NCBI GenBank assembly: GCA_964421955.1
Contig: CAYQYU010000001.1
Location: 64,001-128,000, forward strand
Reading direction: 5' to 3'
DNA from: an uncultured archaeon
GTDB lineage: Archaea; Nanohalarchaeota; Nanosalinia; Nanosalinales; Nanosalinaceae
Length of the DNA stretch: 64,000 nucleotides
Shown here: piece after piece, positions 1 through 64,000 of the stretch
How the letters are laid out: each line of letters opens with the position of its first letter
Numbering within the stretch: the first letter of the stretch is position 1
The notes under the pieces: generated by a model
The model's database searches: none
The model's input: only the letters and a program-made list of their open reading frames with translations
What the model was told of the DNA's origin: nothing
Position numbers and translations under genes: made by a program

Positions 1-3000
1 GGAGTCTTGCCTTCAGGAATACTTCTCTTCCACGACCCACGAGTGATTTCTCTGAGTCAAAGTTGAGCGTGAAGGTCTTCGCGTAGACATCTATGTCCCT
101 GGATTCTGTGGTATTGACCAGGCCCTTCGAGGTGTTCGCCTGGAACCTCAGGAAGTACCGGCCGACCTGCTGCGGTGTAACGTTCCAGGTCACTTTACAG
201 GTCTCTCCGCTGGCCATGTTGCCGCACTGGTATGGGTTAGATGTGGTGAAAAGTGTGCCTGAAGGCTCCATGTCCTGCCATCCCGAGCTCGAACTCTTGT
301 ACTCTACGCTGCTGCTCATGAAATCCGGTGTCCTGTTCGAAATCTCCGTGGACATGTCGACCCTGTACTGGATGTATCTACTGTCAGGGGCGAATACTGT
401 CGAGTCATTCGACTGAAGGAACCAGGAGCTCCATGTAACGTTGTCGTCGGATGTCCTGGAGTATACATCGAGAGAGGTATTCTGGGGTACCCCTGCGTCC
501 CAGTAAATGTCTTCATACTCTGTGCTCGACTGGTTTGTATCGAAGACACTCGATACGTATCGGCCGGACGGCTTGAAGCTTATCTCCTGCTCGGATCCAG
601 ATCCGACCTGTGGTTCGCTGGAGACGTACTTCCTTATCCTTACATCACTGAAGGTCGCGTTCGCGTCCTCAAGGCTGTCCCCGTCTTCTGGCCCCTCATT
701 TGAAGCGTCATCTTCTGCTGGCAGGTGGAGGTGCGTCATCGGATCCTGGCTGAAGTCTTCCAGTACTGTGTTAACATCCTGCCAGGTGTTCAGGTTCCCC
801 GCATTGTATGGTTGATCTCCGAAATAGGTCGGCCAGTTCTGGGCTCCACACCATTCATAGTGGAAATCTTGATCGATGGAGGCTTCATCCTGTAGACCTG
901 TAGATATTATATCTCCACAGTCATCCACGAGGAGGTTCATCTCGAGTATCTGGGAGCCGTCCGCATTCACATCGAACGAGCCAAAGTCTTCATGGACGAA
1001 CCATGAGTTACCCCAGGCCCTGAACGAGGTGCCGTTTTCAAGTATCTTGTAGTTGCCATTGAGGTTCTGACTGTTTCCGCCGTTTATCGTGGTCTCGGAG
1101 AAGTTGAAGTAGATACTGAAGACGCTGTCCGCGTCTCCCTCGTAATCTGCGTCATCGTTACCGTAGTACATCTGTACCCTGGTGTTTACACCGGATTCGA
1201 GCTCGGGCATCTTCACCCAGACCGTGGCGTTCTCGCCTGTTGAATTCCACTCCTCTATCCAGTAGTCCAGCTCCACGTTTTCGCTCGCACTACTGTTGTA
1301 CCAGCCGAACCTGATCTCGCTCCTGTCCTCTGACCATTCGAAGTTGCTGCCGACATTACTCGAGTTCAGTACAAAGTCGACGGTGTAGTTCGTGAGGTTG
1401 GTGCCCGATGGATTCGAGACGTTGAAGTCCTTCCTGAACTTCCACTCGGTGTTCCACCAGGGAGAGCCCTGGACATCTGTCTCGAGAGTTAGCGAATCTC
1501 CCGGGATCGATACATTAGTCGAACTGTTGTAATCCGAGAAACTTTCTTTGGTATCCTCTCTCCATATCTCCGTAGGCGTTGTCTGGGTCTCGTACTGCGC
1601 GGAAACGTTGACCTCGCCGCAGCTCCCGGTACATTCTACAGATCCGTTCATCAGGAACTCGTCCCCGCGCGTTTTCTGCGTGAAGTCTTGAGGTTCGTCG
1701 ATGTCGACACTCAGCGAGGTCAGGCTCTGTTCTCCAAGACCGTTGCTTGAGAGCTGTGGAGACACGTACTTTCTAAGGAAAACCCAGTCCACCCTGTCGT
1801 AGTTCGAGGTATCGTCTGTATCTCCCGCGAGGTGGAAGTAGAAAGGATCTTTAAGGGATCCTGAGGCGTTCTGGTACTGCCCTGTCTCTGAATCGTAGTA
1901 GGAGATTTCCGAAGAAGTGTGTATCAGTGAGTGTCTCTCGAAGTCTCTTGAATTAACGTCTTCGACTGTTACAGCACTTGATGTAGAAGTGTTCGAAGGC
2001 AACTGTATTCCTTTTCCATCACCTAAATTGTTTCCTCCGCCTGAGCCCTCCGCATCGAAATTTGTCCAAGTTTCACCTGACTGCAGCCAGTCGGCCGTCT
2101 GAGATCCGGCGAAACCGGTGCCGAAGTCTCCGTCACCCGAATCAGGGTTCCTTGCCCTTATTCCCGCAACTTTTGGAGCGGAAAAGTTTTCCTGCGTGGC
2201 GAAGTAAGTCCCGTCGGAGTTCCAGCCGCCTGTGAGTTCCAGGTTACCTCCGGTTTCCACCGCCTGAGAGCCCGCGTTTGTGGTCCATTTTGAAGAGTCT
2301 ATGCTTGAGTCACTGAAGTTGTCGAATAGCTCCATCGTGGCCTCCCCCTTCGACTCTGGTTCCGCTCCGCTGTTCCCATAGTAGTGGTATATCCTGGCGA
2401 CTCCGTTACCCATACCTATATCTTTCGATGAAGCCGGTATCTCGGTGACGTTGACCCAGATGGTCGCGTTCTCGCCACCTGAATTCCAGTCCTCTATCCA
2501 GTAGTTCAGTTCGGTCTCGTTGTCGATCTCCGGCTCGTAGATGGTGAAACGGGTGGCGTTCCTGTCCCTGGTCCAGTTGAAGCCCGGGCCTACACTGCCC
2601 GAGTCAAGTTCTATCTTCACCTGGAAGTTGCTGAGTTCTTGGTCCGCGGTGTTGTTAATATTGTAAGGCTTCCTGTAGAGCCAGGACTCGTTGTACCATG
2701 AATTAAATGCGGGCGGAATATCGATCTCTTCTTCGTCCTCCAAGACTGCGGCGCTGTCGTAAACTGTCTGTACCTCGGACTGGGATAGCGCCCGATCATA
2801 AACTCTTACACCATCAATTCTTCCGTCTATAAAGTTGACGCTGCTTCCGTCGAATGCCCACCATCCAACGTTGAAGTTCATGTCGTTTCCGGTGTTGACC
2901 GTACAGGATGGAAGCGTTGAGTCCACCAGCTCTGAGCCGTTACCGTAGACCCTGAGGTGTGATCCGTTCCAGGTCATCGCCATGTGGAGCCACTGGCCGC

Positions 3001-6000
3001 TGCTGCCGAACGTGAAGTCCTGGTCGCAGCTGCCTCCCCAGAGCTGGGTTCTCCAATCTCCCTCGCTTTGAAGCTCTCTGAGCGAGAAGTCCTGCCCGTC
3101 CGACCCTGTAGATCCTACGCTCCAGATACCTCCGTCGTCCCATGTCCCTCTCGGGTAGACCCAGGCCATAATAGTCTTCGGCTTGTTCCCGTCGATATTG
3201 AGTTCGGAGGCTGTTAGACCCGGTGTCACGTAGTCGTTGCTGCCATCGAAGCTGTACGCATCCCCTGTCCTGCTCGAAGCTTCCTGTGTCACTCCTCCCG
3301 CGAGAGTTCCGTGCCTTCCTTTAATGTGATCCCAGGCGAAGCTTCCGTTCTCGTCAAAGGTGTAGTAGAGCTTGAGATCCTCTGGAGGATTCGAACAGCT
3401 CGAGTAGTTCGAGGGCTGTGTCTGGAAACTGCAGTACTCCGTTGACCTGTTCGCGACCTGGGTGACGTTCCATCCTTCCCCGGTTAAATTGCCCTGATGG
3501 TACGCGTAGAGATCTTCCCCGTTCGCGCCGTTCAGTGTGCCGTAGATCCAGTGATCCATCGGGTCAAAATTCTCGTTCACCGGATCAGTGCCGTTCAGCG
3601 CCGCAACGATCTCAGAGTCCGTCGACGAGTTTATCAGGTGGCGGTACTGCATCGACTTGTTGAACCAGTCGTCGATAGTCACCTCGAAAGATCTTCTGTC
3701 CGTTACTTCCCAGTTGCCGGCCTTGTCAACACCCCATATCCTGTATCCGAGCGTTCCGTTGAAAGATGCGTTGTCCCAGTTGAAGTCCGCGACCTCCCAC
3801 CGGTCAACCGCTCCTCCGAGGTCCTCAGGCGAGCCGTATACAGACTTGTTCTCGAAGCTTCCTGTCTCGTTGGTGGCCAGGTATGCGTCCTGTATTCCGG
3901 AGACATTATCGAGGAACTCAACGGTTATCGCGGCCTGGCTGCCCTGTATGATCGAGCCTCCGGTATCATCGTCGAGCCTTCTCCACTCAGGCTTAAGGTC
4001 GTCCTTTTCAACCACCTCGAAGCTGGCGGTATTATTTTTGCTGTAACCTAGCGTGTTGTTGGCGTATACTGTAGCGGTCCATGTGCCTGGATTGCCTGCC
4101 TCGTCCGGAATCGTGTACTCGGACCAGTACTGGCTGAAGAACTCTGAGCCGTTGTTCATCCTTATATTCGTCAGCTCAGGACTGTCTTCGTCATCCGTAA
4201 GGTTCAGGAGCACCGCATCAACCTCGTCTCCCAGATCCGTCACGTTTACGGTTATATTGACTGTCGCTGTCTCCTCCACAGGGTCCGGATCAGCTTTCGG
4301 GGCCTCAACCTTCAGGGGGTTGTCCGGCTTCTCTTCTTCTGCCCCGAGAGGCGAGTCCTTCGACTGTATAGCCTTGATCTCGGCCTGGCTGAGAGCGCGG
4401 TCGTACACCCTTGCGCCGTCGATACGGGCGTCGATATAGCCCCCGTCCCACTCACCGAAGTTCAGTGTATCCGTATCTGCGGTATTGAGAGATTCAGCGT
4501 TACAGGCTATCTCTGTACCGTTCGCATATACGCAGAGCGTACTCCCGTCATAGGTCATGGCAAGATGGTGCCACTGGTCGTTGCCACCGAAAGTGAAGTC
4601 GACATCGGCGCCGCCCCAGAGCTGGGCTCTCCACTGTCCTTCTCCACCGCCTTCACCGGGTCCGAGCTGCCTCATGGAGAAATCCTCTCCTGCTGTTCCA
4701 GTACCACCTGTACTCCAGACTCCAGCGTTATCCGCCCACGATCTCGGGTAGACCCAGGCCATGATGGTCTTGGGCTTCGAACCGGAGGTGTTGAAAGCTG
4801 AAGCGGTGAGTCCTGTGTCCACCTCCTCGTTTCCACCCGCTAACGAGTAGCTCTGCCCCTGTATACCTGTCGCGCCCTGTGTGACCCCTCCAGCCAGAGT
4901 TCCATGCCGGCCTTTGATTTGATCCCACGCCACTGGTCCCTGTTGATCAAATGTCCAGAAGCCCTGAAGGTCTTGAGGCGGGCGCGGACACCTTGTATTG
5001 TTCTCGGGAAGCGTCTGAATCTGGCATAGTTCCTCGGTCTCGTTCTTTATACGAGTGGCGTTCCAGCCTCCCCCATTCGAATCCTGATGGTAAGCGTATG
5101 TCGGATCTGTCTCATTCCCCACTGTCCCGTATATCCAGTGGTCCATCGGATCGAAACCTTCTTGTATAGCGCTTCTACCCGATATAGAGCCAAAGCTCAG
5201 GTTGCCTGTAAGGTTATGCCTGTATTTGAAGCTGACGTCGAACCAGTCCGGTTCGAGCGAGTAGAAGCTCGTGGAGTTTGTATCTTCTACCCCGACAGAG
5301 TTGTTCGCAGCGATGTCCGCGGTCCAGAGACCTTTCGAGCTGTCATCGATATCCATGGTATGGGCGTAGTAGTACTGTTCCGGTATCTTCGAGTCGTTTA
5401 TCATGACCGCGTTTTGGAGCTCCAGTGTTCCCGAATCATCTGTAAGGTTGAGAAGTACCGTATCCAGTTCTCCGGGAGTGGAAACATTTACCGTTACATT
5501 GAACTCTCTACCTACTACCGGTCTTTCCTCTATTTCCGGCTCGTTCACCTGGACAGGAACTGACTTCTCGAAGCCCCAGTAGGTGTAAAGAGCGTTGTCT
5601 ATCCTTATATCCGCAGTTGCAGAACTTGTGGTGTTCGACCAGTCAAGCCCGAACCCGGTCCTGTTCAGCTCGGTCAAGGTGGCCCGCTCTTCACCTATGA
5701 TGTTACCGTCAACATCAGTGTAGAGAAGCCTGAATGCACTCTCATTCGATGATCCCGAGGCGTGGCCATCTACCGAGCTTGAGTGTGATGAGAACCCTAT
5801 CGACTGCTGGGACGAGACGTTTCCCGCTCCGGTCATCCATCCCCAGTGACCCTCCGGGTTGTTGTCGCCCGAGTAGCCTTCCTGTGCCGTACTGTTAACT
5901 GTGTTCGAGGCGAGGAAGGATACCGATTCGAGGTACTTGTCAGTATTTTTGAACTCTGTCGTGGCCGATGCAGGAGTTGTGCCTGTACCTATATCAGGTT

Positions 6001-7468
6001 CCGCGGACGAGTTGACCGCCCAGTAGGTCACTAGGAACTGGGATCCCTCAGCGGTGTCGGGGTTGACATTCGTATAGTCAAGATTGAAGCCCGTGGAGTC
6101 GAAAGATTCGAGCTCAGCCTGGAGTCTTCCATCTATATTACCTGAGTCAGCCTTCCATAGAGTGTGTATTATCTCTGAGTCGTTGGCGGCCCAGACGTGT
6201 GAGTCGATACTCGATGACTCCAGGGTGGTGGACATCGTCATCTGTTCCAGCTTGCCGCTGTGGTTCGCCGCGAATCCGTGGGTCCAGCCGTGATCTGTAC
6301 TGTCCTGTGCCGAGAACCCGAGGTTCTGAATATCTGGAGAGGTTACGACCCGGAGGAAGTTCGGCTTAAATCCTGTACTGATTGATTGAGTTCCTGTCGA
6401 AGACCGGGTCTGGAAGCTCCCAACATCGACCTCTGTGTCGTCAGGAAAGTTATAGGCAGTGTAGGTTACGTATTCCTGTTGCTGGGTCTCTTCGAACTCA
6501 ACGTTAAAGCCTGAACTGTAGGTACCGGTTACAGTACCGTTTATGTATCCATTAAAAGTTCCTCCGGCATCAGTTGTGAATACCTGTAAAACGCTGGAGC
6601 TACCGCTTGAGGCGGAATAATGGGCATCGGTCGATGCGGAGCCCGAGCCTGTAGACTGCGCCACCTCTGTACAGCTTCCTTCCTGGCATTTTGCGAAGCC
6701 GTATCCCCATCCAAACTCCTGGCTGCCCTCAACCGTCGTGGTGTTGAACTGGTCGTTTGTGGCTGTTAACCTGAAAGTTACGAGGTCAGGCTCGAAGCCG
6801 ACCGAGGTCACGTTGACGTTTCCAGGAGAGGCCGGAGACAGGAATCTGCCGTTCCTTACCTTCATCTGCTTCTTGAGTCCGGCGACTCCCGAGAAATGGT
6901 CGATTTTCACGACAGTTTTTCCGCCCACAGTCTCGTAGTAAGGTCTCTCACCGGTGTTCTTCCCTATATCGTAACATCTCGGATTTTCCGGGGAGCCCTC
7001 ACATTTCTGGACTTTCGAGTATTCTCCTGGCAGGATGACCCGTGCGGTGTAGTTTTCTGTCAGGTTCTGCATCTCGACCCATGCCATATCCTGCAGACCG
7101 TCAAACCTTTCGAGTACTGAGACGTCTGCAGTACCGTTCCAGTTTATATCCGATGCTGTTATCTCAATACCGACCTCTTCTTCCGCGTAACGGAGTCTTG
7201 TCAGATTATTCTGCGTGTTCTCCCAGACCTCGACACCCTCGACCTTCTGTTTCTTCACCCATTCCTGGCTCTGAGCCTCAAGCTCCCTGGCTCCTAGCTG
7301 TCGCCAGTTCTCTTCCTGCGGCATCGAGCTGAACACCTGCTCGAAGTCATCGGTCTCTGCGGGCGCGTGGAACATCCCGGTCATCCCGGGGCTGAAAACG
7401 AGGAAGGCTGCGGCTACCGAGATGAGTAATGTTGCCGTCGCCGCCTTCGATCTCCTGCTCCTTATCAT
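1..7468 (-). CDS. Giant secreted surface protein (>2489 aa, C-terminus beyond left edge); two LamG/ConA-like and two DUF2341-like domains plus Ig-like repeats
   Basis: Manual translation from ATG at 7468 (MIRSRRSKAATATLLISVAAAFLVFSPG, signal-peptide-like). The same frame is open at the window start (...FLKARL). LamG motifs GFWTFD...TIMAWVYP...WHHLAMTYDG...IDGARVYDRALSQAEI at ~4370-4970 and ~2770-3390; DUF2341-like LNYWIEDW...ATIWV...YYGN at ~2330-2700 and ~1110-1460. Not in the ORF track, presumably because no stop lies in the window. Confidence 0.88.
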   Translation of the reverse strand, partial: MIRSRRSKAATATLLISVAAAFLVFSPGMTGMFHAPAETDDFEQVFSSMPQEENWRQLGARELEAQSQEWVKKQKVEGVEVWENTQNNLTRLRYAEEEVGIEITASDINWNGTADVSVLERFDGLQDMAWVEMQNLTENYTARVILPGEYSKVQKCEGSPENPRCYDIGKNTGERPYYETVGGKTVVKIDHFSGVAGLKKQMKVRNGRFLSPASPGNVNVTSVGFEPDLVTFRLTATNDQFNTTTVEGSQEFGWGYGFAKCQEGSCTEVAQSTGSGSASTDAHYSASSGSSSVLQVFTTDAGGTFNGYINGTVTGTYSSGFNVEFEETQQQEYVTYTAYNFPDDTEVDVGSFQTRSSTGTQSISTGFKPNFLRVVTSPDIQNLGFSAQDSTDHGWTHGFAANHSGKLEQMTMSTTLESSSIDSHVWAANDSEIIHTLWKADSGNIDGRLQAELESFDSTGFNLDYTNVNPDTAEGSQFLVTYWAVNSSAEPDIGTGTTPASATTEFKNTDKYLESVSFLASNTVNSTAQEGYSGDNNPEGHWGWMTGAGNVSSQQSIGFSSHSSSVDGHASGSSNESAFRLLYTDVDGNIIGEERATLTELNRTGFGLDWSNTTSSATADIRIDNALYTYWGFEKSVPVQVNEPEIEERPVVGREFNVTVNVSTPGELDTVLLNLTDDSGTLELQNAVMINDSKIPEQYYYAHTMDIDDSSKGLWTADIAANNSVGVEDTNSTSFYSLEPDWFDVSFKYRHNLTGNLSFGSISGRSAIQEGFDPMDHWIYGTVGNETDPTYAYHQDSNGGGWNATRIKNETEELCQIQTLPENNTRCPRPPQDLQGFWTFDQQGPVAWDQIKGRHGTLAGGVTQGATGIQGQSYSLAGGNEEVDTGLTASAFNTSGSKPKTIMAWVYPRSWADNAGVWSTGGTGTAGEDFSMRQLGPGEGGGEGQWRAQLWGGADVDFTFGGNDQWHHLAMTYDGSTLCVYANGTEIACNAESLNTADTDTLNFGEWDGGYIDARIDGARVYDRALSQAEIKAIQSKDSPLGAEEEKPDNPLKVEAPKADPDPVEETATVNITVNVTDLGDEVDAVLLNLTDDEDSPELTNIRMNNGSEFFSQYWSEYTIPDEAGNPGTWTATVYANNTLGYSKNNTASFEVVEKDDLKPEWRRLDDDTGGSIIQGSQAAITVEFLDNVSGIQDAYLATNETGSFENKSVYGSPEDLGGAVDRWEVADFNWDNASFNGTLGYRIWGVDKAGNWEVTDRRSFEVTIDDWFNKSMQYRHLINSSTDSEIVAALNGTDPVNENFDPMDHWIYGTLNGANGEDLYAYHQGNLTGEGWNVTQVANRSTEYCSFQTQPSNYSSCSNPPEDLKLYYTFDENGSFAWDHIKGRHGTLAGGVTQEASSRTGDAYSFDGSNDYVTPGLTASELNIDGNKPKTIMAWVYPRGTWDDGGIWSVGSTGSDGQDFSLRELQSEGDWRTQLWGGSCDQDFTFGSSGQWLHMAMTWNGSHLRVYGNGSELVDSTLPSCTVNTGNDMNFNVGWWAFDGSSVNFIDGRIDGVRVYDRALSQSEVQTVYDSAAVLEDEEEIDIPPAFNSWYNESWLYRKPYNINNTADQELSNFQVKIELDSGSVGPGFNWTRDRNATRFTIYEPEIDNETELNYWIEDWNSGGENATIWVNVTEIPASSKDIGMGNGVARIYHYYGNSGAEPESKGEATMELFDNFSDSSIDSSKWTTNAGSQAVETGGNLELTGGWNSDGTYFATQENFSAPKVAGIRARNPDSGDGDFGTGFAGSQTADWLQSGETWTNFDAEGSGGGNNLGDGKGIQLPSNTSTSSAVTVEDVNSRDFERHSLIHTSSEISYYDSETGQYQNASGSLKDPFYFHLAGDTDDTSNYDRVDWVFLRKYVSPQLSSNGLGEQSLTSLSVDIDEPQDFTQKTRGDEFLMNGSVECTGSCGEVNVSAQYETQTTPTEIWREDTKESFSDYNSSTNVSIPGDSLTLETDVQGSPWWNTEWKFRKDFNVSNPSGTNLTNYTVDFVLNSSNVGSNFEWSEDRSEIRFGWYNSSASENVELDYWIEEWNSTGENATVWVKMPELESGVNTRVQMYYGNDDADYEGDADSVFSIYFNFSETTINGGNSQNLNGNYKILENGTSFRAWGNSWFVHEDFGSFDVNADGSQILEMNLLVDDCGDIISTGLQDEASIDQDFHYEWCGAQNWPTYFGDQPYNAGNLNTWQDVNTVLEDFSQDPMTHLHLPAEDDASNEGPEDGDSLEDANATFSDVRIRKYVSSEPQVGSGSEQEISFKPSGRYVSSVFDTNQSSTEYEDIYWDAGVPQNTSLDVYSRTSDDNVTWSSWFLQSNDSTVFAPDSRYIQYRVDMSTEISNRTPDFMSSSVEYKSSSSGWQDMEPSGTLFTTSNPYQCGNMASGETCKVTWNVTPQQVGRYFLRFQANTSKGLVNTTESRDIDVYAKTFTLNFDSEKSLVGRGREVFLKARL

Positions 7469-7469
7469 T

Positions 7470-10400
7470 CTATCCCGTCGCGTTCACCTTGAAGAACAGC
7501 GTTCCGTTGTAATCGGAGGATTTTATGCCGGTCGGTACGTCGATCCAGTAGAATGTCGTGAGATTGGTGTTCGAACTCACATCCGGCTGGAGCAGATCGT
7601 AGGTTCCGGAAAGGTCTGTCTCATTCGAAATATCATTTTCAAGACCGTAACTGACGTTTTCAGCATCTATAGAGTAGTCTCCCCATCCATCAGTCGCCAG
7701 GTCCGTCGACCTTATCCATGTATCTGCGGTCGCACATCCGCCGACCGACAGGTTGTACTCATGGTTGGAGTTGCCCGCGGCCGAGATGTTTCTCTCTCCA
7801 GGATCAAGAACTCCGAAGTCGACCCTGTCCGCCTGGAAATTCGTGTAAAGTGCCTTCCTCAGGGAAATCAGGGCGTCGTCTGAATTATTCGGCTGCATTC
7901 CCTCTCTCATCGAGGAGGCGTTTACGTCAAGCAGGTAGTCCCTGATGCTTCCGGTGGCGTTGACAGACCAGTTGATGTAGAAGCTATCGCCTTCCTTCAT
8001 CGAGTTGTTCCCGAGCCTGGTGTTCGGACCCAGTGTGTGGAAAGGTGTTCCCGAGTTCTCGGGTATCAGCGTTTCCGCAGAACCGCTCTCGTTGTACCGC
8101 GTCGAGGCATAGACATCGCCACATAGACCGTCCCTGCAGTTGACTGTGGCGTTGACCGTGAAGTCGTCGTTTTTACAGACCGTGGTCGACGAGGGGGGCT
8201 CAGTCAGTTCGACGTCAAGAAAGCCGAGCTTGGTGACGTTGAGGAGGTGGTAGTCCTCGCTTCCTGTAGCCGATGAGGTGTCGTTGACTTTGAACTGCTG
8301 GCTGTAGCTGTTTGATACAGTATCAGTTATGTTGACGATGTACTTGGCGTACATCGTGTTGTTGTTCTCGATCGTCTGGAGCACTCCGCCGTTCGATGTG
8401 TCCCAGTTGACCCTGCCGGAGCTGGTGCTTCCACCGTCAAAGTCCCCGGAGATGTTGTACCATATCTTCGTGACCGGCCATCCTGTATTCAGGCCGTCAT
8501 GGAAAAGTTCGTCCGAGTTCTCTATGTCCCAGTCGCCGTCTCCCTGGTTCCTTATCCTGAACTCGAACCTGTACTGGTCTCCCTCGTTGTGGCCGATATC
8601 AAGTGTGGTGTTCAGTCCTGTGTCGACCAGTCTTCCGCCCGTCTCCTTGTCCACAAGATCTGTAACCTCGTAGATCCTGATATCGGTCACGTTCGGAAGT
8701 GTCGCTCCCTTTCCAACTCCGAAGGCATCGAATCGATCAACTTCAAACCAGATATGGGTGGAGTTTTGCTTTGCACCGTATTCCGAGGTCGAGTTGACCT
8801 GCCAACTATTACACGACGCGGCGCCAAAGTCCCAGTCGGTACAGTGAAGAACCACGTTCGGATCAGTCCCGAGCTTCGGCAGCACCAGTTTCGCACCACT
8901 GTAATCGAGACCGGTATCATCCAGGGCGTAGACTGTAGTAACATTTGTAACTCCGGCAGGCGTTGAACCGGTGTAGTTCCTGACTACCTGGGGCTCCACC
9001 TCCTTTGCGGAGTCAACTGTAATATCCTTCAGAGTCGCGATGAAGAACGATGAAAAGACTGGCGCGGTATTCCTTACAGTATAGTTCAGGTCGCGGGCCA
9101 GGCCTTTCTCAAGGTAGTTTTCTGTGGACGTGTCTGCCGAGGCAACCGTGTTGCCGAAAGAGTCCAAGAACTCGAGTCTGGCATCGCTATATATGCTCCC
9201 TGAACTGTCCTTAAGAGTGGTGTTGAAGCTGTAGGTCAGGGATTCCGAGTGGAGTTCTAACTCGTTTATGATCGGCGTTTTCTCTGGTGTTGATGCCGTA
9301 AAGTTCACGTTGACGAATGCCTGGCCCCCGTTCTGGGTAAAGTTCAGTGTGTAGTTCCTTCTCTGCGTGCCTGAAAGCTTGACAGTCTGGGTCTCTCCGT
9401 TTGTTGTCTCGACCTCGATCCAGCTCTGGTTTCCGCTACTCGCGGCGTTCTCGTAATCCACCAGCATCCTAGTCAGTCTCCCTGAGTCCGGAACATCGAC
9501 GGTCTGGTTGTAGTCGCCGTTGAAGACTCCATCTTTTCCACCGAAGTAAAGCTGGTCGATCTCTCCCTGGTCAAGACTTTTGTTGAACAGCATCGCCTCG
9601 TCAACTCCTCCGCTGAAGTAGAAGTTAGTGGTTTTCGAGGCACCGATCCAGAGTTTGTCATAAAGGTTCTCGTAGTCACCCGAAGCGGTCGCGACCTGGT
9701 TTCCGTCAACATACATAGCAAGGTCGACATTGCTGCTCGAGGTCCTGTCCTGTGTCAGGGTTACGTGGTGCCACCCGGAGAGACCGGATACGTCGTAGCT
9801 CATGACCTGGCCCGCGGCGTCACCTCTCCAGTGCTTCAGCTGCCCGTTCTCTATACCCAGGTCGAGAGGTTTGCTGGAAACGTCCTCCGAGAAGCTGAGG
9901 AATTCTTCCCGGGCCCCGTTGTTCCAGCTATCAGGTTTTATCCAGACTGATACCGTCCAGTCAGGCTTCGCGACCTCGGAGATATCAGCATCGACGTAAC
10001 CCGAGCCGCTGAAGTAGAAATGATCTGTGCTGAAGACCCCTCCCGAGGTTCTTGTCGCGCCCGCGACAGCTCCGTTGAAACCGTTTCCGGAGTAGTCCTT
10101 CGCAGCACCTGAATCAGTATCGAGCCTCCAGAAACCGATCGGTGCCAGCGTATAATTCATGTAACCGATTCCGAGGTTGCCCGAGTTATCCTGTCTAGTC
10201 ACGCTCGTGTAGTTGAAGACTCCAGTCCAGGCTGATAGATCCGAGATGTCGCTGGACTGTACATTGGTCTGTTCCTCTACAAGGAAGCTGTTTTCTGGCG
10301 TCGAGTTCCAGTTGCCTGCTGCGTCCCGGAACCAGACCCGGTATCCGAGAACTCCGCTAAATCCGATATTGTCCCAGGTGAAGTCCACCAGCCTTTTCGA

Positions 10401-12554
10401 TGTCGTGTTCTGGAAGATCTCCGGAGAACCGTACGTGCCTGAGTAGTTCTGCCATGTCCCAGTTTCGTTAGTCGATAGATAGGCTCTGTAAAGCCCGGAA
10501 TCCGCGTCCTGGAGCTCTGCGGTTATATTTACCTCCTGGCCCTCTGTTACCGCGCCCGAGGAGTTGTCCCCGAAGCTGTTCCAGTTCGGCGTCCTGTTAT
10601 CGACGTAGAAATAGACCTGGTCAAAGTTCCAGTTGTCAGCAGTGTCGTTGCCCCAGACGATGATTTCGTGCTGGCCGGTTTCGAGAGGCCCCAGCGTTAT
10701 GTTCGGCTGGAAACTTAAGTTCCCCGAAGAGTCAAGATTGTAGCTCCAGATGCTTATGTCCTCATCAGAGGTTACGTTCAGCCACGGCGTGAAATCACTA
10801 AGAGTCGTGTTGAGAGGTTTCGTGATGGTTATCTCAGGTTTTATGGTGTCAACGCTCCCGACGCTGAAAGTCTGAGTATCGGTAGAGTTGTACTCTCCCT
10901 CCGAGCCCCTGTACCATATCTTCCAGGCAACCGTATTTCCGGATACAGAGGTGTTCTGCCAGGTGAAGTTGGTCCATGTCCAGGCATCCTCCGCATTCAC
11001 AGTCGCCGGAGAGCCGTAGAATCCGGTCTTATTCTGCCAGGCGCCGGTTTCATTCGTGGCGAGAGTCGCCTCGGTCAGGTTCACCAGGTCATATCCCTGT
11101 GCGTAGAGTTCGACCGATCCTGTCTCAGGAATACTATCAGTTTCCTGGCCCTGATCTCTCCAGTTCGGCGCCTCCGTATTAACCGTGAAGTACCTGATCG
11201 TCGAGTTCCAGTAGCCGTCAGTGCTCTCCGCCCAGACCTTTATGGAATGGAATCCGTCTCCAAGCGGATTAAGGGTCTCGTTTGGCGTAAAGCTCTCGTT
11301 GGCTCCTCCGTCCAGGCTGTACTTCCACTCCTGCACGCTGTCTGGCGAAGTGACGTTCAGCCACGGTGTATTGTCGGAGACTGTGTCATTGACCGGGCTG
11401 TGAACGTTTATGATCGGGGCAAGGCTTTCGGTCCAGACCTTGAAGCTGTCGATAACCGGAGTCAGCACCGGCGTGTCTGCGGTCATGTTAAAGTATACCT
11501 CAAGTTCGCCACCTCTGCCGTTAAAGTCGAGAGAGTAGTTCCTGGTTGTGCTTCCCGCATCAAGTTTGAATGTCTGGTTGTCTTCGCCGTAGAAGACCTG
11601 GGCCCAGCTCTGGTTACCGGATAAATTGATGTTCGAGGATGTAACCGTGAGGTTTGTCGGGGTCTCTCCTGCCGGAAGATTCAAGCTGCGGTTGTAGTCG
11701 CCGTTGAAGACCCCATCTGTTCCGTGGAAGTAGAGCTCACGGATTTCCGAGTCGGATAGCGCTCGGTGATAGAATCTGACCTCATCGATACCCCCGTCCC
11801 AGTTCTGGTCATTGTTGCTCGCCGACCCTACAGTAATGTTCTCCGAGTTCGAGTTGATGTCTGTAAATCCTGCGGAAACAGTATCCTGTAGAACACCGTC
11901 TATGTAAAGTCTGGCTTCCTGGGCGTTCCTGTCCCAAACACCTGTTACCAGAGTCCATTCTCCTGCGGCAGGTGCGGAAGCAGTAGGATTTATCCAGGTG
12001 GAGTCGGCCGAATCCCTGATGTAGAACTCGACCGTCCCAACATTATACCTCATTATGGTGACTCCCGGATTGCCTGTCCTGTCCTTCGAGAAAACTCTCC
12101 TTCTGCCTGAAAGAGCATCTGGTTTGACCCACGCCGATACAGTCAGGGAAGTGTCAGAAGGTATAGAGTCGATGCCAGTGGTTACTCTTCCATCGGTTCC
12201 ATCGAAGTTGAACGCCTCTGTTCCGAATACTCCTTCCACACCTGTTGTGACTCCGCCTCTAACTGTCCCATCTCTGTCTTCGCCGGAATAGCCCTTTGAA
12301 AGTCCCTGGTCGAACCGCCAGAATCCTTTCAGTGAGTCGCCCGATGTCCCATTCAGGTAGCCGATGCCGAGATCGCCCGAGTTGTCGACCCTGTCAGCGG
12401 AGGTGGCGTTGAAATCAGCCGGGCTCCAGTCGGCCTGGGACGAAACTTCAGAAGTGGCGTTTGCAAGGCCTAGAAGAACTGTGACCGTGAAAAGTAGAGC
12501 TACAACTGTCTTGATACCAGTTGCTCTTTCCGTCCATGTTCTTCCCGGCTCCAT
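7470..12554 (-). CDS. Large secreted surface glycoprotein/adhesin (1694 aa), two LamG-like domains and repeated Ig-like modules
   Basis: N-terminal hydrophobic signal; LamG motifs GFWRFD...TVSAWVKP...IDEVRFYHRALS and GFWRLD...VDEAMLFNKSL; duplicated TPWLNVTS...W.Y.LD module; many N-x-S/T sequons. Confidence 0.9.
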   Translation of the reverse strand: MEPGRTWTERATGIKTVVALLFTVTVLLGLANATSEVSSQADWSPADFNATSADRVDNSGDLGIGYLNGTSGDSLKGFWRFDQGLSKGYSGEDRDGTVRGGVTTGVEGVFGTEAFNFDGTDGRVTTGIDSIPSDTSLTVSAWVKPDALSGRRRVFSKDRTGNPGVTIMRYNVGTVEFYIRDSADSTWINPTASAPAAGEWTLVTGVWDRNAQEARLYIDGVLQDTVSAGFTDINSNSENITVGSASNNDQNWDGGIDEVRFYHRALSDSEIRELYFHGTDGVFNGDYNRSLNLPAGETPTNLTVTSSNINLSGNQSWAQVFYGEDNQTFKLDAGSTTRNYSLDFNGRGGELEVYFNMTADTPVLTPVIDSFKVWTESLAPIINVHSPVNDTVSDNTPWLNVTSPDSVQEWKYSLDGGANESFTPNETLNPLGDGFHSIKVWAESTDGYWNSTIRYFTVNTEAPNWRDQGQETDSIPETGSVELYAQGYDLVNLTEATLATNETGAWQNKTGFYGSPATVNAEDAWTWTNFTWQNTSVSGNTVAWKIWYRGSEGEYNSTDTQTFSVGSVDTIKPEITITKPLNTTLSDFTPWLNVTSDEDISIWSYNLDSSGNLSFQPNITLGPLETGQHEIIVWGNDTADNWNFDQVYFYVDNRTPNWNSFGDNSSGAVTEGQEVNITAELQDADSGLYRAYLSTNETGTWQNYSGTYGSPEIFQNTTSKRLVDFTWDNIGFSGVLGYRVWFRDAAGNWNSTPENSFLVEEQTNVQSSDISDLSAWTGVFNYTSVTRQDNSGNLGIGYMNYTLAPIGFWRLDTDSGAAKDYSGNGFNGAVAGATRTSGGVFSTDHFYFSGSGYVDADISEVAKPDWTVSVWIKPDSWNNGAREEFLSFSEDVSSKPLDLGIENGQLKHWRGDAAGQVMSYDVSGLSGWHHVTLTQDRTSSSNVDLAMYVDGNQVATASGDYENLYDKLWIGASKTTNFYFSGGVDEAMLFNKSLDQGEIDQLYFGGKDGVFNGDYNQTVDVPDSGRLTRMLVDYENAASSGNQSWIEVETTNGETQTVKLSGTQRRNYTLNFTQNGGQAFVNVNFTASTPEKTPIINELELHSESLTYSFNTTLKDSSGSIYSDARLEFLDSFGNTVASADTSTENYLEKGLARDLNYTVRNTAPVFSSFFIATLKDITVDSAKEVEPQVVRNYTGSTPAGVTNVTTVYALDDTGLDYSGAKLVLPKLGTDPNVVLHCTDWDFGAASCNSWQVNSTSEYGAKQNSTHIWFEVDRFDAFGVGKGATLPNVTDIRIYEVTDLVDKETGGRLVDTGLNTTLDIGHNEGDQYRFEFRIRNQGDGDWDIENSDELFHDGLNTGWPVTKIWYNISGDFDGGSTSSGRVNWDTSNGGVLQTIENNNTMYAKYIVNITDTVSNSYSQQFKVNDTSSATGSEDYHLLNVTKLGFLDVELTEPPSSTTVCKNDDFTVNATVNCRDGLCGDVYASTRYNESGSAETLIPENSGTPFHTLGPNTRLGNNSMKEGDSFYINWSVNATGSIRDYLLDVNASSMREGMQPNNSDDALISLRKALYTNFQADRVDFGVLDPGERNISAAGNSNHEYNLSVGGCATADTWIRSTDLATDGWGDYSIDAENVSYGLENDISNETDLSGTYDLLQPDVSSNTNLTTFYWIDVPTGIKSSDYNGTLFFKVNATG

Positions 12555-12558
12555 TATT

Positions 12559-12783
12559 CTATTCAGCCTCTGTAAAGTTCTCCAGAGATTCCTGCTTCAG
12601 GTAGTGTAATTTGGCTCTTCCTACGGCTCTCTGCTCGATTTTTTCCTCCGCCTTCAGAATCTCAAGGTACTTGGCTGCAGTGGCCCGGCTGATGTCCAGG
12701 TCGTCCGAGATATCACTGATCGTGGAACCGCGAGGATGGTTTGCAAGGTACTCCAGAATTCTTTCTCTTGTTCCGGTGTTCAA
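12559..12783 (-). CDS. Small winged-HTH transcriptional regulator
   Basis: TISDISDDLDISRATAAKYLEIL HTH with wing GRAKLHY; TTG start preceded by GGGAGGG. Confidence 0.8.
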   Translation of the reverse strand: MNTGTRERILEYLANHPRGSTISDISDDLDISRATAAKYLEILKAEEKIEQRAVGRAKLHYLKQESLENFTEAE

Positions 12784-12918
12784 TTCCCTCCCCCGTTGGT
12801 TATCATTAATGCTAACTCCTTATGATAGACAATAATGATTCCCCGTTTATAATTCCTTCGAAAAATTAGGGCCTAAAATACGGTTATCACGGGTTAGAGA
12901 CGTTTTCGCCCGTGAAAA

Positions 12919-13365
12919 CTATATGTAGACAACGGCGACTCCGGCGACCTCACCCAGCAGTGCTACAAGAACCAGCCACTGGTAAAGCTCCGCGTTATCT
13001 TCCAGCCGGTCCTGCGCATTATCCGAAAGCCGGAGGGATTTGCCCGCCTGCTGGAAGGCGGTCGCGGCCTGGGCAAAGCTCGCCGCCACACCAGTAGTCG
13101 TAGTTCCCTTCGCGGTACTTAACGCTTCAACACTGTCGTTAAAGCTGGGACTGCTTATGATAGCCTCCGCCCGGTCAAAGTTCATGTTGGTCTGCCGCAC
13201 ATCCTTTGCCGACGACTGGAACACCAGCGTGGCGTGGACTGACACGATTAGAAGTGCCGTTGAGGCTATCACCATTACCTTCCCGAGTTCTCGCTGGTCG
13301 ATCATGTACTCGTTGTGGAGTTCAGAAATCTTTGCCCGGATATTTCCCGTTTCGGGTAGCTTCAT
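12919..13365 (-). CDS. Hypothetical membrane protein (2 TM)
   Basis: Two hydrophobic stretches; fills the gap between neighbours; true start may be the second Met. Confidence 0.65.
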   Translation of the reverse strand: MKLPETGNIRAKISELHNEYMIDQRELGKVMVIASTALLIVSVHATLVFQSSAKDVRQTNMNFDRAEAIISSPSFNDSVEALSTAKGTTTTGVAASFAQAATAFQQAGKSLRLSDNAQDRLEDNAELYQWLVLVALLGEVAGVAVVYI

Positions 13366-13397
13366 ATCCTATAATCTTCTGCGACCGTTTAAATTGG

Positions 13398-13772
13398 TTA
13401 ACAGGGCTCTAGTTCAATCCCGTATTCCCGATTCCATGTCCTGCAGTTCTGGCCGTAGACCCGTGTCTTCTCCGCCCATGAAGTTCCGATCGAACGATTA
13501 TTGAGGCCACAGATCCTCTCTCCCAGGTCAGCACATTTTGCGGATATGTTCGCTACAATACCACACTGCGACTTTTGAACGAAGCTCTCTCGGAAGGACT
13601 CGTAGCCCAGGCAGCTGTCACCTGCGGGAATACCGTGGCAGAGCTTGGTCTCGGTGTAACAGGTCGAGTCCGCGGTGAAAACAGGGACGCCGTGAACCAC
13701 CGCCAGGCCCGCGACGAGAATTAGAGCAGTAGCGGCGTAGAGGTGTTTTTTCCCAAAATCCGGCATCTCCAT
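13398..13772 (-). CDS. Membrane-anchored Cys-rich hypothetical protein (probable paralog of 22586..23026)
   Basis: N-terminal TM then C.GI.AG..CLG.E and G..WA...GQ...W...I.L.PC motifs. Confidence 0.7.
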   Translation of the reverse strand: MEMPDFGKKHLYAATALILVAGLAVVHGVPVFTADSTCYTETKLCHGIPAGDSCLGYESFRESFVQKSQCGIVANISAKCADLGERICGLNNRSIGTSWAEKTRVYGQNCRTWNREYGIELEPC

Positions 13773-13826
13773 GTTGGTTTACTTACCTGCGTTATAAGTT
13801 TAAAACTACGCTTCTAGCAACAGGCT

Positions 13827-14231
13827 ATGAGTCTCGATGTCTGGATGGTATTCGAAGCTGTGGCGCCTGACAGGGCCTCACTCGAGGACGCTCTCGAAGA
13901 CCATGTAGAGATGCTTGAGAGCGAGAATGGTATAGAAATCTCAGAGAAGGAAACAGATGAAATCTCGGAGATGGAGAACCCTCACCCCGGGCTTGACAAG
14001 GGTTTTTCGAGCCTGACAGAGATAAGGGCTGAAGTAGAGGACTTTGCAAGACTGATGGAGTTAGTCATCAACTACGGACCTACCTACGTCCAGCTTGAGG
14101 GTCCGGACAGCTACGAACTTGGCCTCCGTGAGGGCCAGGAAGCTCTCCAGAACGTCGCGAACACGATGCACCAGTACGCTCAGAAGGGAGCAGGAGGAGT
14201 GCTTATTTCAAGAGCATCAGAAGAAAACTAA
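13827..14231 (+). CDS. Acidic hypothetical protein
   Basis: TTTAAAA box ~25 nt upstream of ATG; acidic composition typical of real genes here. Confidence 0.75.
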   Translation: MSLDVWMVFEAVAPDRASLEDALEDHVEMLESENGIEISEKETDEISEMENPHPGLDKGFSSLTEIRAEVEDFARLMELVINYGPTYVQLEGPDSYELGLREGQEALQNVANTMHQYAQKGAGGVLISRASEEN

Positions 14232-14265
14232 GCTATTTAACACTCAGCTAGACAGAAAAGACATA

Positions 14266-15153
14266 ATGAGGAAACTGCTCGCCGCCGCTCTTGTCGTGAT
14301 GTTTGTCTGCACGGCAGCGGCCACCACGGTTCAAAAAGAGAAGGTGAAGGTCGATCTCTCGACCTCAACTGTGAAGGTCGACATGGAGATCAAAGACCTC
14401 ACCTCGAACCAGTTCACTTACCTCACAAACTATCCTGCCCGGAACATACGCGCAAATATAGATGGTTCTCCTGTAGAATGTAGCATCGAGGACCGCACGA
14501 TCGGGTCTGAGATCACCTGTGAACCGCCGGAAACGGAAAGCTTTGATGTCAACATGACTTTCAACGGCGCCGGATTTACCGACTCCCTTCAGGATGTCAA
14601 GGTCTTCCGGTACAGGCAGTCCTTCTACCGGCCGACCCAGAACTACAGTATGAAAGTTATTCTGCCCAGGAGCTCGGGTATACTCAACGATCAGAACATG
14701 TCGATACCTGTGGTTTCTCCAGGAAACGCGGATATAGGAAGTGATGGTCGCAGAATCTTCGTCAGATGGAGGATGAATCCCGGTCTGGGTGACAGTACAG
14801 AATTCCAGGTCGCCTACGAGGAGTTCTCAAGCCCTGTCCGGCCACTCCAGTTCGTGGGTATAGCGTTGCTTGCGTTTGTGATGGCAGTTGGAGCTTACCT
14901 CGGGTACGTAAGACTGAACCAGGAGAGCATAGAGAACACGTATGAAGAGCTATCCGAAGATGGCATAGAGGTCGTCGAAATCCTGCGAGAAAACGGGGGA
15001 GAGATGCTGCAGAAAGACGTTGTCAATACACTCGATTACTCCAAATCGAAGATTTCCGGTATCGTGTCAGAACTCGAGGAGAAAGAGATAGTTGTGAAGG
15101 AGAAAGAGGGCAGAAGCAACAAACTTTCGATTTCCCGGTACTACAGGGGCTAA
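14266..15153 (+). CDS. Membrane-anchored protein with extracellular domain and C-terminal MarR-like HTH
   Basis: Likely start ATG 14266 (MRKLLAAALVV signal); TM near residue 200; C-terminal GGEMLQKDVV...SKSKISGIVSELEEKEIVVKEKEGRSN wHTH. Confidence 0.8.
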   Translation: MRKLLAAALVVMFVCTAAATTVQKEKVKVDLSTSTVKVDMEIKDLTSNQFTYLTNYPARNIRANIDGSPVECSIEDRTIGSEITCEPPETESFDVNMTFNGAGFTDSLQDVKVFRYRQSFYRPTQNYSMKVILPRSSGILNDQNMSIPVVSPGNADIGSDGRRIFVRWRMNPGLGDSTEFQVAYEEFSSPVRPLQFVGIALLAFVMAVGAYLGYVRLNQESIENTYEELSEDGIEVVEILRENGGEMLQKDVVNTLDYSKSKISGIVSELEEKEIVVKEKEGRSNKLSISRYYRG

Positions 15154-15456
15154 CTACTTTGGCACCGTAATTGCAAATGTTCTATTCATGCCTCGATAAC
15201 TATGTACGCAGAAACACCTGGCCTCTGTTCTGTTCTGGACTTCCTCTGACAAATTGAGACTTGCACGGTCGGCGGAGAAGCATGAAATCGTACCGTTAAA
15301 GCTCTTTTCCTGCCTGACCTGGTCTTCTATGTTCTTACAGAAAAGGTCTTCCTCTTCGTCTTCCTGACCGTTAAACTCTGCGGTGTATGCCATTAAACCC
15401 ACGAAAAGCCCCGCGATAACTGTGGCGGCGATTATTTTCCAGTTTTCCATTTTCAT
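15154..15456 (-). CDS. Small membrane-anchored hypothetical protein with four Cys
   Basis: N-terminal TM; overlaps upstream gene by 4 nt. Confidence 0.65.
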   Translation of the reverse strand: MKMENWKIIAATVIAGLFVGLMAYTAEFNGQEDEEEDLFCKNIEDQVRQEKSFNGTISCFSADRASLNLSEEVQNRTEARCFCVHSYRGMNRTFAITVPK

Positions 15457-16127
15457 TCACCGGAGGCGCTTACAGTAAGCCGGTCCTCTATGGATCTTCG
15501 GGAGTGAACGCCTTCCATCGTCCGGTTACCGTTTATGACTATAGTCGGCGTTTCAGTCACGTTGAACTGGTTTGACAGTATATCCACCATGCCGTCATCC
15601 ATCCGTGTCGGTATCGAGAATACCAGTAGATCGTTGCCGTATCTTCTTTTCAGGAGCGTTAGCTGGCGGCCCATGTTTTCACAACCGGAGCAGTCTTCTT
15701 TTTCAAGTGTGGTTGTGAAGAAAAGTATGGTATCGGGGCTATAGTTACATCTTTCCCTGACCTCCTCAGCGAATATCCAGTATCTTATGCCTGAGAGTAT
15801 GTACTGGCGCTTGATGTTCTGGAACTCCTGAGAGCTGAAGAAGCTGTCCTGCTGGTACTCCTGCACCAGATCCAGCCTCTGGTTGTATCCCGAGACGATA
15901 TCTGTGAGCGCGATCCTGAGAACGCCGCAGGACTGGGTGTCGTCGGACCGGAGATAGGAGAGCTGCAGCTGGTTGCTTTCAAGTTCTATGAGGTCTTGCT
16001 GTATACCGGCATCCAGGGACTCGGACCGGGTCTGGTCCATCAGGTTGCTGAACATAACTCCCATTAGAAAGACCATGACCGTGAGAACGAGTGCGGCGCC
16101 GTACCTGTATTTCTGGACTTTTCTCAT
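15453..16127 (-). CDS. Membrane-anchored thioredoxin-fold protein
   Basis: N-terminal TM, CSGC motif, TPTIVING cis-Pro-like motif. Confidence 0.7.
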   Translation of the reverse strand: MRKVQKYRYGAALVLTVMVFLMGVMFSNLMDQTRSESLDAGIQQDLIELESNQLQLSYLRSDDTQSCGVLRIALTDIVSGYNQRLDLVQEYQQDSFFSSQEFQNIKRQYILSGIRYWIFAEEVRERCNYSPDTILFFTTTLEKEDCSGCENMGRQLTLLKRRYGNDLLVFSIPTRMDDGMVDILSNQFNVTETPTIVINGNRTMEGVHSRRSIEDRLTVSASGE

Positions 16128-16133
16128 TTTTCA

Positions 16134-17522
16134 TTACCTGCTGTAGATCACGTAGTTACACGTATCTCCCCTGATTTCAAAAGACTTTCCGTACCTCTGG
16201 TTGAGCCGGTTCTCGAACTCTTCTATACTGCTTAGGCATTCCCTGTTACCTCTGCAGTCCCAGTAGCACTGGTTAATGGCCCAGTGATCTATCTCTCCTC
16301 TTTCCTCCTCGAAGATCTCGGAAAGCTCAGGCGGCGGTAACTCCTGGTATGAAAAATCGGCGTAAAGATTGGTTGCAGGATCATTAGTGGCTATCCTGCC
16401 CTCGAGAGTGGAGACCTCCCCGAGAAACTTTCGGCGGTCAGGATTCTCCCATGTCACCGCGTTGAAGGTCGTCATGAAGCTGTAAGACATGACCGCGATT
16501 ATGGCTGCAAGGAGCAGCCACTCGATCCGAATCTTTTCCAGATCGATCCGCTCCTTTAACTCCAAAAGCCCTCTCGCAGAGAACACGGCCATAACCGGGA
16601 GGAATGGCAGGATGTAACGCTCCAGTTTCAGGGGAAACACCCCGAAGAAAACGTAGAAAACTACAAGTCCGGAGAAGAACGCACCATAGTTCCAGTCCCT
16701 GTCACTGAAGACCGCGTAAAGTCCGACCGGGAGGAATATCTGGAGAGGATTCGACCTGACCGCCCCGACAAGGTAGTATGCGAAAGCAGTGTAGTCAGCG
16801 CCCGCAGCAGCTGTGTTGCCAGCGCTTACCAGGAACGGTTTCAGCATCGACCCCTCAAAGAACTGGAGGAAGAGCATGTACGGGACGACTATTAACGCTA
16901 CAGCCGTTGCAAACCTGGAAATACTGTTTATTGAACTCCTCAGGTCACCTCTCTTGATTCCCCTGGCAAGTATGAAAACAACCGCAGCTACCCCCACGAG
17001 CGCGGCAGGATACCTGAACAGGAAGGCCGAGGCCGCCAGAACCCCTGCCGGAAAGTATTTTTCCCGGGTGACCATGTAGAGAGACGCGAAGATCAGTATT
17101 GAGGAGGGTATTCCGGTCAGTATTTCAGGTGTGAAAAAGTAGTAGACATGTGATGCCGCTACTATTCCCGCGGTCGCGATCGCCTCCGTCCTGCCAAACA
17201 ACCGGTCCGTCAGAGTGTAAAATATTCCGATTCCGATCGCTGATACTCCCAGACCTACCAGTCTCGGGTAGCCCAGCATCGGCATTCCCAGTTTCCAGAA
17301 GAGTCCTATAATCATCGGTACTCCCGGACCTCTCAAAGCGGACCAGAATCCGTATTCGCCCATGGAGTAGATGTATTTGCCGGTGGCGATGTAGATACTT
17401 GAGTCCCAGAGCAGCGGTTTCTGCCATATTGCTGCGATCAGCACCAGCTGGCCGAGTATAAAAGCGGCTATTATAACGCTAAGCATCCAGTTCTGCTCCA
17501 GCCATTCTCTGAATTTTACCAT
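16134..17522 (-). CDS. Multi-TM GT-C glycosyltransferase (ArnT/PMT-like)
   Basis: WDSSIY motif after first TM, many TM helices, ERYILPFLP motif. Confidence 0.78.
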   Translation of the reverse strand: MVKFREWLEQNWMLSVIIAAFILGQLVLIAAIWQKPLLWDSSIYIATGKYIYSMGEYGFWSALRGPGVPMIIGLFWKLGMPMLGYPRLVGLGVSAIGIGIFYTLTDRLFGRTEAIATAGIVAASHVYYFFTPEILTGIPSSILIFASLYMVTREKYFPAGVLAASAFLFRYPAALVGVAAVVFILARGIKRGDLRSSINSISRFATAVALIVVPYMLFLQFFEGSMLKPFLVSAGNTAAAGADYTAFAYYLVGAVRSNPLQIFLPVGLYAVFSDRDWNYGAFFSGLVVFYVFFGVFPLKLERYILPFLPVMAVFSARGLLELKERIDLEKIRIEWLLLAAIIAVMSYSFMTTFNAVTWENPDRRKFLGEVSTLEGRIATNDPATNLYADFSYQELPPPELSEIFEEERGEIDHWAINQCYWDCRGNRECLSSIEEFENRLNQRYGKSFEIRGDTCNYVIYSR

Positions 17523-18772
17523 CTTCCCTCTCTCCGCAGCAGGAAGTCAACCGTGACTTTGGCCCACATAAGTCCTATGAATAGGAAATACCAGAATACA
17601 TAAATTATGACAGGAATGTATCCATGTTCGAAGAGTTTTTCCTCAGTGTGGATCGCAGAAAGGTAGGAGACAAATATTGACAGGAAGAATAGCGATCCCA
17701 GCAGCATCCAGGTGACCACGTCAAAGCTGATAACTGACCAGTAGAATCCGGAGAAAATACCCTCCACCGTTATCTCATCCAGGTTCAATGTTATAGCGTC
17801 CAGACCCACTGCGAGAAAGTCCAAGACAAAGCTGTACAAGGGCTTGAGGAGAAGGTAGGAAAGTAGCGACAGTCCCGCAATTGAGAGAAATCCCTGCGCC
17901 AGCTTCGACGGTACCGCAAATATTCCGAAGTCACCGTACTCCGGGTTCATCATCATGTGCTTGTACTTGAGTATGTTTTCGAGCGAGCCCCGGTACCACC
18001 TGTACCTCTGGTTGTAGAGCTCCTTCAAAGTTGCCGGAGCCACTGTGTGAACTTCTCCCTTCCGGGAGTGTCCGACCTCCCAGTGCTGTTCCTGGAACCG
18101 GAAACATATCTCCTGGTCCTCCACAAGAGAATCCTCGTCAAAACCTCCCACATCTTCCAAGATTTCCCTCCTGTAGATGCTGAGCGGTCCAGGAGTGACA
18201 TGTATGGAGTCTATCAACCCCATGACGTTCCGGAGGAATATTCCAACCATGTATTCTACCCACTGTAGCCTCTGAAGCAGATTGCCTGGTTGATAAACTT
18301 TCATCGCGGAGGCTATTCCTGCCTTCTTGTCGTCCATGTCCGCCACTATATTCTTCACGGAGTGCTTGTCCAGCCGCGAATCGGCGTCGACACACGCCAC
18401 CAGGTCTCCCTCGGCCTCTGCAAGACCTGTATTTAGTGCGGCACCCTTGCCCTGGTTCTCTTGGTTGATCACAGTTATATCGTGCTCTTCACTGTATTCC
18501 TCGACTATCTCCCTTGTCTGGTCCTCGCTGCCGTCGTTGACCACAATAATGTCATACTTCTCTTCAGGGTACTCTATACCGTCCACGGACTCTATGGTCA
18601 TGCCGATGGTGTCTTCCTCGTTATAGGCCGGTATTATCAGGCTGACTGATGGCCATTTCTCGGGCCAGTCTGGGTCCTGCCTGAGCCGTCCTTCTTCAAG
18701 GAAAACCAGGAGCAGGAAGAACGAGATATACAGGATTACCGCGTAGATAACCCATATCAGCTGCCTGAGCAT
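17516..18772 (-). CDS. Processive-type GT2 glycosyltransferase (PgaC/IcaA/cellulose-synthase-like)
   Basis: IIPAYNEE, NDGSED, VDADS, VED and QRYRW (D,D,D,QxxRW) motifs; flanking TM helices. Confidence 0.88.
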   Translation of the reverse strand: MLRQLIWVIYAVILYISFFLLLVFLEEGRLRQDPDWPEKWPSVSLIIPAYNEEDTIGMTIESVDGIEYPEEKYDIIVVNDGSEDQTREIVEEYSEEHDITVINQENQGKGAALNTGLAEAEGDLVACVDADSRLDKHSVKNIVADMDDKKAGIASAMKVYQPGNLLQRLQWVEYMVGIFLRNVMGLIDSIHVTPGPLSIYRREILEDVGGFDEDSLVEDQEICFRFQEQHWEVGHSRKGEVHTVAPATLKELYNQRYRWYRGSLENILKYKHMMMNPEYGDFGIFAVPSKLAQGFLSIAGLSLLSYLLLKPLYSFVLDFLAVGLDAITLNLDEITVEGIFSGFYWSVISFDVVTWMLLGSLFFLSIFVSYLSAIHTEEKLFEHGYIPVIIYVFWYFLFIGLMWAKVTVDFLLRREGRW

Positions 18773-18811
18773 GAATTGAGTGAATCTCTAAGAAGTTAAA
18801 TAAACTTGGAA

Positions 18812-19960
18812 TCAGTTCTTCATGATCTCCCGGAGGAAAACAGTCGCGTAACAGCCCTTTGGAAGGTCGAACTTGACCTTCATCTTGTTCTTGGTCATGT
18901 TGAGATCGTCCTCGTCAATATCGACAACCTCAAAGTTCCTGAAGTCCGCGAATGCACGCCTGTAGCTGCCTTCACTCCTCAGCTCTGGGAAGTCCTGTAA
19001 TCTGAAGTCTTCCTGGTCGACCCCCTCTTCCTCCAGGATTTCTTCCAGGATGTTCTCGGGCTTATTGTCCTTCAACTCCGTCTTGTACCCAACCAGAGGG
19101 ATCTCATAGTCCTCATCGTACCAGTCTTCCTCGAGCAGCCTTGAGAGCACCCGGTTGTAGACCCAGGACTGGTACGCGTGGATAAACAGTTGCTGGAGTC
19201 CTTCCGGCAGCCGCTTGATCGCGCCCTTGTAGTCCTCCTCGTTCTTCGTGAGGTGGTAGAGAAGAGCTTTCTCGTATCGATAATGTTTCGGGAACTTCTC
19301 GGCCATGTCCTCTACCTGTCGCGTCTCCCAGAGTTCCTCCCGGACTTTCCGGATCGATTTATATTCCTCGTCGTAAGGCTTTGCGATGTATGTCCAGACC
19401 GCCTCCTCAAACTCTCCCCTGAGAATGTGTCTACCGACCTGATGTGTGATCGGCCTTGTTGAGCCGAATCTCTGGTCCCCGAAATAGTTGGGGAACTTGC
19501 CGTCAAGCTCGTCCACAACCTTCAGGGCCCGGTTCCTTATATCCTCTATAGGCATGTTCAGATCGCGGACTGTAATCTCGAACCTGTTTGCATCAAGATT
19601 CCCGAGACCTATGTAACCATTTTTGCCGACAACCTCAAGGTCAAACTCATCTGTAAATATCTGGTTGACATCTTCCTCCGTGACGCCCTCGATAGAAATA
19701 TACTGCTCTGTAACCGCTCTTTTGTCTTTGTTTCCAGCGTATCCAACGCGCTTCTTCGAGATGTGGAGTATATTCGATAGAGTGTCGATTGCCTCCATCG
19801 TGGTCATGTTCTGCTTTCTCAGCTTCACTATCAGGTGGTCTCCTTCGCCCGTATCGTGGGATGCAAGTTCCTTGACTATGAAGTCGTTAACCTGCTCCTT
19901 TGTCTGTCCCTTTATGCCAGGGAGATCAGAATAGTAGGACCACTCAGGTAGTTCTTCCAT
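18812..19960 (-). CDS. truD: tRNA pseudouridine(13) synthase
   Basis: GYAGNKDKRAVTEQY, PNYFGDQRFG, FDLPKGCYATVFLRE motifs. Confidence 0.95.
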   Translation of the reverse strand: MEELPEWSYYSDLPGIKGQTKEQVNDFIVKELASHDTGEGDHLIVKLRKQNMTTMEAIDTLSNILHISKKRVGYAGNKDKRAVTEQYISIEGVTEEDVNQIFTDEFDLEVVGKNGYIGLGNLDANRFEITVRDLNMPIEDIRNRALKVVDELDGKFPNYFGDQRFGSTRPITHQVGRHILRGEFEEAVWTYIAKPYDEEYKSIRKVREELWETRQVEDMAEKFPKHYRYEKALLYHLTKNEEDYKGAIKRLPEGLQQLFIHAYQSWVYNRVLSRLLEEDWYDEDYEIPLVGYKTELKDNKPENILEEILEEEGVDQEDFRLQDFPELRSEGSYRRAFADFRNFEVVDIDEDDLNMTKNKMKVKFDLPKGCYATVFLREIMKN

Positions 19961-19990
19961 TTTTCTAAAACACCTCTTTTCTAATCTCCT

Positions 19991-20338
19991 TCATTCTATC
20001 AATTTTAGCTCTCCTGTTATTGAATCGATTTTTGACTCTTCACCAGGCCCTATCCCGAGGGCGGTTTTTGTCCCCGGCTCAAGCTCGGTCATACCCGCAT
20101 CGGTGACCAGTGCCGATGGAAGGCCTATGTCTTTGGACCTGTGGTGCAGCGTCTCCAGTTTCTCTCCTCCCAATCCCAGGGCAACTTTCTTCGCACCGGT
20201 CTCCTCCCAGTTCCGCTTTTTCTCACCTGAGGCCTTCTTGTAGGCCTTAAGGGAGGCGTGGCAGGCCTGGGCAATCATCTTACCGGTTGACATCCCCAGA
20301 TCCTCTCTCAATACAATAACCTGCTTATAACTGGTCAT
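19991..20338 (-). CDS. pth2: Peptidyl-tRNA hydrolase Pth2
   Basis: KQVIVLREDLGMSTGKMIAQACHA, DAGMTELEPGTKTALGIGP. Confidence 0.95.
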   Translation of the reverse strand: MTSYKQVIVLREDLGMSTGKMIAQACHASLKAYKKASGEKKRNWEETGAKKVALGLGGEKLETLHHRSKDIGLPSALVTDAGMTELEPGTKTALGIGPGEESKIDSITGELKLIE

Positions 20339-20445
20339 AAACTGATTGTTCCTCGTCCAGCTTTAAGGTTGTTATCAACAACAGATTACCTCTGGAGTTT
20401 TAAGTACCTGTCGGTAACAACGAATGCTGGTCGAGCGTAACCAGT

Positions 20446-20591
20446 TGGGTCCGCCCAGATTCGAACTGGGGATCTTCGCCTCGCCTGCCAGGATCAGGCG
20501 GCACTCCGGACGGGTTCAAGGGAACCCGACATCAGATACCAACAAAATCCTGCTGTAAGGGCGACGTCATAACCAGCTAGACCACGGACCC
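20446..20591 (-). tRNA. tRNA-Val(TAC) with 72-nt intron at 37/38 (intron 20482..20553)
   Basis: GGGTCCG/CGGACCC acceptor, TCGCC/GGCGA anticodon stem, loop CT-TAC-A|A, TTCGAAT T-loop; no encoded CCA. Confidence 0.92.
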
Positions 20592-20630
20592 GCAAATAGG
20601 TTAGCGACGGTAATTTTCTTTAAACCTTCT

Positions 20631-22496
20631 TCACCCAACTTCCTCTTCAAGTATAGGATCATAAACTTTGTCTTTGTGCGAGTAGTAGGGGTAGTAAACC
20701 TCTTTCACCGACGCTTCGGGGAGTTCCTTCTCGGCCTCCACCGCATCGATCTCGTAGTCGATGAGTTTGTCTGCTTCCACCTTTTCCTCCTGAATATCGA
20801 TCTGGAAGACCGAATCCTCGATATCCAGCGAGTCCTGTGTCACCCTTCCTTTCTGCCTGAGACTATCGATCAGCGAGGTGACCTTCGCAAGCCCCATACC
20901 TGTCCGGTCCACGAGCTCACTCTTTGAAGCTCCCTGGCTCACAAGATCCAGAATTTCAGCCTCCTCACCTGAAACTTCTGGTTGCTCGGCCTTGATGTCA
21001 CCCGAGGTGCCGTCAATGAGCACCTTCTTCTTGCCGTTATCCAGCAGGTAGAGAGGGTAATAAGCCACAGAGTACTTCTCTCCTGTCTCGGCCTCCCGCT
21101 GTCTCAACTCCGTTGTTGGCGGGAAGAGCTCTATATTCTCCTTTTCGACGTACTCCTGCGATGTCTGGGTCTCACCACCGTGCTTTGAACGGCGAGTTCT
21201 GACGTCAGTCATCACAGGATACTCGTTGCCGAGCACGAACGCAACGCCTGGTGGAAGCGACTTGATCATTGACTCTACTTCAGAGGTGACTCCTTCAAAA
21301 GACTTCGATATAGCACTGAGATCGTTAGGATTCGTCACGCGTAGAATAAACTGGGTATTGCATTGTGAAAGCACGTTTTTGTCGATTCTCGCAGGCCTCT
21401 GGGACACTACACCGAGACCGAGGCCAAACTTCCGTCCCTCCGACGCAATCTTACGCAGAATCTTGTTGCTCAGCGCCTGTTCAAATCCCTTCTCCGGAGC
21501 AAAGTTGTGTGCCTCCTCGATCACCATCAGGAACGGCGGTATCTCGTTCCGCTTCCTGAGATCGAACAAACGCTTCGCGAGCATGTACATGGTCATCTCC
21601 GCAGTCTCAGGTTCAACCGCCTTCAGGTTGACGATGGTGGCCTCGCCGGGTTCAACCATGTTCTCCAGATCGATCGGGTTCTCGCTCATCAGTCCGGACT
21701 CCTCTATCTGCTCCAGCGAGTTCAGGAGGTTCCACTTCGCAGTCGACTCCTCCTGGGACACCGCGTCCATGATGTCCATCAGGTTGTAGTCTTCGTCTTT
21801 TTCTCTGAGACGCTTCAGCGCGTTGTAGAGCACCCCCATCTGGGAGTTGGTCAGCGAGTCAGGGATGATATCCATAAGCTCCTTCTTCTCAAGGTTGACC
21901 GACGAGAACGAGATCGGCAGCGCATCAGAGTTAATATCCGTGTTCGGCGACAGCTCCGTCGCCTTGTATCCCTCGCCTTCCTCCGACTCAGGATTGGGGT
22001 GTCTCAGAGACGAGTATTCTCCATGCGGATCAATTATGAGCACAGGATAGTCTTCCTCGAGCAGCTCCTCGATGAGAACGCCCGTGAGATAGGATTTTCC
22101 GGCACCGGTCTGCGCGAGAACCGCAAAGTGCTTGTAGAAGTCCTCCCCGTCCACCATGATATCTATATCCGGGTTGGTCTCTAGGTTGCCTATCTTCAGT
22201 CCGGCCTCGTTGAGGCCAAGTGTATCCGAAATTAGCTCTTGATCGGCACGGTAGACAATCGAGTCCGGTTCAATAACCCGGCGAGGCGCTTTTGTGAGAC
22301 CCTTGTCGCGGTACCCGATGATATTTGCGTTTGCGATTGTCTCACCGTCCGGGTGTTTGGTGACCTCTTCGACCTGGCCGAGGATCCAGGTTTCGTTGCT
22401 CTTCACGGAGATGAAGTCGAACTTCTTTACCTCCTCTGTGGCACGAAATTCGAATGAAGAAGTGTCGACATCTCCCTGGATGGTTCCTAGCTGCAT
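20631..22496 (-). CDS. HerA/DUF87-family ATPase with N-terminal HAS-barrel-like region and C-terminal HTH-like extension
   Basis: HFAVLAQTGAGKS Walker A, IIDPHGEY, IEEAHNF Walker B, EGRKFGLGLGVVSQRP. Confidence 0.9.
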   Translation of the reverse strand: MQLGTIQGDVDTSSFEFRATEEVKKFDFISVKSNETWILGQVEEVTKHPDGETIANANIIGYRDKGLTKAPRRVIEPDSIVYRADQELISDTLGLNEAGLKIGNLETNPDIDIMVDGEDFYKHFAVLAQTGAGKSYLTGVLIEELLEEDYPVLIIDPHGEYSSLRHPNPESEEGEGYKATELSPNTDINSDALPISFSSVNLEKKELMDIIPDSLTNSQMGVLYNALKRLREKDEDYNLMDIMDAVSQEESTAKWNLLNSLEQIEESGLMSENPIDLENMVEPGEATIVNLKAVEPETAEMTMYMLAKRLFDLRKRNEIPPFLMVIEEAHNFAPEKGFEQALSNKILRKIASEGRKFGLGLGVVSQRPARIDKNVLSQCNTQFILRVTNPNDLSAISKSFEGVTSEVESMIKSLPPGVAFVLGNEYPVMTDVRTRRSKHGGETQTSQEYVEKENIELFPPTTELRQREAETGEKYSVAYYPLYLLDNGKKKVLIDGTSGDIKAEQPEVSGEEAEILDLVSQGASKSELVDRTGMGLAKVTSLIDSLRQKGRVTQDSLDIEDSVFQIDIQEEKVEADKLIDYEIDAVEAEKELPEASVKEVYYPYYSHKDKVYDPILEEEVG

Positions 22497-22585
22497 CAGT
22501 AATTTTTGAGTCAGTTACTCAGATTCATAAATTCGTTGGCACTCCAGGGAACTGCTTTTAAGAGTCCGCTACCAGACGTTGATAC

Positions 22586-23026
22586 ATGAATCTCAAACTC
22601 TCCGAGAGCTTCCAGAAGGACCTGATGTTCCTTGGAGGCATCCTGCTCTTCATCGTTCTGGCCGCGGGAGCCAGTAATCTCATGACCTCCGACGACCCGG
22701 TACGTGTCGGAATGGTCGAGATCGAGACCTACTGTGCTGGTATTGACGCGGGAGTATGCCTCGGACTCGAGAGGAAGAAACACGTGACCTACAATTACGA
22801 TAACTACGAGGATGCAGAACCGGGTACGCCGAACTACTACAGGAAGGTCGAATCCGAGTTAATGGCCCGCGCCTACAACACCTGCTCGGAAGATGTTACA
22901 GGCATGGAGTGGGCCTCAGAGGTCGAGTACGACGGACAGACCGCGGAGGAATGGTTACAGAACGACAACATACAGCTTCTGCCGTGCGAGCAAACTTTCT
23001 ACCGCAACCTGACAGCCAATCCATAA
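22586..23026 (+). CDS. Membrane-anchored Cys-containing hypothetical protein (probable paralog of 13398..13772)
   Basis: TTTTAA box upstream; TM then CAGIDAGVCLGLE. Confidence 0.75.
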   Translation: MNLKLSESFQKDLMFLGGILLFIVLAAGASNLMTSDDPVRVGMVEIETYCAGIDAGVCLGLERKKHVTYNYDNYEDAEPGTPNYYRKVESELMARAYNTCSEDVTGMEWASEVEYDGQTAEEWLQNDNIQLLPCEQTFYRNLTANP

Positions 23027-23068
23027 ATTAAAAAGCTTTCCGCGAATCTAACGGTAAGGCGACCCAAA

Positions 23069-23566
23069 ATGCCAGAGGACTCAGATTACGTTGAGACGAC
23101 TTTTGTAGCACTGAAGCCTGATGCGGTTAAACGCGGAATAGTTGGTGAAATAGTATCCACAATAGAGAACGCGGGTTTCAAGATCTCCGGCATGAAGATG
23201 GTCCAGGCCACTGACCAGCTTCTTGAAAAGCACTACGAGGAGCACGTCGACAAGCCTTTCTACGACGGTCTCGCAGAATACATGCAGCAAGGACCAATAG
23301 TGGCACTCGCGATCGAGGGAGTCCACGCGGTCGAGAACATGAGGAAACTGGTTGGTGACACAAGCGCGAAGGACGCCGACCCATCAACGATCAGGGGTCG
23401 TTTCGCCCACATGTCGATGGAGCACGCAGATGAAGCCGGAAGGCACTACAAGAACATCATCCACGCAGCGGAAGACCTTGAAGCTGCGGAGCGAGAGCTT
23501 GAAATCTGGTTCTCGGACGACGAGCTTCACGATTACAGGCACGCCCACGAGGAGGAGGTAAGATAA
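23069..23566 (+). CDS. ndk: Nucleoside diphosphate kinase
   Basis: TFVALKPDAVKRG, HYEEHVDKPFY, STIRG, NIIH catalytic His. Confidence 0.95.
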   Translation: MPEDSDYVETTFVALKPDAVKRGIVGEIVSTIENAGFKISGMKMVQATDQLLEKHYEEHVDKPFYDGLAEYMQQGPIVALAIEGVHAVENMRKLVGDTSAKDADPSTIRGRFAHMSMEHADEAGRHYKNIIHAAEDLEAAERELEIWFSDDELHDYRHAHEEEVR

Positions 23567-23778
23567 TGACAGAGAAACGGCTCTACAGGTCGGAGACCGA
23601 TAGAATCCTCGGCGGAGTCTGTGGAGGTATAGCAGAGGTATACGATTTCGATCCCGCACTGGTCAGAATAATCGCGCTTCTGCTGATTTTCAGCGGGATT
23701 TCACCACTGGTCTACCTTATTGCGTGGCTGATTATACCTACGGAGAGCAAGGTCAAGAGCCGAGGAAATGAAGAGTAG
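23566..23778 (+). CDS. pspC: PspC-domain membrane protein
   Basis: KRLYRSETDRILGGVCGGIAE...YLIAWLIIP. Confidence 0.9.
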   Translation: MTEKRLYRSETDRILGGVCGGIAEVYDFDPALVRIIALLLIFSGISPLVYLIAWLIIPTESKVKSRGNEE

Positions 23779-23790
23779 TGATCTTCAGGG

Positions 23791-23919
23791 ATGGATGATA
23801 TCGACGTAAAAAAGGCTGCAAAAATCGGGTTCGGTTTCGGAATAGGCTTTTTCGCAGCAGGTATTCTTGTATCGATAATCGGTTTCTTGCTCTACATCCC
23901 TGTAATGCTAGGCCTGTAA
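23791..23919 (+). CDS. Small 42-aa membrane protein (not in ORF track)
   Basis: MDDIDVKKAAKIGFGFGIGFFAAGILVSIIGFLLYIPVMLGL*, directly after pspC. Confidence 0.6.
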   Translation: MDDIDVKKAAKIGFGFGIGFFAAGILVSIIGFLLYIPVMLGL

Positions 23920-23953
23920 AACCGGTATAGGACTAAAATTGAACGCTGACGCA

Positions 23954-25603
23954 CTAATCCCTGACTAGATTCAGGAGTTTCTGCACATCGATCTCGAAGC
24001 CCGCAACCTTTCTGTCGAGCCCCCAGTTTTCCACCACACTGTTAGAGAACTCGCCTATGACTCCTACATGTTCCCCTTCGAACATGATATCTCCGGAGCG
24101 ATCCTGGCGGAAACATTCTTTCCCGGAAGATTCAATCTCAAATTCGACTCCGAGTTCACGCCCCAGAACCTGTAAAACCTGCCGTACATCAGTGTAGCCC
24201 ACTCCATTGTCCGAGTGAACATATGCTAGCTTCCTCTTGTTCGAAACACCTACCGCAGAGTTGTCGAGTTCGGAAACATCCGCGACCTCGAAGAACTTCT
24301 GCGGGTAGCTCCTGTGCCTATTCCGGCCGAGCACCTCCATAAGCGACGGCAGTAGCCAGTTCCTCACAGCGGTATAATCCTCAGTTAGGGGGTTCGACAT
24401 AGAGGCGATGTCTTCCTCCTCTAAGCCCATCTTTTCGAACAGCTTCTCCCTGTTTGAAAGGATGTAGGTATGAGCCTCCAGAGCCCCGGTTCCCTGGAAA
24501 ATATCTCTCAACAGCCGTGTATAATTCTCGACCGGTTTCTCGTTACCGATCTGGTCGGCCTCCGGCAGCTCTGGCTCTATATTATCGTATCCATGGGCTA
24601 TCACCACGTCCTCTATAACATCATACTGGTGCATCACATCGTTCCTGTAGGCGGGCACCTCAACAATGATCTTCCTCTTTTTCTTCTTCGCGCCGAACTT
24701 CATCCTCTCCAGCCGCTCGACAATCTCCTTCCCGTCGAGTTCAAGTCCGGAGACCTTCTGGAAGTACTCGATATCAAGCTCCCGCTCCTCCGGTTCGAGA
24801 TCCGGCATTACAGTGCCGTCGACACCCACTGCCTCTATCTTTCCTCCTCTCTCCGCCAGCGCAGTCGCAAGGATATTCAGGGCCTTCATAACTGTTTCAC
24901 GATCCTTTCCTGTAACATCGATGAAGATGTCCTGGGTTCCTGCAGAAACTTCTGTGAGCTGGTTGTTAATGATAGGCGGGAATGAGAGTACACGGTCTTC
25001 CGCATCCACAATTATAGGGTAGCGGTCCTCGTCCTCCAGTATCCAGGCGTACTCCTGTCCTTTCTCGTGCTCTTCGAGAATCTCCCCGAGCTGCATCTCT
25101 CTGTCATACTCAAGCGGTTTGAAAGATACTTTCTCGGGTTCGACCGCCCTGTATGTGAAAGGAGGCTCAACAGCGTCAAGGTCATGGAGGCCGATAGCGA
25201 GCTTGTCACGCCTTCTACCCATCGATTCATGGAGCTTCTCCTGTAGCTGTATCAGTCCGTTGATCATCCTCTCTGAAAGCTCCAGATCACGGACAACCGC
25301 ACCGCCGATGTAAGGTCTTACGTCTTCAACCGAATCTTCAATCCTGATCTCCGTGCTGCCGTCCCGGATCCTGTATTCGTCCAGACCCTGCTCCAGCCCG
25401 AAGAATCCTCGATACGCGCGGGCAAGACCCTCCACTGACAGAAGGTCGGGACGGTTAGGATAGACCTCCACGTCCCACTTTTCGCCTTCTACGTGGTTCC
25501 AGTGCGCGCCCAGGAAAGACGCCTTTTCGTGGAGAAGCCGCTCATCAACCTCATTCTCCATTAGACTGTCGAACTCCTTCTTGTTTATTTTGATATGTGA
25601 AAT
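23954..25603 (-). CDS. pheT: Phenylalanine-tRNA ligase beta subunit (probable ATT start at 25603)
   Basis: PNRPDLLSVEGLARA, LQEKLH, IGLHD, SFPPIIN, YRNDVMHQYDVIEDV; in-frame upstream extension SHIKINKKEFDSL. Confidence 0.95.
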   Translation of the reverse strand: MSHIKINKKEFDSLMENEVDERLLHEKASFLGAHWNHVEGEKWDVEVYPNRPDLLSVEGLARAYRGFFGLEQGLDEYRIRDGSTEIRIEDSVEDVRPYIGGAVVRDLELSERMINGLIQLQEKLHESMGRRRDKLAIGLHDLDAVEPPFTYRAVEPEKVSFKPLEYDREMQLGEILEEHEKGQEYAWILEDEDRYPIIVDAEDRVLSFPPIINNQLTEVSAGTQDIFIDVTGKDRETVMKALNILATALAERGGKIEAVGVDGTVMPDLEPEERELDIEYFQKVSGLELDGKEIVERLERMKFGAKKKKRKIIVEVPAYRNDVMHQYDVIEDVVIAHGYDNIEPELPEADQIGNEKPVENYTRLLRDIFQGTGALEAHTYILSNREKLFEKMGLEEEDIASMSNPLTEDYTAVRNWLLPSLMEVLGRNRHRSYPQKFFEVADVSELDNSAVGVSNKRKLAYVHSDNGVGYTDVRQVLQVLGRELGVEFEIESSGKECFRQDRSGDIMFEGEHVGVIGEFSNSVVENWGLDRKVAGFEIDVQKLLNLVRD

Positions 25604-27009
25604 TACGCATCACCTCCCGTCTTGTCCGGCCTCCATGCTGGCGTCTGTTCAAGTATTTCGATGTCGTTCCTGTAGAGTTCACGGATATCTTCAAGTCCTG
25701 CAGACTTCATCGCTATTCTCGGTATCCCTAGGCCCCAGGCGAGAACCGTAGCCTCGAATCCCAGCATCGGTTTCACCACTTCCGGCCGGAACATTCCCGC
25801 GCCGCCGAGCCCCACCCATTCCTGGTCTTTCTCATCCCACACATGCACCTCGACACTCATCTCGGTGTAGGGGAAGTAGCTCGGGACTAAACGGAACTCC
25901 TCGAACCCCATTTTGCTGAAGAACTCGCTGATGTAACCCTTCAGGTTCGTGAACGACAGGTCTTTCCCGACGACTATGCCGTCGGTCTGGTAGAACTCTG
26001 CGAGATGGAAGCGGTCGACTGTCTCGTTCCGGAAGTTCCTGGATACTGTAAAGAACTTCTTCGGCAGCTCCTCTTCATTTACATCGATCTCATGTATCCT
26101 CTGTATAGAGACCGCAGTAGTATGTGTCCTAAGAACATTCTTCTTTGCCTCCTCCAGCGACCAGTCGTATCCCCAGCCTCTTGAGCCTGTTTCCCAGCCG
26201 TTTTCATGCGTCTGCTTCACGTGATCGACCTTGTCTCCATAGCTTGAAAGGTCCGCTTCCGCAGGATCTTCCATGAAGAATGTGTCATGCATCTCCCTTG
26301 CAGGGTGGTCCTGGGGGGTATAGAGCGCGTCGAAGTTCAGGAAGCTCGATACTATGAAGTCGCCAGACATCTCCTGGAAGCCCATTTCCAGCCACTTCAT
26401 CCTTGCCTGATCTATTATGTCCTTGTAGAAATGTTTCTTGCCGATACGCGGGGTCTTCACCGATGCCTCGACATTAAAGTCCTCGTCGATTTCGCCCAGT
26501 TCTACCGACTCACCCTCCGCAGTGATCTCGATGACTCTCTCCGTTTTTTCCCGGGTTCTTACCAGCCCGCGTTCTTCAAGGTCGGTATCGTAGTTCCGGG
26601 ACTCCAGCTTCTGCCGGACAGGATCGCTGTCAAGATTCTCCCTGCCTTTCCTGGTGAGCGATGCCTCGCCGTCCTCGAGCCTCACCCACGATTTTTCTCT
26701 CGCTTTCCCTAAAGCTACGTCGAGATCAAGGTCTTGGAGATCAGAAAGTTCTCTGGATTCATCTTCGAGCCTCTGCACCAGCTGGTATTCCGGGGAACCG
26801 TGCTCCAGAACATCTCTGCCCGCGTCGGTAAGTTCGTGCGTTAGTTCATCCTCTTCCTGTATCTTCGCGAGCCCTTTCTCTTCAAGTTCCAGCCCGGCCC
26901 TGTGAACCATCGACTGGTCGTATCCCTCTTTCTCGAGATCCTCAATCTTCAGGGAACTCTTCTGCTTGAGCTCCTCCAGAATCTGGATTGCCTGGCTTGA
27001 AAGCTTCAC
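25603..27009 (-). CDS. pheS: Phenylalanine-tRNA ligase alpha subunit
   Basis: NFDALYTPQDHPAREMHDTF, LRTHTT, FRNETVDRFHLAEF, SYFPYTE, GAGMFRPEV; GTG start. Confidence 0.96.
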   Translation of the reverse strand: MKLSSQAIQILEELKQKSSLKIEDLEKEGYDQSMVHRAGLELEEKGLAKIQEEDELTHELTDAGRDVLEHGSPEYQLVQRLEDESRELSDLQDLDLDVALGKAREKSWVRLEDGEASLTRKGRENLDSDPVRQKLESRNYDTDLEERGLVRTREKTERVIEITAEGESVELGEIDEDFNVEASVKTPRIGKKHFYKDIIDQARMKWLEMGFQEMSGDFIVSSFLNFDALYTPQDHPAREMHDTFFMEDPAEADLSSYGDKVDHVKQTHENGWETGSRGWGYDWSLEEAKKNVLRTHTTAVSIQRIHEIDVNEEELPKKFFTVSRNFRNETVDRFHLAEFYQTDGIVVGKDLSFTNLKGYISEFFSKMGFEEFRLVPSYFPYTEMSVEVHVWDEKDQEWVGLGGAGMFRPEVVKPMLGFEATVLAWGLGIPRIAMKSAGLEDIRELYRNDIEILEQTPAWRPDKTGGDA

Positions 27010-27040
27010 GTCTGGAGTAAAACAGTGAATTCTTTAATAA

Positions 27041-27736
27041 TTACGCAGTCTCAAGTACTGCGGCAGCCACTATCAGCACAACTCCCAGTGCAACCAGTTT
27101 CAGCAGGTCGAGCCATGTATCCTTCTCGAAATGTTCCCTGTACATCGCGGCAGACATCATCGTGCCCGCGATCCCGGCAATGATAAATCCCAGCATCTCC
27201 AGCGATGCGTGTGGAACGTACGCGAGCGGTAGCACCGGGGTCTGCTGGAAGATATCCGCGAGAAATACTCCGAGAACCGAGGCGTTCCAGGTCAGTATGA
27301 AAGATCCCGCGGAACCAACTACAACTGCTACCGTAAGTATCCCGAGGAAAACTATGATGTTGTTCAGGAATATCGAGCCGAAGGAAACAGGGTTTACAGC
27401 GTTACCGGTCGCGCCTATTATCTGGTTCTGTAGCTGGAAAACGTCGCTGAAATAGAGAGCCATTATGAAGAATGCGACGACCTCTCCAAGGAAAACCGAT
27501 CCGTAAACCATGATCTCAGGTATGTGAGGTGCGGAGTTGTTTTCGCGTTCCAGGAAGTAACTTGTAAGAGGATAGATCAGCGGTATTGCGGCGAACATGA
27601 CCCCGACTATGTCGGCCTCCGAGGGGAAAAGCCACCTCGCGGCCGCAAAGCCCGCGAGTCCGGAGAGAAGGCCTAGACCCACGAGAAGGGCAAAGTTCTC
27701 CTCTTCCTCCTCTCTCAGTATAAGCTCCGGGAGCAT
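27041..27736 (-). CDS. SpoIIM-like (DUF95) multi-pass membrane protein
   Basis: IFLNN...ILTWNASVLG...PHASLEMLGFIIAG motif; ATG 27736 lies ~25 nt after a TTTAAA box. Confidence 0.75.
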   Translation of the reverse strand: MLPELILREEEEENFALLVGLGLLSGLAGFAAARWLFPSEADIVGVMFAAIPLIYPLTSYFLERENNSAPHIPEIMVYGSVFLGEVVAFFIMALYFSDVFQLQNQIIGATGNAVNPVSFGSIFLNNIIVFLGILTVAVVVGSAGSFILTWNASVLGVFLADIFQQTPVLPLAYVPHASLEMLGFIIAGIAGTMMSAAMYREHFEKDTWLDLLKLVALGVVLIVAAAVLETA

Positions 27737-27802
27737 GTCAAGGGCTTGACATTGCCAGTTTAAAGCATTTATCAAACAGGCAAGAACACCCTCCCTGAGG
27801 AC

Positions 27803-28117
27803 TCAGTCCAGGTTCTCCCAGTCCTGGAGCCAGTGTTCTACACGCTCTCTTTCACCGTTCCGAGCCCCGGTCAGGTCACAGTAGTAGTCGACCAGCGCTT
27901 CCTCCTCTGCAGGGTCCACAGTTGCGCCGCTGGGACGGTAAAGACGTGCCGTGCTCACGTCCTCCAGGATAACTATTGCACCCGTTTCACCAGCCCAGTG
28001 GATCTTGGAACCGGGCTCAACCGGCCTATAGTCCGGGTTCTCAAGCTCTGTTAGTTCTCCAGGAGCCTCTGCATCCGGATTCTCGAGATAACCCTCAAGA
28101 CAGCGGTATCCATTCAT
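27803..28117 (-). CDS. Hypothetical acidic protein
   Basis: GGAGGTGA SD 6 nt before ATG, TTTAAA box upstream. Confidence 0.75.
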   Translation of the reverse strand: MNGYRCLEGYLENPDAEAPGELTELENPDYRPVEPGSKIHWAGETGAIVILEDVSTARLYRPSGATVDPAEEEALVDYYCDLTGARNGERERVEHWLQDWENLD

Positions 28118-28174
28118 TGATTCTCACCTCCTTTCTTACCTCTAAAGGTTTTAAACCAGTCGGAAACAGAAGAT

Positions 28175-28349
28175 AGGCATTAGTCACTTGGGAGCCCACA
28201 TCGGAGCTCCCTGGATAAATTGGCGGTTGACCACCCTGTCTGAAAATCTGAATACACGTACGCGAGACGTGCTAAGAGCCGTCCCGGCACCAGCCGGGAT
28301 TACCAGGCAAATTGGCGGTAAAACCCTTCGGCAATTTTAGCTCTCATAC
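28175..28349 (-). ncRNA. Putative structured non-coding RNA of unknown family
   Basis: TATA-like TTTTTTAA at 28373-28380; several helices whose wobble pairs are G-U only on the minus strand; internal 11-nt repeat; no ORF covers it. Confidence 0.6.
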
Positions 28350-28397
28350 TAGGATTCTGGAGCAACTCAGGCTTAAAAAAGGTTCGGAACTCTGGTC

Positions 28398-29492
28398 TCA
28401 AATGTCGTTCTCCTCAACGTACTGTTCGACCTTTTCCCGGGCATCTTTTCTCTTCTGCTGGTGCTCGACAAGGAACTCTTCTATGCGGTCCTTCGCTATC
28501 TGTTTGAGTTCCCCGGAAAGCATCTCGCCGGACTTGTATTCCTGCTTGATGCGTCCCAGTTCATCATCGTCCCGGATCAGGTGGAACGCGAGCAGCTCGA
28601 AAACCATGTCCTCTTCAATCTTCGCACCCTTCTCTCTGTGCTCCTCCAGAGTATCGCGGCCGCCAGTCTTGGCCTCGTCTATCTTTTTCTTCGCCGCCTC
28701 GACCGAGTCAGTCAGTGCGATGTACGACTTCGGATTGCTCGAAGACATCTTCCCACCCTGTAGTCCGCGCATGAACTTGTTGTAGGTCGACGCGGGCTTG
28801 TAGAAGTCGAGGTCGCGGAACTTTCTAGCGACCTCACGGGTCAGTCTTATGTGAGGATCCTGGTCGACACCTACAGGAACCACTGTCGGTTTCTTGCCTC
28901 CTTTCTCCGGGAACTGCGGCCTCAGAATATCGGCGTACTGGGTCAGCGCAGACGCAATCTTTCCAGGCTCCGCGCTTCCATAGGTTGCCTCAACTTCGTT
29001 CTGGGTTAAATAGCGGGAGAACATTTTGCTCCTCACAAGGTGGTCGTTACCCGCCTTTGACTGGAAGTAGAAGTCCATTTTGTCAAGATCTATTCCCAGC
29101 GCTATGTAGTTCGTTAAGTACTCCTTTATCGCGGTCTCTCTGGCATCCTCGAGAGGTATTTCCCTTGTAGCGTATGACTCTATATCCGCGACGGTTAAGG
29201 TCAGGCGGGCGCCCATGTCCTGGTACATCTTCATCTGGTCGACCACAATTTTGTGACCGAAATGGGCGTCTCCCGACGGCATTATACCTGTTATAGCCGC
29301 CACTTCTTCTCCGTCTTCCCTGGAATCGAGAAATTCTTTCATGCCGCGGTGGCCGAAGATTATGCCTCTGGTTATGTACCGGTGGTCAGGCATCCTGTCC
29401 GCGATCTCATCTATAGGCGAGATACCGAACTCTTCCATCTTCTGCTTATAGTCTCCAAGTTCAACGTCTCCCCATGGGTCTATCTCTGGCAT
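28398..29492 (-). CDS. trpS: Tryptophan-tRNA ligase
   Basis: TGIMPSGDAHFGH (HIGH), VGVDQDPHIRLTR, KMSSS. Confidence 0.96.
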   Translation of the reverse strand: MPEIDPWGDVELGDYKQKMEEFGISPIDEIADRMPDHRYITRGIIFGHRGMKEFLDSREDGEEVAAITGIMPSGDAHFGHKIVVDQMKMYQDMGARLTLTVADIESYATREIPLEDARETAIKEYLTNYIALGIDLDKMDFYFQSKAGNDHLVRSKMFSRYLTQNEVEATYGSAEPGKIASALTQYADILRPQFPEKGGKKPTVVPVGVDQDPHIRLTREVARKFRDLDFYKPASTYNKFMRGLQGGKMSSSNPKSYIALTDSVEAAKKKIDEAKTGGRDTLEEHREKGAKIEEDMVFELLAFHLIRDDDELGRIKQEYKSGEMLSGELKQIAKDRIEEFLVEHQQKRKDAREKVEQYVEENDI

Positions 29493-29522
29493 ATGTAGGT
29501 AAGCGGCTAGAAGAATTTTAAA

Positions 29523-30296
29523 TCAGAGGTTGGAGGGAATCTCTATACTCTTCGCCTTCAGGCCGATTATATCCTCGTAGCCGTTGGTCGACATCAGGAC
29601 GGGATAGAAACTCTCACCCGCCCGTAACTCTTCGCCATCTTTTCTCGCAAAGACTTCTCCCTTTTCAACCAGTTCAAAGTTCCTGCCTAGGAACTCGTAT
29701 CCCTTTCCGGGAACATCTTCGATGTACTCGTAGAATTCTGGATCCGACCTCTCGAACTCCGCATCTATAACTCCCTCGGATGCAAGAAAATTGACCAAGA
29801 TTTCATAGGCCATCTCGGCCGCCTCCTCAGTTCCCTGCGGACCCACCTCGACTATGACTCCTTCCGCACAGGTTCTAGTTGTTCCAGAACTCTCGGGAAA
29901 ACGCACCGCATTCGGGACACCAGTGGATCTCACCATCGAAATCACCGTGTCATCGAGCTCCGAAAAGTTTGTGAACGGTACTGGCTGGGAACGTGTGGAG
30001 TGAATGTCCAGCAGTTTCGTGCCTTTTATCTCCGCGTTTATCTCGGCTGCCAGACGCTCCTCATATAAACCACTTTCTGGATTGCCTGGAAAAGACCGGT
30101 TGAGATCTGTATCTATGAAACGTGTGTCTTTTTCGAGTGCTTTCTCGTTCGCGATAACGAACTTTACAGGGATTTTGACGTTCCAGCCCTTAGAAAGAAA
30201 CCGCTCGATAGCCTTCTTTCCACAGGGCTCGTCGCCGTGTACCGAGCCCACAACACAGTACTCGGCTTCTCCATCTCCAAGTTTCTCTACCTTCAT
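29523..30296 (-). CDS. Succinylglutamate desuccinylase/aspartoacylase-family (M14-like) zinc hydrolase
   Basis: HGDE, DLNRSFPG, LDIHST motifs. Confidence 0.88.
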   Translation of the reverse strand: MKVEKLGDGEAEYCVVGSVHGDEPCGKKAIERFLSKGWNVKIPVKFVIANEKALEKDTRFIDTDLNRSFPGNPESGLYEERLAAEINAEIKGTKLLDIHSTRSQPVPFTNFSELDDTVISMVRSTGVPNAVRFPESSGTTRTCAEGVIVEVGPQGTEEAAEMAYEILVNFLASEGVIDAEFERSDPEFYEYIEDVPGKGYEFLGRNFELVEKGEVFARKDGEELRAGESFYPVLMSTNGYEDIIGLKAKSIEIPSNL

Positions 30297-30332
30297 AAAG
30301 TCTCACTTTGAGCGCAGGCGGGATTTAAATTT

Positions 30333-31505
30333 TTACGAGTATTTCTCCAGGGCTTCCAGAACGGGCAGTGGCTCCCCCGACATGTATCTGACGAATGCTC
30401 CTCCTGCTATCGAGACATGAGAGAAGTCGTCAAGACTGTGGTCGAAACGCTGTACCAGTGACGATGTATGGCCTCCACCCAGTACCGTGAAACTGTCGCT
30501 TGAGGCTATAGCATCTACTATTGCCCTAGTGCCCTCCGGGTAATCCTCGAAGGCTCCCATGGGGCCCTTCATAACTATTGAATCGGCTTCTCTCATCTCC
30601 TCCACAAATCTTTCCTGCGTCTTCTTCCCAATATCCCAGGTCATCTCGTCTTCCGGGACCTCTTCTACACTGTAGTTTCCAGAGTCGGTCCTGACGTCTT
30701 CCGGGAGGACAATCTTGTCACCGTGCTGCTCTATCAGCTCCATCAACTCTTTTTCGTTGCCGTCGAAGCCCTGTTCCTCTATCCACTCTGCCTTTTTCCC
30801 CAGATCATTCCCCTCAAGCTTCAGGGCCAGTTCTCCCGGTATTCCCCCGAGAAGCACTTTTTCCGCTCTATCAATCATCTGCTCCATCATGCCGATCAGA
30901 TCCGAAGGTTTCTCTCCGCCGAGGACAAGCAGCGGTGATTCCAGCTCGTCTCTTATCTTCCTGCAGCTCTCGGTCTCCCTTCGCAGAACAGGACCTGCAT
31001 AAGAGTCCAGCAGAGGGATAAAACCAACGAGAGAGCCATGTGACCGATGTGCTGCGGAGAAGGCATCGTTAACATAGATATCGAAGTAGGAGGACATGTT
31101 CTCGACAAAGTAGTCGTGGGAGTGCCTCTTTGCGCTCAGGGTCTGGAGCTCCTCCGAAAGAAAGCGGACGTTTTCGAGAAGCACCACCTCACCGTCTTCC
31201 ATCGACGCGACCGCTTCTCCCAGTTCCTGTCCAAAAAAGCACCTGACAAAGCCGATCGGTTGATCGAGTTCTTCCGACATCAGTTCGGCATGTCCCTCAA
31301 GCGACATGAAGTCCTTTCTCGCCGGCCTTCCCTGATGCGCAACCACTAGCGTCCGGGCGCCGCGGTCGCTCAGTTCCTCAATAGTTTCGAGGTAGCGCCT
31401 GAATCTCACTGTCTTCAGGGGAGCTCCGTTCTCAATCGGGAGATTCAGATCAGTCCGGAGCACCACTTTTTTTCCTGCTAGTTCTGTTCCGTTGAGCTTC
31501 TGCAT
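30333..31505 (-). CDS. pgk: Phosphoglycerate kinase
   Basis: RTDLNLP, HQGRP, LLENVRF, NDAFSAAHRSH, GGGHT, HVSIAGGA. Confidence 0.96.
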   Translation of the reverse strand: MQKLNGTELAGKKVVLRTDLNLPIENGAPLKTVRFRRYLETIEELSDRGARTLVVAHQGRPARKDFMSLEGHAELMSEELDQPIGFVRCFFGQELGEAVASMEDGEVVLLENVRFLSEELQTLSAKRHSHDYFVENMSSYFDIYVNDAFSAAHRSHGSLVGFIPLLDSYAGPVLRRETESCRKIRDELESPLLVLGGEKPSDLIGMMEQMIDRAEKVLLGGIPGELALKLEGNDLGKKAEWIEEQGFDGNEKELMELIEQHGDKIVLPEDVRTDSGNYSVEEVPEDEMTWDIGKKTQERFVEEMREADSIVMKGPMGAFEDYPEGTRAIVDAIASSDSFTVLGGGHTSSLVQRFDHSLDDFSHVSIAGGAFVRYMSGEPLPVLEALEKYS

Positions 31506-31712
31506 CAGATCACCAAAAATTCTATATTACGAAGTAATACTTGCTCATTTTTAAGCTTTCCATAGAGACCGGGAAGCTATAAAAGAATGGTAAACTCGAC
31601 CTTATACTACGTGATTGACATGCCAACTAAGGGTGGACGTTTTGGATGTGCCTCGATCAACTGAAGTTCTAAACCCTCACTCTAGACCTACTTCTCCAGG
31701 GATGCACCAGAG

Positions 31713-33446
31713 ATGAGCGATAATACTGTAGGGAAACTGAAGGAGCTGGCGAAGCGGCGCGGGTTCTTCCTTCCCTCAAACGAAGTCTACGGGGGAACCG
31801 CAGGATTCTACACCTTTGGACCTAACGGTGCCGCTCTGAAGAGAAATATAGAGGACGCCTGGCGCGAGAGGTTCACCTATGGCGAGGGTCACCGCGAAAT
31901 CGAATCCCCCACCGTAATGCCCGAGGCAGTTTTCGAGGCCTCCGGACACCTTGAAGGCTTCGACGATATGATAATAGATTGCGAGGAGTGCCAGACCTCG
32001 CACCGGGCCGATCATCTAATAGAGGACAATACCGATATTGAGGAGGCTGAGTCGCTTCCTGTTGAAAAAGTCGCGGAACTCATTTCGGAAAACAACATCC
32101 AATGTCCGAACTGTGGTTCAGAACTCGCTGGAGCAGAGGTAGAGGACTTCAACCTGATGTTTGAGACCAACATAGGTCCCGGATCATCGAGCCCGGGCTA
32201 CCTGAGACCGGAGACCGCGCAGGGAATATTCGTTGAATTCCCGCAGCTGAAAGAATATGCGCGCAACCAGCTGCCGTTCGGAATAACACAGATCGGGAAG
32301 GCCTACAGGAACGAGATTTCGCCGAGAAAATCCATCATCCGCGTAAGAGAGTTCACACAGGCAGAGCTCGAGCACTTCATCGACCCTGAAGAGGACGAGC
32401 CAGAACTTGGGCACGTAGAGGAGGTGGAAGTAGAACTCTACCCGATCTCCGAGCAGGAGAAAGAAGACGGCGAAATCATAACTACAACTATTGGAGATGC
32501 TGTGGAGGACGGTATTATCGAGAGTGATTGGATCGGCTACTATCTCGGCATCACGAAGAAATGGTACGAATCGCTTGGCGTCAACATGGAAAAGTTCCGG
32601 TTCCGGCAGCACCTTGAAGGTGAGCGGGCGCATTACTCAGAGGACTGCTGGGATGCTGAAGCCTTCGTCGCGAACGACTGGGTGGAGCTTGCAGGCTTCT
32701 CTTACAGGGGATGCTATGATGTCAGCAAGCACCAGGAACACTCCTGCGAAGATTTCACTGTCTTCAAACCCTACGACGAGCCGAAAACCGTCGAGAAGGT
32801 AACTGTAAGTCCGGACATGGGCTTCCTGGGCCCGGAGTTTGGCGACCAGGCTGGAGAGATTGCGGAAGAGCTTGAAAGACTCGCAGAAGAGGAACCCAAG
32901 AGGTTTGAAGAAAACGACGAGATAGAGATGGAGATCGACGGCGATAATGTGGAAGTTCCGGTTGAGAAGATCGGATTCGCGAGGGAAGACGTTGAAGAAG
33001 CAGGCGAACACGTACTGCCCCACGTCGTCGAACCCTCCTTCGGTGTTGACAGGCTTCTCTACACGGTCTTGGAACACAGCTACGACGAGGATGAGGTCGA
33101 CGACGAGGCAAGGAAAGTTCTCAGGATCAAGCCGGATATCGCGCCTCTAGATGTCGCGGTGTTCCCGTTAATGGACAGGGAGGGCATGGGAGAGAAAGCC
33201 AGAGAACTCGCCGGAGAACTCAGGAACCGGGGTTTCTCGGTGAAGTACGACGACTCCGGTGCGATCGGCCGGAGGTACAGGCGGCAGGACGAGATCGGGA
33301 CTCCAGTATGTGTCACGGTTGACCACCAGAGCCTGGAAGACGGTACAGTTACCCTGAGAGACAGGGACTCAACCCACCAGGTCCGGGTAGATATCGAGAA
33401 TCTCGAGAGCAGACTTCGAGAGTTCCTGGAGACCGGAGAATTCTAG
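31713..33446 (+). CDS. glyS: Glycine-tRNA ligase (alpha2 type)
   Basis: YLRPETAQGIF, YRNEISPR, REFTQAE, PHVVEPSFGVDR, IGRRYRRQDEIG. Confidence 0.96.
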   Translation: MSDNTVGKLKELAKRRGFFLPSNEVYGGTAGFYTFGPNGAALKRNIEDAWRERFTYGEGHREIESPTVMPEAVFEASGHLEGFDDMIIDCEECQTSHRADHLIEDNTDIEEAESLPVEKVAELISENNIQCPNCGSELAGAEVEDFNLMFETNIGPGSSSPGYLRPETAQGIFVEFPQLKEYARNQLPFGITQIGKAYRNEISPRKSIIRVREFTQAELEHFIDPEEDEPELGHVEEVEVELYPISEQEKEDGEIITTTIGDAVEDGIIESDWIGYYLGITKKWYESLGVNMEKFRFRQHLEGERAHYSEDCWDAEAFVANDWVELAGFSYRGCYDVSKHQEHSCEDFTVFKPYDEPKTVEKVTVSPDMGFLGPEFGDQAGEIAEELERLAEEEPKRFEENDEIEMEIDGDNVEVPVEKIGFAREDVEEAGEHVLPHVVEPSFGVDRLLYTVLEHSYDEDEVDDEARKVLRIKPDIAPLDVAVFPLMDREGMGEKARELAGELRNRGFSVKYDDSGAIGRRYRRQDEIGTPVCVTVDHQSLEDGTVTLRDRDSTHQVRVDIENLESRLREFLETGEF

Positions 33447-33511
33447 GCTGGTAAAAGCCTCTGTACTCTAACGAAACTAGTTTGATAAAACCTCTCTCCG
33501 CAACATTTTCC

Positions 33512-34408
33512 ATGGCCGAATGTTCAAAGTGCGGGAAGGAGTCTATGTCTTTCACCTGCCGCTACTGCGGCAAGAAGTTCTGTTCCTCGCACCGATTACC
33601 TGAAAACCACGATTGCGAGAAGATGGAGGAAGAGGTTGAGAGACAGCGCGAGGAGACGGATAGATGGTTCCAAGAAAAAGATGTGCGCGACGATTTAAAG
33701 CCCAATGAGCCCAGAAAGCCATCAGCGCTTGAAGACATGGCAAAAACTCTAACCGGTAGCGCCACACTCGGCATAATAACCATTACTGTGCTGGCCTTCC
33801 TGGTCCAGGGCTACTCTTCCGGCTTCACAGATCTTATGCTCTTGAACCCTTCACTTGACGCAATCCTTTCCCGACCATGGACCCTAGTAACAGTAATGAT
33901 TGTTCACGCAGGCTTCTTCCATATCTTCGCGAACATGGTGACTTTCTACTTCTTTGGAACACCGCTTGAGCGTATAGTAGGGCGCCGCGACCTCCTCGTG
34001 TTCTACATCGGTTCCGGAGTACTGGCCTCGATAGGCTACGTTGTCTTCAGGAATATTCTTCTCCAGTTCTACGGCTCGACTCTCGGAGGAGTACCAACAC
34101 TCGGAGTTGCCGTGGGAGCATCCGGTGCAGTAGTCGCCGTCTTTGCCGCCATCGCGGTGCTTTATCCCGAGGCGGAGGTGCTGCTCTACTTCTTCATCCC
34201 GATGAAGATCAGGACCGCGCTCTACCTTTTCGCAGGAGTTGAAGGCATCAACCTCCTTACAAAGACGGTCGGGATCACGCTGCCCCTGATAGGGAACTTC
34301 GCCTCCTCCGCACACCTCACAGGTCTCTTAGTAGGAGTCTGGTACGGCCGGAGGCTCAGGCAGAAGTACAACACGAAGACAGGAGTGCTGGATCTTCTGG
34401 GTTACTGA
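33512..34408 (+). CDS. Rhomboid intramembrane protease with N-terminal AN1 zinc finger
   Basis: CSKC...CRYCGKKFCSSHRLPENHDC; HIFANM, GASG, AHLTG; likely start ATG 33512. Confidence 0.92.
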   Translation: MAECSKCGKESMSFTCRYCGKKFCSSHRLPENHDCEKMEEEVERQREETDRWFQEKDVRDDLKPNEPRKPSALEDMAKTLTGSATLGIITITVLAFLVQGYSSGFTDLMLLNPSLDAILSRPWTLVTVMIVHAGFFHIFANMVTFYFFGTPLERIVGRRDLLVFYIGSGVLASIGYVVFRNILLQFYGSTLGGVPTLGVAVGASGAVVAVFAAIAVLYPEAEVLLYFFIPMKIRTALYLFAGVEGINLLTKTVGITLPLIGNFASSAHLTGLLVGVWYGRRLRQKYNTKTGVLDLLGY

Positions 34409-35353
34409 CTACTCAAGCTCTATGTTGTAGATACCGTTTCTCACTTCTTCATCCGCTATCAAACTTACCGTTTCATCAAGGTCATCAAGTGAGTCCTCGT
34501 ATACAGGCTCTCCGTTCTCGTATACTACCAGCTTTCCATCGCTATATTCGGCGTCGAGAGAATCCAGTTCCAGGAAAGTAGTGTCCAGAAGTACGGTGCA
34601 GCCTTCTCTAGTTTCTGTCACGTCCGCAAAAATCGGGCTGAACTCTCCAGCCTCCTCTAGCTCGTTTTCGTCTCGTACGTATTCGTTCATATCCATCTCT
34701 GGGTTAGCAACTATCTCATCTGAGGGAGTTCTAAGACTTGCTGCAGGAATTTTCCTAGGTATCTCTCTGTTGGCGTAAACCGGGACCAGGAAGTTGTTTA
34801 GGATTGCCTGATCCTCAACAGCGTCCAAGTAGTCCTGCCTCGCCTCTTCTATTTCCTCCTCCAACTGCTCTTCATCTATCGAATCCTCCTGGATAAATCT
34901 TTGTGAGACCACCTGCATATTCTCAAGACGATCCAGCAGTTCAGTGTGCGTTTTCAGAGTTACAGGATACATATGAGGGTCCTCTGTGAACCGCATAAAC
35001 GCCGCAACTCTATCATCGCCTCCAAGAAGCTCAAGAAGTTCCTCGTTCACAAAGACAGGATTCTCCTCATCCTTCTCGGCCAGCTCCTCCTTGAAACGAA
35101 GAGCAGCCTCCCAAGCTTTTCTTTCAGCATCTTCGATAGTGTCGCTGAGAATTATTGAAGTAGTGATATCTTTTGCCAGCACATAGGCTCCGGTCGTAAC
35201 TGCGTCAAGCGGAGGATCATCATAACGTCGGAATTCAGCATTAACAGCTGTCTCGCCGCTCAAAGGCTCATCAAGAAAGTCCGGCTCTCCAAGAGGTTCA
35301 AGCTCATCCTCTCCAACTATATTGTCCAAAGTAGCACGGTCCCGTGCACTCAT
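34409..35353 (-). CDS. Hypothetical acidic protein, possible degenerate C-terminal Hsp20-like domain
   Basis: Long acidic ORF; C-terminus FADVTET...EVRNGIYNIELE. Confidence 0.7.
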   Translation of the reverse strand: MSARDRATLDNIVGEDELEPLGEPDFLDEPLSGETAVNAEFRRYDDPPLDAVTTGAYVLAKDITTSIILSDTIEDAERKAWEAALRFKEELAEKDEENPVFVNEELLELLGGDDRVAAFMRFTEDPHMYPVTLKTHTELLDRLENMQVVSQRFIQEDSIDEEQLEEEIEEARQDYLDAVEDQAILNNFLVPVYANREIPRKIPAASLRTPSDEIVANPEMDMNEYVRDENELEEAGEFSPIFADVTETREGCTVLLDTTFLELDSLDAEYSDGKLVVYENGEPVYEDSLDDLDETVSLIADEEVRNGIYNIELE

Positions 35354-35388
35354 CTACACATGTTATTGCCGAAGAGAAGTTAAAAATT

Positions 35389-35928
35389 CTACGGAGTAAC
35401 CCGTTCGACTTCATAGTAGGTGACGCCTCCTTCTGAATCCACGACACCCCATAGCATCTTTGCGCGGATGTTGTGCGCGAGTCTTACAGCGCGGGACATT
35501 TCCTGGAAGCTGAGTGTGTGGTTCTCGGGAACAGCGTGGACCACCCACTTTGTGTGCTCCTTCTGCTTCTTGGGCCCCTCCTTGTACGGGTTGACGCCTC
35601 TCGGGTAAACGCGAAAGTGGGTGCCGAACTTGAAGCCGCTCTTCACTATGTAGCCCCTGTCTCTTAGATCGTCGTAGACCTTGTACGTGTGGTCGAACTC
35701 GTCGTCGATCAACGAGAAACGGGAGTAAAGCTCGTCCCGGGAAAGTTCCTCCCCGTTCTCCTTGACCTCGAGTTCTTCACGGTCGACAAGGTGCATCGCC
35801 TCCACGGGCGAAAGTTCGAGGACATCGTCGTTCTGGTATTTGCCGTAGTAGAACTCCTCATATACTTCCTCCGCATCTTTTTCATCCTCTACGCGGACGC
35901 GGGATTCCACAAGTTTTCCGGCTGTCAT
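35389..35928 (-). CDS. endA: tRNA-intron splicing endonuclease
   Basis: LELSPVEAMHL, YKVYDDLRDRGYIVKSGFKFGTHFRVY, EH, RLAHNIR; likely start ATG 35928. Confidence 0.93.
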   Translation of the reverse strand: MTAGKLVESRVRVEDEKDAEEVYEEFYYGKYQNDDVLELSPVEAMHLVDREELEVKENGEELSRDELYSRFSLIDDEFDHTYKVYDDLRDRGYIVKSGFKFGTHFRVYPRGVNPYKEGPKKQKEHTKWVVHAVPENHTLSFQEMSRAVRLAHNIRAKMLWGVVDSEGGVTYYEVERVTP

Positions 35929-35963
35929 ACTACTAGCGGAGCATATGAAACTTTTAAAGCTGG

Positions 35964-36545
35964 CTAGAACCAACTAGAGCCTTCTCTTTGAAGTTCAAAA
36001 TTATCATCCTTGGTCTCTTCAAAGTAGTCTGACACCGTGTCGCCTCTAAGCACAGCCGCGGCCATCTCATCGAAGGCAGTTGAATAGACTAGTACATTGT
36101 CTTCCGACCCTGCAAAGCCAAAGGTGTAGGTATTAATCCCCTCCTTGTTGCCCGATACCTCTGCTAGATGCTCCGCCATCGATCCCAGAAAGTCTTCTCC
36201 AGCCTCTGAAACATATCCTCTAGTATCAAGTACGGCCTCAACATCTTCTCCAGAGAAATCATCTCGCACAGGTACTCTATAATCTATCTCAGTGACCTCA
36301 TAAGAGCCCCCTAAATTACTACCGCTAACGTTAACGGACCAAGTCAACTCTTCAGCCACTAGTTCTTCAAATTCAAGATCTTCAATATCTCTTCTTACTC
36401 TCTCAGCTGGCTCAGCAATATCTTTTTCCAACTGATTCTCGTTCTTTTCCCTGCCTAGATGTGACGGGACTAGAACAATACCTCCAATACCCAGACCCAA
36501 GCCTCCAGCCACTCCCAAAGTACCAATAAGCTTTCTGCGCCTCAT
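35964..36545 (-). CDS. Hypothetical exported protein with RR-type N-terminus
   Basis: MRRRKLIG plus hydrophobic/Gly stretch (Tat-like); acidic body. Confidence 0.7.
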   Translation of the reverse strand: MRRRKLIGTLGVAGGLGLGIGGIVLVPSHLGREKNENQLEKDIAEPAERVRRDIEDLEFEELVAEELTWSVNVSGSNLGGSYEVTEIDYRVPVRDDFSGEDVEAVLDTRGYVSEAGEDFLGSMAEHLAEVSGNKEGINTYTFGFAGSEDNVLVYSTAFDEMAAAVLRGDTVSDYFEETKDDNFELQREGSSWF

Positions 36546-36569
36546 GTGATCTTTTACTACCGTAAGATA

Positions 36570-37232
36570 TTAAAAACTATCAAGATCGCTCTGCTCAGAT
36601 TCCTCTATTATGCGCTGGCAGGTCTTCCACGACCTTCTGGCCTCTTCAGGAAGATCGCCGAACTCTTCCAGGTACTGCTTCAGGAACTCTGTAACCTCTT
36701 CATCGTGCGCGTAACCCGACTTGAAGTCGAAGCCGTACTTTTGCTTCAGCTCCTCAACGTGCTTCTCGCGGGCGCTCTTCGCCACGATTGACGCCGCGGA
36801 CACGACAGGATACTCGTCGTCCGCACCGTGCTCCGCGATGAAATCCGCCTCTTCAAACCGGGGTGGAAGCTCTTTTTTCAGCTTCTTGATAAAACGGTCG
36901 CCGTCCGGCTCGGGGAGATCCACGATGACACGATCAGCGCCGGATTCCTCGATTACATTTGCAAAGGCCTGTACTTCTATCTCGTTGAGATTCATGACCT
37001 GCCTGAGTTCATCGATCTCGGAGGCGGTGATCTCCTTCAGGAAGAAGTCGTCGATCTCATCCAGTTCTTCACGTATAGATTCTCTTTTCTTATCGGACAG
37101 CTTCTTCGAATCCTTGACCCCTAACTCTCTCAACTTCTCTACCCGGGATTCGTCGACCAGAAACCCCGCGACGAACATGGAGCCTATTGCGGGGCCTCTT
37201 CCTGCCTCGTCAACTCCGAGAATTTTAGCCAT
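36570..37232 (-). CDS. rnhB: Ribonuclease HII
   Basis: GVDEAGRGP, DSKKL, VSAASIVAK. Confidence 0.96.
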   Translation of the reverse strand: MAKILGVDEAGRGPAIGSMFVAGFLVDESRVEKLRELGVKDSKKLSDKKRESIREELDEIDDFFLKEITASEIDELRQVMNLNEIEVQAFANVIEESGADRVIVDLPEPDGDRFIKKLKKELPPRFEEADFIAEHGADDEYPVVSAASIVAKSAREKHVEELKQKYGFDFKSGYAHDEEVTEFLKQYLEEFGDLPEEARRSWKTCQRIIEESEQSDLDSF

Positions 37233-37256
37233 AAATCTTCTTTGTCCACTAGATTA

Positions 37257-38162
37257 TTATTCCTGATCTTCAACCACCAGGTAGAAATTCCGGGGGTTCT
37301 CCTTCACACCATAAGTTCCTTTACTGCTCTTCAGGCTGCCCTCATACGTCCTTATGTTCTCACCGTTCTCGTCGATAAAGTTTACAGAACCTTCTTCCTC
37401 TTCAATTCTAACTATGTCGTAATCCGACCAAGGATAGACCTCTACCATCATTATCCCCTCGTCCTCGGCCGCCTCTACGACTGCACCATCTACCAATATC
37501 CTGTCTTTCTCAAGCATGGTCTCCCGGATGCCCTCATATTCCATCCCAGTCTCCATCCCCTCTCTTACTTCAGAACCCATGCCGCTGTGGATCTCTCCCT
37601 GTTTCCGGGGAGTCATTATGGCCTGGTCGCTGCCGACTAGAATTGTCCTTCTTGAAGACCAATTCCTGTCATCGTATTCGCGTGAAGGCACCGCCAGCAT
37701 CCTGCCGTCGTCAAAGATCCGATCATCTATGTGTTCGTAAAGCTCGTCGAACCGTTTGGATTCCAGGACCATTTTCAGGCCCTCTGGTCTCCATGCCTTG
37801 GCCAGGTATCTTCCTGGCTCGCCCTCAATACAGAGCTTCGCCGGCCAGTAACCCTCATCGATTTCAGCAAACTCCTCGAGAACATCCTCGGGAGGGAAAA
37901 TACCGAAGTCGGCTCCGTTCGTAAAATCCCGGAGATCATAGAGAAGCTTTTCCTCCTCCATCTCTTTCCCAAAACTGCCAACAGCACTCCAGTAATGAAC
38001 GGATTCTCCTCCAACTCCTTTGATAGCGTCACCTTCTTCCAAGGACTCGAATACCTGGATATCCTCGTCTCCCCATGTACGCTTCAGTTCAAACTCGTTG
38101 AGTTCTTTAATCAGTTCATCTATTTCTTCAGATTCAGTTTCAGAGCTTGTGTCAGTGTCCAT
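37257..38162 (-). CDS. Hypothetical acidic protein
   Basis: 301-aa acidic ORF filling the gap; no recognised motif. Confidence 0.7.
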   Translation of the reverse strand: MDTDTSSETESEEIDELIKELNEFELKRTWGDEDIQVFESLEEGDAIKGVGGESVHYWSAVGSFGKEMEEEKLLYDLRDFTNGADFGIFPPEDVLEEFAEIDEGYWPAKLCIEGEPGRYLAKAWRPEGLKMVLESKRFDELYEHIDDRIFDDGRMLAVPSREYDDRNWSSRRTILVGSDQAIMTPRKQGEIHSGMGSEVREGMETGMEYEGIRETMLEKDRILVDGAVVEAAEDEGIMMVEVYPWSDYDIVRIEEEEGSVNFIDENGENIRTYEGSLKSSKGTYGVKENPRNFYLVVEDQE

Positions 38163-38267
38163 CCGTCTATATCAGTATCTTTTAATCGATATAAATCTGC
38201 TGACCCGGAGGATTAATGGTTTAAAAGAGTGCACTCCGGTTTCGTTTTATACAACCAGCGTTTCTAT

Positions 38268-38342
38268 AGCGGGGTAGAGCAGCCAGGAGTGCTCGTCGGG
38301 CTCATAACCCGGAGGTCCGTGGTTCAAATCCACGCCCCGCTA
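38268..38342 (+). tRNA. Initiator tRNA-Met(CAT)
   Basis: A1-U72 pair, GGG/CCC anticodon stem, CT-CAT-AA loop, TTCAAAT T-loop; TTTTATA box ~20 nt upstream. Confidence 0.95.
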
Positions 38343-38421
38343 AAACTTCTGAAAGTTTTATCATCATAAACCATTCAATGACTGGCTTTCAGCGCTTGAT
38401 CGAACTTAGCGCCTGAAGTTC

Positions 38422-38446
38422 GGTTCACTAATCCACGCCCCGCTAA
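38422..38446 (+). repeat. Direct repeat of tRNA-iMet 3' end
   Basis: GGTTCA(CT)AATCCACGCCCCGCTAA versus 38321..38343. Confidence 0.85.
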
Positions 38447-38571
38447 CGAACTTCTAGATTCGAAGACAGCGAGGTTTTCTGTAACCAGCAACCATTAGTT
38501 GCGGAAGTTTCGATCACTTTCAAATCATAGACCGGCGCCGTTTTAAATTCGAGTTTTTAGAATTTCTGGAC

Positions 38572-39003
38572 ATGATATCAGTATCTCATTTAATTTTTGG
38601 GCTTGCTCTGGCATATATTTTCGATAGGAGGCTTGTTACAGCGTCTATTTTCTCTATCGTGCCTGATTTCGATGTCACTTTTGACTTCCTTTATCCTTTT
38701 GTCCACCGAGGAATCATGCATTCGATGCTCGCCGCCGGTTTTTTCAGCCTCCTGACCTATATAGGGACTGAGGACCAGTTCTCGGCAGAAAGCTGCGCTA
38801 TAGGCTACATATCCCATCTTGCGCTCGACACTCTTACTCCTTCAGGCGTCCCGCTTCTCTTCCCTCTATCAAACAGTTTCTCGCTCTCCTTAACCTATGC
38901 AAACAGCCTAAAGTTTAATTCAGCGATAATAGCCCTTTCAGTAGGACTTATGCTTGTAAAGAAGAATACTGAGGTCTTCAGACCGTTTTTAAAAATTCTA
39001 TGA
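38572..39003 (+). CDS. YdjM/DUF457-like membrane-bound metal-dependent hydrolase
   Basis: SH...PDFD...HRGIMHS...SHLALD.LT..GVPLLFP. Confidence 0.85.
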   Translation: MISVSHLIFGLALAYIFDRRLVTASIFSIVPDFDVTFDFLYPFVHRGIMHSMLAAGFFSLLTYIGTEDQFSAESCAIGYISHLALDTLTPSGVPLLFPLSNSFSLSLTYANSLKFNSAIIALSVGLMLVKKNTEVFRPFLKIL

Positions 39004-39163
39004 GCTTTTCGAGGTTGTCTGGAACCCGATCCGTTAACTTAAATAAAGGTTGTGAAGAAGGAAATTGGTAAGGCGCAGCATCGAGACACTCGATGTTGCT
39101 AAAAGCAATATTTCTCGAGAGAGAAATTTGCGGGGGAAGGGACCAGATAGAGGGTCTCAATTA

Positions 39164-39517
39164 ATGGAGAAAATAGGAAACGTCATAATTCGGACGATGG
39201 AAGATCTGTCAGGCATAGCAACGAATGGCTCAGCCCATATAAGGATCAACAAGGATATATGCGAACCCGAGAAGTTCCGGCACCTCTTCAACCATTTCTC
39301 CCGCGGAACAATTCTTGAACGCCTGGACCTCAATGTCGAGCCTCTTGAAACACGGCTTAAATGCGGCTGCGGTCATGAAGAAGCAGTCAACGATGACCAT
39401 TCCGGATACAAGAAATGCCCTTCATGCGGCCGCTTCGCGGAAGTCCAGGACAACACCTACGAACTCGTGAGGCCGGATCCCTCCAAAGTAGGGAAGAGAA
39501 GAAGCATCCGGTTCTAG
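39164..39517 (+). CDS. HypA-like zinc-ribbon protein lacking the MHE motif
   Basis: F...SRGTILE...L.VE......CGCG...CPSCG pattern; likely start ATG 39164. Confidence 0.6.
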   Translation: MEKIGNVIIRTMEDLSGIATNGSAHIRINKDICEPEKFRHLFNHFSRGTILERLDLNVEPLETRLKCGCGHEEAVNDDHSGYKKCPSCGRFAEVQDNTYELVRPDPSKVGKRRSIRF

Positions 39518-39601
39518 AGCACACTTAAAAAATTCTCGCATCCTCCTCACTATATCCCATGTCGGTTAGCTCTGCTAACCGTCTCTTTGCTCAAAGTTTG
39601 T

Positions 39602-39735
39602 GGGCCGGTAGCTCAGTCTGGCAGAGCGCGAGGCTCTTAAACACCTCAAGTCTCCGCAGGAGACGAGGACCCAGAAAATCTCCGATTTTCGATAGAGATA
39701 CCTCGTCGTCGTGGGTTCAAATCCCATCCGGCCCG
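39602..39735 (+). tRNA. tRNA-Lys(CTT) with 60-nt intron at 37/38 (39640..39699)
   Basis: GGGCCGG/CCGGCCC acceptor, CGAGG/CCTCG stem, CT-CTT-A|A; CTCT pairs with intron AGAG (BHB central helix). Confidence 0.93.
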
Positions 39736-39749
39736 AGATTTGATATCCT

Positions 39750-39796
39750 CCAGAAAATCTTCGATTTTCGTCTGGGTTCAAATCCCATCCGGCCCG
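39750..39796 (+). repeat. Copy of tRNA-Lys intron hairpin plus tRNA 3' end
   Basis: 39750..39770 matches 39671..39691 at 20/21; 39773..39796 is identical to 39712..39735. Confidence 0.92.
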
Positions 39797-39831
39797 CATC
39801 TCTTTTACCATTTGATACCTAAATTCTGGTT

Positions 39832-40314
39832 ATGGCCGAGCTATTCACCTTGATCGCGGCGGCCCTAATGATTCTTGCGGTCGTCGGAAGCTTTGTACCC
39901 ATGATGCCCGGAGCGCTGCTTTCCATACTTGGTATCCTGGTCTACTGGTATGGCACAGGGTTCACACGTCCAAGCACATTTTTCCTGGTCGCCTTCATAC
40001 TAACCAGTATCTTTGCGGTGGCGATGGACTATTTTTCCGGCGTGATAGCAGCGAAGGCCGGAGGAGCATCCGCCCGGACATCTATCATAGCAGGAGCTGT
40101 TGGATTCCTGCTCTTCTTCGTGCTCGGCCCTCTCGGTATCCTGTTAGGAGTGGTGGGAACCGTGTTCATCCGGCAATACCTCCTCACCGGAGAGAAAGAC
40201 CGGAGTCTCAGGACCGCGGCCTATTCTGCCGCCGGCGTACTTGGATCCGCAATAATCCAGTTCCTGGTGACCGTATCGCTCCTGGTGGCTTTCCTGATTA
40301 CTCTCGTAGTCTAG
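39832..40314 (+). CDS. DUF456-family membrane protein
   Basis: GSFVPMMPG...DYFSG...AKAGGAS...GPLGILLG pattern. Confidence 0.85.
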   Translation: MAELFTLIAAALMILAVVGSFVPMMPGALLSILGILVYWYGTGFTRPSTFFLVAFILTSIFAVAMDYFSGVIAAKAGGASARTSIIAGAVGFLLFFVLGPLGILLGVVGTVFIRQYLLTGEKDRSLRTAAYSAAGVLGSAIIQFLVTVSLLVAFLITLVV

Positions 40315-40351
40315 AGAAAAACTATTATCTTACAGCCGGGAAAAATGATCT

Positions 40352-40843
40352 ATGGAGACCCCGGAATCAGAATTCGAGGCAGTTGCCACTCTCTGTTACA
40401 TCATAGAAGACGGCCGAGTGCTCTTAATCTACAAGAAACGCGGAATTGGAGAAGGACTGTATAACGGGCCTGGCGGCAAAGTAGAGCAACATGATGATTC
40501 CCCGAGAGAGGCAGCGAAAAGAGAGGTGAAAGAAGAGGTCAGGGTTGAGGTCGAAGATCTGGAGAAGGTCGGGGAACTCGAGTTCTACTTTGGAGACAGA
40601 CCATTCATGTATGGACATATTTTCAAGACCTCTGAATACGAAGGTGAACCAGAAGAAACTGAAGAGGCGCGGCCGGAATGGTTCGAGATTGGATCACTAC
40701 CCTACGACCAGATGTGGGAAGACGACCGCTACTGGATGCCCAAGATGTTCAACGGCAAGAAAATCAAAGCGAAGTTCCAGTTTGACGAAGACGGTGACGA
40801 ATTTTACTGGGAGAAATCCGCCATCGGAAAGGCCAGCTTCTAG
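40352..40843 (+). CDS. Nudix hydrolase, 8-oxo-dGTPase (MTH1-like)
   Basis: KKRGIGEGLYNGPGGK, AAKREVKEE Nudix box, PYDQMWEDDRYW. Confidence 0.9.
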   Translation: METPESEFEAVATLCYIIEDGRVLLIYKKRGIGEGLYNGPGGKVEQHDDSPREAAKREVKEEVRVEVEDLEKVGELEFYFGDRPFMYGHIFKTSEYEGEPEETEEARPEWFEIGSLPYDQMWEDDRYWMPKMFNGKKIKAKFQFDEDGDEFYWEKSAIGKASF

Positions 40844-42771
40844 ACCATTTTCTCCGGGAAACCATTTACCTTTGTCTCGTATTCGCCGCCTTCGCCCGCG
40901 GCATTGAAACCGTATTCACGGGAGAGATCGATCAATTCCTCCACAGACTCCTCATCAAGGACTCTTCTCTCCCAGCTTTCTTCCAGTCCGCGTGCCGCGA
41001 CCGAGGTAATCTCGACTTCAAAGCCTTCTCTCACAAGCCACCTCATGTAGTGTTCCTGATCTTCCTGCCAGAGCGGTGCGAAGACCTTCAGGCCAATTTT
41101 TTCCGCAACTTTCTCGACCCGGTCCCTCTGGTAGGTCGATGCGAGAGCTCCTGCAACAACTCCTTCGACATCGTATTCCTCTCTGGCCTTTCTCAGGACT
41201 TTTTCCAGGTCTTCCAGCTCTTCTTCTTTCTCTCCCTCCGTTTCCTGGACTACTAGAGGGATACCCAGTTCCCCCGCCTGTCTCTCGAGTTCTGAAAGTT
41301 GTTTCTTCGAGTCGAACATGTAGCTGTCCCTGTTCTCCGACCGGAGTGTCACCAGGCAGGCGATCTCATTGTTGCGGCGGCGCATCCTGTAAAGTGCGGC
41401 ATTCGAATCTTTGCCCCCAGAGGTCAACACAGCTAAACGGTGATTTGGCTCCTCTCTCAGCGAGTTGAGATACCCCTGCTTGGAATCGAAGCCATTATCT
41501 TTTGCGAGCCTCTCGACCGCCTTGTCGAAGTTGCTTCCATACTGGGCTGCGGTCTTCTCCCTCCAGGCCACGTCTTCAGGCACCCCCAGCTCCTCAGCCG
41601 CCTTCCTCAAAACGTATTTCCGGTAGCCCTCCTTCATCTTGTAATCCTCCGGAACCATAAGTGCGTGCTCCACCAGGTCGTGGTCAAGGAATAGAACCCT
41701 GAGTTCGTAGCTGTTCCTCATAGACACGACATCGTCCCTGTAAAGGTCGCGATGGAAAAGCGACCTCAGTCCCGAGAGACATTCGCGGTTCAGGTAGTTC
41801 TCCATTCTCGAGTACCCGGCGTAGAGCTGCTCCGACCCCAGGCCAGACATCACAACTTTCTCGTCGCCGTTCAAGGCCAGGTGGAACGGTAGCGCCACTC
41901 CCAGCTTCACTACCGATGTTGAAGAGATCCAGTCCGCAAGTCTAGGTAGCACAGTCTCGACCTCTTCAAGCGAGGCATCGTAACTCCTGAGTTCCAATTC
42001 CATCTCTTCAGCAACTTTCTCCGCCCATTCTGTATCTCTGGGCGCATCAACATTACCGTGTTGTATTCCGGCAGTGTAGCAGGTGAAATCTCTCTCGAGT
42101 TCCTTTAGTGCGGCCGCAACCATAGTGGAGTCCACTCCGCCTGAGAACAATAATGCAAGTTCTCCATCTGGAACTCGTTTCTCAACTGCCTCCAGGAATT
42201 TTTCCTTTATCTCCTCGGCAGCCTCTTCTATACTTTTACCTTCTTTGACATCTGTCTCGAAGAACTCTCGCTTCCGGAAGCTTAATTCTCCTGACTCTAT
42301 ATCGTACCTGAGTACCAGTCGTGGATGTAGCTCCTGGGCCTCCAGGCCTTCCTTTTCCAGCGCCTGTTTCTCGGAGGCGAAGGCAAAAGGCTTCCTGGAA
42401 TACCAGACAGGTTTCACCCCCAGGAGGTCACGGGCCAGTATAACCTCTCCATTATTAAAATAGGCGAAAGCATAGACACCATCAAGCAACTCAAGCGCAT
42501 CTTTACCCCTGGCTTCGAGCAGCTCCAGGAGGAGTTCAGCGTCATTTCTTACATCCAGGCTGTATTCTTCCGCTAGCTCCTGCCAGTTGTATATCTCGCA
42601 GTTCGCCACCAGCGTTCCTTCTCTCTGGAGAGGCTGTTCGACATCTCCCACAACAGGATGAAGCACATGACCCAGCGGAAATTCGCCGCCATCAATTTTG
42701 CTGGAGCCACCCCTGTGTTTGAGGTGCTTCGCCAGTTTCTCTGCCTTTTCGCCACCCGTTATGCCGCACAT
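40840..42771 (-). CDS. Fusion of AsnB-like asparagine synthetase and diphthine-ammonia ligase (Dph6)
   Basis: MCGI N-terminal Cys, ANCEIYN, LFSGGVDS; C-terminal SGGKDS, SYMF, PLW, GEGGEYET. Confidence 0.88.
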   Translation of the reverse strand: MCGITGGEKAEKLAKHLKHRGGSSKIDGGEFPLGHVLHPVVGDVEQPLQREGTLVANCEIYNWQELAEEYSLDVRNDAELLLELLEARGKDALELLDGVYAFAYFNNGEVILARDLLGVKPVWYSRKPFAFASEKQALEKEGLEAQELHPRLVLRYDIESGELSFRKREFFETDVKEGKSIEEAAEEIKEKFLEAVEKRVPDGELALLFSGGVDSTMVAAALKELERDFTCYTAGIQHGNVDAPRDTEWAEKVAEEMELELRSYDASLEEVETVLPRLADWISSTSVVKLGVALPFHLALNGDEKVVMSGLGSEQLYAGYSRMENYLNRECLSGLRSLFHRDLYRDDVVSMRNSYELRVLFLDHDLVEHALMVPEDYKMKEGYRKYVLRKAAEELGVPEDVAWREKTAAQYGSNFDKAVERLAKDNGFDSKQGYLNSLREEPNHRLAVLTSGGKDSNAALYRMRRRNNEIACLVTLRSENRDSYMFDSKKQLSELERQAGELGIPLVVQETEGEKEEELEDLEKVLRKAREEYDVEGVVAGALASTYQRDRVEKVAEKIGLKVFAPLWQEDQEHYMRWLVREGFEVEITSVAARGLEESWERRVLDEESVEELIDLSREYGFNAAGEGGEYETKVNGFPEKMV

Positions 42772-42806
42772 GATCTAGAAAAAGGGTTGAAGCTTTTTGT
42801 AGCAAA

Positions 42807-43595
42807 TCACTCCGCACTATAATCTGGACCGAAGTCGCTGATCTCTCGCTGGGACCTGTCGAGAGCCTCGTAACTTGCGATCACGTCCTCCATCTCGACC
42901 TCGACAAATTCGAGATCGCGGTCCTCAAGATATGCGAGCACTTTTTCAGTCATCTTCGGCGCAACCAGAATGCCACGGATGTCTCCCCGGAACTCCTCTT
43001 CTATCTCATCCACGTAGCGCTGGAGCTGGAGGACGGTGTTGTAGTCAGGGTTTCTCTTGACCTCTATTACAACGTAGTTGTCGCTCTCGTCGCGGGCGAA
43101 AACATCTATGAAGCCAGCAGGTGTCTCTCGCTCCCTCTCGATCACTTTCAGGCCATCCTCGACTATCTCCGGTTTCTCCTCTATTGACTCATGGATATCC
43201 ACTTCGTGGCCACGAATCTTCAGCTCAGACCTGTCGACCATTTTGTCGACAGAGAGAAAATCAATCTCCTCAAACCTTATCTCGACAAGTTCCTCGGGAC
43301 TGGAACGCCGGGCCTCAACTACAAGCTCGCCGTATTCCTCATCCACCTTTACATTCCAGGAGTCGACCTCGGGCTGCCAGTTCTTCGGCTGGTAGTTGTC
43401 AGGGCCATGGACGAGTAACGCAGAGTCCTGCTTCTTGATGACGATGCGTTCTCCTCTATCCAGTTTCGACTTCGCGCGGCCCTGGTAGTTCACTGAGCAT
43501 AGACCGTTGACCTGGACCGTGTACTTGCGGGAGAGGTATTCTTGCAGCATCCGCTGGGCCTCCTCAAAATCTGGCTCTCGAGCGAACTCTTCCAT
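42807..43595 (-). CDS. nucS: Mismatch endonuclease NucS/EndoMS
   Basis: CSVNYQGRAKS, PKNWQP, GFIDVFARD...VIEVKR, QLQRY. Confidence 0.93.
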   Translation of the reverse strand: MEEFAREPDFEEAQRMLQEYLSRKYTVQVNGLCSVNYQGRAKSKLDRGERIVIKKQDSALLVHGPDNYQPKNWQPEVDSWNVKVDEEYGELVVEARRSSPEELVEIRFEEIDFLSVDKMVDRSELKIRGHEVDIHESIEEKPEIVEDGLKVIERERETPAGFIDVFARDESDNYVVIEVKRNPDYNTVLQLQRYVDEIEEEFRGDIRGILVAPKMTEKVLAYLEDRDLEFVEVEMEDVIASYEALDRSQREISDFGPDYSAE

Positions 43596-43664
43596 GCCTC
43601 TGGGATGCCGGGGGAATTTTTTAGCTGTAACCTTTAACTTTCCAGGAGATCAAAACCACAATTT

Positions 43665-44336
43665 ATGGATTACAGGATCAAAGACCTACCTCAGGAAGAG
43701 CGGCCAAGAGAAAAACTGGAGAAACACGGCGCATCTTCACTTACAGAGGTTGAGCTTCTCTCAATCGTGTTAAGAACGGGAATTCCCGGCAAAAATGTGA
43801 AGGAGCTGGCTGGCGAGATACTGAACAGTTACTCCCTGCAGAATCTGGCAAACCGATCGCTTGAGGACCTGAAGGGCTTCGAAGGCGTATCAAAAGTGAA
43901 GGCCGGACAGCTCAAAGCAGTGGGAGAACTCGCGAGAAGAATGCAGGTCGAGAAAAGGGAGAGGATTGAGTCCTTCTCAGACGTGAAAGCCAGAGTGGAG
44001 GATATGAAGTATCTCGAAGAGGAGCGGCTGCGTGTCTTCTACCTATCCTCAGGGAATGAGATTTTATCTGAAGAGAATTTCGAAGGCGGCATTGATTCGG
44101 TCAACATCGACTTCCGGAAACTGTTCCGGGAGGCCATAGGCTCAGGTGCATCCGCGGTAGTCTTGACACATAACCACCCCTCCGGAAACCCGGACCCAAC
44201 CCCACAGGATATCGAGGTCACAGAAGAGCTGATCGAGGCCGGAAACAGGCTCGGAATAAAGGTGCTGGATCACGTAATTATCGGAGAAACCGCCTCAAGC
44301 ATGAAGGCCTCTGGAGCCGCAGATTTCACGTCCTAG
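43665..44336 (+). CDS. radC: RadC-family JAB domain protein
   Basis: ERPREKL...ELLSIVLRTG, HNHPSGNPDPTPQD, LDHVII. Confidence 0.93.
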   Translation: MDYRIKDLPQEERPREKLEKHGASSLTEVELLSIVLRTGIPGKNVKELAGEILNSYSLQNLANRSLEDLKGFEGVSKVKAGQLKAVGELARRMQVEKRERIESFSDVKARVEDMKYLEEERLRVFYLSSGNEILSEENFEGGIDSVNIDFRKLFREAIGSGASAVVLTHNHPSGNPDPTPQDIEVTEELIEAGNRLGIKVLDHVIIGETASSMKASGAADFTS

Positions 44337-44435
44337 ACACCCCCTTTAATACCTTTCGGTTAGACGTCACCACCTATTTAAAGATTACCCGTGTCTTGGT
44401 AGTTGTAGCTTTCTCAGGGAGGGATTCAAAAATAG

Positions 44436-44672
44436 ATGGCCATGGACATAACCGACCACGAAGCAGTTCCGGAACACAGGAAACTTGATGAAGAAGAAAC
44501 CGAGGAAGTGCTTGAGAAGTACGGTGCGTCCCGAGACGACCTCCCAAAGATTCAGAGGACAGATGCCGCACTGAAGCAGATGGATGCCGAGGTCGGCGAC
44601 ATTATAGAGATCCAGAGATCAAGTCCAACAGCGGGAGAAACCACCTATTATAGAGTGGTTGTAGAAGGGTGA
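44436..44672 (+). CDS. rpoH: RNA polymerase subunit Rpo5 (H)
   Basis: H.AVPEH, LPKI..TD, SPTAG..YYRVV. Confidence 0.95.
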   Translation: MAMDITDHEAVPEHRKLDEEETEEVLEKYGASRDDLPKIQRTDAALKQMDAEVGDIIEIQRSSPTAGETTYYRVVVEG

Positions 44673-44679
44673 ATAAAGA

Positions 44680-46137
44680 ATGCAAGAAGAATTCCTCTCA
44701 CAGCTTATAGAACAGAATCTCGTAAAACATCAGATTGATTCTTACAACCGGTTTGTAGAAGAGCGGATCCAGTCAATTCTTAACGAGGTCGGAGAAATCA
44801 AGCCTGACCTTCCCGAGGGAGAGGAGCTTGTAATAAAGATAGTTGATGTCGATGTCAAGCGACCACATATTAACGAGGCCGACGGATCGGTAAGAAGGAT
44901 CACGCCTAAAGAGGCGAGGATGCGTGACCTGACCTATTCTTCCGAGATCAAGGTTACGATGACCCCAATTTTCGAGGGGGTGCAGCAGGAGAGCGAGGAA
45001 GTTACCATCGGACGTATTCCGGTGATGGTCGGAAGCGACCTGTGCTGGACTGCCGACATGACAGAGGAAGAACTGAGGGAAGCGGGCGAAGACCCCGATG
45101 ATCCCGAGGGATATTTCATAATTAACGGTTCCGAGAAGACAATTATCGCGATGGAAGAGTTCGCGAACAATAAGCCGGTTTACCAGCAGGACGATGATGA
45201 GCAGATCTGCCGCATCAATTCGGAGCAGAGCGGTTACGTACAGCGACATGTTCTGAGGCGAGACGACGACATTGTCAACATTTCATTCGCGAACGTCAAG
45301 AAGACGCCGGCGGTTGCACTTGTCAGAGCTCTTGGCTACGAGACCGACCAGGAGATCGTCGAGGCGATCGGTGAAGAGTACGCCAGCGATATCTATCTGA
45401 ATATGTATGAAACTGATGCCAGCAACCAGGAAGAGGCCTACGAGTACGTTGCGAACAAGGCAGGGATCACCTCGGATATTGAAGAGCGGGTCGAAAGCAT
45501 TCTCGACGAGTACCTTCTGCCGCACCTGGGACAGGATCCGGAGTTCCGGGACGAGAAAGCGCAGTTCCTCGCGAACCTGATAAGAAATACTATAGCGCTC
45601 GGAAAGGGTGACATCGAGCAGGACGACATGGACCACTACGCTAACAAGAGGCTGAACCTTGCAGGAGAGCTACTCGAGATGCAGTTCAGGAGCGTCTTCC
45701 TCGGGAAATGGGGTCTGCTCGCACGCATGAAGTATAACTTCCGTAAATCTGCTAAGCGAGGTAGACTGCCTTCACTCCAGTCCACGATTGTCGCGGACAC
45801 ACTTACGAAGCAGATAATGGGTGCGATGGCGACAGGTAACTGGGTCGGGGGCCGCACAGGAATCTGCCAGAGACTCGACCGCGGAAACAGGATCAAGACC
45901 CTTTCCCACATGAGGAATATTGTGTCGCCGCTGTCAAGCGAAAGACAGCACTTTGAGGCACGTGATCTCCACCCGACACAGTGGGGGCGTGTCTGCCCTA
46001 TCAAGACACCGGAAGGTATGAACATCGGACTAAGAACCTACCTTGCTATGAGTGCCAACGTCTCCACGGGAATGAGCGAGATGGAGCGAAACTCCCTTAG
46101 AGCAAAACTGGAAGAAGAGGGTCTCGAAGCCCGGTAA
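44680..46137 (+). CDS. rpoB2: RNA polymerase subunit B'' (Rpo2N)
   Basis: QIDSYNRF, EARMRDLTYS, GYFIING, DHYANKRL, ARDLHPTQWGRVCP.KTPEG. Confidence 0.95.
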   Translation: MQEEFLSQLIEQNLVKHQIDSYNRFVEERIQSILNEVGEIKPDLPEGEELVIKIVDVDVKRPHINEADGSVRRITPKEARMRDLTYSSEIKVTMTPIFEGVQQESEEVTIGRIPVMVGSDLCWTADMTEEELREAGEDPDDPEGYFIINGSEKTIIAMEEFANNKPVYQQDDDEQICRINSEQSGYVQRHVLRRDDDIVNISFANVKKTPAVALVRALGYETDQEIVEAIGEEYASDIYLNMYETDASNQEEAYEYVANKAGITSDIEERVESILDEYLLPHLGQDPEFRDEKAQFLANLIRNTIALGKGDIEQDDMDHYANKRLNLAGELLEMQFRSVFLGKWGLLARMKYNFRKSAKRGRLPSLQSTIVADTLTKQIMGAMATGNWVGGRTGICQRLDRGNRIKTLSHMRNIVSPLSSERQHFEARDLHPTQWGRVCPIKTPEGMNIGLRTYLAMSANVSTGMSEMERNSLRAKLEEEGLEAR

Positions 46138-46232
46138 ACTGATACTATGATAATGAACCCAAACCTCGAAACAAAGGTCACTTCGCCGCAGGCGAATGTG
46201 GCACAGATGATGAAACTCTCTAGGTGAGTTTC

Positions 46233-48035
46233 ATGACGAATGTATTCCTTGACGGCGAGCTTATCGACGAAATCGAATCTCCCGACGAGATCAGAGATGC
46301 AATTATAGAGAGACGGCGTGAGGGCGAACTAGAGAAAGAAATATCCGTCTATTACGCAGAGGACAAGGACGAGCTCCGAATCAATACGGACTCGGGAAGG
46401 GTCCTGAGACCTGTAGTTATCGTTGAAGACGGAGAGCCGAGGCTCACAGACGAGCAGCGCGAGCAGCTTGAAGCAGGAGAAATAAGTCTCGAGGATCTTG
46501 AAGAGGAGGGAATAATTGAATACCTCGATGCAGAAGAAGAGGAAAATGCGTATGTGGCAATGAACGACGAGGAAGTGACTGAAGATCATACACACATGGA
46601 GATCGATCCCGCGATTACACACGGCCTCTCGGCTTCGCTTGTAGTATACCCGGAACACAACAGAGGGGACCGTGTCAACTTCGGCGCAAAGATGAGCGGC
46701 CAGGGAATCGGGATGTACTCCCGGGAGTTCCACCAGAGATTCGATACTAACGCAAATATCCTGACATACGGCCAGCAGCCTATCGTGGGAACGCAGACCT
46801 ACGATACACTGGTCGGGAAGCACCCGATCGGCCAGAACATGGTCGTCGCGCTCGCATCTTTCGACGGCTACAATATCGAGGACGCAGTAATTATGAACAA
46901 GGCGTCAATCGAGCGGGGTATCGCAAGATCCACCTATATCCGTACCTACAAGACCGAGGCACAGAGGTTCTGGGGCGGACAGAAGGACGAGATCGAGACT
47001 CCTGACAAGGACGTCCGTGGATACAGAAACGAGGAAGCGTACCAGCACCTCGATGAAGACGGAATTATCAACCCCGAGACCGACGTTGACTCAGACGCCG
47101 TACTTGTAGGAAAGACCTCTCCCCCAAAGTTCCTAGGATCGGGAGGAGGCGAAGAAGTCAAGATGGGTCTCGCGGAGAGAAGAGAGACCTCTCTGACGGT
47201 AAGGCACGGGGAAAAAGGCAAGGTCGACAAGATAATGGTATCGGAGACCGGAGATGGCGACAAACTGATCAAGATGAAGCTCCGTGAATACAGGATTCCG
47301 GAACTCGGCGACAAGTTCGCGACACGGCACGGCCAGAAAGGAGTTATCGGAATGATCGCTCCCGAGGAGAACATGCCGTTCACAAAACAGGGAATAACAC
47401 CCGACATAATTCTATCGACACATGCCATCCCGAGCCGTATGACCGTGTCACAGCTGATCGAGATACTCGCCGGCAAGGTGGGTGCTATGAGGGGCGACCC
47501 TGTAGACGGTACCGCCTTCCACAGCGAGGACAAGGAAGATCTCAAGGAAGAGCTGGAAGAACTCGGCTTCGAGAGCACCGGAAAGGAGACAATGTACGAC
47601 GGAGTAACAGGACAGGAGCTTGAAGCAGAAATAATGATCGGGCCAGGATACTACCTCAAACTCGACCACCAGGTCGGAGACAAGATTCACGCTAGGGCGC
47701 GCGGACCCGTGACGCTGCTCACAAAGCAGCCTACAGAAGGCCGTTCGCAGGAAGGTGGACTGAGACTCGGAGAGATGGAAAAGGACGTCTTCGTGGGCCA
47801 CGGCGCATCACTGCTTCTAAAGGAGAGATTCGGAGCAGACTCCACCGGCATCAATGTCTGTGAGAACTGTGGAGAGATAGGTGTCGAAGATCGTGAAGAG
47901 AACCGCACCTACTGCCCTAGCTGTGAAGCGGGAGACCTGGAGGAGGCGGAAGTTCCGCACGCATTCCTGCTCCTGCTTAACGAGCTAAAATCCATGATGA
48001 TGGACGTCGAGATCGGACTTGAAGAGGAGGCGTAA
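46233..48035 (+). CDS. rpoB1: RNA polymerase subunit B' (Rpo2C)
   Basis: GDKFATRHGQKG, PSRMT, GGLRLGEMEKD; AGGTGA SD 5 nt before ATG 46233. Confidence 0.96.
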   Translation: MTNVFLDGELIDEIESPDEIRDAIIERRREGELEKEISVYYAEDKDELRINTDSGRVLRPVVIVEDGEPRLTDEQREQLEAGEISLEDLEEEGIIEYLDAEEEENAYVAMNDEEVTEDHTHMEIDPAITHGLSASLVVYPEHNRGDRVNFGAKMSGQGIGMYSREFHQRFDTNANILTYGQQPIVGTQTYDTLVGKHPIGQNMVVALASFDGYNIEDAVIMNKASIERGIARSTYIRTYKTEAQRFWGGQKDEIETPDKDVRGYRNEEAYQHLDEDGIINPETDVDSDAVLVGKTSPPKFLGSGGGEEVKMGLAERRETSLTVRHGEKGKVDKIMVSETGDGDKLIKMKLREYRIPELGDKFATRHGQKGVIGMIAPEENMPFTKQGITPDIILSTHAIPSRMTVSQLIEILAGKVGAMRGDPVDGTAFHSEDKEDLKEELEELGFESTGKETMYDGVTGQELEAEIMIGPGYYLKLDHQVGDKIHARARGPVTLLTKQPTEGRSQEGGLRLGEMEKDVFVGHGASLLLKERFGADSTGINVCENCGEIGVEDREENRTYCPSCEAGDLEEAEVPHAFLLLLNELKSMMMDVEIGLEEEA

Positions 48036-48038
48036 GAG

Positions 48039-50504
48039 ATGAGAAACATAGAGAAATTGGATTTCGGAATCATGAGCAACCAAAAGCTGCGGGAGATCGC
48101 TGTCAAGGAAATTACACAGGCAGAGGTCTACGATGCGGACGGTTTCCCTGTAGAGGACGGGGTCATGGATCCTGCACTGGGAGTTATCGACCCCGGTATG
48201 ACCTGCCAGACATGCGGCGGGAGGATAAGAGAATGCAAGGGCCACTTCGGACTAATTGAACTTTCAAGGCCAGTTGCACACGTACTCTACACCAAGAAGA
48301 TCAGGAACCTTCTCCGGTTCACGTGTACCGAGTGCCAGTCCCTGCTCGTAAAGGACGAGGACAAGTCACTCAGGAAATCAAACCTGATGACGGAATGTCC
48401 AGAATGTGAGGCAGACCAGGAAGATGTCAAGCTCGACAAGCCGTACTCATTCTACGAGGGCAGCGACGAGCTGAAGCCCGACCAGATCCGCGAGCGGCTT
48501 TCAAAGATCCCGGATGAAGTTGCGGCATCACTCGGAGTCTCAGGAGGACGACCTGAGGATCTTATAATGACACACATTCCCGTACCTCCAGTAACCATGA
48601 GGCCCTCGATCACACTGGAGACCGGTGAAAGAAGTGAGGACGATATTACACATAAGCTGGTCGACGTGATCCGGATTAACCGGAGACTGCAGAACAATAT
48701 TGAGATTGAGGCTCCCGACTTCATTATCGATGACCTCTGGGAGCTGCTACAGTACCACGTATCAACGCTATTCTACAACGACCTCTCCGGTGTGCCGCCC
48801 GCCCGGCATAGATCAGGCAGATCACTGAAATCCCTGATCGAGCGTGTCCAGGGCAAGCAGGGCCGGTTCCGCCAGAACCTCATAGGAAAGAGGGTCAACT
48901 TTTCAGCACGAACCGTCATCTCGCCCGACCCGAATATCGGCATCAACGAGGTCGGAATACCGAAGATGGTGGCGGAGAAGCTCACCGTCCAGAAAAAAGT
49001 TACAGAAAGAAATTACGAGGAATCGATAGAGGCGATCGAGAACGGTCCAGACCAGCATCCGGGAGCGAACTACGTTTTCCATCCCGATGGAAGAAGGCGG
49101 AAGATAACTGAGGAAAACAAGGAAGAGATAATCGAAGTTATTGAAGCGGATGCAGGATGGAAGGTCGAGAGACACCTTGAGGACGGCGATATCGTACTTT
49201 TCAACAGGCAGCCCTCGCTCCACAGGATGTCAATAATGGCCCACAAAGTTCGCGTACTTCCATACAGGACCTTCCGGATCAACCCGAACGTGTGTGCACC
49301 CTACAACGCAGACTTCGACGGTGACGAGATGAACGTTCACGTGCCGCAGACAGAGGAGGCTCGGGCAGAAGCCGAAGAGCTGATGCAGGTCCAGGAGCAC
49401 GTCAAGTCCCCGAAGATGGGAGGACCGATCGTGGGCATGCTTCAGGACTACGTGTCCGGGCTGTACCTTTTAACCCGGGGCGATACTGAACTCTCAAGAG
49501 AGGAAGCATTCAACCTTCTTGCGGAGGCAGGGGAGCACGACAAATCACTGCCTGAAGGAGAGGAAACAATAACAGGAGAACAGCTGGTATCTCTCTTCAT
49601 CCCTGAAGATATCTCCCTGACTATCAACGAGGGAGAGGAAAGCGAGGTAGTGATCGAGGACGGGAAACTCGAGAAGGGTGTGCTCGACGAGGACGCACTA
49701 GGAGACTACGGGGGAGAGATCATCCAGCAGCTAAATATTGAATACGGGCCTGAAAAGGTTACAGAGTTCCTCAACCGGGTCTCAAGAATCGGTTCCGTCT
49801 ACCTTACCCGGAGAGGATTCTCGATCAGTCTGGACGACCTAGAAATTCCAGACGACGCAACAGAAGAAATCCGGGATCTAGTAGAGGAGACAGTCGAGAA
49901 CGCGGAAGAAGTTATCGAAGAATACAAGTCAGGAGAAATGGAACCCATCACAGGAAAGACCCTGGAAGAAACCCGGGAAATCGAGATCACAAAGACACTG
50001 AACCAGGTCTTCACCGAGATCGGTGACATCATCGAAGACAACGTAGAAGAAGATTCCAGCGCCCTGGTCATGGCAGACTCAGGTGCAAGAGGATCAATGG
50101 AAAACGTTACAACAATGGCCGGACTTCTAGGCCAGAACTCCGTGAGAGACCAGAGGATCAACAGGGGATACAAGGGCCGCACCACCTCACATTTCCAGAA
50201 GGGCGAGATGAGTCCAAAGGCCCACGGATTCGTGTCCTCCAGCATTCTCGGAGGACTCGACGCGCAGGAAATATTCTTCCACCAGATGAGCCAGAGAAAG
50301 GCGCTGATGGACAAGTCGCTGAGAACCAAGACTTCCGGATACATGTACCGCCGGGTGTCGAACTCGCTGCAGGACCTGACTGTAGGATACGACCAGACCG
50401 TGAGGAACGCGCAGGGAGACATTATCCAGTTCCGTGCGGGGGAGGACGGGGTTGACCCACAAAAATCCGACAGAGGAATAGTATCGACCGAGATCGATCT
50501 CTGA
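48039..50504 (+). CDS. rpoA1: RNA polymerase subunit A' (Rpo1N)
   Basis: NADFDGDEMN catalytic motif, NRQPSLH, CKGHFG. Confidence 0.97.
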   Translation: MRNIEKLDFGIMSNQKLREIAVKEITQAEVYDADGFPVEDGVMDPALGVIDPGMTCQTCGGRIRECKGHFGLIELSRPVAHVLYTKKIRNLLRFTCTECQSLLVKDEDKSLRKSNLMTECPECEADQEDVKLDKPYSFYEGSDELKPDQIRERLSKIPDEVAASLGVSGGRPEDLIMTHIPVPPVTMRPSITLETGERSEDDITHKLVDVIRINRRLQNNIEIEAPDFIIDDLWELLQYHVSTLFYNDLSGVPPARHRSGRSLKSLIERVQGKQGRFRQNLIGKRVNFSARTVISPDPNIGINEVGIPKMVAEKLTVQKKVTERNYEESIEAIENGPDQHPGANYVFHPDGRRRKITEENKEEIIEVIEADAGWKVERHLEDGDIVLFNRQPSLHRMSIMAHKVRVLPYRTFRINPNVCAPYNADFDGDEMNVHVPQTEEARAEAEELMQVQEHVKSPKMGGPIVGMLQDYVSGLYLLTRGDTELSREEAFNLLAEAGEHDKSLPEGEETITGEQLVSLFIPEDISLTINEGEESEVVIEDGKLEKGVLDEDALGDYGGEIIQQLNIEYGPEKVTEFLNRVSRIGSVYLTRRGFSISLDDLEIPDDATEEIRDLVEETVENAEEVIEEYKSGEMEPITGKTLEETREIEITKTLNQVFTEIGDIIEDNVEEDSSALVMADSGARGSMENVTTMAGLLGQNSVRDQRINRGYKGRTTSHFQKGEMSPKAHGFVSSSILGGLDAQEIFFHQMSQRKALMDKSLRTKTSGYMYRRVSNSLQDLTVGYDQTVRNAQGDIIQFRAGEDGVDPQKSDRGIVSTEIDL

Positions 50505-50514
50505 GGTAATTTAA

Positions 50515-51624
50515 ATGAGCAAGATTGACTGGAAAGAACGCGCGAACGAACTCCCACCACGCTACAGGGATCTGGGAGTCAACAAGGATACACAGGAAAA
50601 AATTGAGGAGCGGTACGAGAAGATGCAGTACGAGCCCGGTGAGGCAATTGGACTGGTTGCGGCACAGTCAATTTCTGAACCAGCCACACAGCTGACGATG
50701 GAAACATACCACGCCGCAGGAGCCGCACAGGTTTCGCTGACCGCGGGGCTTCCAAGACTAATCGAAATTGTAGACGCCCGGCGCAACCCGGACACTCCAT
50801 CCATGGACGTCTACCTCCACGATGACTACGACAACGAGGAGGACGCGAAAAAAGTTGCGAGGAAGCTGAGAGAAGTGACGCTCGGCGACCTTATCAGCAA
50901 GGACACTATGGATATAATGCAGCTCTATGTCGAATACGAGCTGAACGAGGAGCTTCTCGAGGACTACGATGTCGACATGGAGGACATCAAGTCCCGGATC
51001 AAGGAAAACACCAAGAAGGCCAAGGTAGAGATAGAGGGCGACAATAAGCTGAAGCTGGAGTCCTCTGAAGAAGATTACGATCTCAGGGACCTACAGGATA
51101 TCAAGACCGATGCCGAAGAGGCCCGGATTAAGGGTCTGAAGGGGATCGACCAGGTAGTCATACAGGAGGAAGAAGATGGTTGGCGGCTCCAGACCGCAGG
51201 AACATCTCTGAGGAAGACACTGAAGCTGAAGGAGGTAGACGAGACACGCACAATTTCCAACGACCTATACGAGGTCGCGAAGGTTCTCGGGGTCGAGGGC
51301 CTGAGACAGCGGATCGTCGAGGAAGTTAACGAAACGCTAGCTGCGCAGGGAATCGGGATAGACGATCGTCACATAATGCTTCTCGCGGACATGATGACAA
51401 AAGAGGGAGAGCTCAACGGAACGACACGCTACGGGATAGTCGGTAACAAGAAGTCGATCCTGGCAAGAGCTGCCTTTGAAGAGACGAAAAAGCACCTGAG
51501 AGAGGGAACTCTCCAGGGCGAGACAGACGACCTCGACGGAATTATAGAGAACATCATTGTCGGCCAGTCCGTGCCTGTAGGAACCGGAATTATCGATCTG
51601 AAGGCCGGGTTCGGCGGAGATTGA
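50515..51624 (+). CDS. rpoA2: RNA polymerase subunit A'' (Rpo1C)
   Basis: [38 protein letters not shown]. Confidence 0.96.
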
Positions 51625-51696
51625 AGATGAGACCACAAATCCTTTATAAAAGCTGGGCTCTCAGGCTTTAACACAGGTTCAGAGGGTAAGTATACT

Positions 51697-52122
51697 ATGT
51701 CGAATGTAACCTACGACACCGAAATGCTCCGGGCAATCAACATTTTCGAGAACGTCACCGGGGTCGAGGCCAGGGAATGCGTTATCAAGGAAGACGAGGC
51801 CTACTTCGTCGTTCCTGAAGGAAAGGCAGGGATGGCAATCGGCAAGGGCGGCAAAGTCGTCCAGAAGGTGCAGAAGAAGCTGAACAAGGACATCAAGGTC
51901 TATGAGTACAGTGACAACATCGGCAAGTTCCTCAACAACATCGTTCCAGCGGATATAAGAGGCGTCGACATCGAAGAGAACGGTAGCGGCGAGAAAGAGG
52001 TCGAGATTTCCGTTTCACGTGAAAACAAGGGCCGCGTTGTGGGAAAGAACGGTAACAAGATCGACTCCATCCGTGAGATTCTGGAGCGGACACACAACGT
52101 CCAGGAAGTCACAGTTGAGTAA
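51697..52122 (+). CDS. nusA: Archaeal NusA (KH domains)
   Basis: GMAIGKGG, GRVVGKNG; position after rpoA2. Confidence 0.92.
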   Translation: MSNVTYDTEMLRAINIFENVTGVEARECVIKEDEAYFVVPEGKAGMAIGKGGKVVQKVQKKLNKDIKVYEYSDNIGKFLNNIVPADIRGVDIEENGSGEKEVEISVSRENKGRVVGKNGNKIDSIREILERTHNVQEVTVE

Positions 52123-52153
52123 GACTTTTCACATTCTCCAGCTAAAAGGTTTT

Positions 52154-52462
52154 ATGGAAGAAGAGATACGTTTCTGCCCCAACTGCGGGTCCACCAATGT
52201 CGAGCCCGACACTTCCAATGCGGCGTATGTGGGTGAAGCCGGGGGCAACCCCAACACCTGGCGCTGCAACGACTGCGAATACACTGGTATAATGCCGCAG
52301 AATTCTCAATCCGGGGAGGACTTTGACGAAGAAATAGATTTCGAACCCCCAGAGAAATACCCCCGGGAAGATATTGGGTTCGGAAAGGCCTACCTCAAGT
52401 ACCTGCTTTACATTGCGCTACCTTTACTGCTGATATACCTCCTCTACATTACACTTATTTGA
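52154..52462 (+). CDS. Zinc-ribbon protein with C-terminal TM anchor
   Basis: CPNC...CNDC; hydrophobic C-terminus; likely start ATG 52154. Confidence 0.7.
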   Translation: MEEEIRFCPNCGSTNVEPDTSNAAYVGEAGGNPNTWRCNDCEYTGIMPQNSQSGEDFDEEIDFEPPEKYPREDIGFGKAYLKYLLYIALPLLLIYLLYITLI

Positions 52463-52483
52463 GGCTGGAAACAACTGGATTCT

Positions 52484-52725
52484 ATGAACGGCCTAAAACG
52501 GGAGATAGAAGATATCGAGCGCTTCGAAGAAATTCTCCACATCCTCTTCGACCAGGGCTTCAGGGCACTACTTGACAGGCTTGATCTACTGCATCATATC
52601 CCTGTGGCGGAACGGCTCAGGAAGCCCGGGAAAAAGACGACCAGACCTGGTATCCCGGGAAGCAGCTGTTCGCTCTTGGAATCGCCGAGCTGGTTTTAGC
52701 TGCGATCATGGTCAGGCACAGCTAG
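52484..52725 (+). pseudogene. Probable internally deleted AarF/UbiB(ABC1)-family remnant
   Basis: N-terminal [16 protein letters not shown] resembles the UbiB start; hydrophobic tail [25 protein letters not shown] follows in a different frame. Confidence 0.5.
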
Positions 52726-52769
52726 CCAAGGTCCACGTATATAAAAAGTTTAACCTGAATCTTCCGGGT

Positions 52770-53192
52770 ATGGGTCTATACAACGCACGCAAGCTGAGAA
52801 AAAAGAGGCAGGAGTTCCGCTGGAGCGATATCGACTACAAGCGGAGAATGGAGAACCTGAAGGAGAAAGCAGACCCTCTAGAAGGTTCACCGCAGGGCCG
52901 TGGAATCGTTCTAGAAAAGCGGGTTATCGAGGCGAAGCAGCCCAACTCCGCGCTGAGAAAATGTGTGCGTGTACAGTTGATCAAGAATGGCAAACAGCTG
53001 ACCGCATTCGTCCCAGGAGACGGCGCGATCGACTACATCGACGAGCACGACGAAGTTCTAATTGAAGGTATCGGTGGTGCAAAAGGAGGACCGAAAGGAG
53101 ATATTCCAACGGTCCGGTACCAGGTAGTAAAAGTCAACGGCGTCTCACTCGAAGAACTTGTAGAGGGTCGCGCGGAGAAACCAACGAGGTAA
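52770..53192 (+). CDS. rps12: 30S ribosomal protein uS12
   Basis: [26 protein letters not shown]; true start ATG 52770. Confidence 0.97.
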
Positions 53193-53198
53193 GACAGG

Positions 53199-53825
53199 AT
53201 GAGCGACGCAGCAAAGATAGAGGTACAGGACGAACTTCTGACGATGGGACGATGGGACGCCTCCGAGGTCAACATCGAGGACGAGGGACTTCTCCGTTAC
53301 ATCAACCTGGAAAATATTCTTGCGCCCAGATCCAAAGGCCGGCACGTCGAAAAACAGTTCTACAAGGCAGATGTGCCGGTAGTCGAGCGCCTCCTGAACA
53401 GAATGTACGTCGCCGGTCACAGGGGAAACAAGCACATGATCACCTCCGGAAGAAACACAGGATCGTCCAGGAAACTCTGGAGAACAATCGAAGAGGCTTT
53501 CGAAACAATAGAGGAAGAAACCTCGGAGAACCCCATCCAGGTACTTGTCGATGCGATTGAGAACTCCGCACCAAAAGAAGAGGTAGTCACATACCAGAGA
53601 GGAGGAGTACGCGCCAGGAAAGCAGTACTGGTCTCTCCACAGAGGAGGGTAGATCTTGCTCTGAGACTTCTGGTGCAGGGAGCATATGAAGACCGGCTCT
53701 CCGCCTCGAACGATGCGGTAGAAACTCTTGCAAGCGAGATCATCGAGGCCGCGAACGGCAGCTCGGAAGTAAGAGCCGTCCGCGAAAAAGAAAGAAGAGA
53801 GCGGGAAGCAGAAGGCGCACGGTAG
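53199..53825 (+). CDS. rps7: 30S ribosomal protein uS7
   Basis: VVERLLNRM, NPIQVLVDAIENSAP.EE, SPQRRVDLALR. Confidence 0.97.
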   Translation: MSDAAKIEVQDELLTMGRWDASEVNIEDEGLLRYINLENILAPRSKGRHVEKQFYKADVPVVERLLNRMYVAGHRGNKHMITSGRNTGSSRKLWRTIEEAFETIEEETSENPIQVLVDAIENSAPKEEVVTYQRGGVRARKAVLVSPQRRVDLALRLLVQGAYEDRLSASNDAVETLASEIIEAANGSSEVRAVREKERREREAEGAR

Positions 53826-53918
53826 TAACTATACTGCCCAGTTCCGGAACACCCGTTTCCACTATCCATTTTTAAAACTTAGAACTGCTTTCAAGCATAT
53901 AATCGAGGTAACTAAATA

Positions 53919-56105
53919 ATGTCCGACAAAGAGCTTGACGCAATAAAGGGAGTAATTGAAGATCCTGAACACATCAGAAATATTGCCATCGCCGCACACA
54001 TCGACCACGGGAAAACAACGCTTACAGATAATTTACTTGCGAGAGCGGGCATGATATCGGAGAAGCTGGCGGGAGATCAGCGTTTCATGGATTTCGACGA
54101 GCAGGAAGCCGAGCGAGGGATAACGATTTACAGCGCAAACATTTCGATGGTCCACGAGTTCGACGGCGATGACTACCTGATCAACCTTATCGACACGCCA
54201 GGCCACGTTGACTTCGGAGGAGACGTCACACGGGCAATGCGTGCAGTTGACGGTGTAGTGGTTCTCGTGGACGCAGTTGACGGCGTCATGCCACAGACAG
54301 AGACCGTCATGAAACAGGCTCTCCAGGAAGGCGTCAAGCCAGTACTATTCATCAACAAGGTTGACCGCCTTATAGAAGAAATGCAGCTGACCCCCGAGGA
54401 GATGCAGGAGCGTTTCACCAAGATCATCAGGGAAGTCAACACCGCGCTGAGAAAGTACGCTGACGAGGAGACCGCTGAAGAATGGAAGATGACAGTAAAC
54501 AACGGAACTGTCGCGTTCGGTTCTGCGCTGAAGAACTGGGCGATCAGCGTACCTTACATGCAGGAAACAGGAATCAGCTTTGGAGACATAATTGACTACG
54601 TAAATGACGGCGATCACGAAGGTCTGAGAGATGAGGCGCCGATCGAAGAGGTAGTCCTCGACATGGTCGTACAACACCTGGTCAACCCTCAAGAAGCCGC
54701 ACAGGACAGGATCAAGCACGTCTGGCCGGGCGACCCTGACTCGGATGTCGGGACTGCGATGCAGAAACAGGATCAGGACGGACCTCTCGTGGGTGTTGTC
54801 ACGAACGTCGAGGATGACGAACATGCGGGAACCATTGTAACAGCACGGCTATTCTCGGGAACGGTAAATGAGGGAGATGAACTCTACGGAATCGGCTCCC
54901 AGAAAACCGAGCGGGCGCAGCAGGTCGGAATTTACTCTGGACCAAGAAAACTCACAGTTGATTCAGTTCCGGCGGGCAACATCGCCGCGATCACAGGCCC
55001 TGACTTTTCCACGGGCGAAACATTCATCCTGGAAGGCCAGGAGGAGATCCAGCCGTTCGAGCAGATCGAGCACGTCTTCGAACCTGTTGTCACAAAGTCA
55101 ATCGAGCCGAAGAGAACCTCGGATCTTCCAAAACTTATCGAGACGCTGAGGAAGAGGGCTAAGGAAGACAATACTATCAAGGTAGATATTGACGAAGAGA
55201 CTGGAGAAACGCTTGTATCCGGACTTGGAGAGCTCCACATCGAGGCCAAGATTGAGAGACACCTCGAGGAGAAAGGAATCGACATCAACGTTTCAGAGCC
55301 TATCGTCGTTTTCCGTGAAGGAGTCTCGAAATCCTCGCCACACATGACAGGAAAGTCGCCGAACAGGCACAACAACCTCGAAATTTCGGTAGAGCCCATC
55401 TCTGATGAACTCAGGACATTCCTGAAGGAGGACTACGAGGACGTCCAGAGACAGGCAGACGACGACACCGAGGTAAGGGACGCACTCGTCGAGGCAGGAA
55501 TGGACAAGGATGACGCGGACAACATCATGGACGTGTACGAAGAAAACCTGTTCATCAACGATTCGAGAGGAATCAAGAATCTAAGGGAAATCAAGGAGTA
55601 CCTCGTTGACGCTTTCCACGAGTTCTGCGATGAGGGGCCTCTCGCCAACGAGCCTGTAATCGGCTTCATGGTGAGGCTTCACGATGCGAAGCTCCACGAG
55701 GACGCGATCCACAGAGGTCCTGCGCAGATGATCCCTGCCACAAAAGATGCGATGAAAAACGGCTTCCTGGAGGCAGATCCACAGCTCATCGAGCCGAAAC
55801 AGATCATCCGGATCGACACCCCGACAAGCCAGATGGGAGACGCCATGACAGAGGTCTCTAACAGGAGGGGCGATGTCGAGAACATGGAGGAGGAAGGCGA
55901 CGCTGCAATCCTGACATGCAAGCTACCTGTAGAGGAACTGTTCGGATTCGAGGCCGCACTCAAATCGGCTACGGGTGGAAAAGGATTCTTCAACCCGAAG
56001 GAGCTGATCTTTGAGCCGCTTCCGATGAATCTCCAGGAAGAGAAGATCATGGAGATCCGGGAGCGGAAGGGCATGAAGAAAGAGATGCCGAAGGTCGAGG
56101 AGTAG
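53919..56105 (+). CDS. fusA: Elongation factor aEF-2
   Basis: AHIDHGKTT, DTPGHVDF, NKVD, HEDAIHRGPAQ diphthamide loop. Confidence 0.98.
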   Translation: MSDKELDAIKGVIEDPEHIRNIAIAAHIDHGKTTLTDNLLARAGMISEKLAGDQRFMDFDEQEAERGITIYSANISMVHEFDGDDYLINLIDTPGHVDFGGDVTRAMRAVDGVVVLVDAVDGVMPQTETVMKQALQEGVKPVLFINKVDRLIEEMQLTPEEMQERFTKIIREVNTALRKYADEETAEEWKMTVNNGTVAFGSALKNWAISVPYMQETGISFGDIIDYVNDGDHEGLRDEAPIEEVVLDMVVQHLVNPQEAAQDRIKHVWPGDPDSDVGTAMQKQDQDGPLVGVVTNVEDDEHAGTIVTARLFSGTVNEGDELYGIGSQKTERAQQVGIYSGPRKLTVDSVPAGNIAAITGPDFSTGETFILEGQEEIQPFEQIEHVFEPVVTKSIEPKRTSDLPKLIETLRKRAKEDNTIKVDIDEETGETLVSGLGELHIEAKIERHLEEKGIDINVSEPIVVFREGVSKSSPHMTGKSPNRHNNLEISVEPISDELRTFLKEDYEDVQRQADDDTEVRDALVEAGMDKDDADNIMDVYEENLFINDSRGIKNLREIKEYLVDAFHEFCDEGPLANEPVIGFMVRLHDAKLHEDAIHRGPAQMIPATKDAMKNGFLEADPQLIEPKQIIRIDTPTSQMGDAMTEVSNRRGDVENMEEEGDAAILTCKLPVEELFGFEAALKSATGGKGFFNPKELIFEPLPMNLQEEKIMEIRERKGMKKEMPKVEE

Positions 56106-56107
56106 AA

Positions 56108-56443
56108 TCAGTAATCCTCTGGCTCGAACCCCAGCAGTAGATACTCCTCAACAGTCTCCATTAACTCTTCAAATCTGTATACTGCTTCCAGCTCCTCCTC
56201 TGACTCATCGTAGAGAGGATTTTCCAGGATCGCTGTAGCAGTACGATAATGCGCATTTGCTCTCTCAAGAACTGTCCAGAACCCGGGACCAGCAAGAGGT
56301 TGTCCCACACGGTAGAACTCATTTGCCGCCTGGATCCGTTCGTTATCATCTCTAAGATTTTCAATAGTGGACTCCATTACCGGATCAAAACCTTCCTCTA
56401 TGTCGTCAACGCCCACAGACAGCCGTTTCTCTGCAATAAACAA
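56108..56443 (-). CDS. Hypothetical acidic protein, antisense between fusA and tuf
   Basis: Acidic ORF fills the gap; start codon uncertain (TTG). Confidence 0.55.
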   Translation of the reverse strand: MFIAEKRLSVGVDDIEEGFDPVMESTIENLRDDNERIQAANEFYRVGQPLAGPGFWTVLERANAHYRTATAILENPLYDESEEELEAVYRFEELMETVEEYLLLGFEPEDY

Positions 56444-56525
56444 AAAACCTTCCCGAGGAAATCATGACACCCTTTTTAAAGTTTAACCGGTTAATTCGAG
56501 AATATACGCATCAGGTGACAAAATA

Positions 56526-57794
56526 ATGGCTGACAAACCACACATTAACCTAGTATTCATCGGTCACGTCGACCACGGAAAGTCCACCACTATCGGACGG
56601 CTACTGTGGGAGACCGAAAACCTACCACAAGAGGAAATGAGGAAGCTAGAGGAAGCAGCGGAAGAAGCAGGTAAAGAGACCTTCTCATTCGCGTTCGCAA
56701 TGGACAACCTGGAAGAAGAACGTGAAAGAGGAGTCACAATCGACCTTGCACACCAGGATTTCACAACTGACAACTACTACTTCACGATCATCGACGCACC
56801 TGGACACCGCGACTTCATTAAAAACATGATTACAGGTGCTTCACAGGCTGACGCCGCAGTTCTAGTTGTCGCGGCAGACGACGGAATTCAGCCACAGACC
56901 AAGGAGCACGCCTACCTCGCAAAGACTCTGGGCATCGACCAGCTCATCGTGGCGGTCAACAAGATGGACCTGGAGGACTACGACGAGGGAGCTTACAACG
57001 ACCTGAAAGACGAAGTATCCGAGATGCTCCAGGGCGTAGGATTTGACACATCCAAGATTCCATTCGTACCTGTCTCTTCATTCGAGGGAGAAGGCGTAGT
57101 GGAAGAAAGCGACGAGACAGGATGGTACGACGGACCAACTCTGTACGACGCACTCGACGACCTTGAGGAGCCAGAGAAGGCAGTTGATCTGCCACTCAGG
57201 ATTCCTGTACAGGACGTCTACAAGATTTCCGGTATCGGAGCAGTCTCTGTCGGACGTGTCGAAACCGGAGAGATTTCCCAGGGAGACGACGTAACCTTCA
57301 AGCCCGCGGATGTCGGTGGCGAAGTCAAGACCATCGAGATGCACCACGAGGAAGTTGACTCCGCGGAACCAGGGGATAACATCGGATGGAACACAAGAGG
57401 AGTAGGATCTGACGACATCAAGAAAGGAGACGTCGCAGGACCAGCAGACAACCCTCCAACAGTTGTCGACTCCTTCGAGGCGCAGGTCATCGTCCTCAAC
57501 CACCCGAACGTCATCTCGGAAGGTTACACACCGGTATTCCACGTCAACACGGCTCAGGTCTCATGCACATTCACAGACCTGAAGAAGACCATGAACCCGA
57601 AGACAGGTGAAACGATCGAGGAAGAACCTGACTACATTAAACAGGGGCAAGCAGCGATCGTAGAGATTACACCGCAGCAGCCGCTCGTCATCGAGGAGAA
57701 CGACGACATTCCACAGATGGCACGGTTCGCAATCAGGGACATGGGACAGACTGTCGGCGCAGGAATGGCCCTCAGCGTCGAAGAGAAGGAATAA
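56526..57794 (+). CDS. tuf: Elongation factor aEF-1alpha
   Basis: [31 protein letters not shown]. Confidence 0.98.
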
Positions 57795-57796
57795 AC

Positions 57797-57840
57797 CTCT
57801 TCTCATCCTTATTTCTTACTTTCTCTTTTCCCTCTATCCT
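57797..57840 (+). terminator. Pyrimidine/T-rich tract after tuf, probable terminator
   Basis: Near-pure C/T run immediately after the stop codon. Confidence 0.5.
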
Positions 57841-57876
57841 AAACCATTTATAAGAGTTAATTTTCATCGTTAGGCT

Positions 57877-58185
57877 ATGCAGAAGGCGCGTGTAAAACTC
57901 CGGAGCACTGACCAGGAGAAGATCGCTGAACTGGCGGATGAAATTGTGGATATCGGGAAGGAGTACAACGCCAAGGTTTCAGGTCCGGTACCTCTCCCTA
58001 CACAGACGCTCAAGATTCCGACCCGGAAAGCTCCTGATGGGGAAGGCTCAGAAACGATCGAGCGGTACGAAATGCATGTTCACAACCGGCTCATCGACAT
58101 CAAGGAAAGCGAGCGAGCGCTTCGACAGGTTATGCGTGTCCACGTCCCAGAGGGCGTCGACATCGAAATCGAGCTTACAGAATAA
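57877..58185 (+). CDS. rps10: 30S ribosomal protein uS10
   Basis: GPVPLPT, RKAPDGEG, H.RLIDI; TTTATAA box ~25 nt upstream suggests a leaderless mRNA. Confidence 0.97.
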   Translation: MQKARVKLRSTDQEKIAELADEIVDIGKEYNAKVSGPVPLPTQTLKIPTRKAPDGEGSETIERYEMHVHNRLIDIKESERALRQVMRVHVPEGVDIEIELTE

Positions 58186-58236
58186 TTTTCTCTGCTGAAC
58201 CCAATTTTTCTAACAAGTCATAGATGATAGTTGAAT

Positions 58237-58259
58237 CGCCGGGACTGGGATTTGAACCC
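58237..58259 (-). repeat. Direct repeat of tRNA-Ser 3' end
   Basis: 23 nt identical to 58311..58333. Confidence 0.92.
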
Positions 58260-58310
58260 GAAGCTCGCAGAACTGGAGCTTCTACTCTCAAATCCCGACT
58301 AGGCGTGAAA

Positions 58311-58399
58311 CGCCGGGACTGGGATTTGAACCCAGGAGGGCCGTCACGGCCCACCGGTTCTCAAGACCGGCACTTTTAGCCAGACTCAGTCATCCCGGC
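58311..58399 (-). tRNA. tRNA-Ser(TGA)
   Basis: GCCGGGA/TCCCGGC acceptor, CCGGT-CT-TGA-GA-ACCGG, long variable arm, G discriminator. Confidence 0.94.
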
Positions 58400-58553
58400 A
58401 GATTGTAAATCTGCTGTGGATACAGAAACTCTTCAGAGTTTCGCATCCCGGCAGTAATAGAGCGCTCGGACTATAGAATTTAGCCTGTGGAAAGTTTAAA
58501 TTAGGGAAGGTATAGCCAAGAAATTTAGACTTCTAGAACAAAAAAAAATTAAC

Positions 58554-58790
58554 ATGGCAGGACCACATCCATCGAAGATTGAACTCGAGAACGCGAAGGT
58601 CTACATCCACAAGAAGGACGAGGACTCTGGCTCCCAGAACATCCACATCGACGTAGAGCATCCTGAACTCAACGAAGTAATAGAGCCTGGAGAGAATACC
58701 TTTGTCGGCGGGAAGAAAGATGGAGTCTTCATCGGCCTCAAGAACGAGATGATCGACAGAGCGAAAAACTGGATTGAGAAACACGAATGA
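58554..58790 (+). CDS. Small hypothetical protein
   Basis: 78-aa ORF with genome-typical codon usage. Confidence 0.7.
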   Translation: MAGPHPSKIELENAKVYIHKKDEDSGSQNIHIDVEHPELNEVIEPGENTFVGGKKDGVFIGLKNEMIDRAKNWIEKHE

Positions 58791-58884
58791 AACTGGTTTT
58801 TCGTGAGTTACAGAAACTTCAAGCTTCAAATGGAGCCGAGAACGCCGGGAAAACGAATAAAACACGCGGGGAGAATCCCGAGAC

Positions 58885-59472
58885 ATGGGCAGCTATATCG
58901 AGGAGCTCCAGGAAGACCGGGAAAAGAAGTCGGAGATCGTCGTGACTGTCGACGGACCTTCGGCCGCCGGAAAAGGAACACTCGCAGAGTTTATAGCAGA
59001 GGAGCTCGGAGTCAAACAGTTCTCCGCCAGCGACGTGTTTTACTCTATCGCAGAGGAACGAGGTCTGAAAGATGTGGAGTTCTCAAGCGAGGCTGAGAAA
59101 GAAGTCGATCTAGAGGTTGACCGGAAGACTCTGGAACGCGGTCTCAAGAAATCTTGCGTGATCGATGCCCGGATAGCATCCTGGGTGCTTGGAGATTACG
59201 CGGACTTCACGATTCACCTGACCGCAGATCTCGAAGAACGCACAAGGAGGCTCGCGGAGAGGGAGGGACACGATATCGAAGAGGCCCGGAAAATTTTGGA
59301 GGAGCGTGACCAGGAGGACTCCCGACGGTACCAGAACTACTATGGAATCGATACTGACGACCTTGAGATATACGATCTGATTGTGGACAACACTGATTTG
59401 AACATCGAGAAGCAAAACCGTCTCGTGAAGAAGGTCCTGAAACAGGCCTTCCCAGAAAGATTCGAGGATTGA
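58885..59472 (+). CDS. cmk: Cytidylate kinase (archaeal type)
   Basis: GPSAAGKGT P-loop, DARIASW, RYQNYYGID...YDLIVD. Confidence 0.9.
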   Translation: MGSYIEELQEDREKKSEIVVTVDGPSAAGKGTLAEFIAEELGVKQFSASDVFYSIAEERGLKDVEFSSEAEKEVDLEVDRKTLERGLKKSCVIDARIASWVLGDYADFTIHLTADLEERTRRLAEREGHDIEEARKILEERDQEDSRRYQNYYGIDTDDLEIYDLIVDNTDLNIEKQNRLVKKVLKQAFPERFED

Positions 59473-59473
59473 A

Positions 59474-59887
59474 ATGCCGTACGAGATACTTGACCACACC
59501 GCCGACGCAAAGTTCCAGGCCACAGGTCACGATCTGGAAGAAGCATTCTCAGAATCAGTCGAGGCATTCTCAGAAGTTGTTGGCGACGGCGAGGTAGGCA
59601 GCGTCAAGCATGAAATCGAGGTCGAATCCGAGAACCTGGAGGCACTGCTGTTCGACTTCATGGACGAGCTCATCTACCTCCAGGACGTCAATAATGTTAT
59701 AGTCGGGAGGGCAGAGAACCTGAAAATTGAGGAACTCAAACCAGGTTACCGGATTACCGCGGACATCTACGTTGACAATATAAGCCCGGGCTGCTCGTAC
59801 CTCGATATCAAGGGGCCGACCTACAACGAGATGAAGATCGAGCACGGCGATCACGAGTGGGTGCTTGAAGTGGTGCTCGACATATAG
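59474..59887 (+). CDS. Archease
   Basis: YEILDHTAD, IKGPTY, C-terminal LDI; adjacent to rtcB. Confidence 0.93.
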   Translation: MPYEILDHTADAKFQATGHDLEEAFSESVEAFSEVVGDGEVGSVKHEIEVESENLEALLFDFMDELIYLQDVNNVIVGRAENLKIEELKPGYRITADIYVDNISPGCSYLDIKGPTYNEMKIEHGDHEWVLEVVLDI

Positions 59888-59978
59888 CGTATTACAAAAA
59901 TATCATTTAAAGCCCTATTAATAGATTTTGTATTACAAAATCCAAGTCTTTACAAGTTTTCGGCTCCAGATATAGAAC

Positions 59979-61397
59979 ATGGAACTGAAACAGGTCGACG
60001 ACAACATCTACGAAATTCCGCAGGAAGGACAGATGAAAGTGCCTGCCAGAATATACGCATCCGAGAGGCTTCTGGAAGAGATACAGCAGGATAGGACGCT
60101 TGAGCAGGTCAAGAATGTCGCGACGCTTCCAGGCATACAGAAATACTCGATAGTGCTGCCTGACGGCCACCAGGGATACGGATTCCCTATTGGCGGGGTC
60201 GCGGCAGTGGACACGGAAACGGGCGTCATAAGCCCTGGAGGTATCGGATACGACATCAACTGCGGTGTCCGCGTCCTGAAGACCAGCCTGAAGCTTGAAG
60301 ATATAAAAGGAAGAGAGCAGCAGCTCGCCAACATCATGTTCAGCAAGGTTCCAACCGGACTCGGGAAAGGAGGATACATCGATATTGACAGGAACGATCT
60401 CCGGGAGATACTTGAGAAAGGAATGGAATGGATGCTGGAAAACGGTCACGCCCGGGAAAGCGATCTCGAGCACTGCGAGGAGAAAGGCCGCCTTGAAGGC
60501 GACGCAGGAAAGGTCCCGGACGAGGCGATTGACCGAGGACTCAACCAGCTGGGCTCACTCGGATCGGGAAACCACTTCCTCGAGGTCCAGACAGTATCAG
60601 ATATCTACAGCCAGAACAAGGCGGAGGCTTATGGCCTGGAGGAAGACCAGGTGGTCGTTATGATTCATTCCGGCTCCAGAGGTCTCGGGCACCAGACCTG
60701 CACCCATTACCTCAGGAAGTTCGAGAAAAACTACCCGGAAATAGTTGAAGAAATACCTGACAAGGAGCTGATCTACGCCCCTCTAGAAGACGAACTGGCA
60801 CAGGATTACTGGAATGCCATGAATGCGGCCGCAAACTTCGCCTGGGCTAACAGGCAGGCGATGACCCAGGCGGTCCGGGAGGCCCTGGACACTTTATTTG
60901 GCGATGTCAAGGTTGACCTGGTCTATGATGTCTGCCATAACATCGCGAAAAAGGAGATGCATGAAGTCAACGGAGAGCAGAAAGAGCTTCTGGTACACAG
61001 GAAAGGAGCAACGAGAGCTATGCCTGCAGGGAGACCAGAAGTGCCTGAAGCCTACCAAGACGTGGGACAGCCAGTACTAATTCCAGGCACCATGGGAACC
61101 TCATCCTACATTCTCTCGGGTGGTGAAAACTCCCTGGAAATCTCGTTCGGCTCTACTGCTCACGGCGCAGGAAGACTCAAGTCGAGAACACAGGCCAAGA
61201 AAGAGTACCGCGGCGAAAGGTTACAGAAAGATCTACAGCAGGAAGGAGTGTGCGTCAAGGCAGCCTCAGGCGAGACAGTCGCTGAGGAGGCTCCCGGCGC
61301 CTACAAGGATGTCGACGAGGTCATCCGCGTCTCCGACGAACTCGGGATCGGAAAAAAGGTGGCGAGAATGACTCCGATCGCAAACATTAAGGGCTAG
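59979..61397 (+). CDS. rtcB: RNA-splicing ligase RtcB
   Basis: PDGHQGYGFPIG, DINCG, GNHFLE, HSGSRG, HNIA, HGAGR. Confidence 0.97.
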   Translation: MELKQVDDNIYEIPQEGQMKVPARIYASERLLEEIQQDRTLEQVKNVATLPGIQKYSIVLPDGHQGYGFPIGGVAAVDTETGVISPGGIGYDINCGVRVLKTSLKLEDIKGREQQLANIMFSKVPTGLGKGGYIDIDRNDLREILEKGMEWMLENGHARESDLEHCEEKGRLEGDAGKVPDEAIDRGLNQLGSLGSGNHFLEVQTVSDIYSQNKAEAYGLEEDQVVVMIHSGSRGLGHQTCTHYLRKFEKNYPEIVEEIPDKELIYAPLEDELAQDYWNAMNAAANFAWANRQAMTQAVREALDTLFGDVKVDLVYDVCHNIAKKEMHEVNGEQKELLVHRKGATRAMPAGRPEVPEAYQDVGQPVLIPGTMGTSSYILSGGENSLEISFGSTAHGAGRLKSRTQAKKEYRGERLQKDLQQEGVCVKAASGETVAEEAPGAYKDVDEVIRVSDELGIGKKVARMTPIANIKG

Positions 61398-61428
61398 ATC
61401 TATAACTTTCTAGCTACAATACACGCCC

Positions 61429-62040
61429 ATGGACAACAACCAACTTAGATACGTGGTCCGGCAGCTTGGCCAGATGCAAGAAGATTCAGCACTGGAGTTT
61501 AGCTACGGCAGTATAAAGAGAGAAACTACAAAAAACGAAGAACTTGCAGAATACGATCCAGATGAAATAGCAGCAACTATAGTCCCTTCCGATGAAGAAG
61601 AGTACCTTTCAATAGGAGGACCTAGCCTCCAGGCTAACTTCTATATTACGACAACTCCAAATCCCGTGTTTGAATACAAACTAATCGCGAATGGAAGGAA
61701 AGCTGTAGAAGAGACTGTAGAAGACATAGAATGGAATGCTAAATGCCTTATGGAAGATAGAGAGCTAGGAGAATCTACCATCGCCTGGGATTATGATTTC
61801 GACACAACTGTAGATCAAAGAGAGCACTTTAAACCCGGGGATAACTCTCAACCTGTCAAGTTCAGAACTGATCCTGTATACCACTTAGATCACCTAACTG
61901 AGATAGCAGACAGAGCATACCGCGCCAGGGAGAGAGTAAGAGAGGAGTTAGACCCCCTAACCCGAGACATCAGCCATATTCTGGATGAACACAGTCAGAA
62001 CGTTCCCGGCAGATTCCAAGAACCAGAATCCTGGTGTTAA
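61429..62040 (+). CDS. Hypothetical acidic protein
   Basis: 203-aa ORF, visibly more A/T-ending codons than neighbours. Confidence 0.65.
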   Translation: MDNNQLRYVVRQLGQMQEDSALEFSYGSIKRETTKNEELAEYDPDEIAATIVPSDEEEYLSIGGPSLQANFYITTTPNPVFEYKLIANGRKAVEETVEDIEWNAKCLMEDRELGESTIAWDYDFDTTVDQREHFKPGDNSQPVKFRTDPVYHLDHLTEIADRAYRARERVREELDPLTRDISHILDEHSQNVPGRFQEPESWC

Positions 62041-62083
62041 CTAGCACTTCCCTGACAAAACCTGGACTTACCCCATCGCTCTA

Positions 62084-62251
62084 TTTATAAAACTTGGTTG
62101 TGACTGTTGAATTACTCTCAGGCACACTGGAACCACTGGTTCCGGGTTCGCAGAAGCTCCGTCAAGGAGTTTCGAGCGGTTCTTGGGAGACAAGCCTTCG
62201 CTTGTGGTGAAGGCCTCTGGAGCGAGTCAACCGAACAAGAGGTGACTATCT
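62084..62251 (+). promoter_or_regulatory. TATA box and structured 5' leader of the rpl3 operon
   Basis: TTTATAAA 62084-62091; several hairpins; GAGGTGA SD 62239-62245. Confidence 0.6.
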
Positions 62252-63223
62252 ATTTCCGACGTAAACAGACCACGCAGTGGATCGCTAGGGTTCAAGCCCA
62301 AGGTACGCGCACAGAGGATCTATCCAGAGATAGATAACTGGAAGGACGAGGAAGAGATGAAGCCGCTGGGATACGCCGGCTACAAGGTCGGCATGACACG
62401 AATCCTGATGATCGACGATACCGAAGGAGCGACAAGCGGTCAGGAAGTTGCGACACCAGTAACAGTACTTGAAGCACCACCTCTCCGGATATACGGCGCC
62501 CGTTTTTACACCGAAGACCCTAATTCCGGTAAGCAAGTCTTCACTGAAGCGTGGACTGAATCGCCTTCTCCAGAGCTACAAAGAGCGACCGACATCCCGA
62601 AGGAAGGCAACATGGACAACTTTGACGCGGCAAAGGAGATTTCCGACGATCTGATTGACGTGAGGCTCCTGGTCCATACCCAGCCATCACAGGCCGGCAT
62701 TAGCAGGAAGAAGCCGGAGAACTTCGAGATCGGTCTCGGAGGAACAGTTGACGAAAAAATTGAATACGCGGAAGAGATGATTGGAAAGGAGATAGAGTTC
62801 TCCGACGTTTTCGAGCCAGGAGAGTACTCCGATGTTGTCGCAGTGACCAAAGGACGTGGTACTGAGGGTCCGATCAAGAGATACGGCATCAAGAGGTTGA
62901 CCCACAAGACCCAGAAGAAACGACGCAAGGCAGGAAACGTTGGCCCATGGCATCCTGACAAGCTATCGTGGAAAGTTCCACTTCCAGGGCAGCAGGGCTA
63001 CAATAACCGGACGGAGCTGAACAAGAGAATCATCGGATACGGAGAGGAGCCTGAAGAAGTACAGCGCGACGGAGGATTCAAGGGCTACGGCGAGGTCAGG
63101 TCGAACTACATACTCATTAAGGGATCAGTTCCCGGCTCTGAGGAGAGACTTGTAAGGCTGAGAACCGCGCTGAGAAAAGACGAAAAACCAGGAGAACCAG
63201 AGATAACACACGTTGACAGGTGA
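62252..63223 (+). CDS. rpl3: 50S ribosomal protein uL3 (probable ATT start at 62252)
   Basis: GYKVGMT, VTKGRG, GPWHP, GQQGY..RTE.NK; in-frame upstream RPRSGSLGFKPKVRA is the conserved uL3 N-terminus. Confidence 0.97.
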   Translation: MSDVNRPRSGSLGFKPKVRAQRIYPEIDNWKDEEEMKPLGYAGYKVGMTRILMIDDTEGATSGQEVATPVTVLEAPPLRIYGARFYTEDPNSGKQVFTEAWTESPSPELQRATDIPKEGNMDNFDAAKEISDDLIDVRLLVHTQPSQAGISRKKPENFEIGLGGTVDEKIEYAEEMIGKEIEFSDVFEPGEYSDVVAVTKGRGTEGPIKRYGIKRLTHKTQKKRRKAGNVGPWHPDKLSWKVPLPGQQGYNNRTELNKRIIGYGEEPEEVQRDGGFKGYGEVRSNYILIKGSVPGSEERLVRLRTALRKDEKPGEPEITHVDR

Positions 63224-63232
63224 GAACTAAAA

Positions 63233-63991
63233 ATGACCGATCTACCAGACCAGTTCAATGAACGAGTGAGGCCGGACATTATCAAGCGCGCGGTTCTTTC
63301 AATCCAGTCGAAGAACCGCCAGAGCTACGGAAGCGATAGAGAAGCTGGTCTGAAACACATGACCTACTGGAAGAAGAGAAATAACGCATTTAGAAGCCAG
63401 AAAGGAAGAGGACAGTCACGGACGCCCCGGAAGATTGTTAGAAGACAGGGCAGCCAGCTCGTAGGAATAGGTGCAGAGGCTCCGAACACCCGAGGCGGTA
63501 GAAGGGCACATCCTCCAAAGGTAGAAAAGGATTTCGACGAGGAGATCAACGACAAGGAGCGCAGGAAAGCAATCCGTTCCGGAATCGCGGCCTCCAACGA
63601 TATCGATCTAGTCAGCGAAAAGCACAGTTACGAGGGCGATCTTCCGCTTGTAGAAGATATCGAGGACATCGAAAAGACCTCGGAGCTTGAGAAGACGCTA
63701 GAAGACCTCGGACTCGAGGAAGAGCTTGAAAGAGTCAGGGAAAAGAATGTTAGAGCCGGCAGAGGAACATCCCGCGGAAGAAAATACCGCAGAAAGGTGG
63801 GGCCTCTGCTCGTAGTTGCTAAAGACGGCGGTATCTTCGACGCCGCATCAAATCTTCCGGGAGTCGATATCTCCCGGGTCGAAAACCTTAACGCAGAGCT
63901 TCTCGCACCCGGCACAAAGCCAGGAAGACTGGTAGTCTGGAGCGAGGAAGCACTGGAAAAACTTGGAGACGAGCAGCTTTTCGTGGATTGA
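63233..63991 (+). CDS. rpl4: 50S ribosomal protein uL4
   Basis: VRPDIIKRAV, GRGQSRTPR, GGRRAHPP, LAPGTKPGRL. Confidence 0.97.
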   Translation: MTDLPDQFNERVRPDIIKRAVLSIQSKNRQSYGSDREAGLKHMTYWKKRNNAFRSQKGRGQSRTPRKIVRRQGSQLVGIGAEAPNTRGGRRAHPPKVEKDFDEEINDKERRKAIRSGIAASNDIDLVSEKHSYEGDLPLVEDIEDIEKTSELEKTLEDLGLEEELERVREKNVRAGRGTSRGRKYRRKVGPLLVVAKDGGIFDAASNLPGVDISRVENLNAELLAPGTKPGRLVVWSEEALEKLGDEQLFVD

Positions 63992-64000
63992 TAAGACATG

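What the first reader, a model, noticed from the sequence alone, without database searches (positions are those of the whole stretch)
25559..25620. pheT also appears to start at ATT, coupled to the pheS stop (TAATT instead of TAATG)
Seen (minus strand): GGAGGTGA-TGCGTA-ATT TCA CAT ATC AAA ATA AAC AAG AAG GAG TTC. The ATT at 25603 shares one base with the pheS TAA, an in-frame TGA lies just upstream, and the extension SHIKINKKEFDSL resembles archaeal PheT N-termini. The SD-to-start spacing (6 nt) equals that of rpl3-ATT and of the ATG gene at 28117. Both ATT starts are followed by a TCN Ser codon. Inference: a second independent AUU start in one 64-kb window makes sequencing error unlikely.
Basis: partly seen in the sequence, partly recalled or inferred. 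Interest (0 to 1): 0.8.

Follow-up and report, generated by a model that had tools for sequence, protein, structure and literature searches.

The report
AUU start codon of archaeal pheT
In this tiny salt-loving archaeon the essential gene pheT almost certainly begins at the rare start codon ATT instead of ATG, one case of a habit shared by its relatives that gene-calling software misses, so the proteins on record are cut short.

Summary
On the minus strand, ATT (25603-25601) overlaps the pheS stop TAA by one base. An in-frame TGA lies two codons upstream, and the next ATG/GTG/TTG is 14 codons downstream. ATT sits exactly where 27 of 28 relatives' loci have ATG or GTG. With ATT as residue 1, the archaeal PheT model matches residue 3 to profile position 3. 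A 9-nt Shine-Dalgarno, GGAGGTGAT, ends 9 nt upstream in the measure used here, the genome's preferred spacing. Contigs from two samples carry the same bases.

It is not a one-off. rpl3 has ATT where 29 of 29 relatives' loci have a canonical start. Whole-genome comparison with two relatives found 7 of 777, 5 of 766 and 2 of 735 genes with no canonical start before a conserved N-terminus. Most sit at ATT or ATC, and all ten ATT/ATC sites follow an SD. metG has ATT or ATC at its start in 17 of 22 family loci.

Best reading: SD-led AUU initiation coupled to pheS termination (about 0.8). AUU starts are known; these are new, unannotated archaeal examples. No expression data were available.

The parts
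25603..27009 (-). pheS (phenylalanine--tRNA ligase alpha subunit) ORF as listed, including stop TAA 25605-25603. Its own 5' end was not examined.
   Evidence: ORF list. NF003210 438.7 bits, cut-off 350.
25609..25617 (-). Shine-Dalgarno GGAGGTGAT inside the last codons of pheS (T-G-G-D-A-stop). It has 9 contiguous matches to the complement of the 16S 3' end. The GGAGG core ends 9 nt before ATT.
   Evidence: Sequence. 16S 3' end ...GGATCACCTCC. Spacing optimum 9-10 nt. SD length 9 at d=9.
25610..25612 (-). In-frame TGA that closes the pheT reading frame two codons upstream of ATT.
25601..25603 (-). Proposed AUU start codon of pheT, overlapping the pheS TAA by one base (TAATT).
   Evidence: Aligned to ATG/GTG in 27 of 28 relatives' loci and 17 of 17 loci (partly the same genomes). 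TIGR00471 profile position 3 matches residue 3. Same bases in contigs of runs X1 and X2.
25562..25600 (-). Thirteen codons (SHIKINKKEFDSL) following the ATT, conserved with PheT N-termini and lost if ATG 25561 is taken as the start.
   Evidence: PDB chains 7dpi_B and 7by6_B align with an offset of one residue (query 11 to chain 12).
25559..25561 (-). First canonical codon (ATG), the start of the 535-aa product held in the public protein collection. Only a 4-nt GGAG lies 11 nt upstream.
23954..25603 (-). pheT (archaeal phenylalanine--tRNA ligase beta subunit), 549 codons from ATT plus the stop.
   Evidence: TIGR00471 551.7 bits, cut-off 282.65, residues 3-544 to profile 3-551.
62239..62245 (+). 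SD GAGGTGA upstream of rpl3. It contains an in-frame TGA (62243-62245).
   Evidence: SD length 7 at d=9.
62252..63223 (+). rpl3 (ribosomal protein L3) read from ATT 62252-62254. The first canonical codon is ATG 62357, 35 codons downstream, which would remove the conserved RPRSGSLGFKPK segment.
   Evidence: NF003261 379.2 bits, residue 3 to profile position 3. 29 of 29 relatives' loci have ATG/GTG/TTG at the aligned codon.
38267..38343 (+). tRNA-Met (anticodon CAT). I read it as the initiator from its 5'-AGCGGGG/CCCCGCT-3' acceptor end and three G-C pairs beside the anticodon loop (features recalled, not tested). The anticodon is ordinary.
   Evidence: aragorn on the genome, C1:102267-102343.

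Best explanation
pheT is translated from the AUU codon at 25603-25601. The 3' end of the 16S rRNA pairs with the 9-nt GGAGGUGAU that lies in the last codons of pheS. This places AUU, 9 nt after the GGAGG core, in the P site. Because AUU shares a base with the pheS stop (UAAUU), ribosomes finishing pheS are already on the spot and can re-initiate, as in termination-reinitiation coupling of -1 overlapping gene pairs. The initiator Met-tRNA (ordinary CAU anticodon) reads AUU with a mismatch at the third position, so the protein should begin Met-Ser-His-Ile-Lys. AUU and AUC starts of this kind are tolerated throughout this family of Nanohaloarchaea. Shown here: the sequence anatomy, the homology of the ATT to relatives' start codons, the SD and its spacing, and the recurrence and conservation of ATT/ATC starts. 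Inferred: that translation really begins there, that Met is inserted, and that coupling to pheS contributes.
For: (1) No ATG/GTG/TTG lies between the in-frame TGA and ATG 25561.
(2) ATT aligns codon for codon with ATG or GTG in 27 of 28 relatives' loci. The 28th has ATA with a GTG three codons upstream. In one search, 17 of 17 loci are canonical; these are partly the same genomes.
(3) TIGR00471 matches from profile position 3 at residue 3.
(4) The SD is 9 nt at d=9. The genome's spacing peak is 9-10 nt, and only 1 of 914 gene calls has a 9-nt SD at its first canonical start.
(5) The X1 contig covers 25415-27601 with no differences. The X2 contig, from a second sample, covers 25600-25839 with no differences.
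(6) pheT is single-copy in a genome rated 98.8% complete, so it has to be expressed.
(7) rpl3 has ATT where 29 of 29 relatives' loci are canonical.
(8) In the ortholog N-terminus comparison, 7 of 777 genes (G000), 5 of 766 (G016) and 2 of 735 (G005) lack a canonical start before a conserved N-terminus.
(9) The lpd start is ATC in G000 and ATT in G016. A Zn-finger gene has ATC in G000 and ATT in G016 and G010. More distant relatives have ATG.
(10) metG has ATT (9 loci) or ATC (8 loci) 9-11 nt after a conserved SD in 17 of 22 family loci.
(11) All 10 ATT/ATC sites have an SD of at least 5 nt, against 153 of 914 in the background. Six of the 10 have at least 7 nt, against 27 of 153 (Fisher p = 0.005).
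(12) Seven of the 10 lie within 35 nt of the end of an upstream co-directional ORF.
(13) Termination-reinitiation at overlapping pairs, with SDs inside the upstream gene, was shown in Haloferax volcanii (PMC6728339; passages read).
Against: There are no RNA, ribosome-profiling or peptide data, and only assembled contigs could be laid, not raw reads. Contig depth is low (about 7 in X1, 4 in X2), and the X2 contig reaches the ATT only at its very end (it starts at 25600). The ATT of pheT and of rpl3 is found only in this genome, which is also what an error or a fresh mutation would look like. A review states that archaeal aIF1 discriminates against AUU in vitro (PMC4705826; passage read), and aIF1 is present here. 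A weak GGAG lies 11 nt before ATG 25561, so a shorter product cannot be excluded. The three genomes compared are relatives, so the ATT/ATC sites are not all independent: lpd and the Zn-finger gene are each counted in two genomes.
Confidence: 0.8

Rival explanations
1. The T at 25601 (gene strand) is a base-call or assembly error, or a rare variant fixed in a low-coverage consensus. The real organism would have TAATG.
For: Contig depth is only about 7 (X1) and 4 (X2). X1 may be the source of the assembly. X2 covers the base only at the end of a contig. All relatives have ATG or GTG at this codon.
Against: Two samples give the same 31-mers with no differences. The same ATG-to-ATT pattern occurs at rpl3, 36 kb away. 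ATC or ATT starts occur in other contigs and in two other genomes, some shared between genera. Random errors would not land on the third base of SD-led start codons.
Confidence: 0.06
2. Translation starts at ATG 25561 and gives a PheT lacking 14 N-terminal residues. The ATT is a dead start left by a mutation, or both products are made.
For: ATG 25561 is the first canonical codon, and a 4-nt GGAG lies 11 nt upstream. This 535-aa form is the only one held in the public protein collection.
Against: The 14 residues are conserved in all relatives and in the family model. The GGAG comes from the conserved K-E-F codons. The 9-nt SD and the stop overlap point at ATT. For rpl3 the same logic would delete 35 residues, including the conserved RPRSGSLGFKPK.
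Confidence: 0.08
3. Initiation occurs at another near-cognate codon of the extension: ATC 25594-25592 or ATA 25588-25586.
For: Both are ATH codons in frame, and ATC starts exist elsewhere in this genome.
Against: They lie 18 and 24 nt from the SD core, outside the 6-12 nt range in which starts cluster. They align to internal Ile residues of relatives, not to their starts.
Confidence: 0.03
4. pheT is read from the out-of-frame ATG 25610-25608 through a +1 shift or an indel error in the TTT run, or as a PheS-PheT fusion by frameshifting at the pheS stop.
For: ATG 25610 exists. Deleting one T of the TTT run would give MRNSHIKIN....
Against: That ATG lies only 2 nt after the GGAGG core. It would add two residues that no relative has. 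No insertions or deletions were seen in the contigs of two samples. There is no slippery heptamer at GAT GCG TAA. Relatives have separate genes with a start at this very codon.
Confidence: 0.02

Closest known systems
AUU start codon of bacterial infC (IF3). pcnB is a second case, recalled only.
   Same: A natural, SD-led AUU start in an essential translation-related gene, read by the initiator tRNA. Its efficiency depends on a fidelity factor. The infC case is described in PMC4705826 (passage read).
   Different: infC's AUU is conserved and serves IF3 autoregulation. The pheT and rpl3 ATTs occur only in this genome, and no regulatory logic is evident. The organism is an archaeon with aIF1/aIF2, not IF3. 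The conserved ATT/ATC at metG resembles infC more closely than pheT does.
Translational coupling by termination-reinitiation at overlapping gene pairs (ATGA/TGATG type) in Haloferax volcanii and E. coli (Huber et al. 2019, PMC6728339; follow-up PMC10666635, search listing only)
   Same: Co-directional subunit genes with a one-base stop/start overlap and an SD inside the 3' end of the upstream gene.
   Different: The downstream start is ATT, not ATG. I found no mention of non-canonical starts in that paper: 'non-canonical', 'GTG' and 'TAATG' each gave 0 hits. Coupling was not tested here.
Near-cognate initiation sites seen by harringtonine ribosome profiling in Haloferax volcanii (Gelsinger et al. 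2020, PMC7261190)
   Same: An archaeon from a hypersaline habitat. About 30% of the putative alternative initiation sites were at near-cognate codons (passage read).
   Different: Those sites were set aside as possible false positives and were not main starts of essential genes. Here the near-cognate codon is the only possible start of full-length PheT and L3.
Reinitiation at non-canonical start codons in E. coli (PMC4648390; title and start of abstract seen in a search listing)
   Same: Ribosomes that have just terminated can restart at non-canonical codons nearby.
   Different: That work concerns an artefact of engineered stop codons in a bacterium, not a native gene arrangement.

Membership tests
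Near-cognate (AUU) SD-led start codon | No canonical start between the upstream in-frame stop and the conserved N-terminus | tested here: met
   TGA, TGC, GTA, ATT, then 13 codons, then ATG 25561.
Near-cognate (AUU) SD-led start codon | The codon is homologous to the start codon of orthologs | tested here: met
   27 of 28 relatives' loci have ATG or GTG at the aligned codon. TIGR00471 position 3 matches residue 3.
Near-cognate (AUU) SD-led start codon | Shine-Dalgarno at the organism's functional spacing | tested here: met
   GGAGGTGAT, 9 nt, at d=9. The genome's peak is 9-10 nt.
Near-cognate (AUU) SD-led start codon | The base call is reliable | tested here: inconclusive
   Contigs of two samples agree, but depth is low, X2 covers the site only at a contig end, and no raw reads were available.
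Near-cognate (AUU) SD-led start codon | Initiation at the codon shown by N-terminal peptide, toeprint or initiation-site profiling | not testable with these tools
   No RNA holder was listed and no proteomics is available.
Termination-reinitiation coupled gene pair | Co-directional genes with a stop/start overlap of 1 or 4 nt, or a very short gap | tested here: met
   TAATT: pheS TAA 25605-25603 and ATT 25603-25601.
Termination-reinitiation coupled gene pair | Translation of the downstream gene depends on translation of the upstream gene | not testable with these tools
   This needs the stop-codon-insertion reporter of PMC6728339.
Archaeal PheT (TIGR00471) | Whole-protein score above the curated cut-off | tested here: met
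   551.7 bits against 282.65.
infC-type autoregulatory AUU start | The non-AUG start is conserved across relatives | tested here: not met
   The pheT ATT occurs only in this genome. It is met for metG instead: 17 of 22 family loci.
Programmed frameshift or PheS-PheT fusion | A slippery site and a continuous frame into pheT | tested here: not met
   There is no X XXY YYZ motif at GAT GCG TAA. The pheS frame after TAA closes again after five codons.

The most novel reading that the evidence does not exclude
Nanohaloarchaea as a lineage run translation initiation with relaxed or re-tuned start-codon stringency, so that AUU and AUC after an SD are ordinary start codons. The AUU/AUC start of metG, conserved across genera, would then be a regulatory device: an archaeal counterpart of the infC AUU start that ties MetRS synthesis to initiator-tRNA, aIF1 or aIF2 status. 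The G000-specific AUU starts of rpl3 and pheT would be neutral drift made possible by that permissiveness.
Probability: 0.25. Interest if true: 0.8.

Novelty: new member of a known kind. Interest (0 to 1): 0.6.

Why it matters
(1) Annotation. Gene callers that allow only ATG, GTG and TTG truncate these proteins. The public protein collection holds only the 535-aa PheT and the 288-aa L3 of this genome, so 14 and 35 conserved residues are lost. The same will hold for metG, lpd, RFC and others across nanohaloarchaeal genomes.

(2) Biology. Natural AUU and AUC starts of essential, highly expressed genes are poorly documented in archaea, where aIF1 is reported to reject AUU. A lineage with about 0.3-0.9% such starts, and a family-wide ATT/ATC at metG, offers a natural system for studying start-codon fidelity, its compensation by strong SDs and gene coupling, and drift in reduced symbiont genomes.

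(3) The claim can be tested directly with co-cultured nanohaloarchaea or Haloferax coupled-pair reporters.

Tried and rejected
- **SD-anchored scans of all open frames and of gene calls.** These were too noisy to show ATT enrichment on their own: at SD of 6 nt or more, ATT had 5 hits, AAA 6 and several codons 3. Only after also requiring a distant next canonical start and a positive coding score did ATT stand out. It then appeared at three loci, all on contig C1. I rely on the homology comparison instead.
- **Third ATT candidate (G000 C1:153974, 81-codon extension).** It had no homolog in the 40 other genomes searched, so it stays untested.
- **First ortholog screens.** They were swamped by conserved promoter-like stretches that end at an aligned Met, and by shadow frames. 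I dropped these by hand. For G000, 6 of 13 rows were dropped: EF-1alpha at C1:120486, C23:1233, C2:15726, C2:51520, C3:26395 and C9:36181. For G016, 3 of 8 rows were dropped. For G005, 4 of 6 were dropped, two of them gene fragments.
- **A cause in the machinery.** aIF1 is present in G000 and, in all, in 36 of 41 genomes. Kae1/TsaD and Sua5 are present. The tRNA-Met has anticodon CAT. Loss of a fidelity component is therefore not the explanation; subtler changes were not examined.
- **PDB sequence search.** The best hits start at residue 38-49, so they say little about the N-terminus. Only two chains align from residues 11 and 15.
- **Expression and independent assemblies.** No RNA holder was listed for this stretch. 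The exact-pattern scan of metagenome contigs, with N at the critical base, found nothing.
- **Literature.** Searches found no paper describing ATT or ATC starts in Nanohaloarchaea or DPANN. This holds only for the held library, and supplements were closed. Supplementary Figure S8 of PMC7261190, which lists the near-cognate codons, could not be seen.
Full report
**What is there.** The window is G000:C1:64001-128000 of a 922,649-bp genome in 27 contigs, rated 98.8% complete. The record titles of the closest related loci name Nanohaloarchaea. On the minus strand, pheS ends ...ACG GGA GGT GAT GCG TAA, with TAA at 25605-25603. In the pheT frame the same bases read TGA (25612-25610), TGC, GTA, ATT (25603-25601), TCA, CAT, ATC, AAA, ATA, AAC, AAG, AAG, GAG, TTC, GAC, AGT, CTA, ATG (25561). 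The ORF list gives pheS as 25603-27009 and the first canonical pheT ORF as 23954-25561. So the ATT shares one base with the pheS stop. An in-frame TGA lies two codons upstream, and no ATG/GTG/TTG precedes ATG 25561. That includes the 6-nt spacer after GGTGA, which is shared with rpl3 and with the ATG gene at 28117.

**Is the extension coding, and where do relatives start?** With ATT as residue 1, the product scores 551.7 bits on TIGR00471 (archaeal PheT, cut-off 282.65), and residue 3 aligns to profile position 3. I fetched the pheT locus from 29 related genomes and read each junction. One locus, L029, lacks the N-terminus. In 27 of the other 28, ATG (23) or GTG (4) sits at the codon aligned to ATT, eleven codons before the conserved Phe of K-x-E-F. 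The 28th, L028, has ATA there with an in-frame GTG three codons upstream. Seventeen loci from a second collection all have ATG or GTG at that codon; these are partly the same genomes. Two solved PheRS beta chains align with an offset of one residue (query 11 to chain 12). The 14 residues therefore belong to the protein, and ATT occupies the start position.

**Ribosome-binding site.** The 16S rRNA gene ends ...GGATCACCTCC, so the SD consensus is GGAGGTGATCC. Among long ORFs with an SD of at least 5 nt, the distance from the end of GGAGG to the start peaks at 9-10 nt. pheT has GGAGGTGAT, 9 contiguous matches, at distance 9. Only 1 of 914 gene calls has a 9-nt SD at its first canonical start. The SD lies in the codons for the PheS C-terminus (G-G-D-A). 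Several relatives have a similar SD just upstream of their pheT start.

**Is the base real?** Only assembled contigs of public runs were available. A contig of X1, which may be the source sample, covers 25415-27601 with no differences at depth about 6.9. A contig of X2, a second sample of the same study, covers 25600-25839 with no differences at depth 4, but it reaches the ATT only at its first bases. No insertions or deletions were listed. This is support, not proof. An exact-pattern scan of a metagenome collection found nothing.

**The second ATT.** rpl3 reads GAGGTGA CTATCT ATT TCC GAC GTA AAC AGA CCA CGC..., with ATT at 62252 and an in-frame TGA inside the SD. The first canonical codon lies 35 codons downstream. 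NF003261 (L3) aligns residue 3 to profile position 3. All 29 relatives' loci have ATG (27), GTG (1) or TTG (1) at the aligned codon. The public protein collection holds only the truncated products of both genes, 535 aa and 288 aa. The long forms are not on record, although that look-up may also fail because the first residue is read as I rather than M.

**Genome-wide test.** I fetched two whole related genomes, G016 and G005. I then compared stop-to-stop translations of orthologs, asking where conserved protein sequence runs upstream of the first canonical start. I removed two kinds of false hit by hand: conserved promoter-like stretches that end at an aligned Met, and shadow frames. The dropped rows are listed under Tried and rejected. 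What remains:
- **G000, 7 of 777 genes.** pheT (ATT), rpl3 (ATT), a membrane protein (ATC; ATG in G016), a Zn-finger protein (ATC), lpd (ATC), a TraB-like protein (CTG or ATA; ATG in G016) and metG.
- **G016, 5 of 766 genes.** The Zn-finger protein (ATT), lpd (ATT), a membrane protein (ATT; GTG in G000), RFC small subunit (ATC; ATG in G000 and G005) and metG.
- **G005, 2 of 735 genes.** An FtsY-like protein (my reading of its N-terminus; ATT; ATG in both others) and metG (ATT).

All ten ATT/ATC sites listed have an SD of 5-9 nt at distance 7-10. The background is 153 of 914 gene calls with an SD of at least 5 nt. Six of the ten have at least 7 nt, against 27 of 153 (Fisher p = 0.005). lpd and the Zn-finger gene are counted in two genomes, so the sites are not all independent. 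Seven of the ten lie within 35 nt of the end of an upstream co-directional ORF of at least 70 codons. rpl3 does not.

**Conservation of non-canonical starts.** Across 30 lpd loci, G000 has ATC and G016 has ATT. One genome has ATA with an upstream GTG, and the other 27 have ATG, GTG or TTG. The Zn-finger gene has ATC in G000 and ATT after AGGTGAT in both G016 and G010, while distant relatives have ATG.

The strongest case is metG, which lies outside the window. In 22 loci of the family, I looked at the codon 9-11 nt after a conserved AGGTGA/AGGTGG and 4-9 codons before VTVTSALPY. It is ATT in 9 loci, ATC in 8 and canonical in 3. In 14 of the 17 ATT/ATC loci there is no in-frame canonical codon at all before the conserved block, and in several the frame opens only 6-8 codons before it. 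So AUU and AUC starts persist over genus-level divergence in this family. This makes a functional AUU at pheT credible.

**Mechanism.** The most economical reading is SD-positioned initiation by the ordinary initiator tRNA (anticodon CAT) with a third-position mismatch. For pheT, ribosomes terminating on the overlapping UAA would help. This is the termination-reinitiation arrangement shown for overlapping pairs in Haloferax volcanii, where SDs inside the upstream gene often contribute (PMC6728339; passages read). Near-cognate initiation sites were seen in H. volcanii but not pursued (PMC7261190; passage read). A review reports that archaeal aIF1 rejects AUU in vitro (PMC4705826; passage read). 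aIF1 is present here, and so are Kae1 and Sua5, so no loss of a fidelity component explains the tolerance. Stronger SDs and gene coupling may compensate, and drift in a small symbiont genome may fix such changes. These last points are inference.

**Rivals.**
- *Base error.* Unlikely, given two samples and the recurrence elsewhere.
- *A truncated start at ATG 25561.* This would discard conserved residues and, by the same logic, 35 residues of L3.
- *ATC 25594 or ATA 25588.* These are 18 and 24 nt from the SD core and align to internal residues of relatives.
- *A shift from ATG 25610, or a PheS-PheT fusion.* No spacing, slippery site or homology supports either.

**What remains unexplained.** metG of G000 has GTC, and metG of G016 has TTC, at the position where the family has ATT or ATC. 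G000 has no ATG, GTG, TTG or ATH codon in the 12 open codons before the conserved block.

**Verdict.** The AUU start is a known kind of feature, with precedent in bacteria and allowed by translation table 11. Here it occurs in two essential archaeal genes and is embedded in a family-wide use of AUU and AUC starts. That use is not annotated, and the searches run found no description of it. No expression evidence was available.

Noticed in passing
G000 C8:20105-22189 (+), outside the window; relatives L263-L291: metG (MetRS) starts at ATT (9 loci) or ATC (8 loci), 9-11 nt after a conserved AGGTGA/AGGTGG, in 17 of 22 loci of the family. Three loci have ATG or GTG. Fourteen of the 17 have no in-frame canonical codon before the conserved VTVTSALPY. 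This is a genus-spanning conserved non-AUG start, reminiscent of infC.
   Followed up: partly
G000 C8:20105-20140 (+); G016 locus L272: At the family's ATT/ATC position, metG of G000 has GTC and metG of G016 has TTC. G000 has no ATG, GTG, TTG or ATH codon in the 12 open codons before the conserved block. G016 has an ATC directly after the TGA, only 3 nt from the SD core. Unexplained.
   Followed up: partly
window 62252-63223 (+): rpl3 starts at ATT after GAGGTGA plus 6 nt. All 29 relatives' loci have canonical starts there. The public collection holds only a 288-aa form lacking 35 residues.
   Followed up: yes
G000 C12:13043 (+), C13:18716 (-), C4:27991 (+), outside the window: Three SD-led ATC starts: a membrane protein (ATG in G016), a Zn-finger/coiled-coil protein (ATT in G016 and G010) and dihydrolipoyl dehydrogenase (ATT in G016; ATG, GTG or TTG in 27 other loci).
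   Followed up: yes
G000 C1:10204-10900 (+), outside the window: I read this protein as TraB-like from its GTSHVS motif (recalled). It has 69 conserved residues upstream of its first canonical start. CTG or ATA aligns to the ATG start region of G016.
   Followed up: partly
G000 C1:153974-155140 (+), locus L031 1475-2641: An ORF just downstream of a tRNA-like 3' end opens with ATT directly after a TAA, 8 nt after the SD core (SD GGTGAT). It has 81 codons with coding-like composition before the first canonical start. No homolog was found in the 40 other genomes searched.
   Followed up: partly
G005 stop-to-stop ORFs at 213696-214239 (+) and 351223-351772 (- strand indexing of my script): Two ORFs align only to internal parts of longer proteins of G000 or G016, from residues about 200 and about 345. 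They look like split or frameshifted genes, not alternative starts.
   Followed up: no
window 38267-38343 (+): A tRNA-Met (CAT) with initiator-like features lies in the window. Plain aragorn found only 12 tRNAs in the whole genome, so many tRNA genes probably carry introns or are unassembled.
   Followed up: no
G000 C14:15868-16342 (+) and G016 708545-708833: A stretch about 79% identical at the translated level, without a start codon in either genome. It looks like a conserved non-coding RNA read as an ORF.
   Followed up: no

What the first reader, a model, noticed from the sequence alone, without database searches (positions are those of the whole stretch)
28175..28380. Unannotated ~175-nt structured RNA with its own promoter, an internal repeat and a possible pseudoknot or switch
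Seen on the minus strand: TTTTTTAA box at 28373-28380. Helices UGAGAGCU/GGCUCUUA (28346-28339 with 28280-28273) enclose AAAUUG/CAAUUU and UCCCGGC/GCCGGGA, followed by GCACGU/ACGUGU, GGUGG/CCGCC and GGGAGCUC/GGGCUCCC. Four helices have G-U pairs that would be C-A mismatches on the plus strand, which fixes the strand. ACCGCCAAUUU occurs twice (28309-28319, 28217-28227); either copy can pair with the same partners, allowing alternative folds. CCUGGUAA (28307-28300) can pair long-range with UUA(U)CCAGG (28218-28210). I see no RNase P, SRP, 5S, C/D or hammerhead signature. The downstream ORF has its own TATA/SD, so this looks like a stand-alone RNA (inference).
Basis: partly seen in the sequence, partly recalled or inferred. 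Interest (0 to 1): 0.8.

Follow-up and report, generated by a model that had tools for sequence, protein, structure and literature searches.

The report
Conserved structured small RNA beside trpS
A roughly 170-base stretch between two genes of a tiny archaeal genome is kept almost unchanged in a related species and folds into several hairpins, so it is probably a new lineage-specific small RNA whose job is still unknown.

Summary
The element is real. Against the one homolog found (G010, same trpS-to-ORF synteny), the 5' domain is 73/87 identical and the 3' domain 44/49. Flanking spacers are 20/49 and 17/47, and third codon positions of the neighbouring genes 0.39-0.50.

Helices P1, P2, P5 and P6 and a new local helix P3 hold in both genomes. 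The proposed pseudoknot, the AAAUUG/CAAUUU helix and the GCACGU hairpin do not. G-U pairs favour the minus strand.

A TATA box sits at this genome's usual distance for leaderless genes from a conserved AUG at 28347. No Rfam family matches. SRP and RNase P RNAs lie elsewhere.

Distribution is very narrow: 2 of 70 species genomes, plus one partial environmental variant. Two sequences give no statistical covariation, and no RNA-seq run was listed.

Best reading: an independently promoted small RNA inserted between trpS and the ancestral spoIIM promoter (0.45). Main rival: a 5' leader of the orphan ORF104, possibly with a 15-codon leaderless ORF (0.30). It is a new family of a known kind, of moderate interest.

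The parts
28373..28385 (-). Promoter P_A: GAACC followed by TATA-like TTTTTTAA. The T6 run may also terminate trpS.
   Evidence: Sequence. GAACCTT[T/A]TTTAA is conserved in G010 inside a spacer that is otherwise 20/49 identical. The TATA hexamer starts 31-32 nt (G000) and 29 nt (G010) before the conserved ATG. The genome-wide peak for leaderless genes is -33 to -27, mode -30. T runs of 6 or more within 40 nt after a stop occur in 1% of 746 ORF ends.
28176..28347 (-). Conserved RNA core, from the predicted 5' end (AUG at 28347) to the end of homology after P6.
   Evidence: BLAST match to G010 at 79%, E 1.2e-32. Model R1 scores 195.5 and 210.7 bits. A third environmental variant aligns to 28176-28259.
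28273..28346 (-). Helix P1, 8 bp (28346-28339 with 28280-28273), closing the 5' domain.
   Evidence: 8 of 8 pairs are kept in both genomes. One pair changed on both sides (G-C to A-U) and two changed G-U to G-C.
28300..28321 (-). Helix P3, 6 bp (UUACCG 28321-28316 with UGGUAA 28305-28300) with a 10-nt loop carrying CCAAUUUGCC.
Evidence: Appears in the folds of both genomes. 6 of 6 pairs are kept, with one G-U to G-C change.
28282..28299 (-). Hairpin P2 (UCCCGGC UGGU GCCGGGA).
   Evidence: 6 of 7 pairs are invariant in both genomes. The outer pair is C.A in G010.
28241..28272 (-). Variable linker with a species-specific hairpin and a U-rich stretch (UUCAGAUUUUCAG).
   Evidence: 14/34 identical, with a 6-nt indel. 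A UUYAGNUUU pattern is shared by eye.
28309..28319 (-). Repeat copy 1, ACCGCCAAUUU (5' strand and loop of P3).
   Evidence: Chance of such a repeat is 14/5000.
28217..28227 (-). Repeat copy 2, ACCGCCAAUUU (3' strand of P5 and the linker after it).
   Evidence: Weak further likeness of the flanks (AGGGU before, YCCWGG after) is seen.
28222..28235 (-). Hairpin P5 (GGUGG UCAA CCGCC).
   Evidence: Invariant in both genomes, so it gives no evidence from variation.
28190..28211 (-). Hairpin P6 (GGGAGCUC CGAUGU GGGCUCCC). A possible extension, AUU..UCC with GGA..AAU, reaches about 28179.
   Evidence: 7 of 8 pairs are kept in G010, with one A-U to G-U change. The extension was predicted on the alignment.
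28300..28347 (-). 15-codon ORF, MRAKIAEGFYRQFAW, starting at the predicted 5' end. G010 has 16 codons, MRTEISSEGFYRQFGR.
   Evidence: Read. A 3-nt indel keeps the frame. There are no synonymous changes in the 7 conserved codons, and 4 or more of the 6 changed positions alter the residue.
28162..28175 (-). Pyrimidine-rich tract UAUCUUCUGUUUCC after the core, a candidate weak termination zone.
   Evidence: G010 and the third variant are also U/C-rich here; the third variant has a U4 run. No T run of 4 or more in G000 or G010.
28147..28160 (-). P_B: ACTGGTTTAAAACC, a TATA-like box matching the spoIIM promoter of relatives.
   Evidence: GTTTAA lies between trpS and spoIIM in 11 of 28 syntenic loci, for example AACTGGTTTAAACC. 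The third variant has TTATTTAAAA in the same register. The hexamer starts 38 nt before the ORF104 ATG, a distance seen in 2 of 568 long ORFs.
28122..28133 (-). Shine-Dalgarno block AAGGAGGUGAGA of ORF104.
   Evidence: 12 of 12 identical in G010, inside a poorly conserved spacer. GGAGG starts at -14, within the genome-wide SD peak of -17 to -10.
27803..28117 (-). ORF104, an orphan acidic protein directly downstream.
   Evidence: 58-59% identical in G010. No Pfam, NCBIfam or PADLOC family. 5 representatives among 1.84 billion proteins.

Best explanation
This is a lineage-specific small RNA gene. Transcription starts from its own TATA-type promoter (28380-28373) at or next to A28347.

The roughly 170-nt transcript has two folded parts:
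- A 5' three-way junction (P1 enclosing P3 and P2).
- A 3' pair of hairpins (P5, P6).
- A variable, U-rich linker joins them.

The RNA most likely ends, leakily, in the pyrimidine-rich tract before the next TATA box (28160-28147). That box is the old spoIIM promoter and now serves ORF104-spoIIM.

Inferred mechanism: the RNA acts through its two invariant ACCGCCAAUUU motifs. Each sits at the edge of a helix with its AAUUU part exposed. They would be contact sites for a protein or for another RNA.

Shown: conservation, fold consistency, strand, promoter geometry and the insertion history.
Inferred: the ends of the transcript, its independence from ORF104 and its mode of action.
For: 1. Purifying selection acts on the nucleotide sequence. 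The core blocks are 84-90% identical, flanking spacers 36-41%, and third codon positions 39-50%.
2. Conservation starts at the predicted +1 and stops after P6.
3. The promoter geometry equals that of this genome's leaderless genes. 118 of 568 long ORFs carry a TATA-like hexamer at -33 to -27; P_A sits at -31/-32 in G000 and -29 in G010.
4. 66 of 68 helix cells pair. There is one double compensatory change and four one-sided G-U/G-C or A-U/G-U changes. The 8 G-U cells would be A.C mismatches on the other strand.
5. The layout reads as an inserted independent gene. In 22 of 28 syntenic loci trpS is followed directly by a TATA box and a leaderless spoIIM. In G000 that box survives downstream of the RNA.
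6. A third environmental variant has a U4 run and TTATTTAAAA in the same register after the core.
7. Stable helices lie at both ends of the RNA.
Against: - No expression data; transcript ends are not observed.
- With two full sequences covariation is not significant: 259 of 500 shuffles do as well.
- Fold stability is only modestly above shuffles, and the opposite strand scores the same.
- There is no T run of 4 or more between P6 and ORF104 in G000 or G010.
- P_B lies 38 nt from the ORF104 start, a distance seen in 2 of 568 ORFs, and is weakened to TCTAAAA in G010. The Shine-Dalgarno block is 12/12 conserved. Together these argue that upstream-initiated transcripts reach ORF104.
- No conserved target was found for the repeat. 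Its 10-nt complement occurs at two other G000 sites, a pre-tRNA-Val and the middle of a gene, and at none in G010.
- The RNA is found only next to ORF104.
Confidence: 0.45

Rival explanations
1. The element is a cis-acting 5' leader. Transcripts from P_A run through the structured core into ORF104-spoIIM (perhaps also pheS). The core would control their stability or translation. The 15/16-codon leaderless ORF at the very 5' end could serve as a ribosome-dependent sensor, because translating it would melt P1 and P3.
For: - Same strand as ORF104 and directly upstream of it. The RNA occurs only with the ORF104 subgroup: both are in G000 and G010, and neither is in the other 68 genomes except a weak ORF104 hit elsewhere in G065.
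- The SD block is 12/12 conserved, and P_B is too close for it to be included in a P_B transcript.
- P_B is degenerate in G010.
- No T-run terminator follows P6.
- In G015/G066 the promoter of the distant ORF104 homolog sits directly after trpS, as P_A does here.
- The ATG lies exactly at leaderless distance from the TATA box in both genomes, and a 3-nt indel keeps the frame.
- An alternative hairpin GGACG/CGUCU that excludes P1 is within about 3 kcal/mol of the best fold in both genomes.
Against: - 47-55 poorly conserved nucleotides (17/47 identical), containing a promoter-like box, separate P6 from the SD. The SD is not consistently sequestered: mean unpaired probability is 0.19 in G000 and 0.51 in G010, with non-conserved partners.
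- P_B is conserved in G000 and in the third variant.
- The short ORF shows no coding-type conservation. There are no synonymous changes across 7 conserved codons, and the changes elsewhere mostly alter residues.
- Only 2 Phe, 1 Tyr and 0-1 Trp codons, with no runs.
- G015 and G066 express the homologous ORF without any such leader.
- From my own knowledge, ribosome-dependent attenuation is not established in archaea.
Confidence: 0.3
2. The primary product is the 15/16-residue peptide of a leaderless micro-gene, and the RNA structure is secondary.
For: A conserved ATG lies at leaderless distance from a TATA box. The TAA stop is conserved and the indel preserves the frame.
Against: - A 15-codon open frame is expected by chance about half the time (my estimate, (61/64)^15).
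- Conservation is as strong or stronger after the stop codon (P2, P5, P6).
- There are no synonymous differences in the conserved codons, and the N-terminal changes follow P1 pairing rather than the residues.
Confidence: 0.07
3. There is no RNA function on the minus strand. The conservation reflects DNA-level sites (for example two operator-like 11-bp repeats), an antisense plus-strand transcript, or a recent relic of an insertion.
For: - The plus strand folds as well by z-score.
- The near-palindromic TATA at 28149-28155 could fire in the opposite direction.
- Distribution is very narrow, 2 of 70 genomes.
- The site is an insertion hot spot.
Against: - 8 G-U cells in the helices become A.C mismatches on the plus strand, against 2 cells that would gain a pair there.
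- The P1 strands, 60 nt apart, changed in a compensatory way.
- Divergence of the neighbouring genes is near saturation at silent sites, so this is not a recent relic.
- Plus-strand reading frames differ between the two genomes.
Confidence: 0.1

Closest known systems
Intergenic small RNAs of halophilic archaea, e.g. the 613 intergenic sRNAs of a halite community (Gelsinger et al. 2020, PMC7002113; I read passages only)
   Same: An intergenic, promoter-preceded, 50-500-nt structured transcript in a halophile with no Rfam family. That paper mentions one conserved Nanohaloarchaea sRNA of 266 nt (STRG.4577.1).
   Different: No expression data exist here. That paper's structure modelling required at least 14 database matches, whereas this element was found in only 2 of 70 genomes, so it is probably a different RNA. 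The sequence of STRG.4577.1 is in supplements I could not see.
Leaderless short-ORF attenuators of mycobacteria (bioRxiv 10.1101/834739; I saw only the search listing and the start of the abstract)
   Same: A short ORF begins at the very 5' end of a transcript, ahead of downstream genes.
   Different: Those ORFs are rich in the sensed codon (polycysteine). This one has no codon run. It is in an archaeon, and read-through into the downstream gene is unproven.
Archaeal SRP RNA (RF01857), 5' Alu-like domain
   Same: By recall only, CCUGGUAAUCCCGGC looks like the Alu-domain sequence.
   Different: The true SRP RNA of this genome lies elsewhere (G000:C1:9831-10094, 124.5 bits). The element has no RF01857 hit even at E up to 10.
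Protein-titrating sRNAs with repeated loop motifs (the CsrB/RsmZ type; recalled, not tested)
   Same: A repeated short invariant motif is displayed on a folded scaffold.
   Different: There are only two copies. The motif differs, no partner protein is known, and no such system is known to me in archaea.

Membership tests
Any Rfam 15 family (SRP, RNase P, tRNA, C/D, H/ACA, hammerhead, riboswitches and others) | Covariance-model score at or above the family's gathering threshold | tested here: not met
   At gathering thresholds the window gave 3 tRNA matches only. At E up to 10, the 4 matches in 27900-28600 all lie at 28004-28172, outside the core, and are far below threshold. The same holds for G010: 4 matches, best 17 bits against a threshold of 50.
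Archaeal SRP RNA / RNase P RNA | Being the genome's copy of that RNA | tested here: not met
   SRP RNA is at G000:C1:9831-10094 (124.5 bits). The best RNase P candidate is at C12:6170-6475 (49 bits, below the threshold of 84).
Stand-alone archaeal small RNA | Own promoter | tested here: met
   A conserved TATA box lies at this genome's own TATA-to-start distance. This is sequence evidence only.
Stand-alone archaeal small RNA | Discrete transcript with a defined 3' end, expressed | not testable with these tools
   No listed holder of the sequence is an RNA run. Only DNA contigs could be laid.
Structured RNA in general | Statistically supported covariation | tested here: inconclusive
   Two sequences gave 1 double and 4 one-sided changes. 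259 of 500 shuffles do as well.
Riboswitch / cis-regulatory leader | An expression platform that links the conserved fold to the SD or to a terminator | tested here: not met
   The conserved core does not consistently pair with the SD. There is no T run of 4 or more after P6. A 47-55-nt unconserved spacer intervenes.
Ribosome-dependent attenuator (leader peptide) | Short ORF at the 5' end of the leader | tested here: met
   15 codons in G000 and 16 in G010, with a conserved ATG and TAA.
Ribosome-dependent attenuator (leader peptide) | A run of regulatory codons, and mutually exclusive hairpins ending in a terminator | tested here: not met
   2 Phe codons and no run. The alternative fold using repeat copy 1 is 11 kcal/mol worse in G010. 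No U tract follows any hairpin in both genomes.
Type III toxin-antitoxin RNA (ToxI-like) | Tandem array of repeats of about 30-40 nt directly before a toxin gene | tested here: not met
   There are two 11-nt copies, 92 nt (G000) and 99 nt (G010) apart. 0 of 7 ORF104-family members match any PADLOC model. The repeat-length criterion is recalled.

The most novel reading that the evidence does not exclude
The element is a ribosome-sensing leader in a DPANN-type archaeon. A leaderless 15-codon ORF at the 5' end of the transcript, embedded in helix P1/P3, couples its own translation to refolding of the leader. That would set how much transcript reaches ORF104-spoIIM and the phenylalanyl-tRNA synthetase gene further downstream. 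This would be an archaeal counterpart of bacterial leader-peptide control of an aminoacyl-tRNA synthetase operon.
Probability: 0.1. Interest if true: 0.75.

Novelty: new member of a known kind. Interest (0 to 1): 0.4.

Why it matters
Almost nothing is known about regulatory RNAs in the very small, host-dependent halophilic archaea. Here is a compact element of about 170 nt kept under strong selection in a 0.92-Mb genome that has little spare DNA, so it is likely to do something useful.

It is also a clean case of a new RNA gene (or leader) inserted with an orphan protein gene into an otherwise fixed trpS-spoIIM-pheS gene order.

The narrow distribution (2 of 70 species genomes) limits its general importance. 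It would rise a good deal if the 5' short ORF proved to act as a translational sensor.

Tried and rejected
- **Known RNA families:** none matches.

- **More homologs, all without result:**
  - BLAST over 41 genomes found only G010.
  - Model R1 over 70 genomes (order and phylum are the same set) found only G000 and G010. There were also two noise hits of 13.7 and 17.2 bits.
  - 28 syntenic trpS loci gave 0 matches at E up to 10.
  - A 19-mer scan of genome contigs gave 4 bacterial hits, about the number I expect by chance. The one I read lies in a coding region.
  - A two-repeat pattern in metagenome contigs gave 63 loci, and 0 matched R1.
  - Viral contigs gave 0 and 3 loci, and only the GC hairpin matched.
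  - P0004 has no relative in viral contigs.

- **Expression:** no RNA holder was listed.

- **tRNA idea:** the element has no T-loop. The 10-nt complement of the repeat in pre-tRNA-Val exists in G000 but not in G010, so I take it as chance. The other G000 site lies in the middle of a gene.

- **Coding on either strand:**
  - A 50-codon frame is open in both genomes on the minus strand, but it has no start codon until late and most changes alter residues.
  - Plus-strand frames differ between the genomes.

- **MITE or target-site duplication as the origin of the 11-nt repeat:** the segment between the copies has no terminal inverted repeats (by eye).

- **Tandem-domain idea:** likeness beyond the 11-mer is weak, and the two copies sit in different folds.

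- **ORF104 function:**
  - No Pfam, NCBIfam or PADLOC hit.
  - The AlphaFold model (pLDDT 77) has no PDB match at E 0.001 or better.
  - The ESM Atlas gave no usable hit.

Full report
**Setting**

The finding lies in a 280-nt gap (28118-28397) on the minus strand. Upstream is a tryptophanyl-tRNA synthetase gene (28398-29492, PF00579, E 3e-39). Downstream is a 104-codon ORF with no Pfam family (27803-28117).

Further downstream on the same strand are a SpoIIM-family gene and pheS. The genome (G000) has 922,649 bases in 27 contigs and 51% G+C.

**Observation**

- An exact direct repeat of 11 nt or more arose in 14 of 5000 shuffles of the region.
- The plus strand of the same range gives z -2.65, 2 of 200.
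- Trimmed to the conserved core, the minus strand gives z -2.31 (7/300) in G000 and -1.54 (21/300) in the homolog. The opposite strand gives -2.41 and -2.04.

Thermodynamics alone therefore neither proves the fold nor fixes the strand.

**Known families**

- Rfam at gathering thresholds finds three tRNAs in the window and nothing here.
- At E up to 10, the four weak matches in 27900-28600 all lie at 28004-28172, outside the core.
- The homologous locus in G010 gives four matches far below threshold.
- The SRP RNA lies elsewhere in the genome. So does the best RNase P RNA candidate, which scores 49 bits, below the threshold of 84.

**Homologs**

- BLAST of the gap against 41 genomes gave one real match: G010, 79% identity over 152 nt, E 1.2e-32. 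All other matches were short, with E 0.012 or worse.
- G010 has the same order: trpS, the element, then a 58-59% identical ORF.
- A covariance model of the two sequences (R1, 34 pairs) found only G000 and G010 among 70 genomes. Order and phylum are the same 70 genomes here. Two further hits of 17.2 and 13.7 bits at E 0.17 and 0.48 I take as noise.
- R1 found nothing at E up to 10 in 28 syntenic trpS loci.
- Pattern scans of genome, metagenome and viral collections gave only chance matches.
- Laying contigs of a second sample of the probable source study (X3) showed a G010-like contig. It also showed a 199-nt contig from a third lineage, which aligns to 28176-28259 with 10 differences.

**Selection**

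Identity between G000 and G010:

| Region | Identity |
|---|---|
| 5' domain | 73/87 |
| 3' domain | 44/49 |
| Linker between the domains | 14/34 |
| Spacer between the trpS stop and the core | 20/49 |
| Spacer between the core and the Shine-Dalgarno block | 17/47 |
| Third codon positions, trpS | 0.50 |
| Third codon positions, ORF104 | 0.39 |

The core is under strong constraint at the nucleotide level, and this is not recent transfer.

**Fold**

Both sequences fold alike:
- P1 (8 bp) encloses P3 (UUACCG/UGGUAA, new here) and P2.
- A species-specific hairpin follows in a U-rich linker.
- Then come P5 and P6, with a possible extension of P6.

Of 68 helix cells, 66 pair. P1 has one G-C to A-U double change and two G-U to G-C changes. 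P3 and P6 have one one-sided change each. With two sequences this is not significant: 259 of 500 shuffles do as well.

Eight cells are G-U and would be A.C on the plus strand, while two A.C cells would pair there.

The U-to-C change that breaks it turns a G-U into a G-C in P3. Position 28211 is G, A and C in the three lineages.

An alternative fold using the first repeat copy is 3 kcal/mol from the optimum in G000 but 11.4 in G010. The hairpin GGACG/CGUCU, which excludes P1, is about 3 kcal/mol away in both, but it is invariant and so cannot be tested.

**Promoter and 5' end**

In this genome, TATA-like hexamers pile up 33 to 27 nt (mode 30) before the first ATG in 118 of 568 long ORFs. This is the signature of leaderless genes (the ORF set is crude).

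The box at 28380-28373 places such a hexamer 31-32 nt before a conserved ATG at 28347. In G010 the distance is 29 nt. GAACCTT[T/A]TTTAA is conserved while the 24 nt between box and ATG are not. So a transcript starting at about 28347 is well supported by sequence.

The T6 run may also end trpS transcription. T runs of 6 or more occur within 40 nt after 1% of 746 ORF ends.

**The short ORF**

That ATG opens 15 codons (MRAKIAEGFYRQFAW) in G000 and 16 (MRTEISSEGFYRQFGR) in G010, ending at a conserved TAA. A 3-nt indel keeps the frame.

Against a conserved peptide:
- The seven shared codons show no synonymous change.
- The other changes mostly alter residues and follow P1 pairing.
- Conservation is as strong after the stop codon.

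A 5'-terminal AUG may still be translated in a leaderless-type organism. That is established for haloarchaea by recall and was not tested here.

**History of the site**

In 22 of 28 loci holding both genes, trpS is followed within about 110 nt by spoIIM. In 11 of the 28, the motif GTTTAA, often as AACTGGTTTAAAC, lies between them, about 29 nt before the spoIIM start where I counted.

Six loci carry insertions:
- G000 and G010 have the element plus ORF104.
- G015 and G066 have a 115-116-codon ORF that aligns with ORF104 at 22-24% identity. It has no element, and its own TATA box sits right after trpS.
- G056 and G068 have two genes on the other strand that look like a PIN/RHH pair (by eye).

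G050, in the same genus as G010, has no insertion.

In G000, ACTGGTTTAAAACC (28160-28147) lies between the element and ORF104. G010 has TCTAAAACCAGTG there. The third lineage has a U4 run followed by TTATTTAAAA in the same register.

This looks like an RNA gene with its own promoter placed upstream of the old spoIIM promoter, with ORF104 placed behind that promoter.

**Stand-alone RNA or leader?**

For stand-alone:
- The layout just described.
- The sharp end of conservation after P6.
- The pyrimidine-rich tract after P6 in all three lineages.
- The retained second TATA box.

For a leader:
- That second box starts 38 nt before the ORF104 ATG, a distance seen in 2 of 568 ORFs. The predicted start falls on or after the Shine-Dalgarno block.
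- The block AAGGAGGUGAGA is nonetheless 12/12 identical and sits at the usual -14.
- G010's box is weak.
- No T run of 4 or more follows P6.
- The element is found only with ORF104.

The conserved core does not consistently sequester the Shine-Dalgarno block.

The two readings can both be true if termination is leaky. I put 0.45 on an independent small RNA and 0.30 on a leader.

**Mode of action**

This part is inference. Each invariant ACCGCCAAUUU copy has its first bases in a helix and AAUUU exposed, so I take them as contact sites.

A simple target search does not support base pairing. The 10-nt complement occurs at two other G000 sites, a pre-tRNA-Val and the middle of a gene, and nowhere else in G010.

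**ORF104**

- It belongs to a family with 5 representatives among 1.84 billion proteins.
- It matches no Pfam, NCBIfam or PADLOC model.
- Its model (pLDDT 77, a sheet of four to five strands followed by two helices) has no PDB match at E 0.001 or better.

**Literature**

- Two full-text searches found no description of this RNA: Nanohaloarchaea with non-coding RNA, and DPANN/Nanohaloarchaeota with small RNA, riboswitch or structured RNA.
- Gelsinger et al. 2020 (PMC7002113, passages read) mention one conserved Nanohaloarchaea sRNA of 266 nt. Their method needed at least 14 database matches, so it is probably another RNA. Its sequence is in supplements I could not see.

**Verdict**

This is a real, conserved and probably transcribed structured element. 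It is a new family of a known kind, with very narrow distribution and unknown function. The pseudoknot and switch claims are not upheld, and stand-alone status is open.

Noticed in passing
window 27776-28397 and loci L089-L118: The short gap between trpS and spoIIM is an insertion hot spot. 22 of 28 relatives have no insert there. 2 have the RNA plus ORF104. 2 have a distant ORF104 homolog without the RNA. 2 (G056, G068) have a two-gene pair on the other strand that looks like PIN plus ribbon-helix-helix, judged by eye with no family search.
   Followed up: partly
window 27776-27802: In G000 spoIIM (TTG at 27775) follows ORF104 after 27 nt, preceded by GGGAGGGUG. In most relatives spoIIM is leaderless behind its own TATA box. 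The gene seems to have switched from leaderless to Shine-Dalgarno-led translation after the insertion (by eye).
   Followed up: no
run X3, record 2 (199-nt contig) on window 28176-28259: A third-lineage copy of the 3' half of the element. Its 30 letters upstream of 28259 do not match the 5' domain, but share TCCAGAA..CTAG with the G000 promoter-to-start spacer. The 5' domain may be absent in that lineage, or the short contig may be chimeric.
   Followed up: partly
window 28183-28335, minus strand: A frame of 50-51 codons is open across the whole core in both G000 and G010, and the 6-nt indel keeps it open. It has no ATG, GTG or TTG until late, and most differences change the residue. I take it as a by-product of conservation.
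   Followed up: partly
G000 whole genome; window 39602-39735 (+): ARAGORN with intron search calls introns in 29 of 40 tRNA genes, many of 60-130 nt. Several expected anticodons (such as Asp GTC and Gly GCC) are not called at all. The window's intron-bearing tRNA at 39602-39735 was found by Rfam but missed by the default ARAGORN run.
   Followed up: no
G000:C12:6170-6475 (+): The best RNase P RNA candidate scores only 49 bits against the archaeal model's threshold of 84, so it is a divergent RNase P RNA.
   Followed up: no
window 27803-28117 (-): ORF104 belongs to a tiny orphan family of acidic proteins of about 100-130 residues, with 5 representatives in 1.84 billion proteins. The predicted fold is a sheet of four to five strands followed by two helices, with no PDB match.
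   Followed up: partly
G000:C6:15733-15742 (-): The pre-tRNA-Val(GAC) carries a 10-nt perfect complement of the repeat motif across its 3' intron-exon border. It is not present in G010, so I take it as chance.
   Followed up: yes

Follow-up and report, generated by a model that had tools for sequence, protein, structure and literature searches.

Bacterial cis-mobilisable elements (CIMEs) are att-flanked, lack an integrase, are presumably mobilised in trans and form tandem arrays by accretion at one tRNA gene; they are kilobases in size and recognisably derived from an autonomous element. REP/BIME sequences with their RAYT, MITEs and Rickettsia palindromic elements are short, multi-copy, hairpin-forming repeats. 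Casposons insert at tRNA 3′ ends, Cas1 duplicates CRISPR repeats, and the target duplication is 14–15 nt; among Thermoproteales tRNAs, intron 'transposition' is known. Archaeal integration is described as leaving direct repeats of the tRNA end, with the integrase gene adjoining the reconstituted tRNA and a 44-bp repeat in SSV1 (PMC3293823). A 14-bp core at the tRNA-Met 3′ end is described for the haloarchaeal virus SNJ2 (PMC5861418), and nanohaloarchaeal spindle viruses are described as encoding tyrosine integrases (bioRxiv 10.1101/2025.02.15.638363). These published cases provide a precedent for an att-type reading of the structures reported here. tRNA intron gain has been modelled as mobile-element integration (Sugahara et al. 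2012, PMC3293823).

We analysed a 64,000-nt stretch of a nanohaloarchaeal contig (the window). Each of its three tRNA genes was followed, 36–86 nt further on, by a hairpin of the form GAA...TTC with a duplicate of the tRNA end; a sequence-only reading had proposed this arrangement, which can be read directly at all three genes. The features are as follows.

38268–38342, plus strand: tRNA-iMet (CAT), without intron (ARAGORN; Rfam RF00005, 58.4 bits)
38343–38401, plus strand: iMet filler, module AAACTTCTGAAAGTTTTATCATCA first, then a second hairpin (sequence, module comparison)
38402–38421, plus strand: hairpin GAACTT-N8-AAGTTC adjoining the iMet copy (sequence)
38422–38445, plus strand: degenerate iMet copy GGTTCACTAATCCACGCCCCGCTA, with T-loop, T-stem 3′ strand, acceptor 3′ strand and discriminator
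39602–39735, plus strand: tRNA-Lys (CTT) with a 60-nt anticodon-loop intron (Rfam; ARAGORN -i)
39674–39690, plus strand: hairpin GAAAATC-TCC-GATTTTC in the Lys-CTT intron
39736–39752, plus strand: Lys filler, inverted T-loop piece GATTTGA at 39737–39743 (sequence, fold)
39753–39769, plus strand: Lys trailer hairpin GAAAATC-TTC-GATTTTC (sequence)
39773–39796, plus strand: Lys copy of T-arm and acceptor 3′ end, 24/24 identical
58425–58453, minus strand: mirror-image 5′ cassette, 53 nt upstream of tRNA-Ser (sequence)
58311–58399, minus strand: tRNA-Ser (TGA), without intron (ARAGORN, Rfam)
58283–58310, minus strand: Ser filler (sequence, fold)
58260–58282, minus strand: hairpin GAAGCTC-N9-GAGCTTC, a module conserved family-wide (sequence)
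58237–58259, minus strand: Ser copy, T-loop to discriminator, 23/23 identical

The window copies spanned G52/G53 to the discriminator of their tRNA. The iMet copy does follow its hairpin as first read, although at a position one base from that given before; its T-loop has two extra bases, and from AATCC on it is identical at 17 of 17 positions. Each repeat encloses a filler of 30–100 bp without cargo, which carries an inverted partial T-loop copy (GG.ATTTGA) and at least one GAA...TTC hairpin module, so that the cassette is a long imperfect palindrome. In the Ser filler, CGCC (58305–58302) is complementary to the acceptor end GGCG, and the inverted T-loop copy is GGGATTTGA (58296–58288). The Ser cassette folded at −33.4 kcal/mol (z −4.5; equalled by 0/200 shuffles) and the Lys cassette at −16.6 kcal/mol (z −2.3 against shuffles). 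All 77 nt of the Ser-TGA trailer recurred identically behind tRNA-Ser-CGA on contig C14. Mirror-image duplicates of tRNA 5′ ends exist besides the 3′-end ones: upstream of tRNA-Ser, the first 10 nt of the tRNA region are copied (TGCCGGGATG, 58453–58444) and followed by the hairpin GAAACTC-TGAA-GAGTTTC (58442–58425). This palindrome, and those in the Lys intron and in the spacer between two rpoB ORFs (46212–46232), had been noted from the sequence and were found again, but the one reported for the rpl3 leader could not be located. The inverted T-loop copy, the 5′-end duplicates, the identity of filler and intron modules and the family-wide distribution had formed no part of that reading.

The genome-wide search for tRNA-end duplicates that it had proposed, in which the last 26 nt of each tRNA were matched without gaps to the 400 nt downstream and the top match was scored (score of at least 10), with an identical upstream search as control, returned copies at 10/37 tRNAs against 0/37 upstream. 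The closed genome of a relative (G001) gave 6/36 against 0/36. The duplicates, of about the last 22 bases, are thus real, and chance is excluded. For GAAGCTCC alone, the window contained 8 occurrences where 3.8 were expected, and 7/100 shuffles reached 8. Among 64 hairpin base classes, none was as frequent in the genome as GAA...TTC (188 of 3,621; class mean 57), and 67 of these 188 lay outside long ORFs, in sequence that makes up 12.4% of the genome (P~2e-16).

The cassettes are recurrent, modular, lineage-wide and patchy between genera. The type GG.ATTTGAT...GAAGCTCC-loop-GCGAGCTTC-GGGTTCAAATCC was found in 26 public stretches, and all 22 matches that could be judged lay 21–36 nt after the end of a tRNA (Ser, Arg, Leu, Tyr or iMet), with a copy matching the local tRNA. 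In different genomes, the GAAGCTCC module stood behind Ser-TGA/CGA/GGA/GCT, Arg-GCG/TCT, Leu-CAA/TAA, Tyr and iMet, each time accompanied by that tRNA's own 3′ end. Its stem sequence was conserved across genera (14 of 24 family genomes), and the loop AGTTCT recurred behind different tRNAs in different genera. Presence at orthologous loci was patchy: 12 of 28 orthologous tRNA-Ser-TGA loci carried the cassette, the 16 negative loci including one whose sequence ends in Ns (L096), and at another locus (L106) GGATTTGAT was the sole remnant. G001 has cassettes at Arg-GCG and Leu-TAA, where the window's genome has none, whereas the iMet cassette is present in the latter and absent from G001.

The hairpin modules of the filler are those that build the tRNA introns of this lineage. 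Module AAACTTCTGAAAGTTTTATCATCA of the iMet filler also occurred in the Arg-TCT intron, after the first Glu-TTC copy and in the Lys-CTT trailer of G001, and the trailer and intron hairpins of the window's tRNA-Lys shared 20 of 21 bases, flanks included. Most tRNAs of the genome bear introns, at least one of them in a D-loop (Glu-CTC). Beyond cassettes and introns, leaders, the rpoB spacer and a site ~50 nt ahead of 16S held modules as well. Modules also inserted into one another, being nested in each other's loops in L117, and entered at the exact junction of T-loop copy and T-stem 3′ strand (L092, L103/L017 and Arg-CCT of G000). Their stems varied by cassette type with full compensation (GAAGCTC, GAAAATC, GAAACTC, GAACTT, GAACTG and others).

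Turnover was evident at several loci. Decay was visible in the copies of L069, L071, L074 and L075, as substitutions and an insertion of 1 nt, and in those of iMet and Glu in the window's genome. At C8:1-260, a 111-nt unit with an Asp-like 3′ end is repeated three times in tandem, and tRNA-Arg-TCG is followed by a heterologous copy that is likewise Asp-like. The right edge of the repeat varied from 0 to +15 nt, lying 12–15 nt past the tRNA end in three cases (L004/L098, L005/L029 and L059/L115).

The sequence-only reading had seen no integrase in the window, and a profile search of the genome returned no PF00589 match on the window's contig. Tyrosine integrases, which it suggested might lie elsewhere, are present immediately behind tRNA genes. 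Four PF00589 matches (on C2, C6 and C7) were the only recombinases among the families searched (PF00589, Cas1, Y1_Tnp, TnpB and RVT_1); the Y1/HUH transposase that it also suggested was not found, and Cas1, Y1_Tnp, the TnpB zinc-ribbon domain and the reverse transcriptase RVT_1 gave 0 matches in this 98.8% complete genome. Longer-range duplicates of Gly-TCC (C6:62620 and C21:268) and Pro-TGG (C14:23003) ran from 2–3 nt before T54 to the discriminator or a few nt past it; a 444-aa ORF with a PF00589 match begins 35 nt after the Gly-TCC copy on C6, and another integrase ORF lies immediately behind tRNA-Arg-GCG. No viral contig matched the conserved cassette, and neither cargo nor an integrase was seen between the repeats of its 22 judgeable matches.

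Like the attL/attR of SSV-, pNOB8- and SNJ2-type elements, the cassettes present a direct repeat of a tRNA end, the whole tRNA lying at one flank and a fragment of it at the other; 3′-end repeats are common, 5′-end repeats also occur, and integrase genes lie behind tRNAs. Unlike in those elements, the insert is a gene-free 30–100 bp, the same filler accompanies at least 10 different tRNAs and is palindromic, with an inverted T-loop copy, and a cargo-bearing parent was not found. The cassettes resemble CIMEs in being att-flanked, without integrase, presumably mobilised in trans and arrayed at one tRNA, but fall short of them in size by one to two orders of magnitude and lack a recognised parent. 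As with REP/BIME, MITEs and Rickettsia palindromic elements, the modules are short, multi-copy, hairpin-forming and nesting, reside in a reduced genome and occupy non-coding spacers and the inside of RNA genes, here introns. Unlike those families, they come without a detected Y1/RAYT or TnpB, are tied to tRNA ends with a 22–38-nt target duplication, and have stems that vary with compensation rather than a single consensus. With casposons and Cas1 they share the tRNA 3′ end as target and an unusually long target duplication; in contrast to casposons, Cas1 was not found in the genome, the duplication is at least 22 nt, and casposon-type terminal inverted repeats are missing. As in the Thermoproteales and in the intron-gain model outlined in PMC3293823, different tRNAs have intron families in common, tRNA fragments lie beside tRNA genes, and intron presence varies among close relatives; unlike in that model as outlined, the modules serve both as spliceable introns and as duplicate-cassette filler, on a 75-bp scale and throughout a family.

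We tentatively favour the view that the cassettes are cargo-less, att-like selfish DNA that arose through recombination centred on the T-loop, the probable agents being tyrosine integrases that target tRNAs and act in trans. Site-specific recombination centred on the near-universal T-loop GGTTCAAATCC would create miniature non-autonomous att-type insertions, the likely enzymes being integrases of elements that infect the lineage, and the cassettes may move as units. Once present, the non-functional distal copy could offer a further landing site, which would account for nested insertions, heterologous copies and arrays alike; both filler and copies would afterwards decay or disappear. The duplicate edges argue for this origin, since G52/53 and the discriminator also bound the long-range duplicates, one of which lies beside an integrase ORF. 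So do the excess of downstream over upstream copies, the PF00589 integrases as sole recombinases found, the GAAGCTCC module behind many tRNAs, each with its own 3′ end, and the turnover, copy decay, arrays and heterologous copies. The missing cargo and integrase between the repeats and the lack of viral matches count against it, and a 75-bp double-stranded circle is an implausible recombination substrate. Conservative T-loop recombination by a generic element should leave a foreign 3′ end on the tRNA, whereas the sequence of either copy is normally that of the local tRNA, a picture closer to target duplication. Repeats extending 12–15 nt past the tRNA end and modules in anticodon-loop introns, which lack a T-loop core, also speak against att-type recombination, and a scar model leaves the inverted T-loop copy and the cross-genus conservation of the GAAGCTCC stem unexplained.

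Alternatively, the GAA...TTC modules may be mobile or self-propagating repeats (REP-, MITE- or Rickettsia palindromic element-like) and the duplication local and integrase-independent, a possibility that we regard as doubtful but worth weighing. Modules would insert beside or into hairpin loops, and insertion, or template switching or slippage between the tRNA T-loop and a T-loop-like module end, would yield X - X′ - hairpin - X with a variable right edge. The direct-inverted-direct layout, the local specificity of both direct copies and the 0 to +15 nt spread fit this proposal, as do the nesting and entry points of modules, their occurrence in introns, leaders, the rpoB spacer and near 16S, the abundance of GAA...TTC hairpins outside long ORFs and the recurrent AGTTCT loop. 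Its slippage variant requires no dedicated transposase, but should leave another filler unit behind the copy, which was seen only in part (L005, L004 and L059). For insertion, searches for Y1_Tnp, TnpB, Cas1 and RVT_1 yielded no transposase candidate, and we know of no target duplications of 22–38 nt by classical transposases. The Asp-like copy behind Arg-TCG is impossible by local duplication.

A functional RNA role is less likely, and we consider it improbable that the cassette is a pre-tRNA trailer, transcribed with the tRNA and folded into a long hairpin in which pairing to the distal T-loop copy keeps the inverted piece off the real T-arm, acting as a terminator, 3′ protection structure, processing signal or tRNA-like decoy. 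The stable Ser fold (z −5.7 for the entire pre-tRNA), the conserved stem and flanks but variable loop of the GAAGCTCC module, the compensating stem changes between cassette types, the T runs after several copies and copies that track lineage-specific acceptor-stem changes are consistent with such a role; by reading of the sequence, altered bases in Glu copies still permit G-U pairs with the inverted piece. Yet the iMet cassette folded at only z −1.2 (23/200 shuffles as good), the outer-stem base facing the T-loop C is often mismatched (C, T or A), and an Rfam search matched no family to the cassettes. Strings of five Ts separate tRNA and cassette in some relatives (L098 and Ser-GGA of G001), which suggests that the cassette need not be transcribed, and the presence of RNase P RNA (49 bits, below the gathering score), RNase Z (320 bits) and EndA means that no special processing route is needed. 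The patchy, unequal presence of the cassettes and the indels and substitutions in their copies leave the earlier suggestion of maintained decoy att sites or functional trailers unsupported.

It is very unlikely that the distal copy serves as an alternative 3′ exon, the proximal copy and filler being spliced out as a non-canonical T-loop intron. The prevalence of introns (including that in the Glu-CTC D-loop), the identity of filler and intron modules and a minimum-free-energy fold of the Ser pre-tRNA in which the distal copy is the partner of the 5′ acceptor strand would suit this idea, but a normal tRNA is already complete with the proximal copy, the T-loop of the distal iMet copy measures 9 nt, the copies of Glu, L071 and L074 carry stem-breaking changes, heterologous copies exist, and inspection of the window and Glu sequences and folds found no bulge-helix-bulge at the putative boundaries. 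Chance similarity or misassembly has a negligible probability and is for practical purposes already refuted: contig breaks in the assembly do coincide with tRNA-linked repeats (C3 end, C8 start, C17/C18) and a run of N follows a tRNA on C16, but the upstream controls were empty, and artefact is ruled out because single-contig genomes (G001 and others) and nine independent metagenome contigs show the identical architecture, while a 2,013-nt Logan contig (run X1, possibly the source sample) covers 38277–40289, through two cassettes, with zero differences.

The earlier interpretation is partly supported: of its alternatives, a miniature non-autonomous element or duplication mechanism is favoured by cassettes that are recurrent, modular, patchy and nested, with a duplicate that tracks the local tRNA. 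The hairpin modules constitute a lineage-specific mobile or modular repeat family that fills tRNA introns too, and the cassettes are most likely selfish DNA rather than working parts of the tRNAs.

The window contains three tRNA genes in total (ARAGORN and Rfam), and the sequence-only reading had claimed a tRNA-linked cassette at each of them; a GAA...TTC hairpin and a duplicated tRNA end were confirmed by sequence reading at tRNA-iMet, tRNA-Lys and tRNA-Ser. In each cassette, the tRNA is followed by a hairpin-rich filler of 36–86 nt and then by a second copy of the tRNA 3′ end, as listed here (tRNA genes from ARAGORN and Rfam; perfect GAA...TTC hairpins and 3′ copies from sequence reading).

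38268–38342, +, tRNA-iMet
38402–38421, hairpin behind tRNA-iMet
38422–38445, copy of the tRNA-iMet 3′ end
39602–39735, +, tRNA-Lys-CTT with a 60-nt intron
39753–39769, hairpin behind tRNA-Lys
39773–39796, copy of the tRNA-Lys 3′ end
58399–58311, −, tRNA-Ser-TGA
58282–58260, hairpin behind tRNA-Ser
58259–58237, copy of the tRNA-Ser 3′ end
58425–58453, −, mirror-image 5′ cassette at tRNA-Ser, with the 5′-end copy at 58453–58444

Hairpin and copy are separated by 0–3 nt in all three cassettes, and the copy opens with the last few nucleotides of the T-stem 5′ strand and closes with the discriminator. The Lys and Ser copies are identical to their own tRNAs (24/24 and 23/23), and the iMet copy has two additional bases in the T-loop and is identical thereafter (17/17). 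A direct repeat of the terminal tRNA segment, with 17–24 identical bases, flanks the insert at the three tRNAs. Related palindromes had been proposed at four further places, and three of them were located: in the Lys intron, where the hairpin is almost identical to that of the Lys trailer; upstream of tRNA-Ser (58442–58425); and between two rpoB ORFs (46212–46232). The palindrome claimed for the rpl3 leader was not found in the window. The rpoB hairpin is a perfect GAAACTC-N7-GAGTTTC on the + strand, in a 95-nt spacer between the halves of a split rpoB (ORFs 44680–46137 and 46233–48035). The sole tRNA splicing endonuclease of the genome (PF01974, 96.8 bits) is also encoded in the window, at 35416–35697 (−), approximately 2.6 kb from the iMet cassette.

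The cassettes are neither a chance occurrence nor an assembly artefact. The final 26 nt of each tRNA (ARAGORN intron mode) were compared with the surrounding DNA, taking the best ungapped match within 400 nt with a score of at least 10. In the source genome (0.92 Mb, 27 contigs, 98.8% complete), this genome-wide search for tRNA-end duplications, which the sequence-only reading had called for, found duplicates downstream of 10 of 37 tRNAs and upstream of none (0/37); the corresponding values in G001, a single-contig relative from another genus with 36 tRNAs, were 6/36 and 0/36. A stricter search, allowing at most three changes in 20 nt, found a copy for 6/39 tRNAs of the source genome. The same architecture is present in further single-contig genomes and in nine metagenome contigs. 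A 2,013-nt contig from sequencing run X1, which may be the source sample, covers 38277–40289 with zero differences, and in a contig of another organism from run X4, an iMet 3′ end and a second occurrence of the T-loop are separated by 37 nt of filler that contains GGATTTGAA and a GAAAATC hairpin.

Alignment of the cassettes by eye across genomes yielded a common plan. The discriminator is followed by a short spacer, in many cases T-rich or able to pair back to the end of the acceptor (GGCG-TTTCA-CGCC); then come part of the T-loop and T-stem 3′ strand in inverted orientation (GG.ATTTGA[T/A]), a few bases, a hairpin based on GAA/TTC and finally the direct copy, which begins 2–3 nt ahead of T54. 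Owing to this order of direct, inverted, hairpin and direct parts, the folded cassette is one long imperfect palindrome. The computed fold of the Ser cassette reached −33.4 kcal/mol (z −4.5), and z was −2.3 for Lys and −1.2, which is not significant, for iMet. A conserved core, GG.ATTTGAT...A-GAAGCTCC-loop-GCGAGCTTC-GGGTTCAAATCC, characterizes the commonest cassette type; its loop is variable, yet in several genera the loop AGTTCT was seen at different tRNAs. All 22 judgeable matches to this pattern lie 21–36 nt past the 3′ end of a same-strand tRNA (Ser-TGA/CGA/GGA/GCT, Arg-GCG/TCT, Leu-CAA/TAA, Tyr or iMet); four further matches, for 26 in all, lie at contig or locus ends and could not be judged. 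After AATCC, the copy reproduces the sequence of the tRNA that it follows, down to lineage-specific changes in the acceptor. The identity mostly ends at the discriminator, and continues 12–15 nt beyond it at the loci L004/L098, L005/L029 and L059/L115.

The hairpins of the fillers are shared with tRNA introns. Most tRNAs of the source genome bear introns, consistent with the disrupted tRNA genes described in DPANN archaea, including the nanohaloarchaeon SG9 (PMC5829648); these introns measure 42–190 nt in most of its 39 tRNA calls, whereas only about 6 of 36 tRNAs in G001 contain one, a sharp contrast in intron load for two genera of a single family. Sequence comparison showed that introns and cassette trailers are made from the same few modules, namely GAAAATC-loop-GATTTTC, GAAGCGA...GCTTCG, GAACTGacagCAGTTC, AACTTCTGAAAGTT[CT]GATCATCA plus a hairpin, TGGTTACGCTC...ACGCAA, and the block CCTCAAG-hairpin-(G)GGGA. 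Within introns, the GAA...TTC hairpin lies approximately 8–9 nt ahead of the 3′ splice site; hairpins also precede several tRNA genes by 2–25 nt and the 16S gene by approximately 50 nt. Modules can be nested, as at the locus L117, where two hairpins lie within the GAAGCTCC loop. At L092, at L103/L017 and behind tRNA-Arg-CCT of the source genome, an intron-like block lies at the precise boundary where the T-loop copy ends and the T-stem 3′ strand begins, and the L103 block is built like the canonical intron that the gene itself contains.

Genome-wide, GAA...TTC ranked first among 64 hairpin base classes (188 of 3,621 hairpins, against a class mean of 57). Of these 188, 67 lie outside ORFs of at least 120 aa, a fraction that makes up 12.4% of the genome (p about 2e-16), and 34 are inside a tRNA or within 350 nt of one. 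Clustered or single modules distant from called tRNAs were observed on contigs C3 (67570–67658), C15 (18687–18733), C4 (64780), C8 (8569) and C10 (26793); these loci gave zero Rfam matches at E up to 0.01, and they may flank undetected RNA genes. The start of the ARAGORN ‘tRNA-Glu CTC’ at C2:72458–72600 (−) falls inside the gene, the real start being approximately 60 nt further upstream and the gene having a D-loop intron, as judged by comparison with Glu-TTC, and the ‘Glu TTC’ call at C15:16301–16527 ends with the Leu-TAA 3′ end.

A comparison of filled and empty sites, also suggested from the sequence alone, showed patchy presence between genera: among the family's 28 orthologous tRNA-Ser-TGA loci, a 3′ copy was present at 12 and absent at 16, although one of the negatives (L096) runs into Ns; L106 retains only the remnant GGATTTGAT. 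Cassettes are present at Arg-GCG and Leu-TAA in G001 and absent there in the source genome, the converse holds for iMet, and copies show substitutions and indels. From these sequence comparisons, cassettes clearly appear to have been gained and lost between genera. Within the population, no empty site was seen in contigs from four DNA runs of one study, which, except for X1, covered little beyond the tRNA bodies; no RNA run turned up in the search for runs containing the sequence. Arrays also occur. Two copies each follow Ser-CGA and Glu-TTC, and C8:1–260 carries three tandem 111-nt units, each with two hairpins and an Asp-like tRNA 3′ end, with further tRNA-end fragments after the array (C8:1–400). 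At the C17/C18 junction (end of C18, start of C17), tRNA-Arg-TCG is followed at its 3′ end by the same 111-nt unit, and therefore the copy need not match the neighbouring tRNA. No tRNA-Asp was called in the source assembly, and several of its contigs terminate in tRNA-linked repeats.

Mirror-image duplicates of the 5′ end were found at 4/39 tRNAs in the source genome, including a weak one for Asn approximately 200 nt upstream, and at 3/36 in G001, with none in the downstream controls. In the 5′ form, the first 10–15 nt of the tRNA are copied 53–91 nt upstream and are followed by hairpin modules. Besides tRNA-Ser of the window, such cassettes lie on C3 near 75257 (Gln-CTG) and C14 near 19307 (Tyr), and at L045, L055 and L064 in G001; that of Gln-CTG is alike in both genera. 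A GTDB-wide pattern scan assigned 16 of 17 stretches to Nanohaloarchaea (Nanosalina, Nanohalobium, SG9 and others), the 17th being labelled ‘uncultured archaeon’. Matches to the window's Ser trailer that span the hairpin were obtained in 14 of the 24 genomes sampled from this family; among 16 genomes representing the order's other families, a single one gave such a match.

We compared the cassettes with known element classes. Palindromes of the REP/RAYT or IS200/IS605 type have a cognate Y1 transposase (PF01797) or TnpB (PF07282); the Y1 enzyme had been proposed from the sequence alone, but both profiles gave 0 matches in this 98.8% complete genome. Besides PF00589, the recombination enzymes searched for were Cas1 (PF01867), Y1_Tnp, the TnpB zinc-ribbon domain and RVT_1, and none of these was found. 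Casposon or Cas1 insertion predicts a 14–15-bp duplication together with Cas1, whereas the duplication here is at least 22 nt and PF01867 had 0 matches. The cassettes share an outer inverted repeat with MITEs (GG.ATTTGA / TCAAATCC) but not their short fixed target duplication, which here is 22–38 nt and variable. A CIME-like non-autonomous derivative should have an autonomous relative that shares its arms. At gathering score, Rfam 15 matched only the three tRNAs in the window and nothing over the cassettes, and 11 further hairpin-rich loci matched only tRNA or rRNA families at E up to 0.01.

Tyrosine integrases, which the sequence-only reading had suggested seeking outside the window, are present (four PF00589 matches), and for two of the four, the ORF comes immediately after a tRNA or the copy of a tRNA 3′ end. 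A Gly-TCC 3′ copy lies 625 bp behind tRNA-Gly, with an integrase ORF (C6:62655–63989) beginning 35 nt after it, and the other ORF directly follows tRNA-Arg-GCG. A 106-aa integrase fragment likewise directly follows tRNA-Leu-TAG. The integrase regions at C6:61863–64000 (tRNA-Gly-TCC), C7:2243–3450 (tRNA-Arg-GCG) and C2:58569–59032 (tRNA-Leu-TAG) look like integrated elements or their remains. The longer-range duplicates, of Gly-TCC and, on another contig, Pro-TGG, have the same edges as the mini-cassettes, with a start 2–3 nt ahead of T54 and an end that coincides with the discriminator or lies just beyond it. Such tRNA-end repeats have been described for archaeal integrases (PMC3293823; PMC5861418), and nanohaloarchaeal spindle viruses encode tyrosine integrases (bioRxiv 10.1101/2025.02.15.638363). 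Given the matching edges, the tRNA-adjacent integrases and the published repeats, we rank first, if tentatively, an att-type origin at the DNA level. Integrases would act in trans on cargo-less mini-insertions at tRNA genes, and secondary integrations into the dispensable distal copy would give rise to arrays and heterologous copies. No integrase gene or cargo lies between the repeats, either in the window fillers of 36–86 nt or in the 22 judgeable matches; cargo was absent from 26/26 genome and metagenome matches; and no autonomous parent with the same arms was found among these matches or among viral contigs, 0 of which matched the module pattern. We hold this origin at less than even probability because no cargo-bearing parent was found and a 75-bp circle is an unlikely recombination substrate. 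Moreover, if a generic element recombined in the T-loop, the tRNA should acquire a 3′ end of foreign origin, but normally the two copies both agree with the tRNA at the site. This origin also fails to explain the inverted T-loop piece, the conservation of the GAAGCTCC stem and the occurrence of the modules in introns of the anticodon loop.

These points are better explained by a local mechanism, in which a hairpin module family is combined with template switching or slippage at T-loop-like ends or with an insertion route producing long target duplications; this reading, which we consider rather unlikely, fails on the heterologous copies and lacks an enzyme. About equally doubtful is the proposal that undescribed mobile hairpin modules, independent of reverse transcriptase and without a transposase, home to the loops and ends of nanohaloarchaeal tRNA genes, where insertion at 37/38 or in the D-loop would yield spliceable introns and insertion at or beside the T-loop or 5′ end would yield terminal exon duplications. 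A functional trailer RNA is favoured by how strongly the Ser cassette folds, by compensating changes in the stems and by the fact that copy and tRNA co-vary, but the patchy presence, the decay of copies, the T-runs ahead of some cassettes and the complete standard processing set make it improbable. Special tRNA processing was rejected as a motive, because EndA, RNase Z and a candidate RNase P RNA are all encoded in the genome. A T-loop intron is very improbable: a BHB intron must be spliced to give a complete tRNA, whereas the proximal copy is already complete here, several distal copies are defective and no BHB was seen by eye at the cassette boundaries in the computed folds. An origin from mature tRNA fragments was rejected, as 0 copies end in CCA and some repeats extend past the tRNA end, and a mini-tRNA (acceptor stem, one arm and T-arm) fits the Ser cassette only partially and does not fit those of Lys and iMet.

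tRNA fragments left by integration are already known (PMC9897764; PMC3293823). We found no description of the cassettes in the literature searched, supplementary tables excluded, nor of the combination of a miniature palindromic family-wide cassette, modules shared with introns and a mirror-image 5′ form. In practical terms, assemblies fragment at tRNA loci because of the cassettes, which can also lead tRNA-finding programs astray. In this lineage, one small module set is encountered in three settings: it forms introns in anticodon loops, fills the terminal-duplicate cassettes and is inserted within non-functional T-loop copies. For tRNA introns in Asgard archaea, a 2026 preprint states that ‘how they arrive remains open’ (10.64898/2026.10.13.758758). 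If the modules do home to tRNA genes, the cassettes would capture, at the DNA level, archaeal tRNA introns and tRNA fragments in the making, and the novelty would be considerably greater should the modules prove to be agents of intron gain. With genomes of approximately 1 Mb and cultivable members, this lineage is a compact system that permits the joint study of intron gain, the targeting of tRNA genes by integrases and the fate of att remnants.
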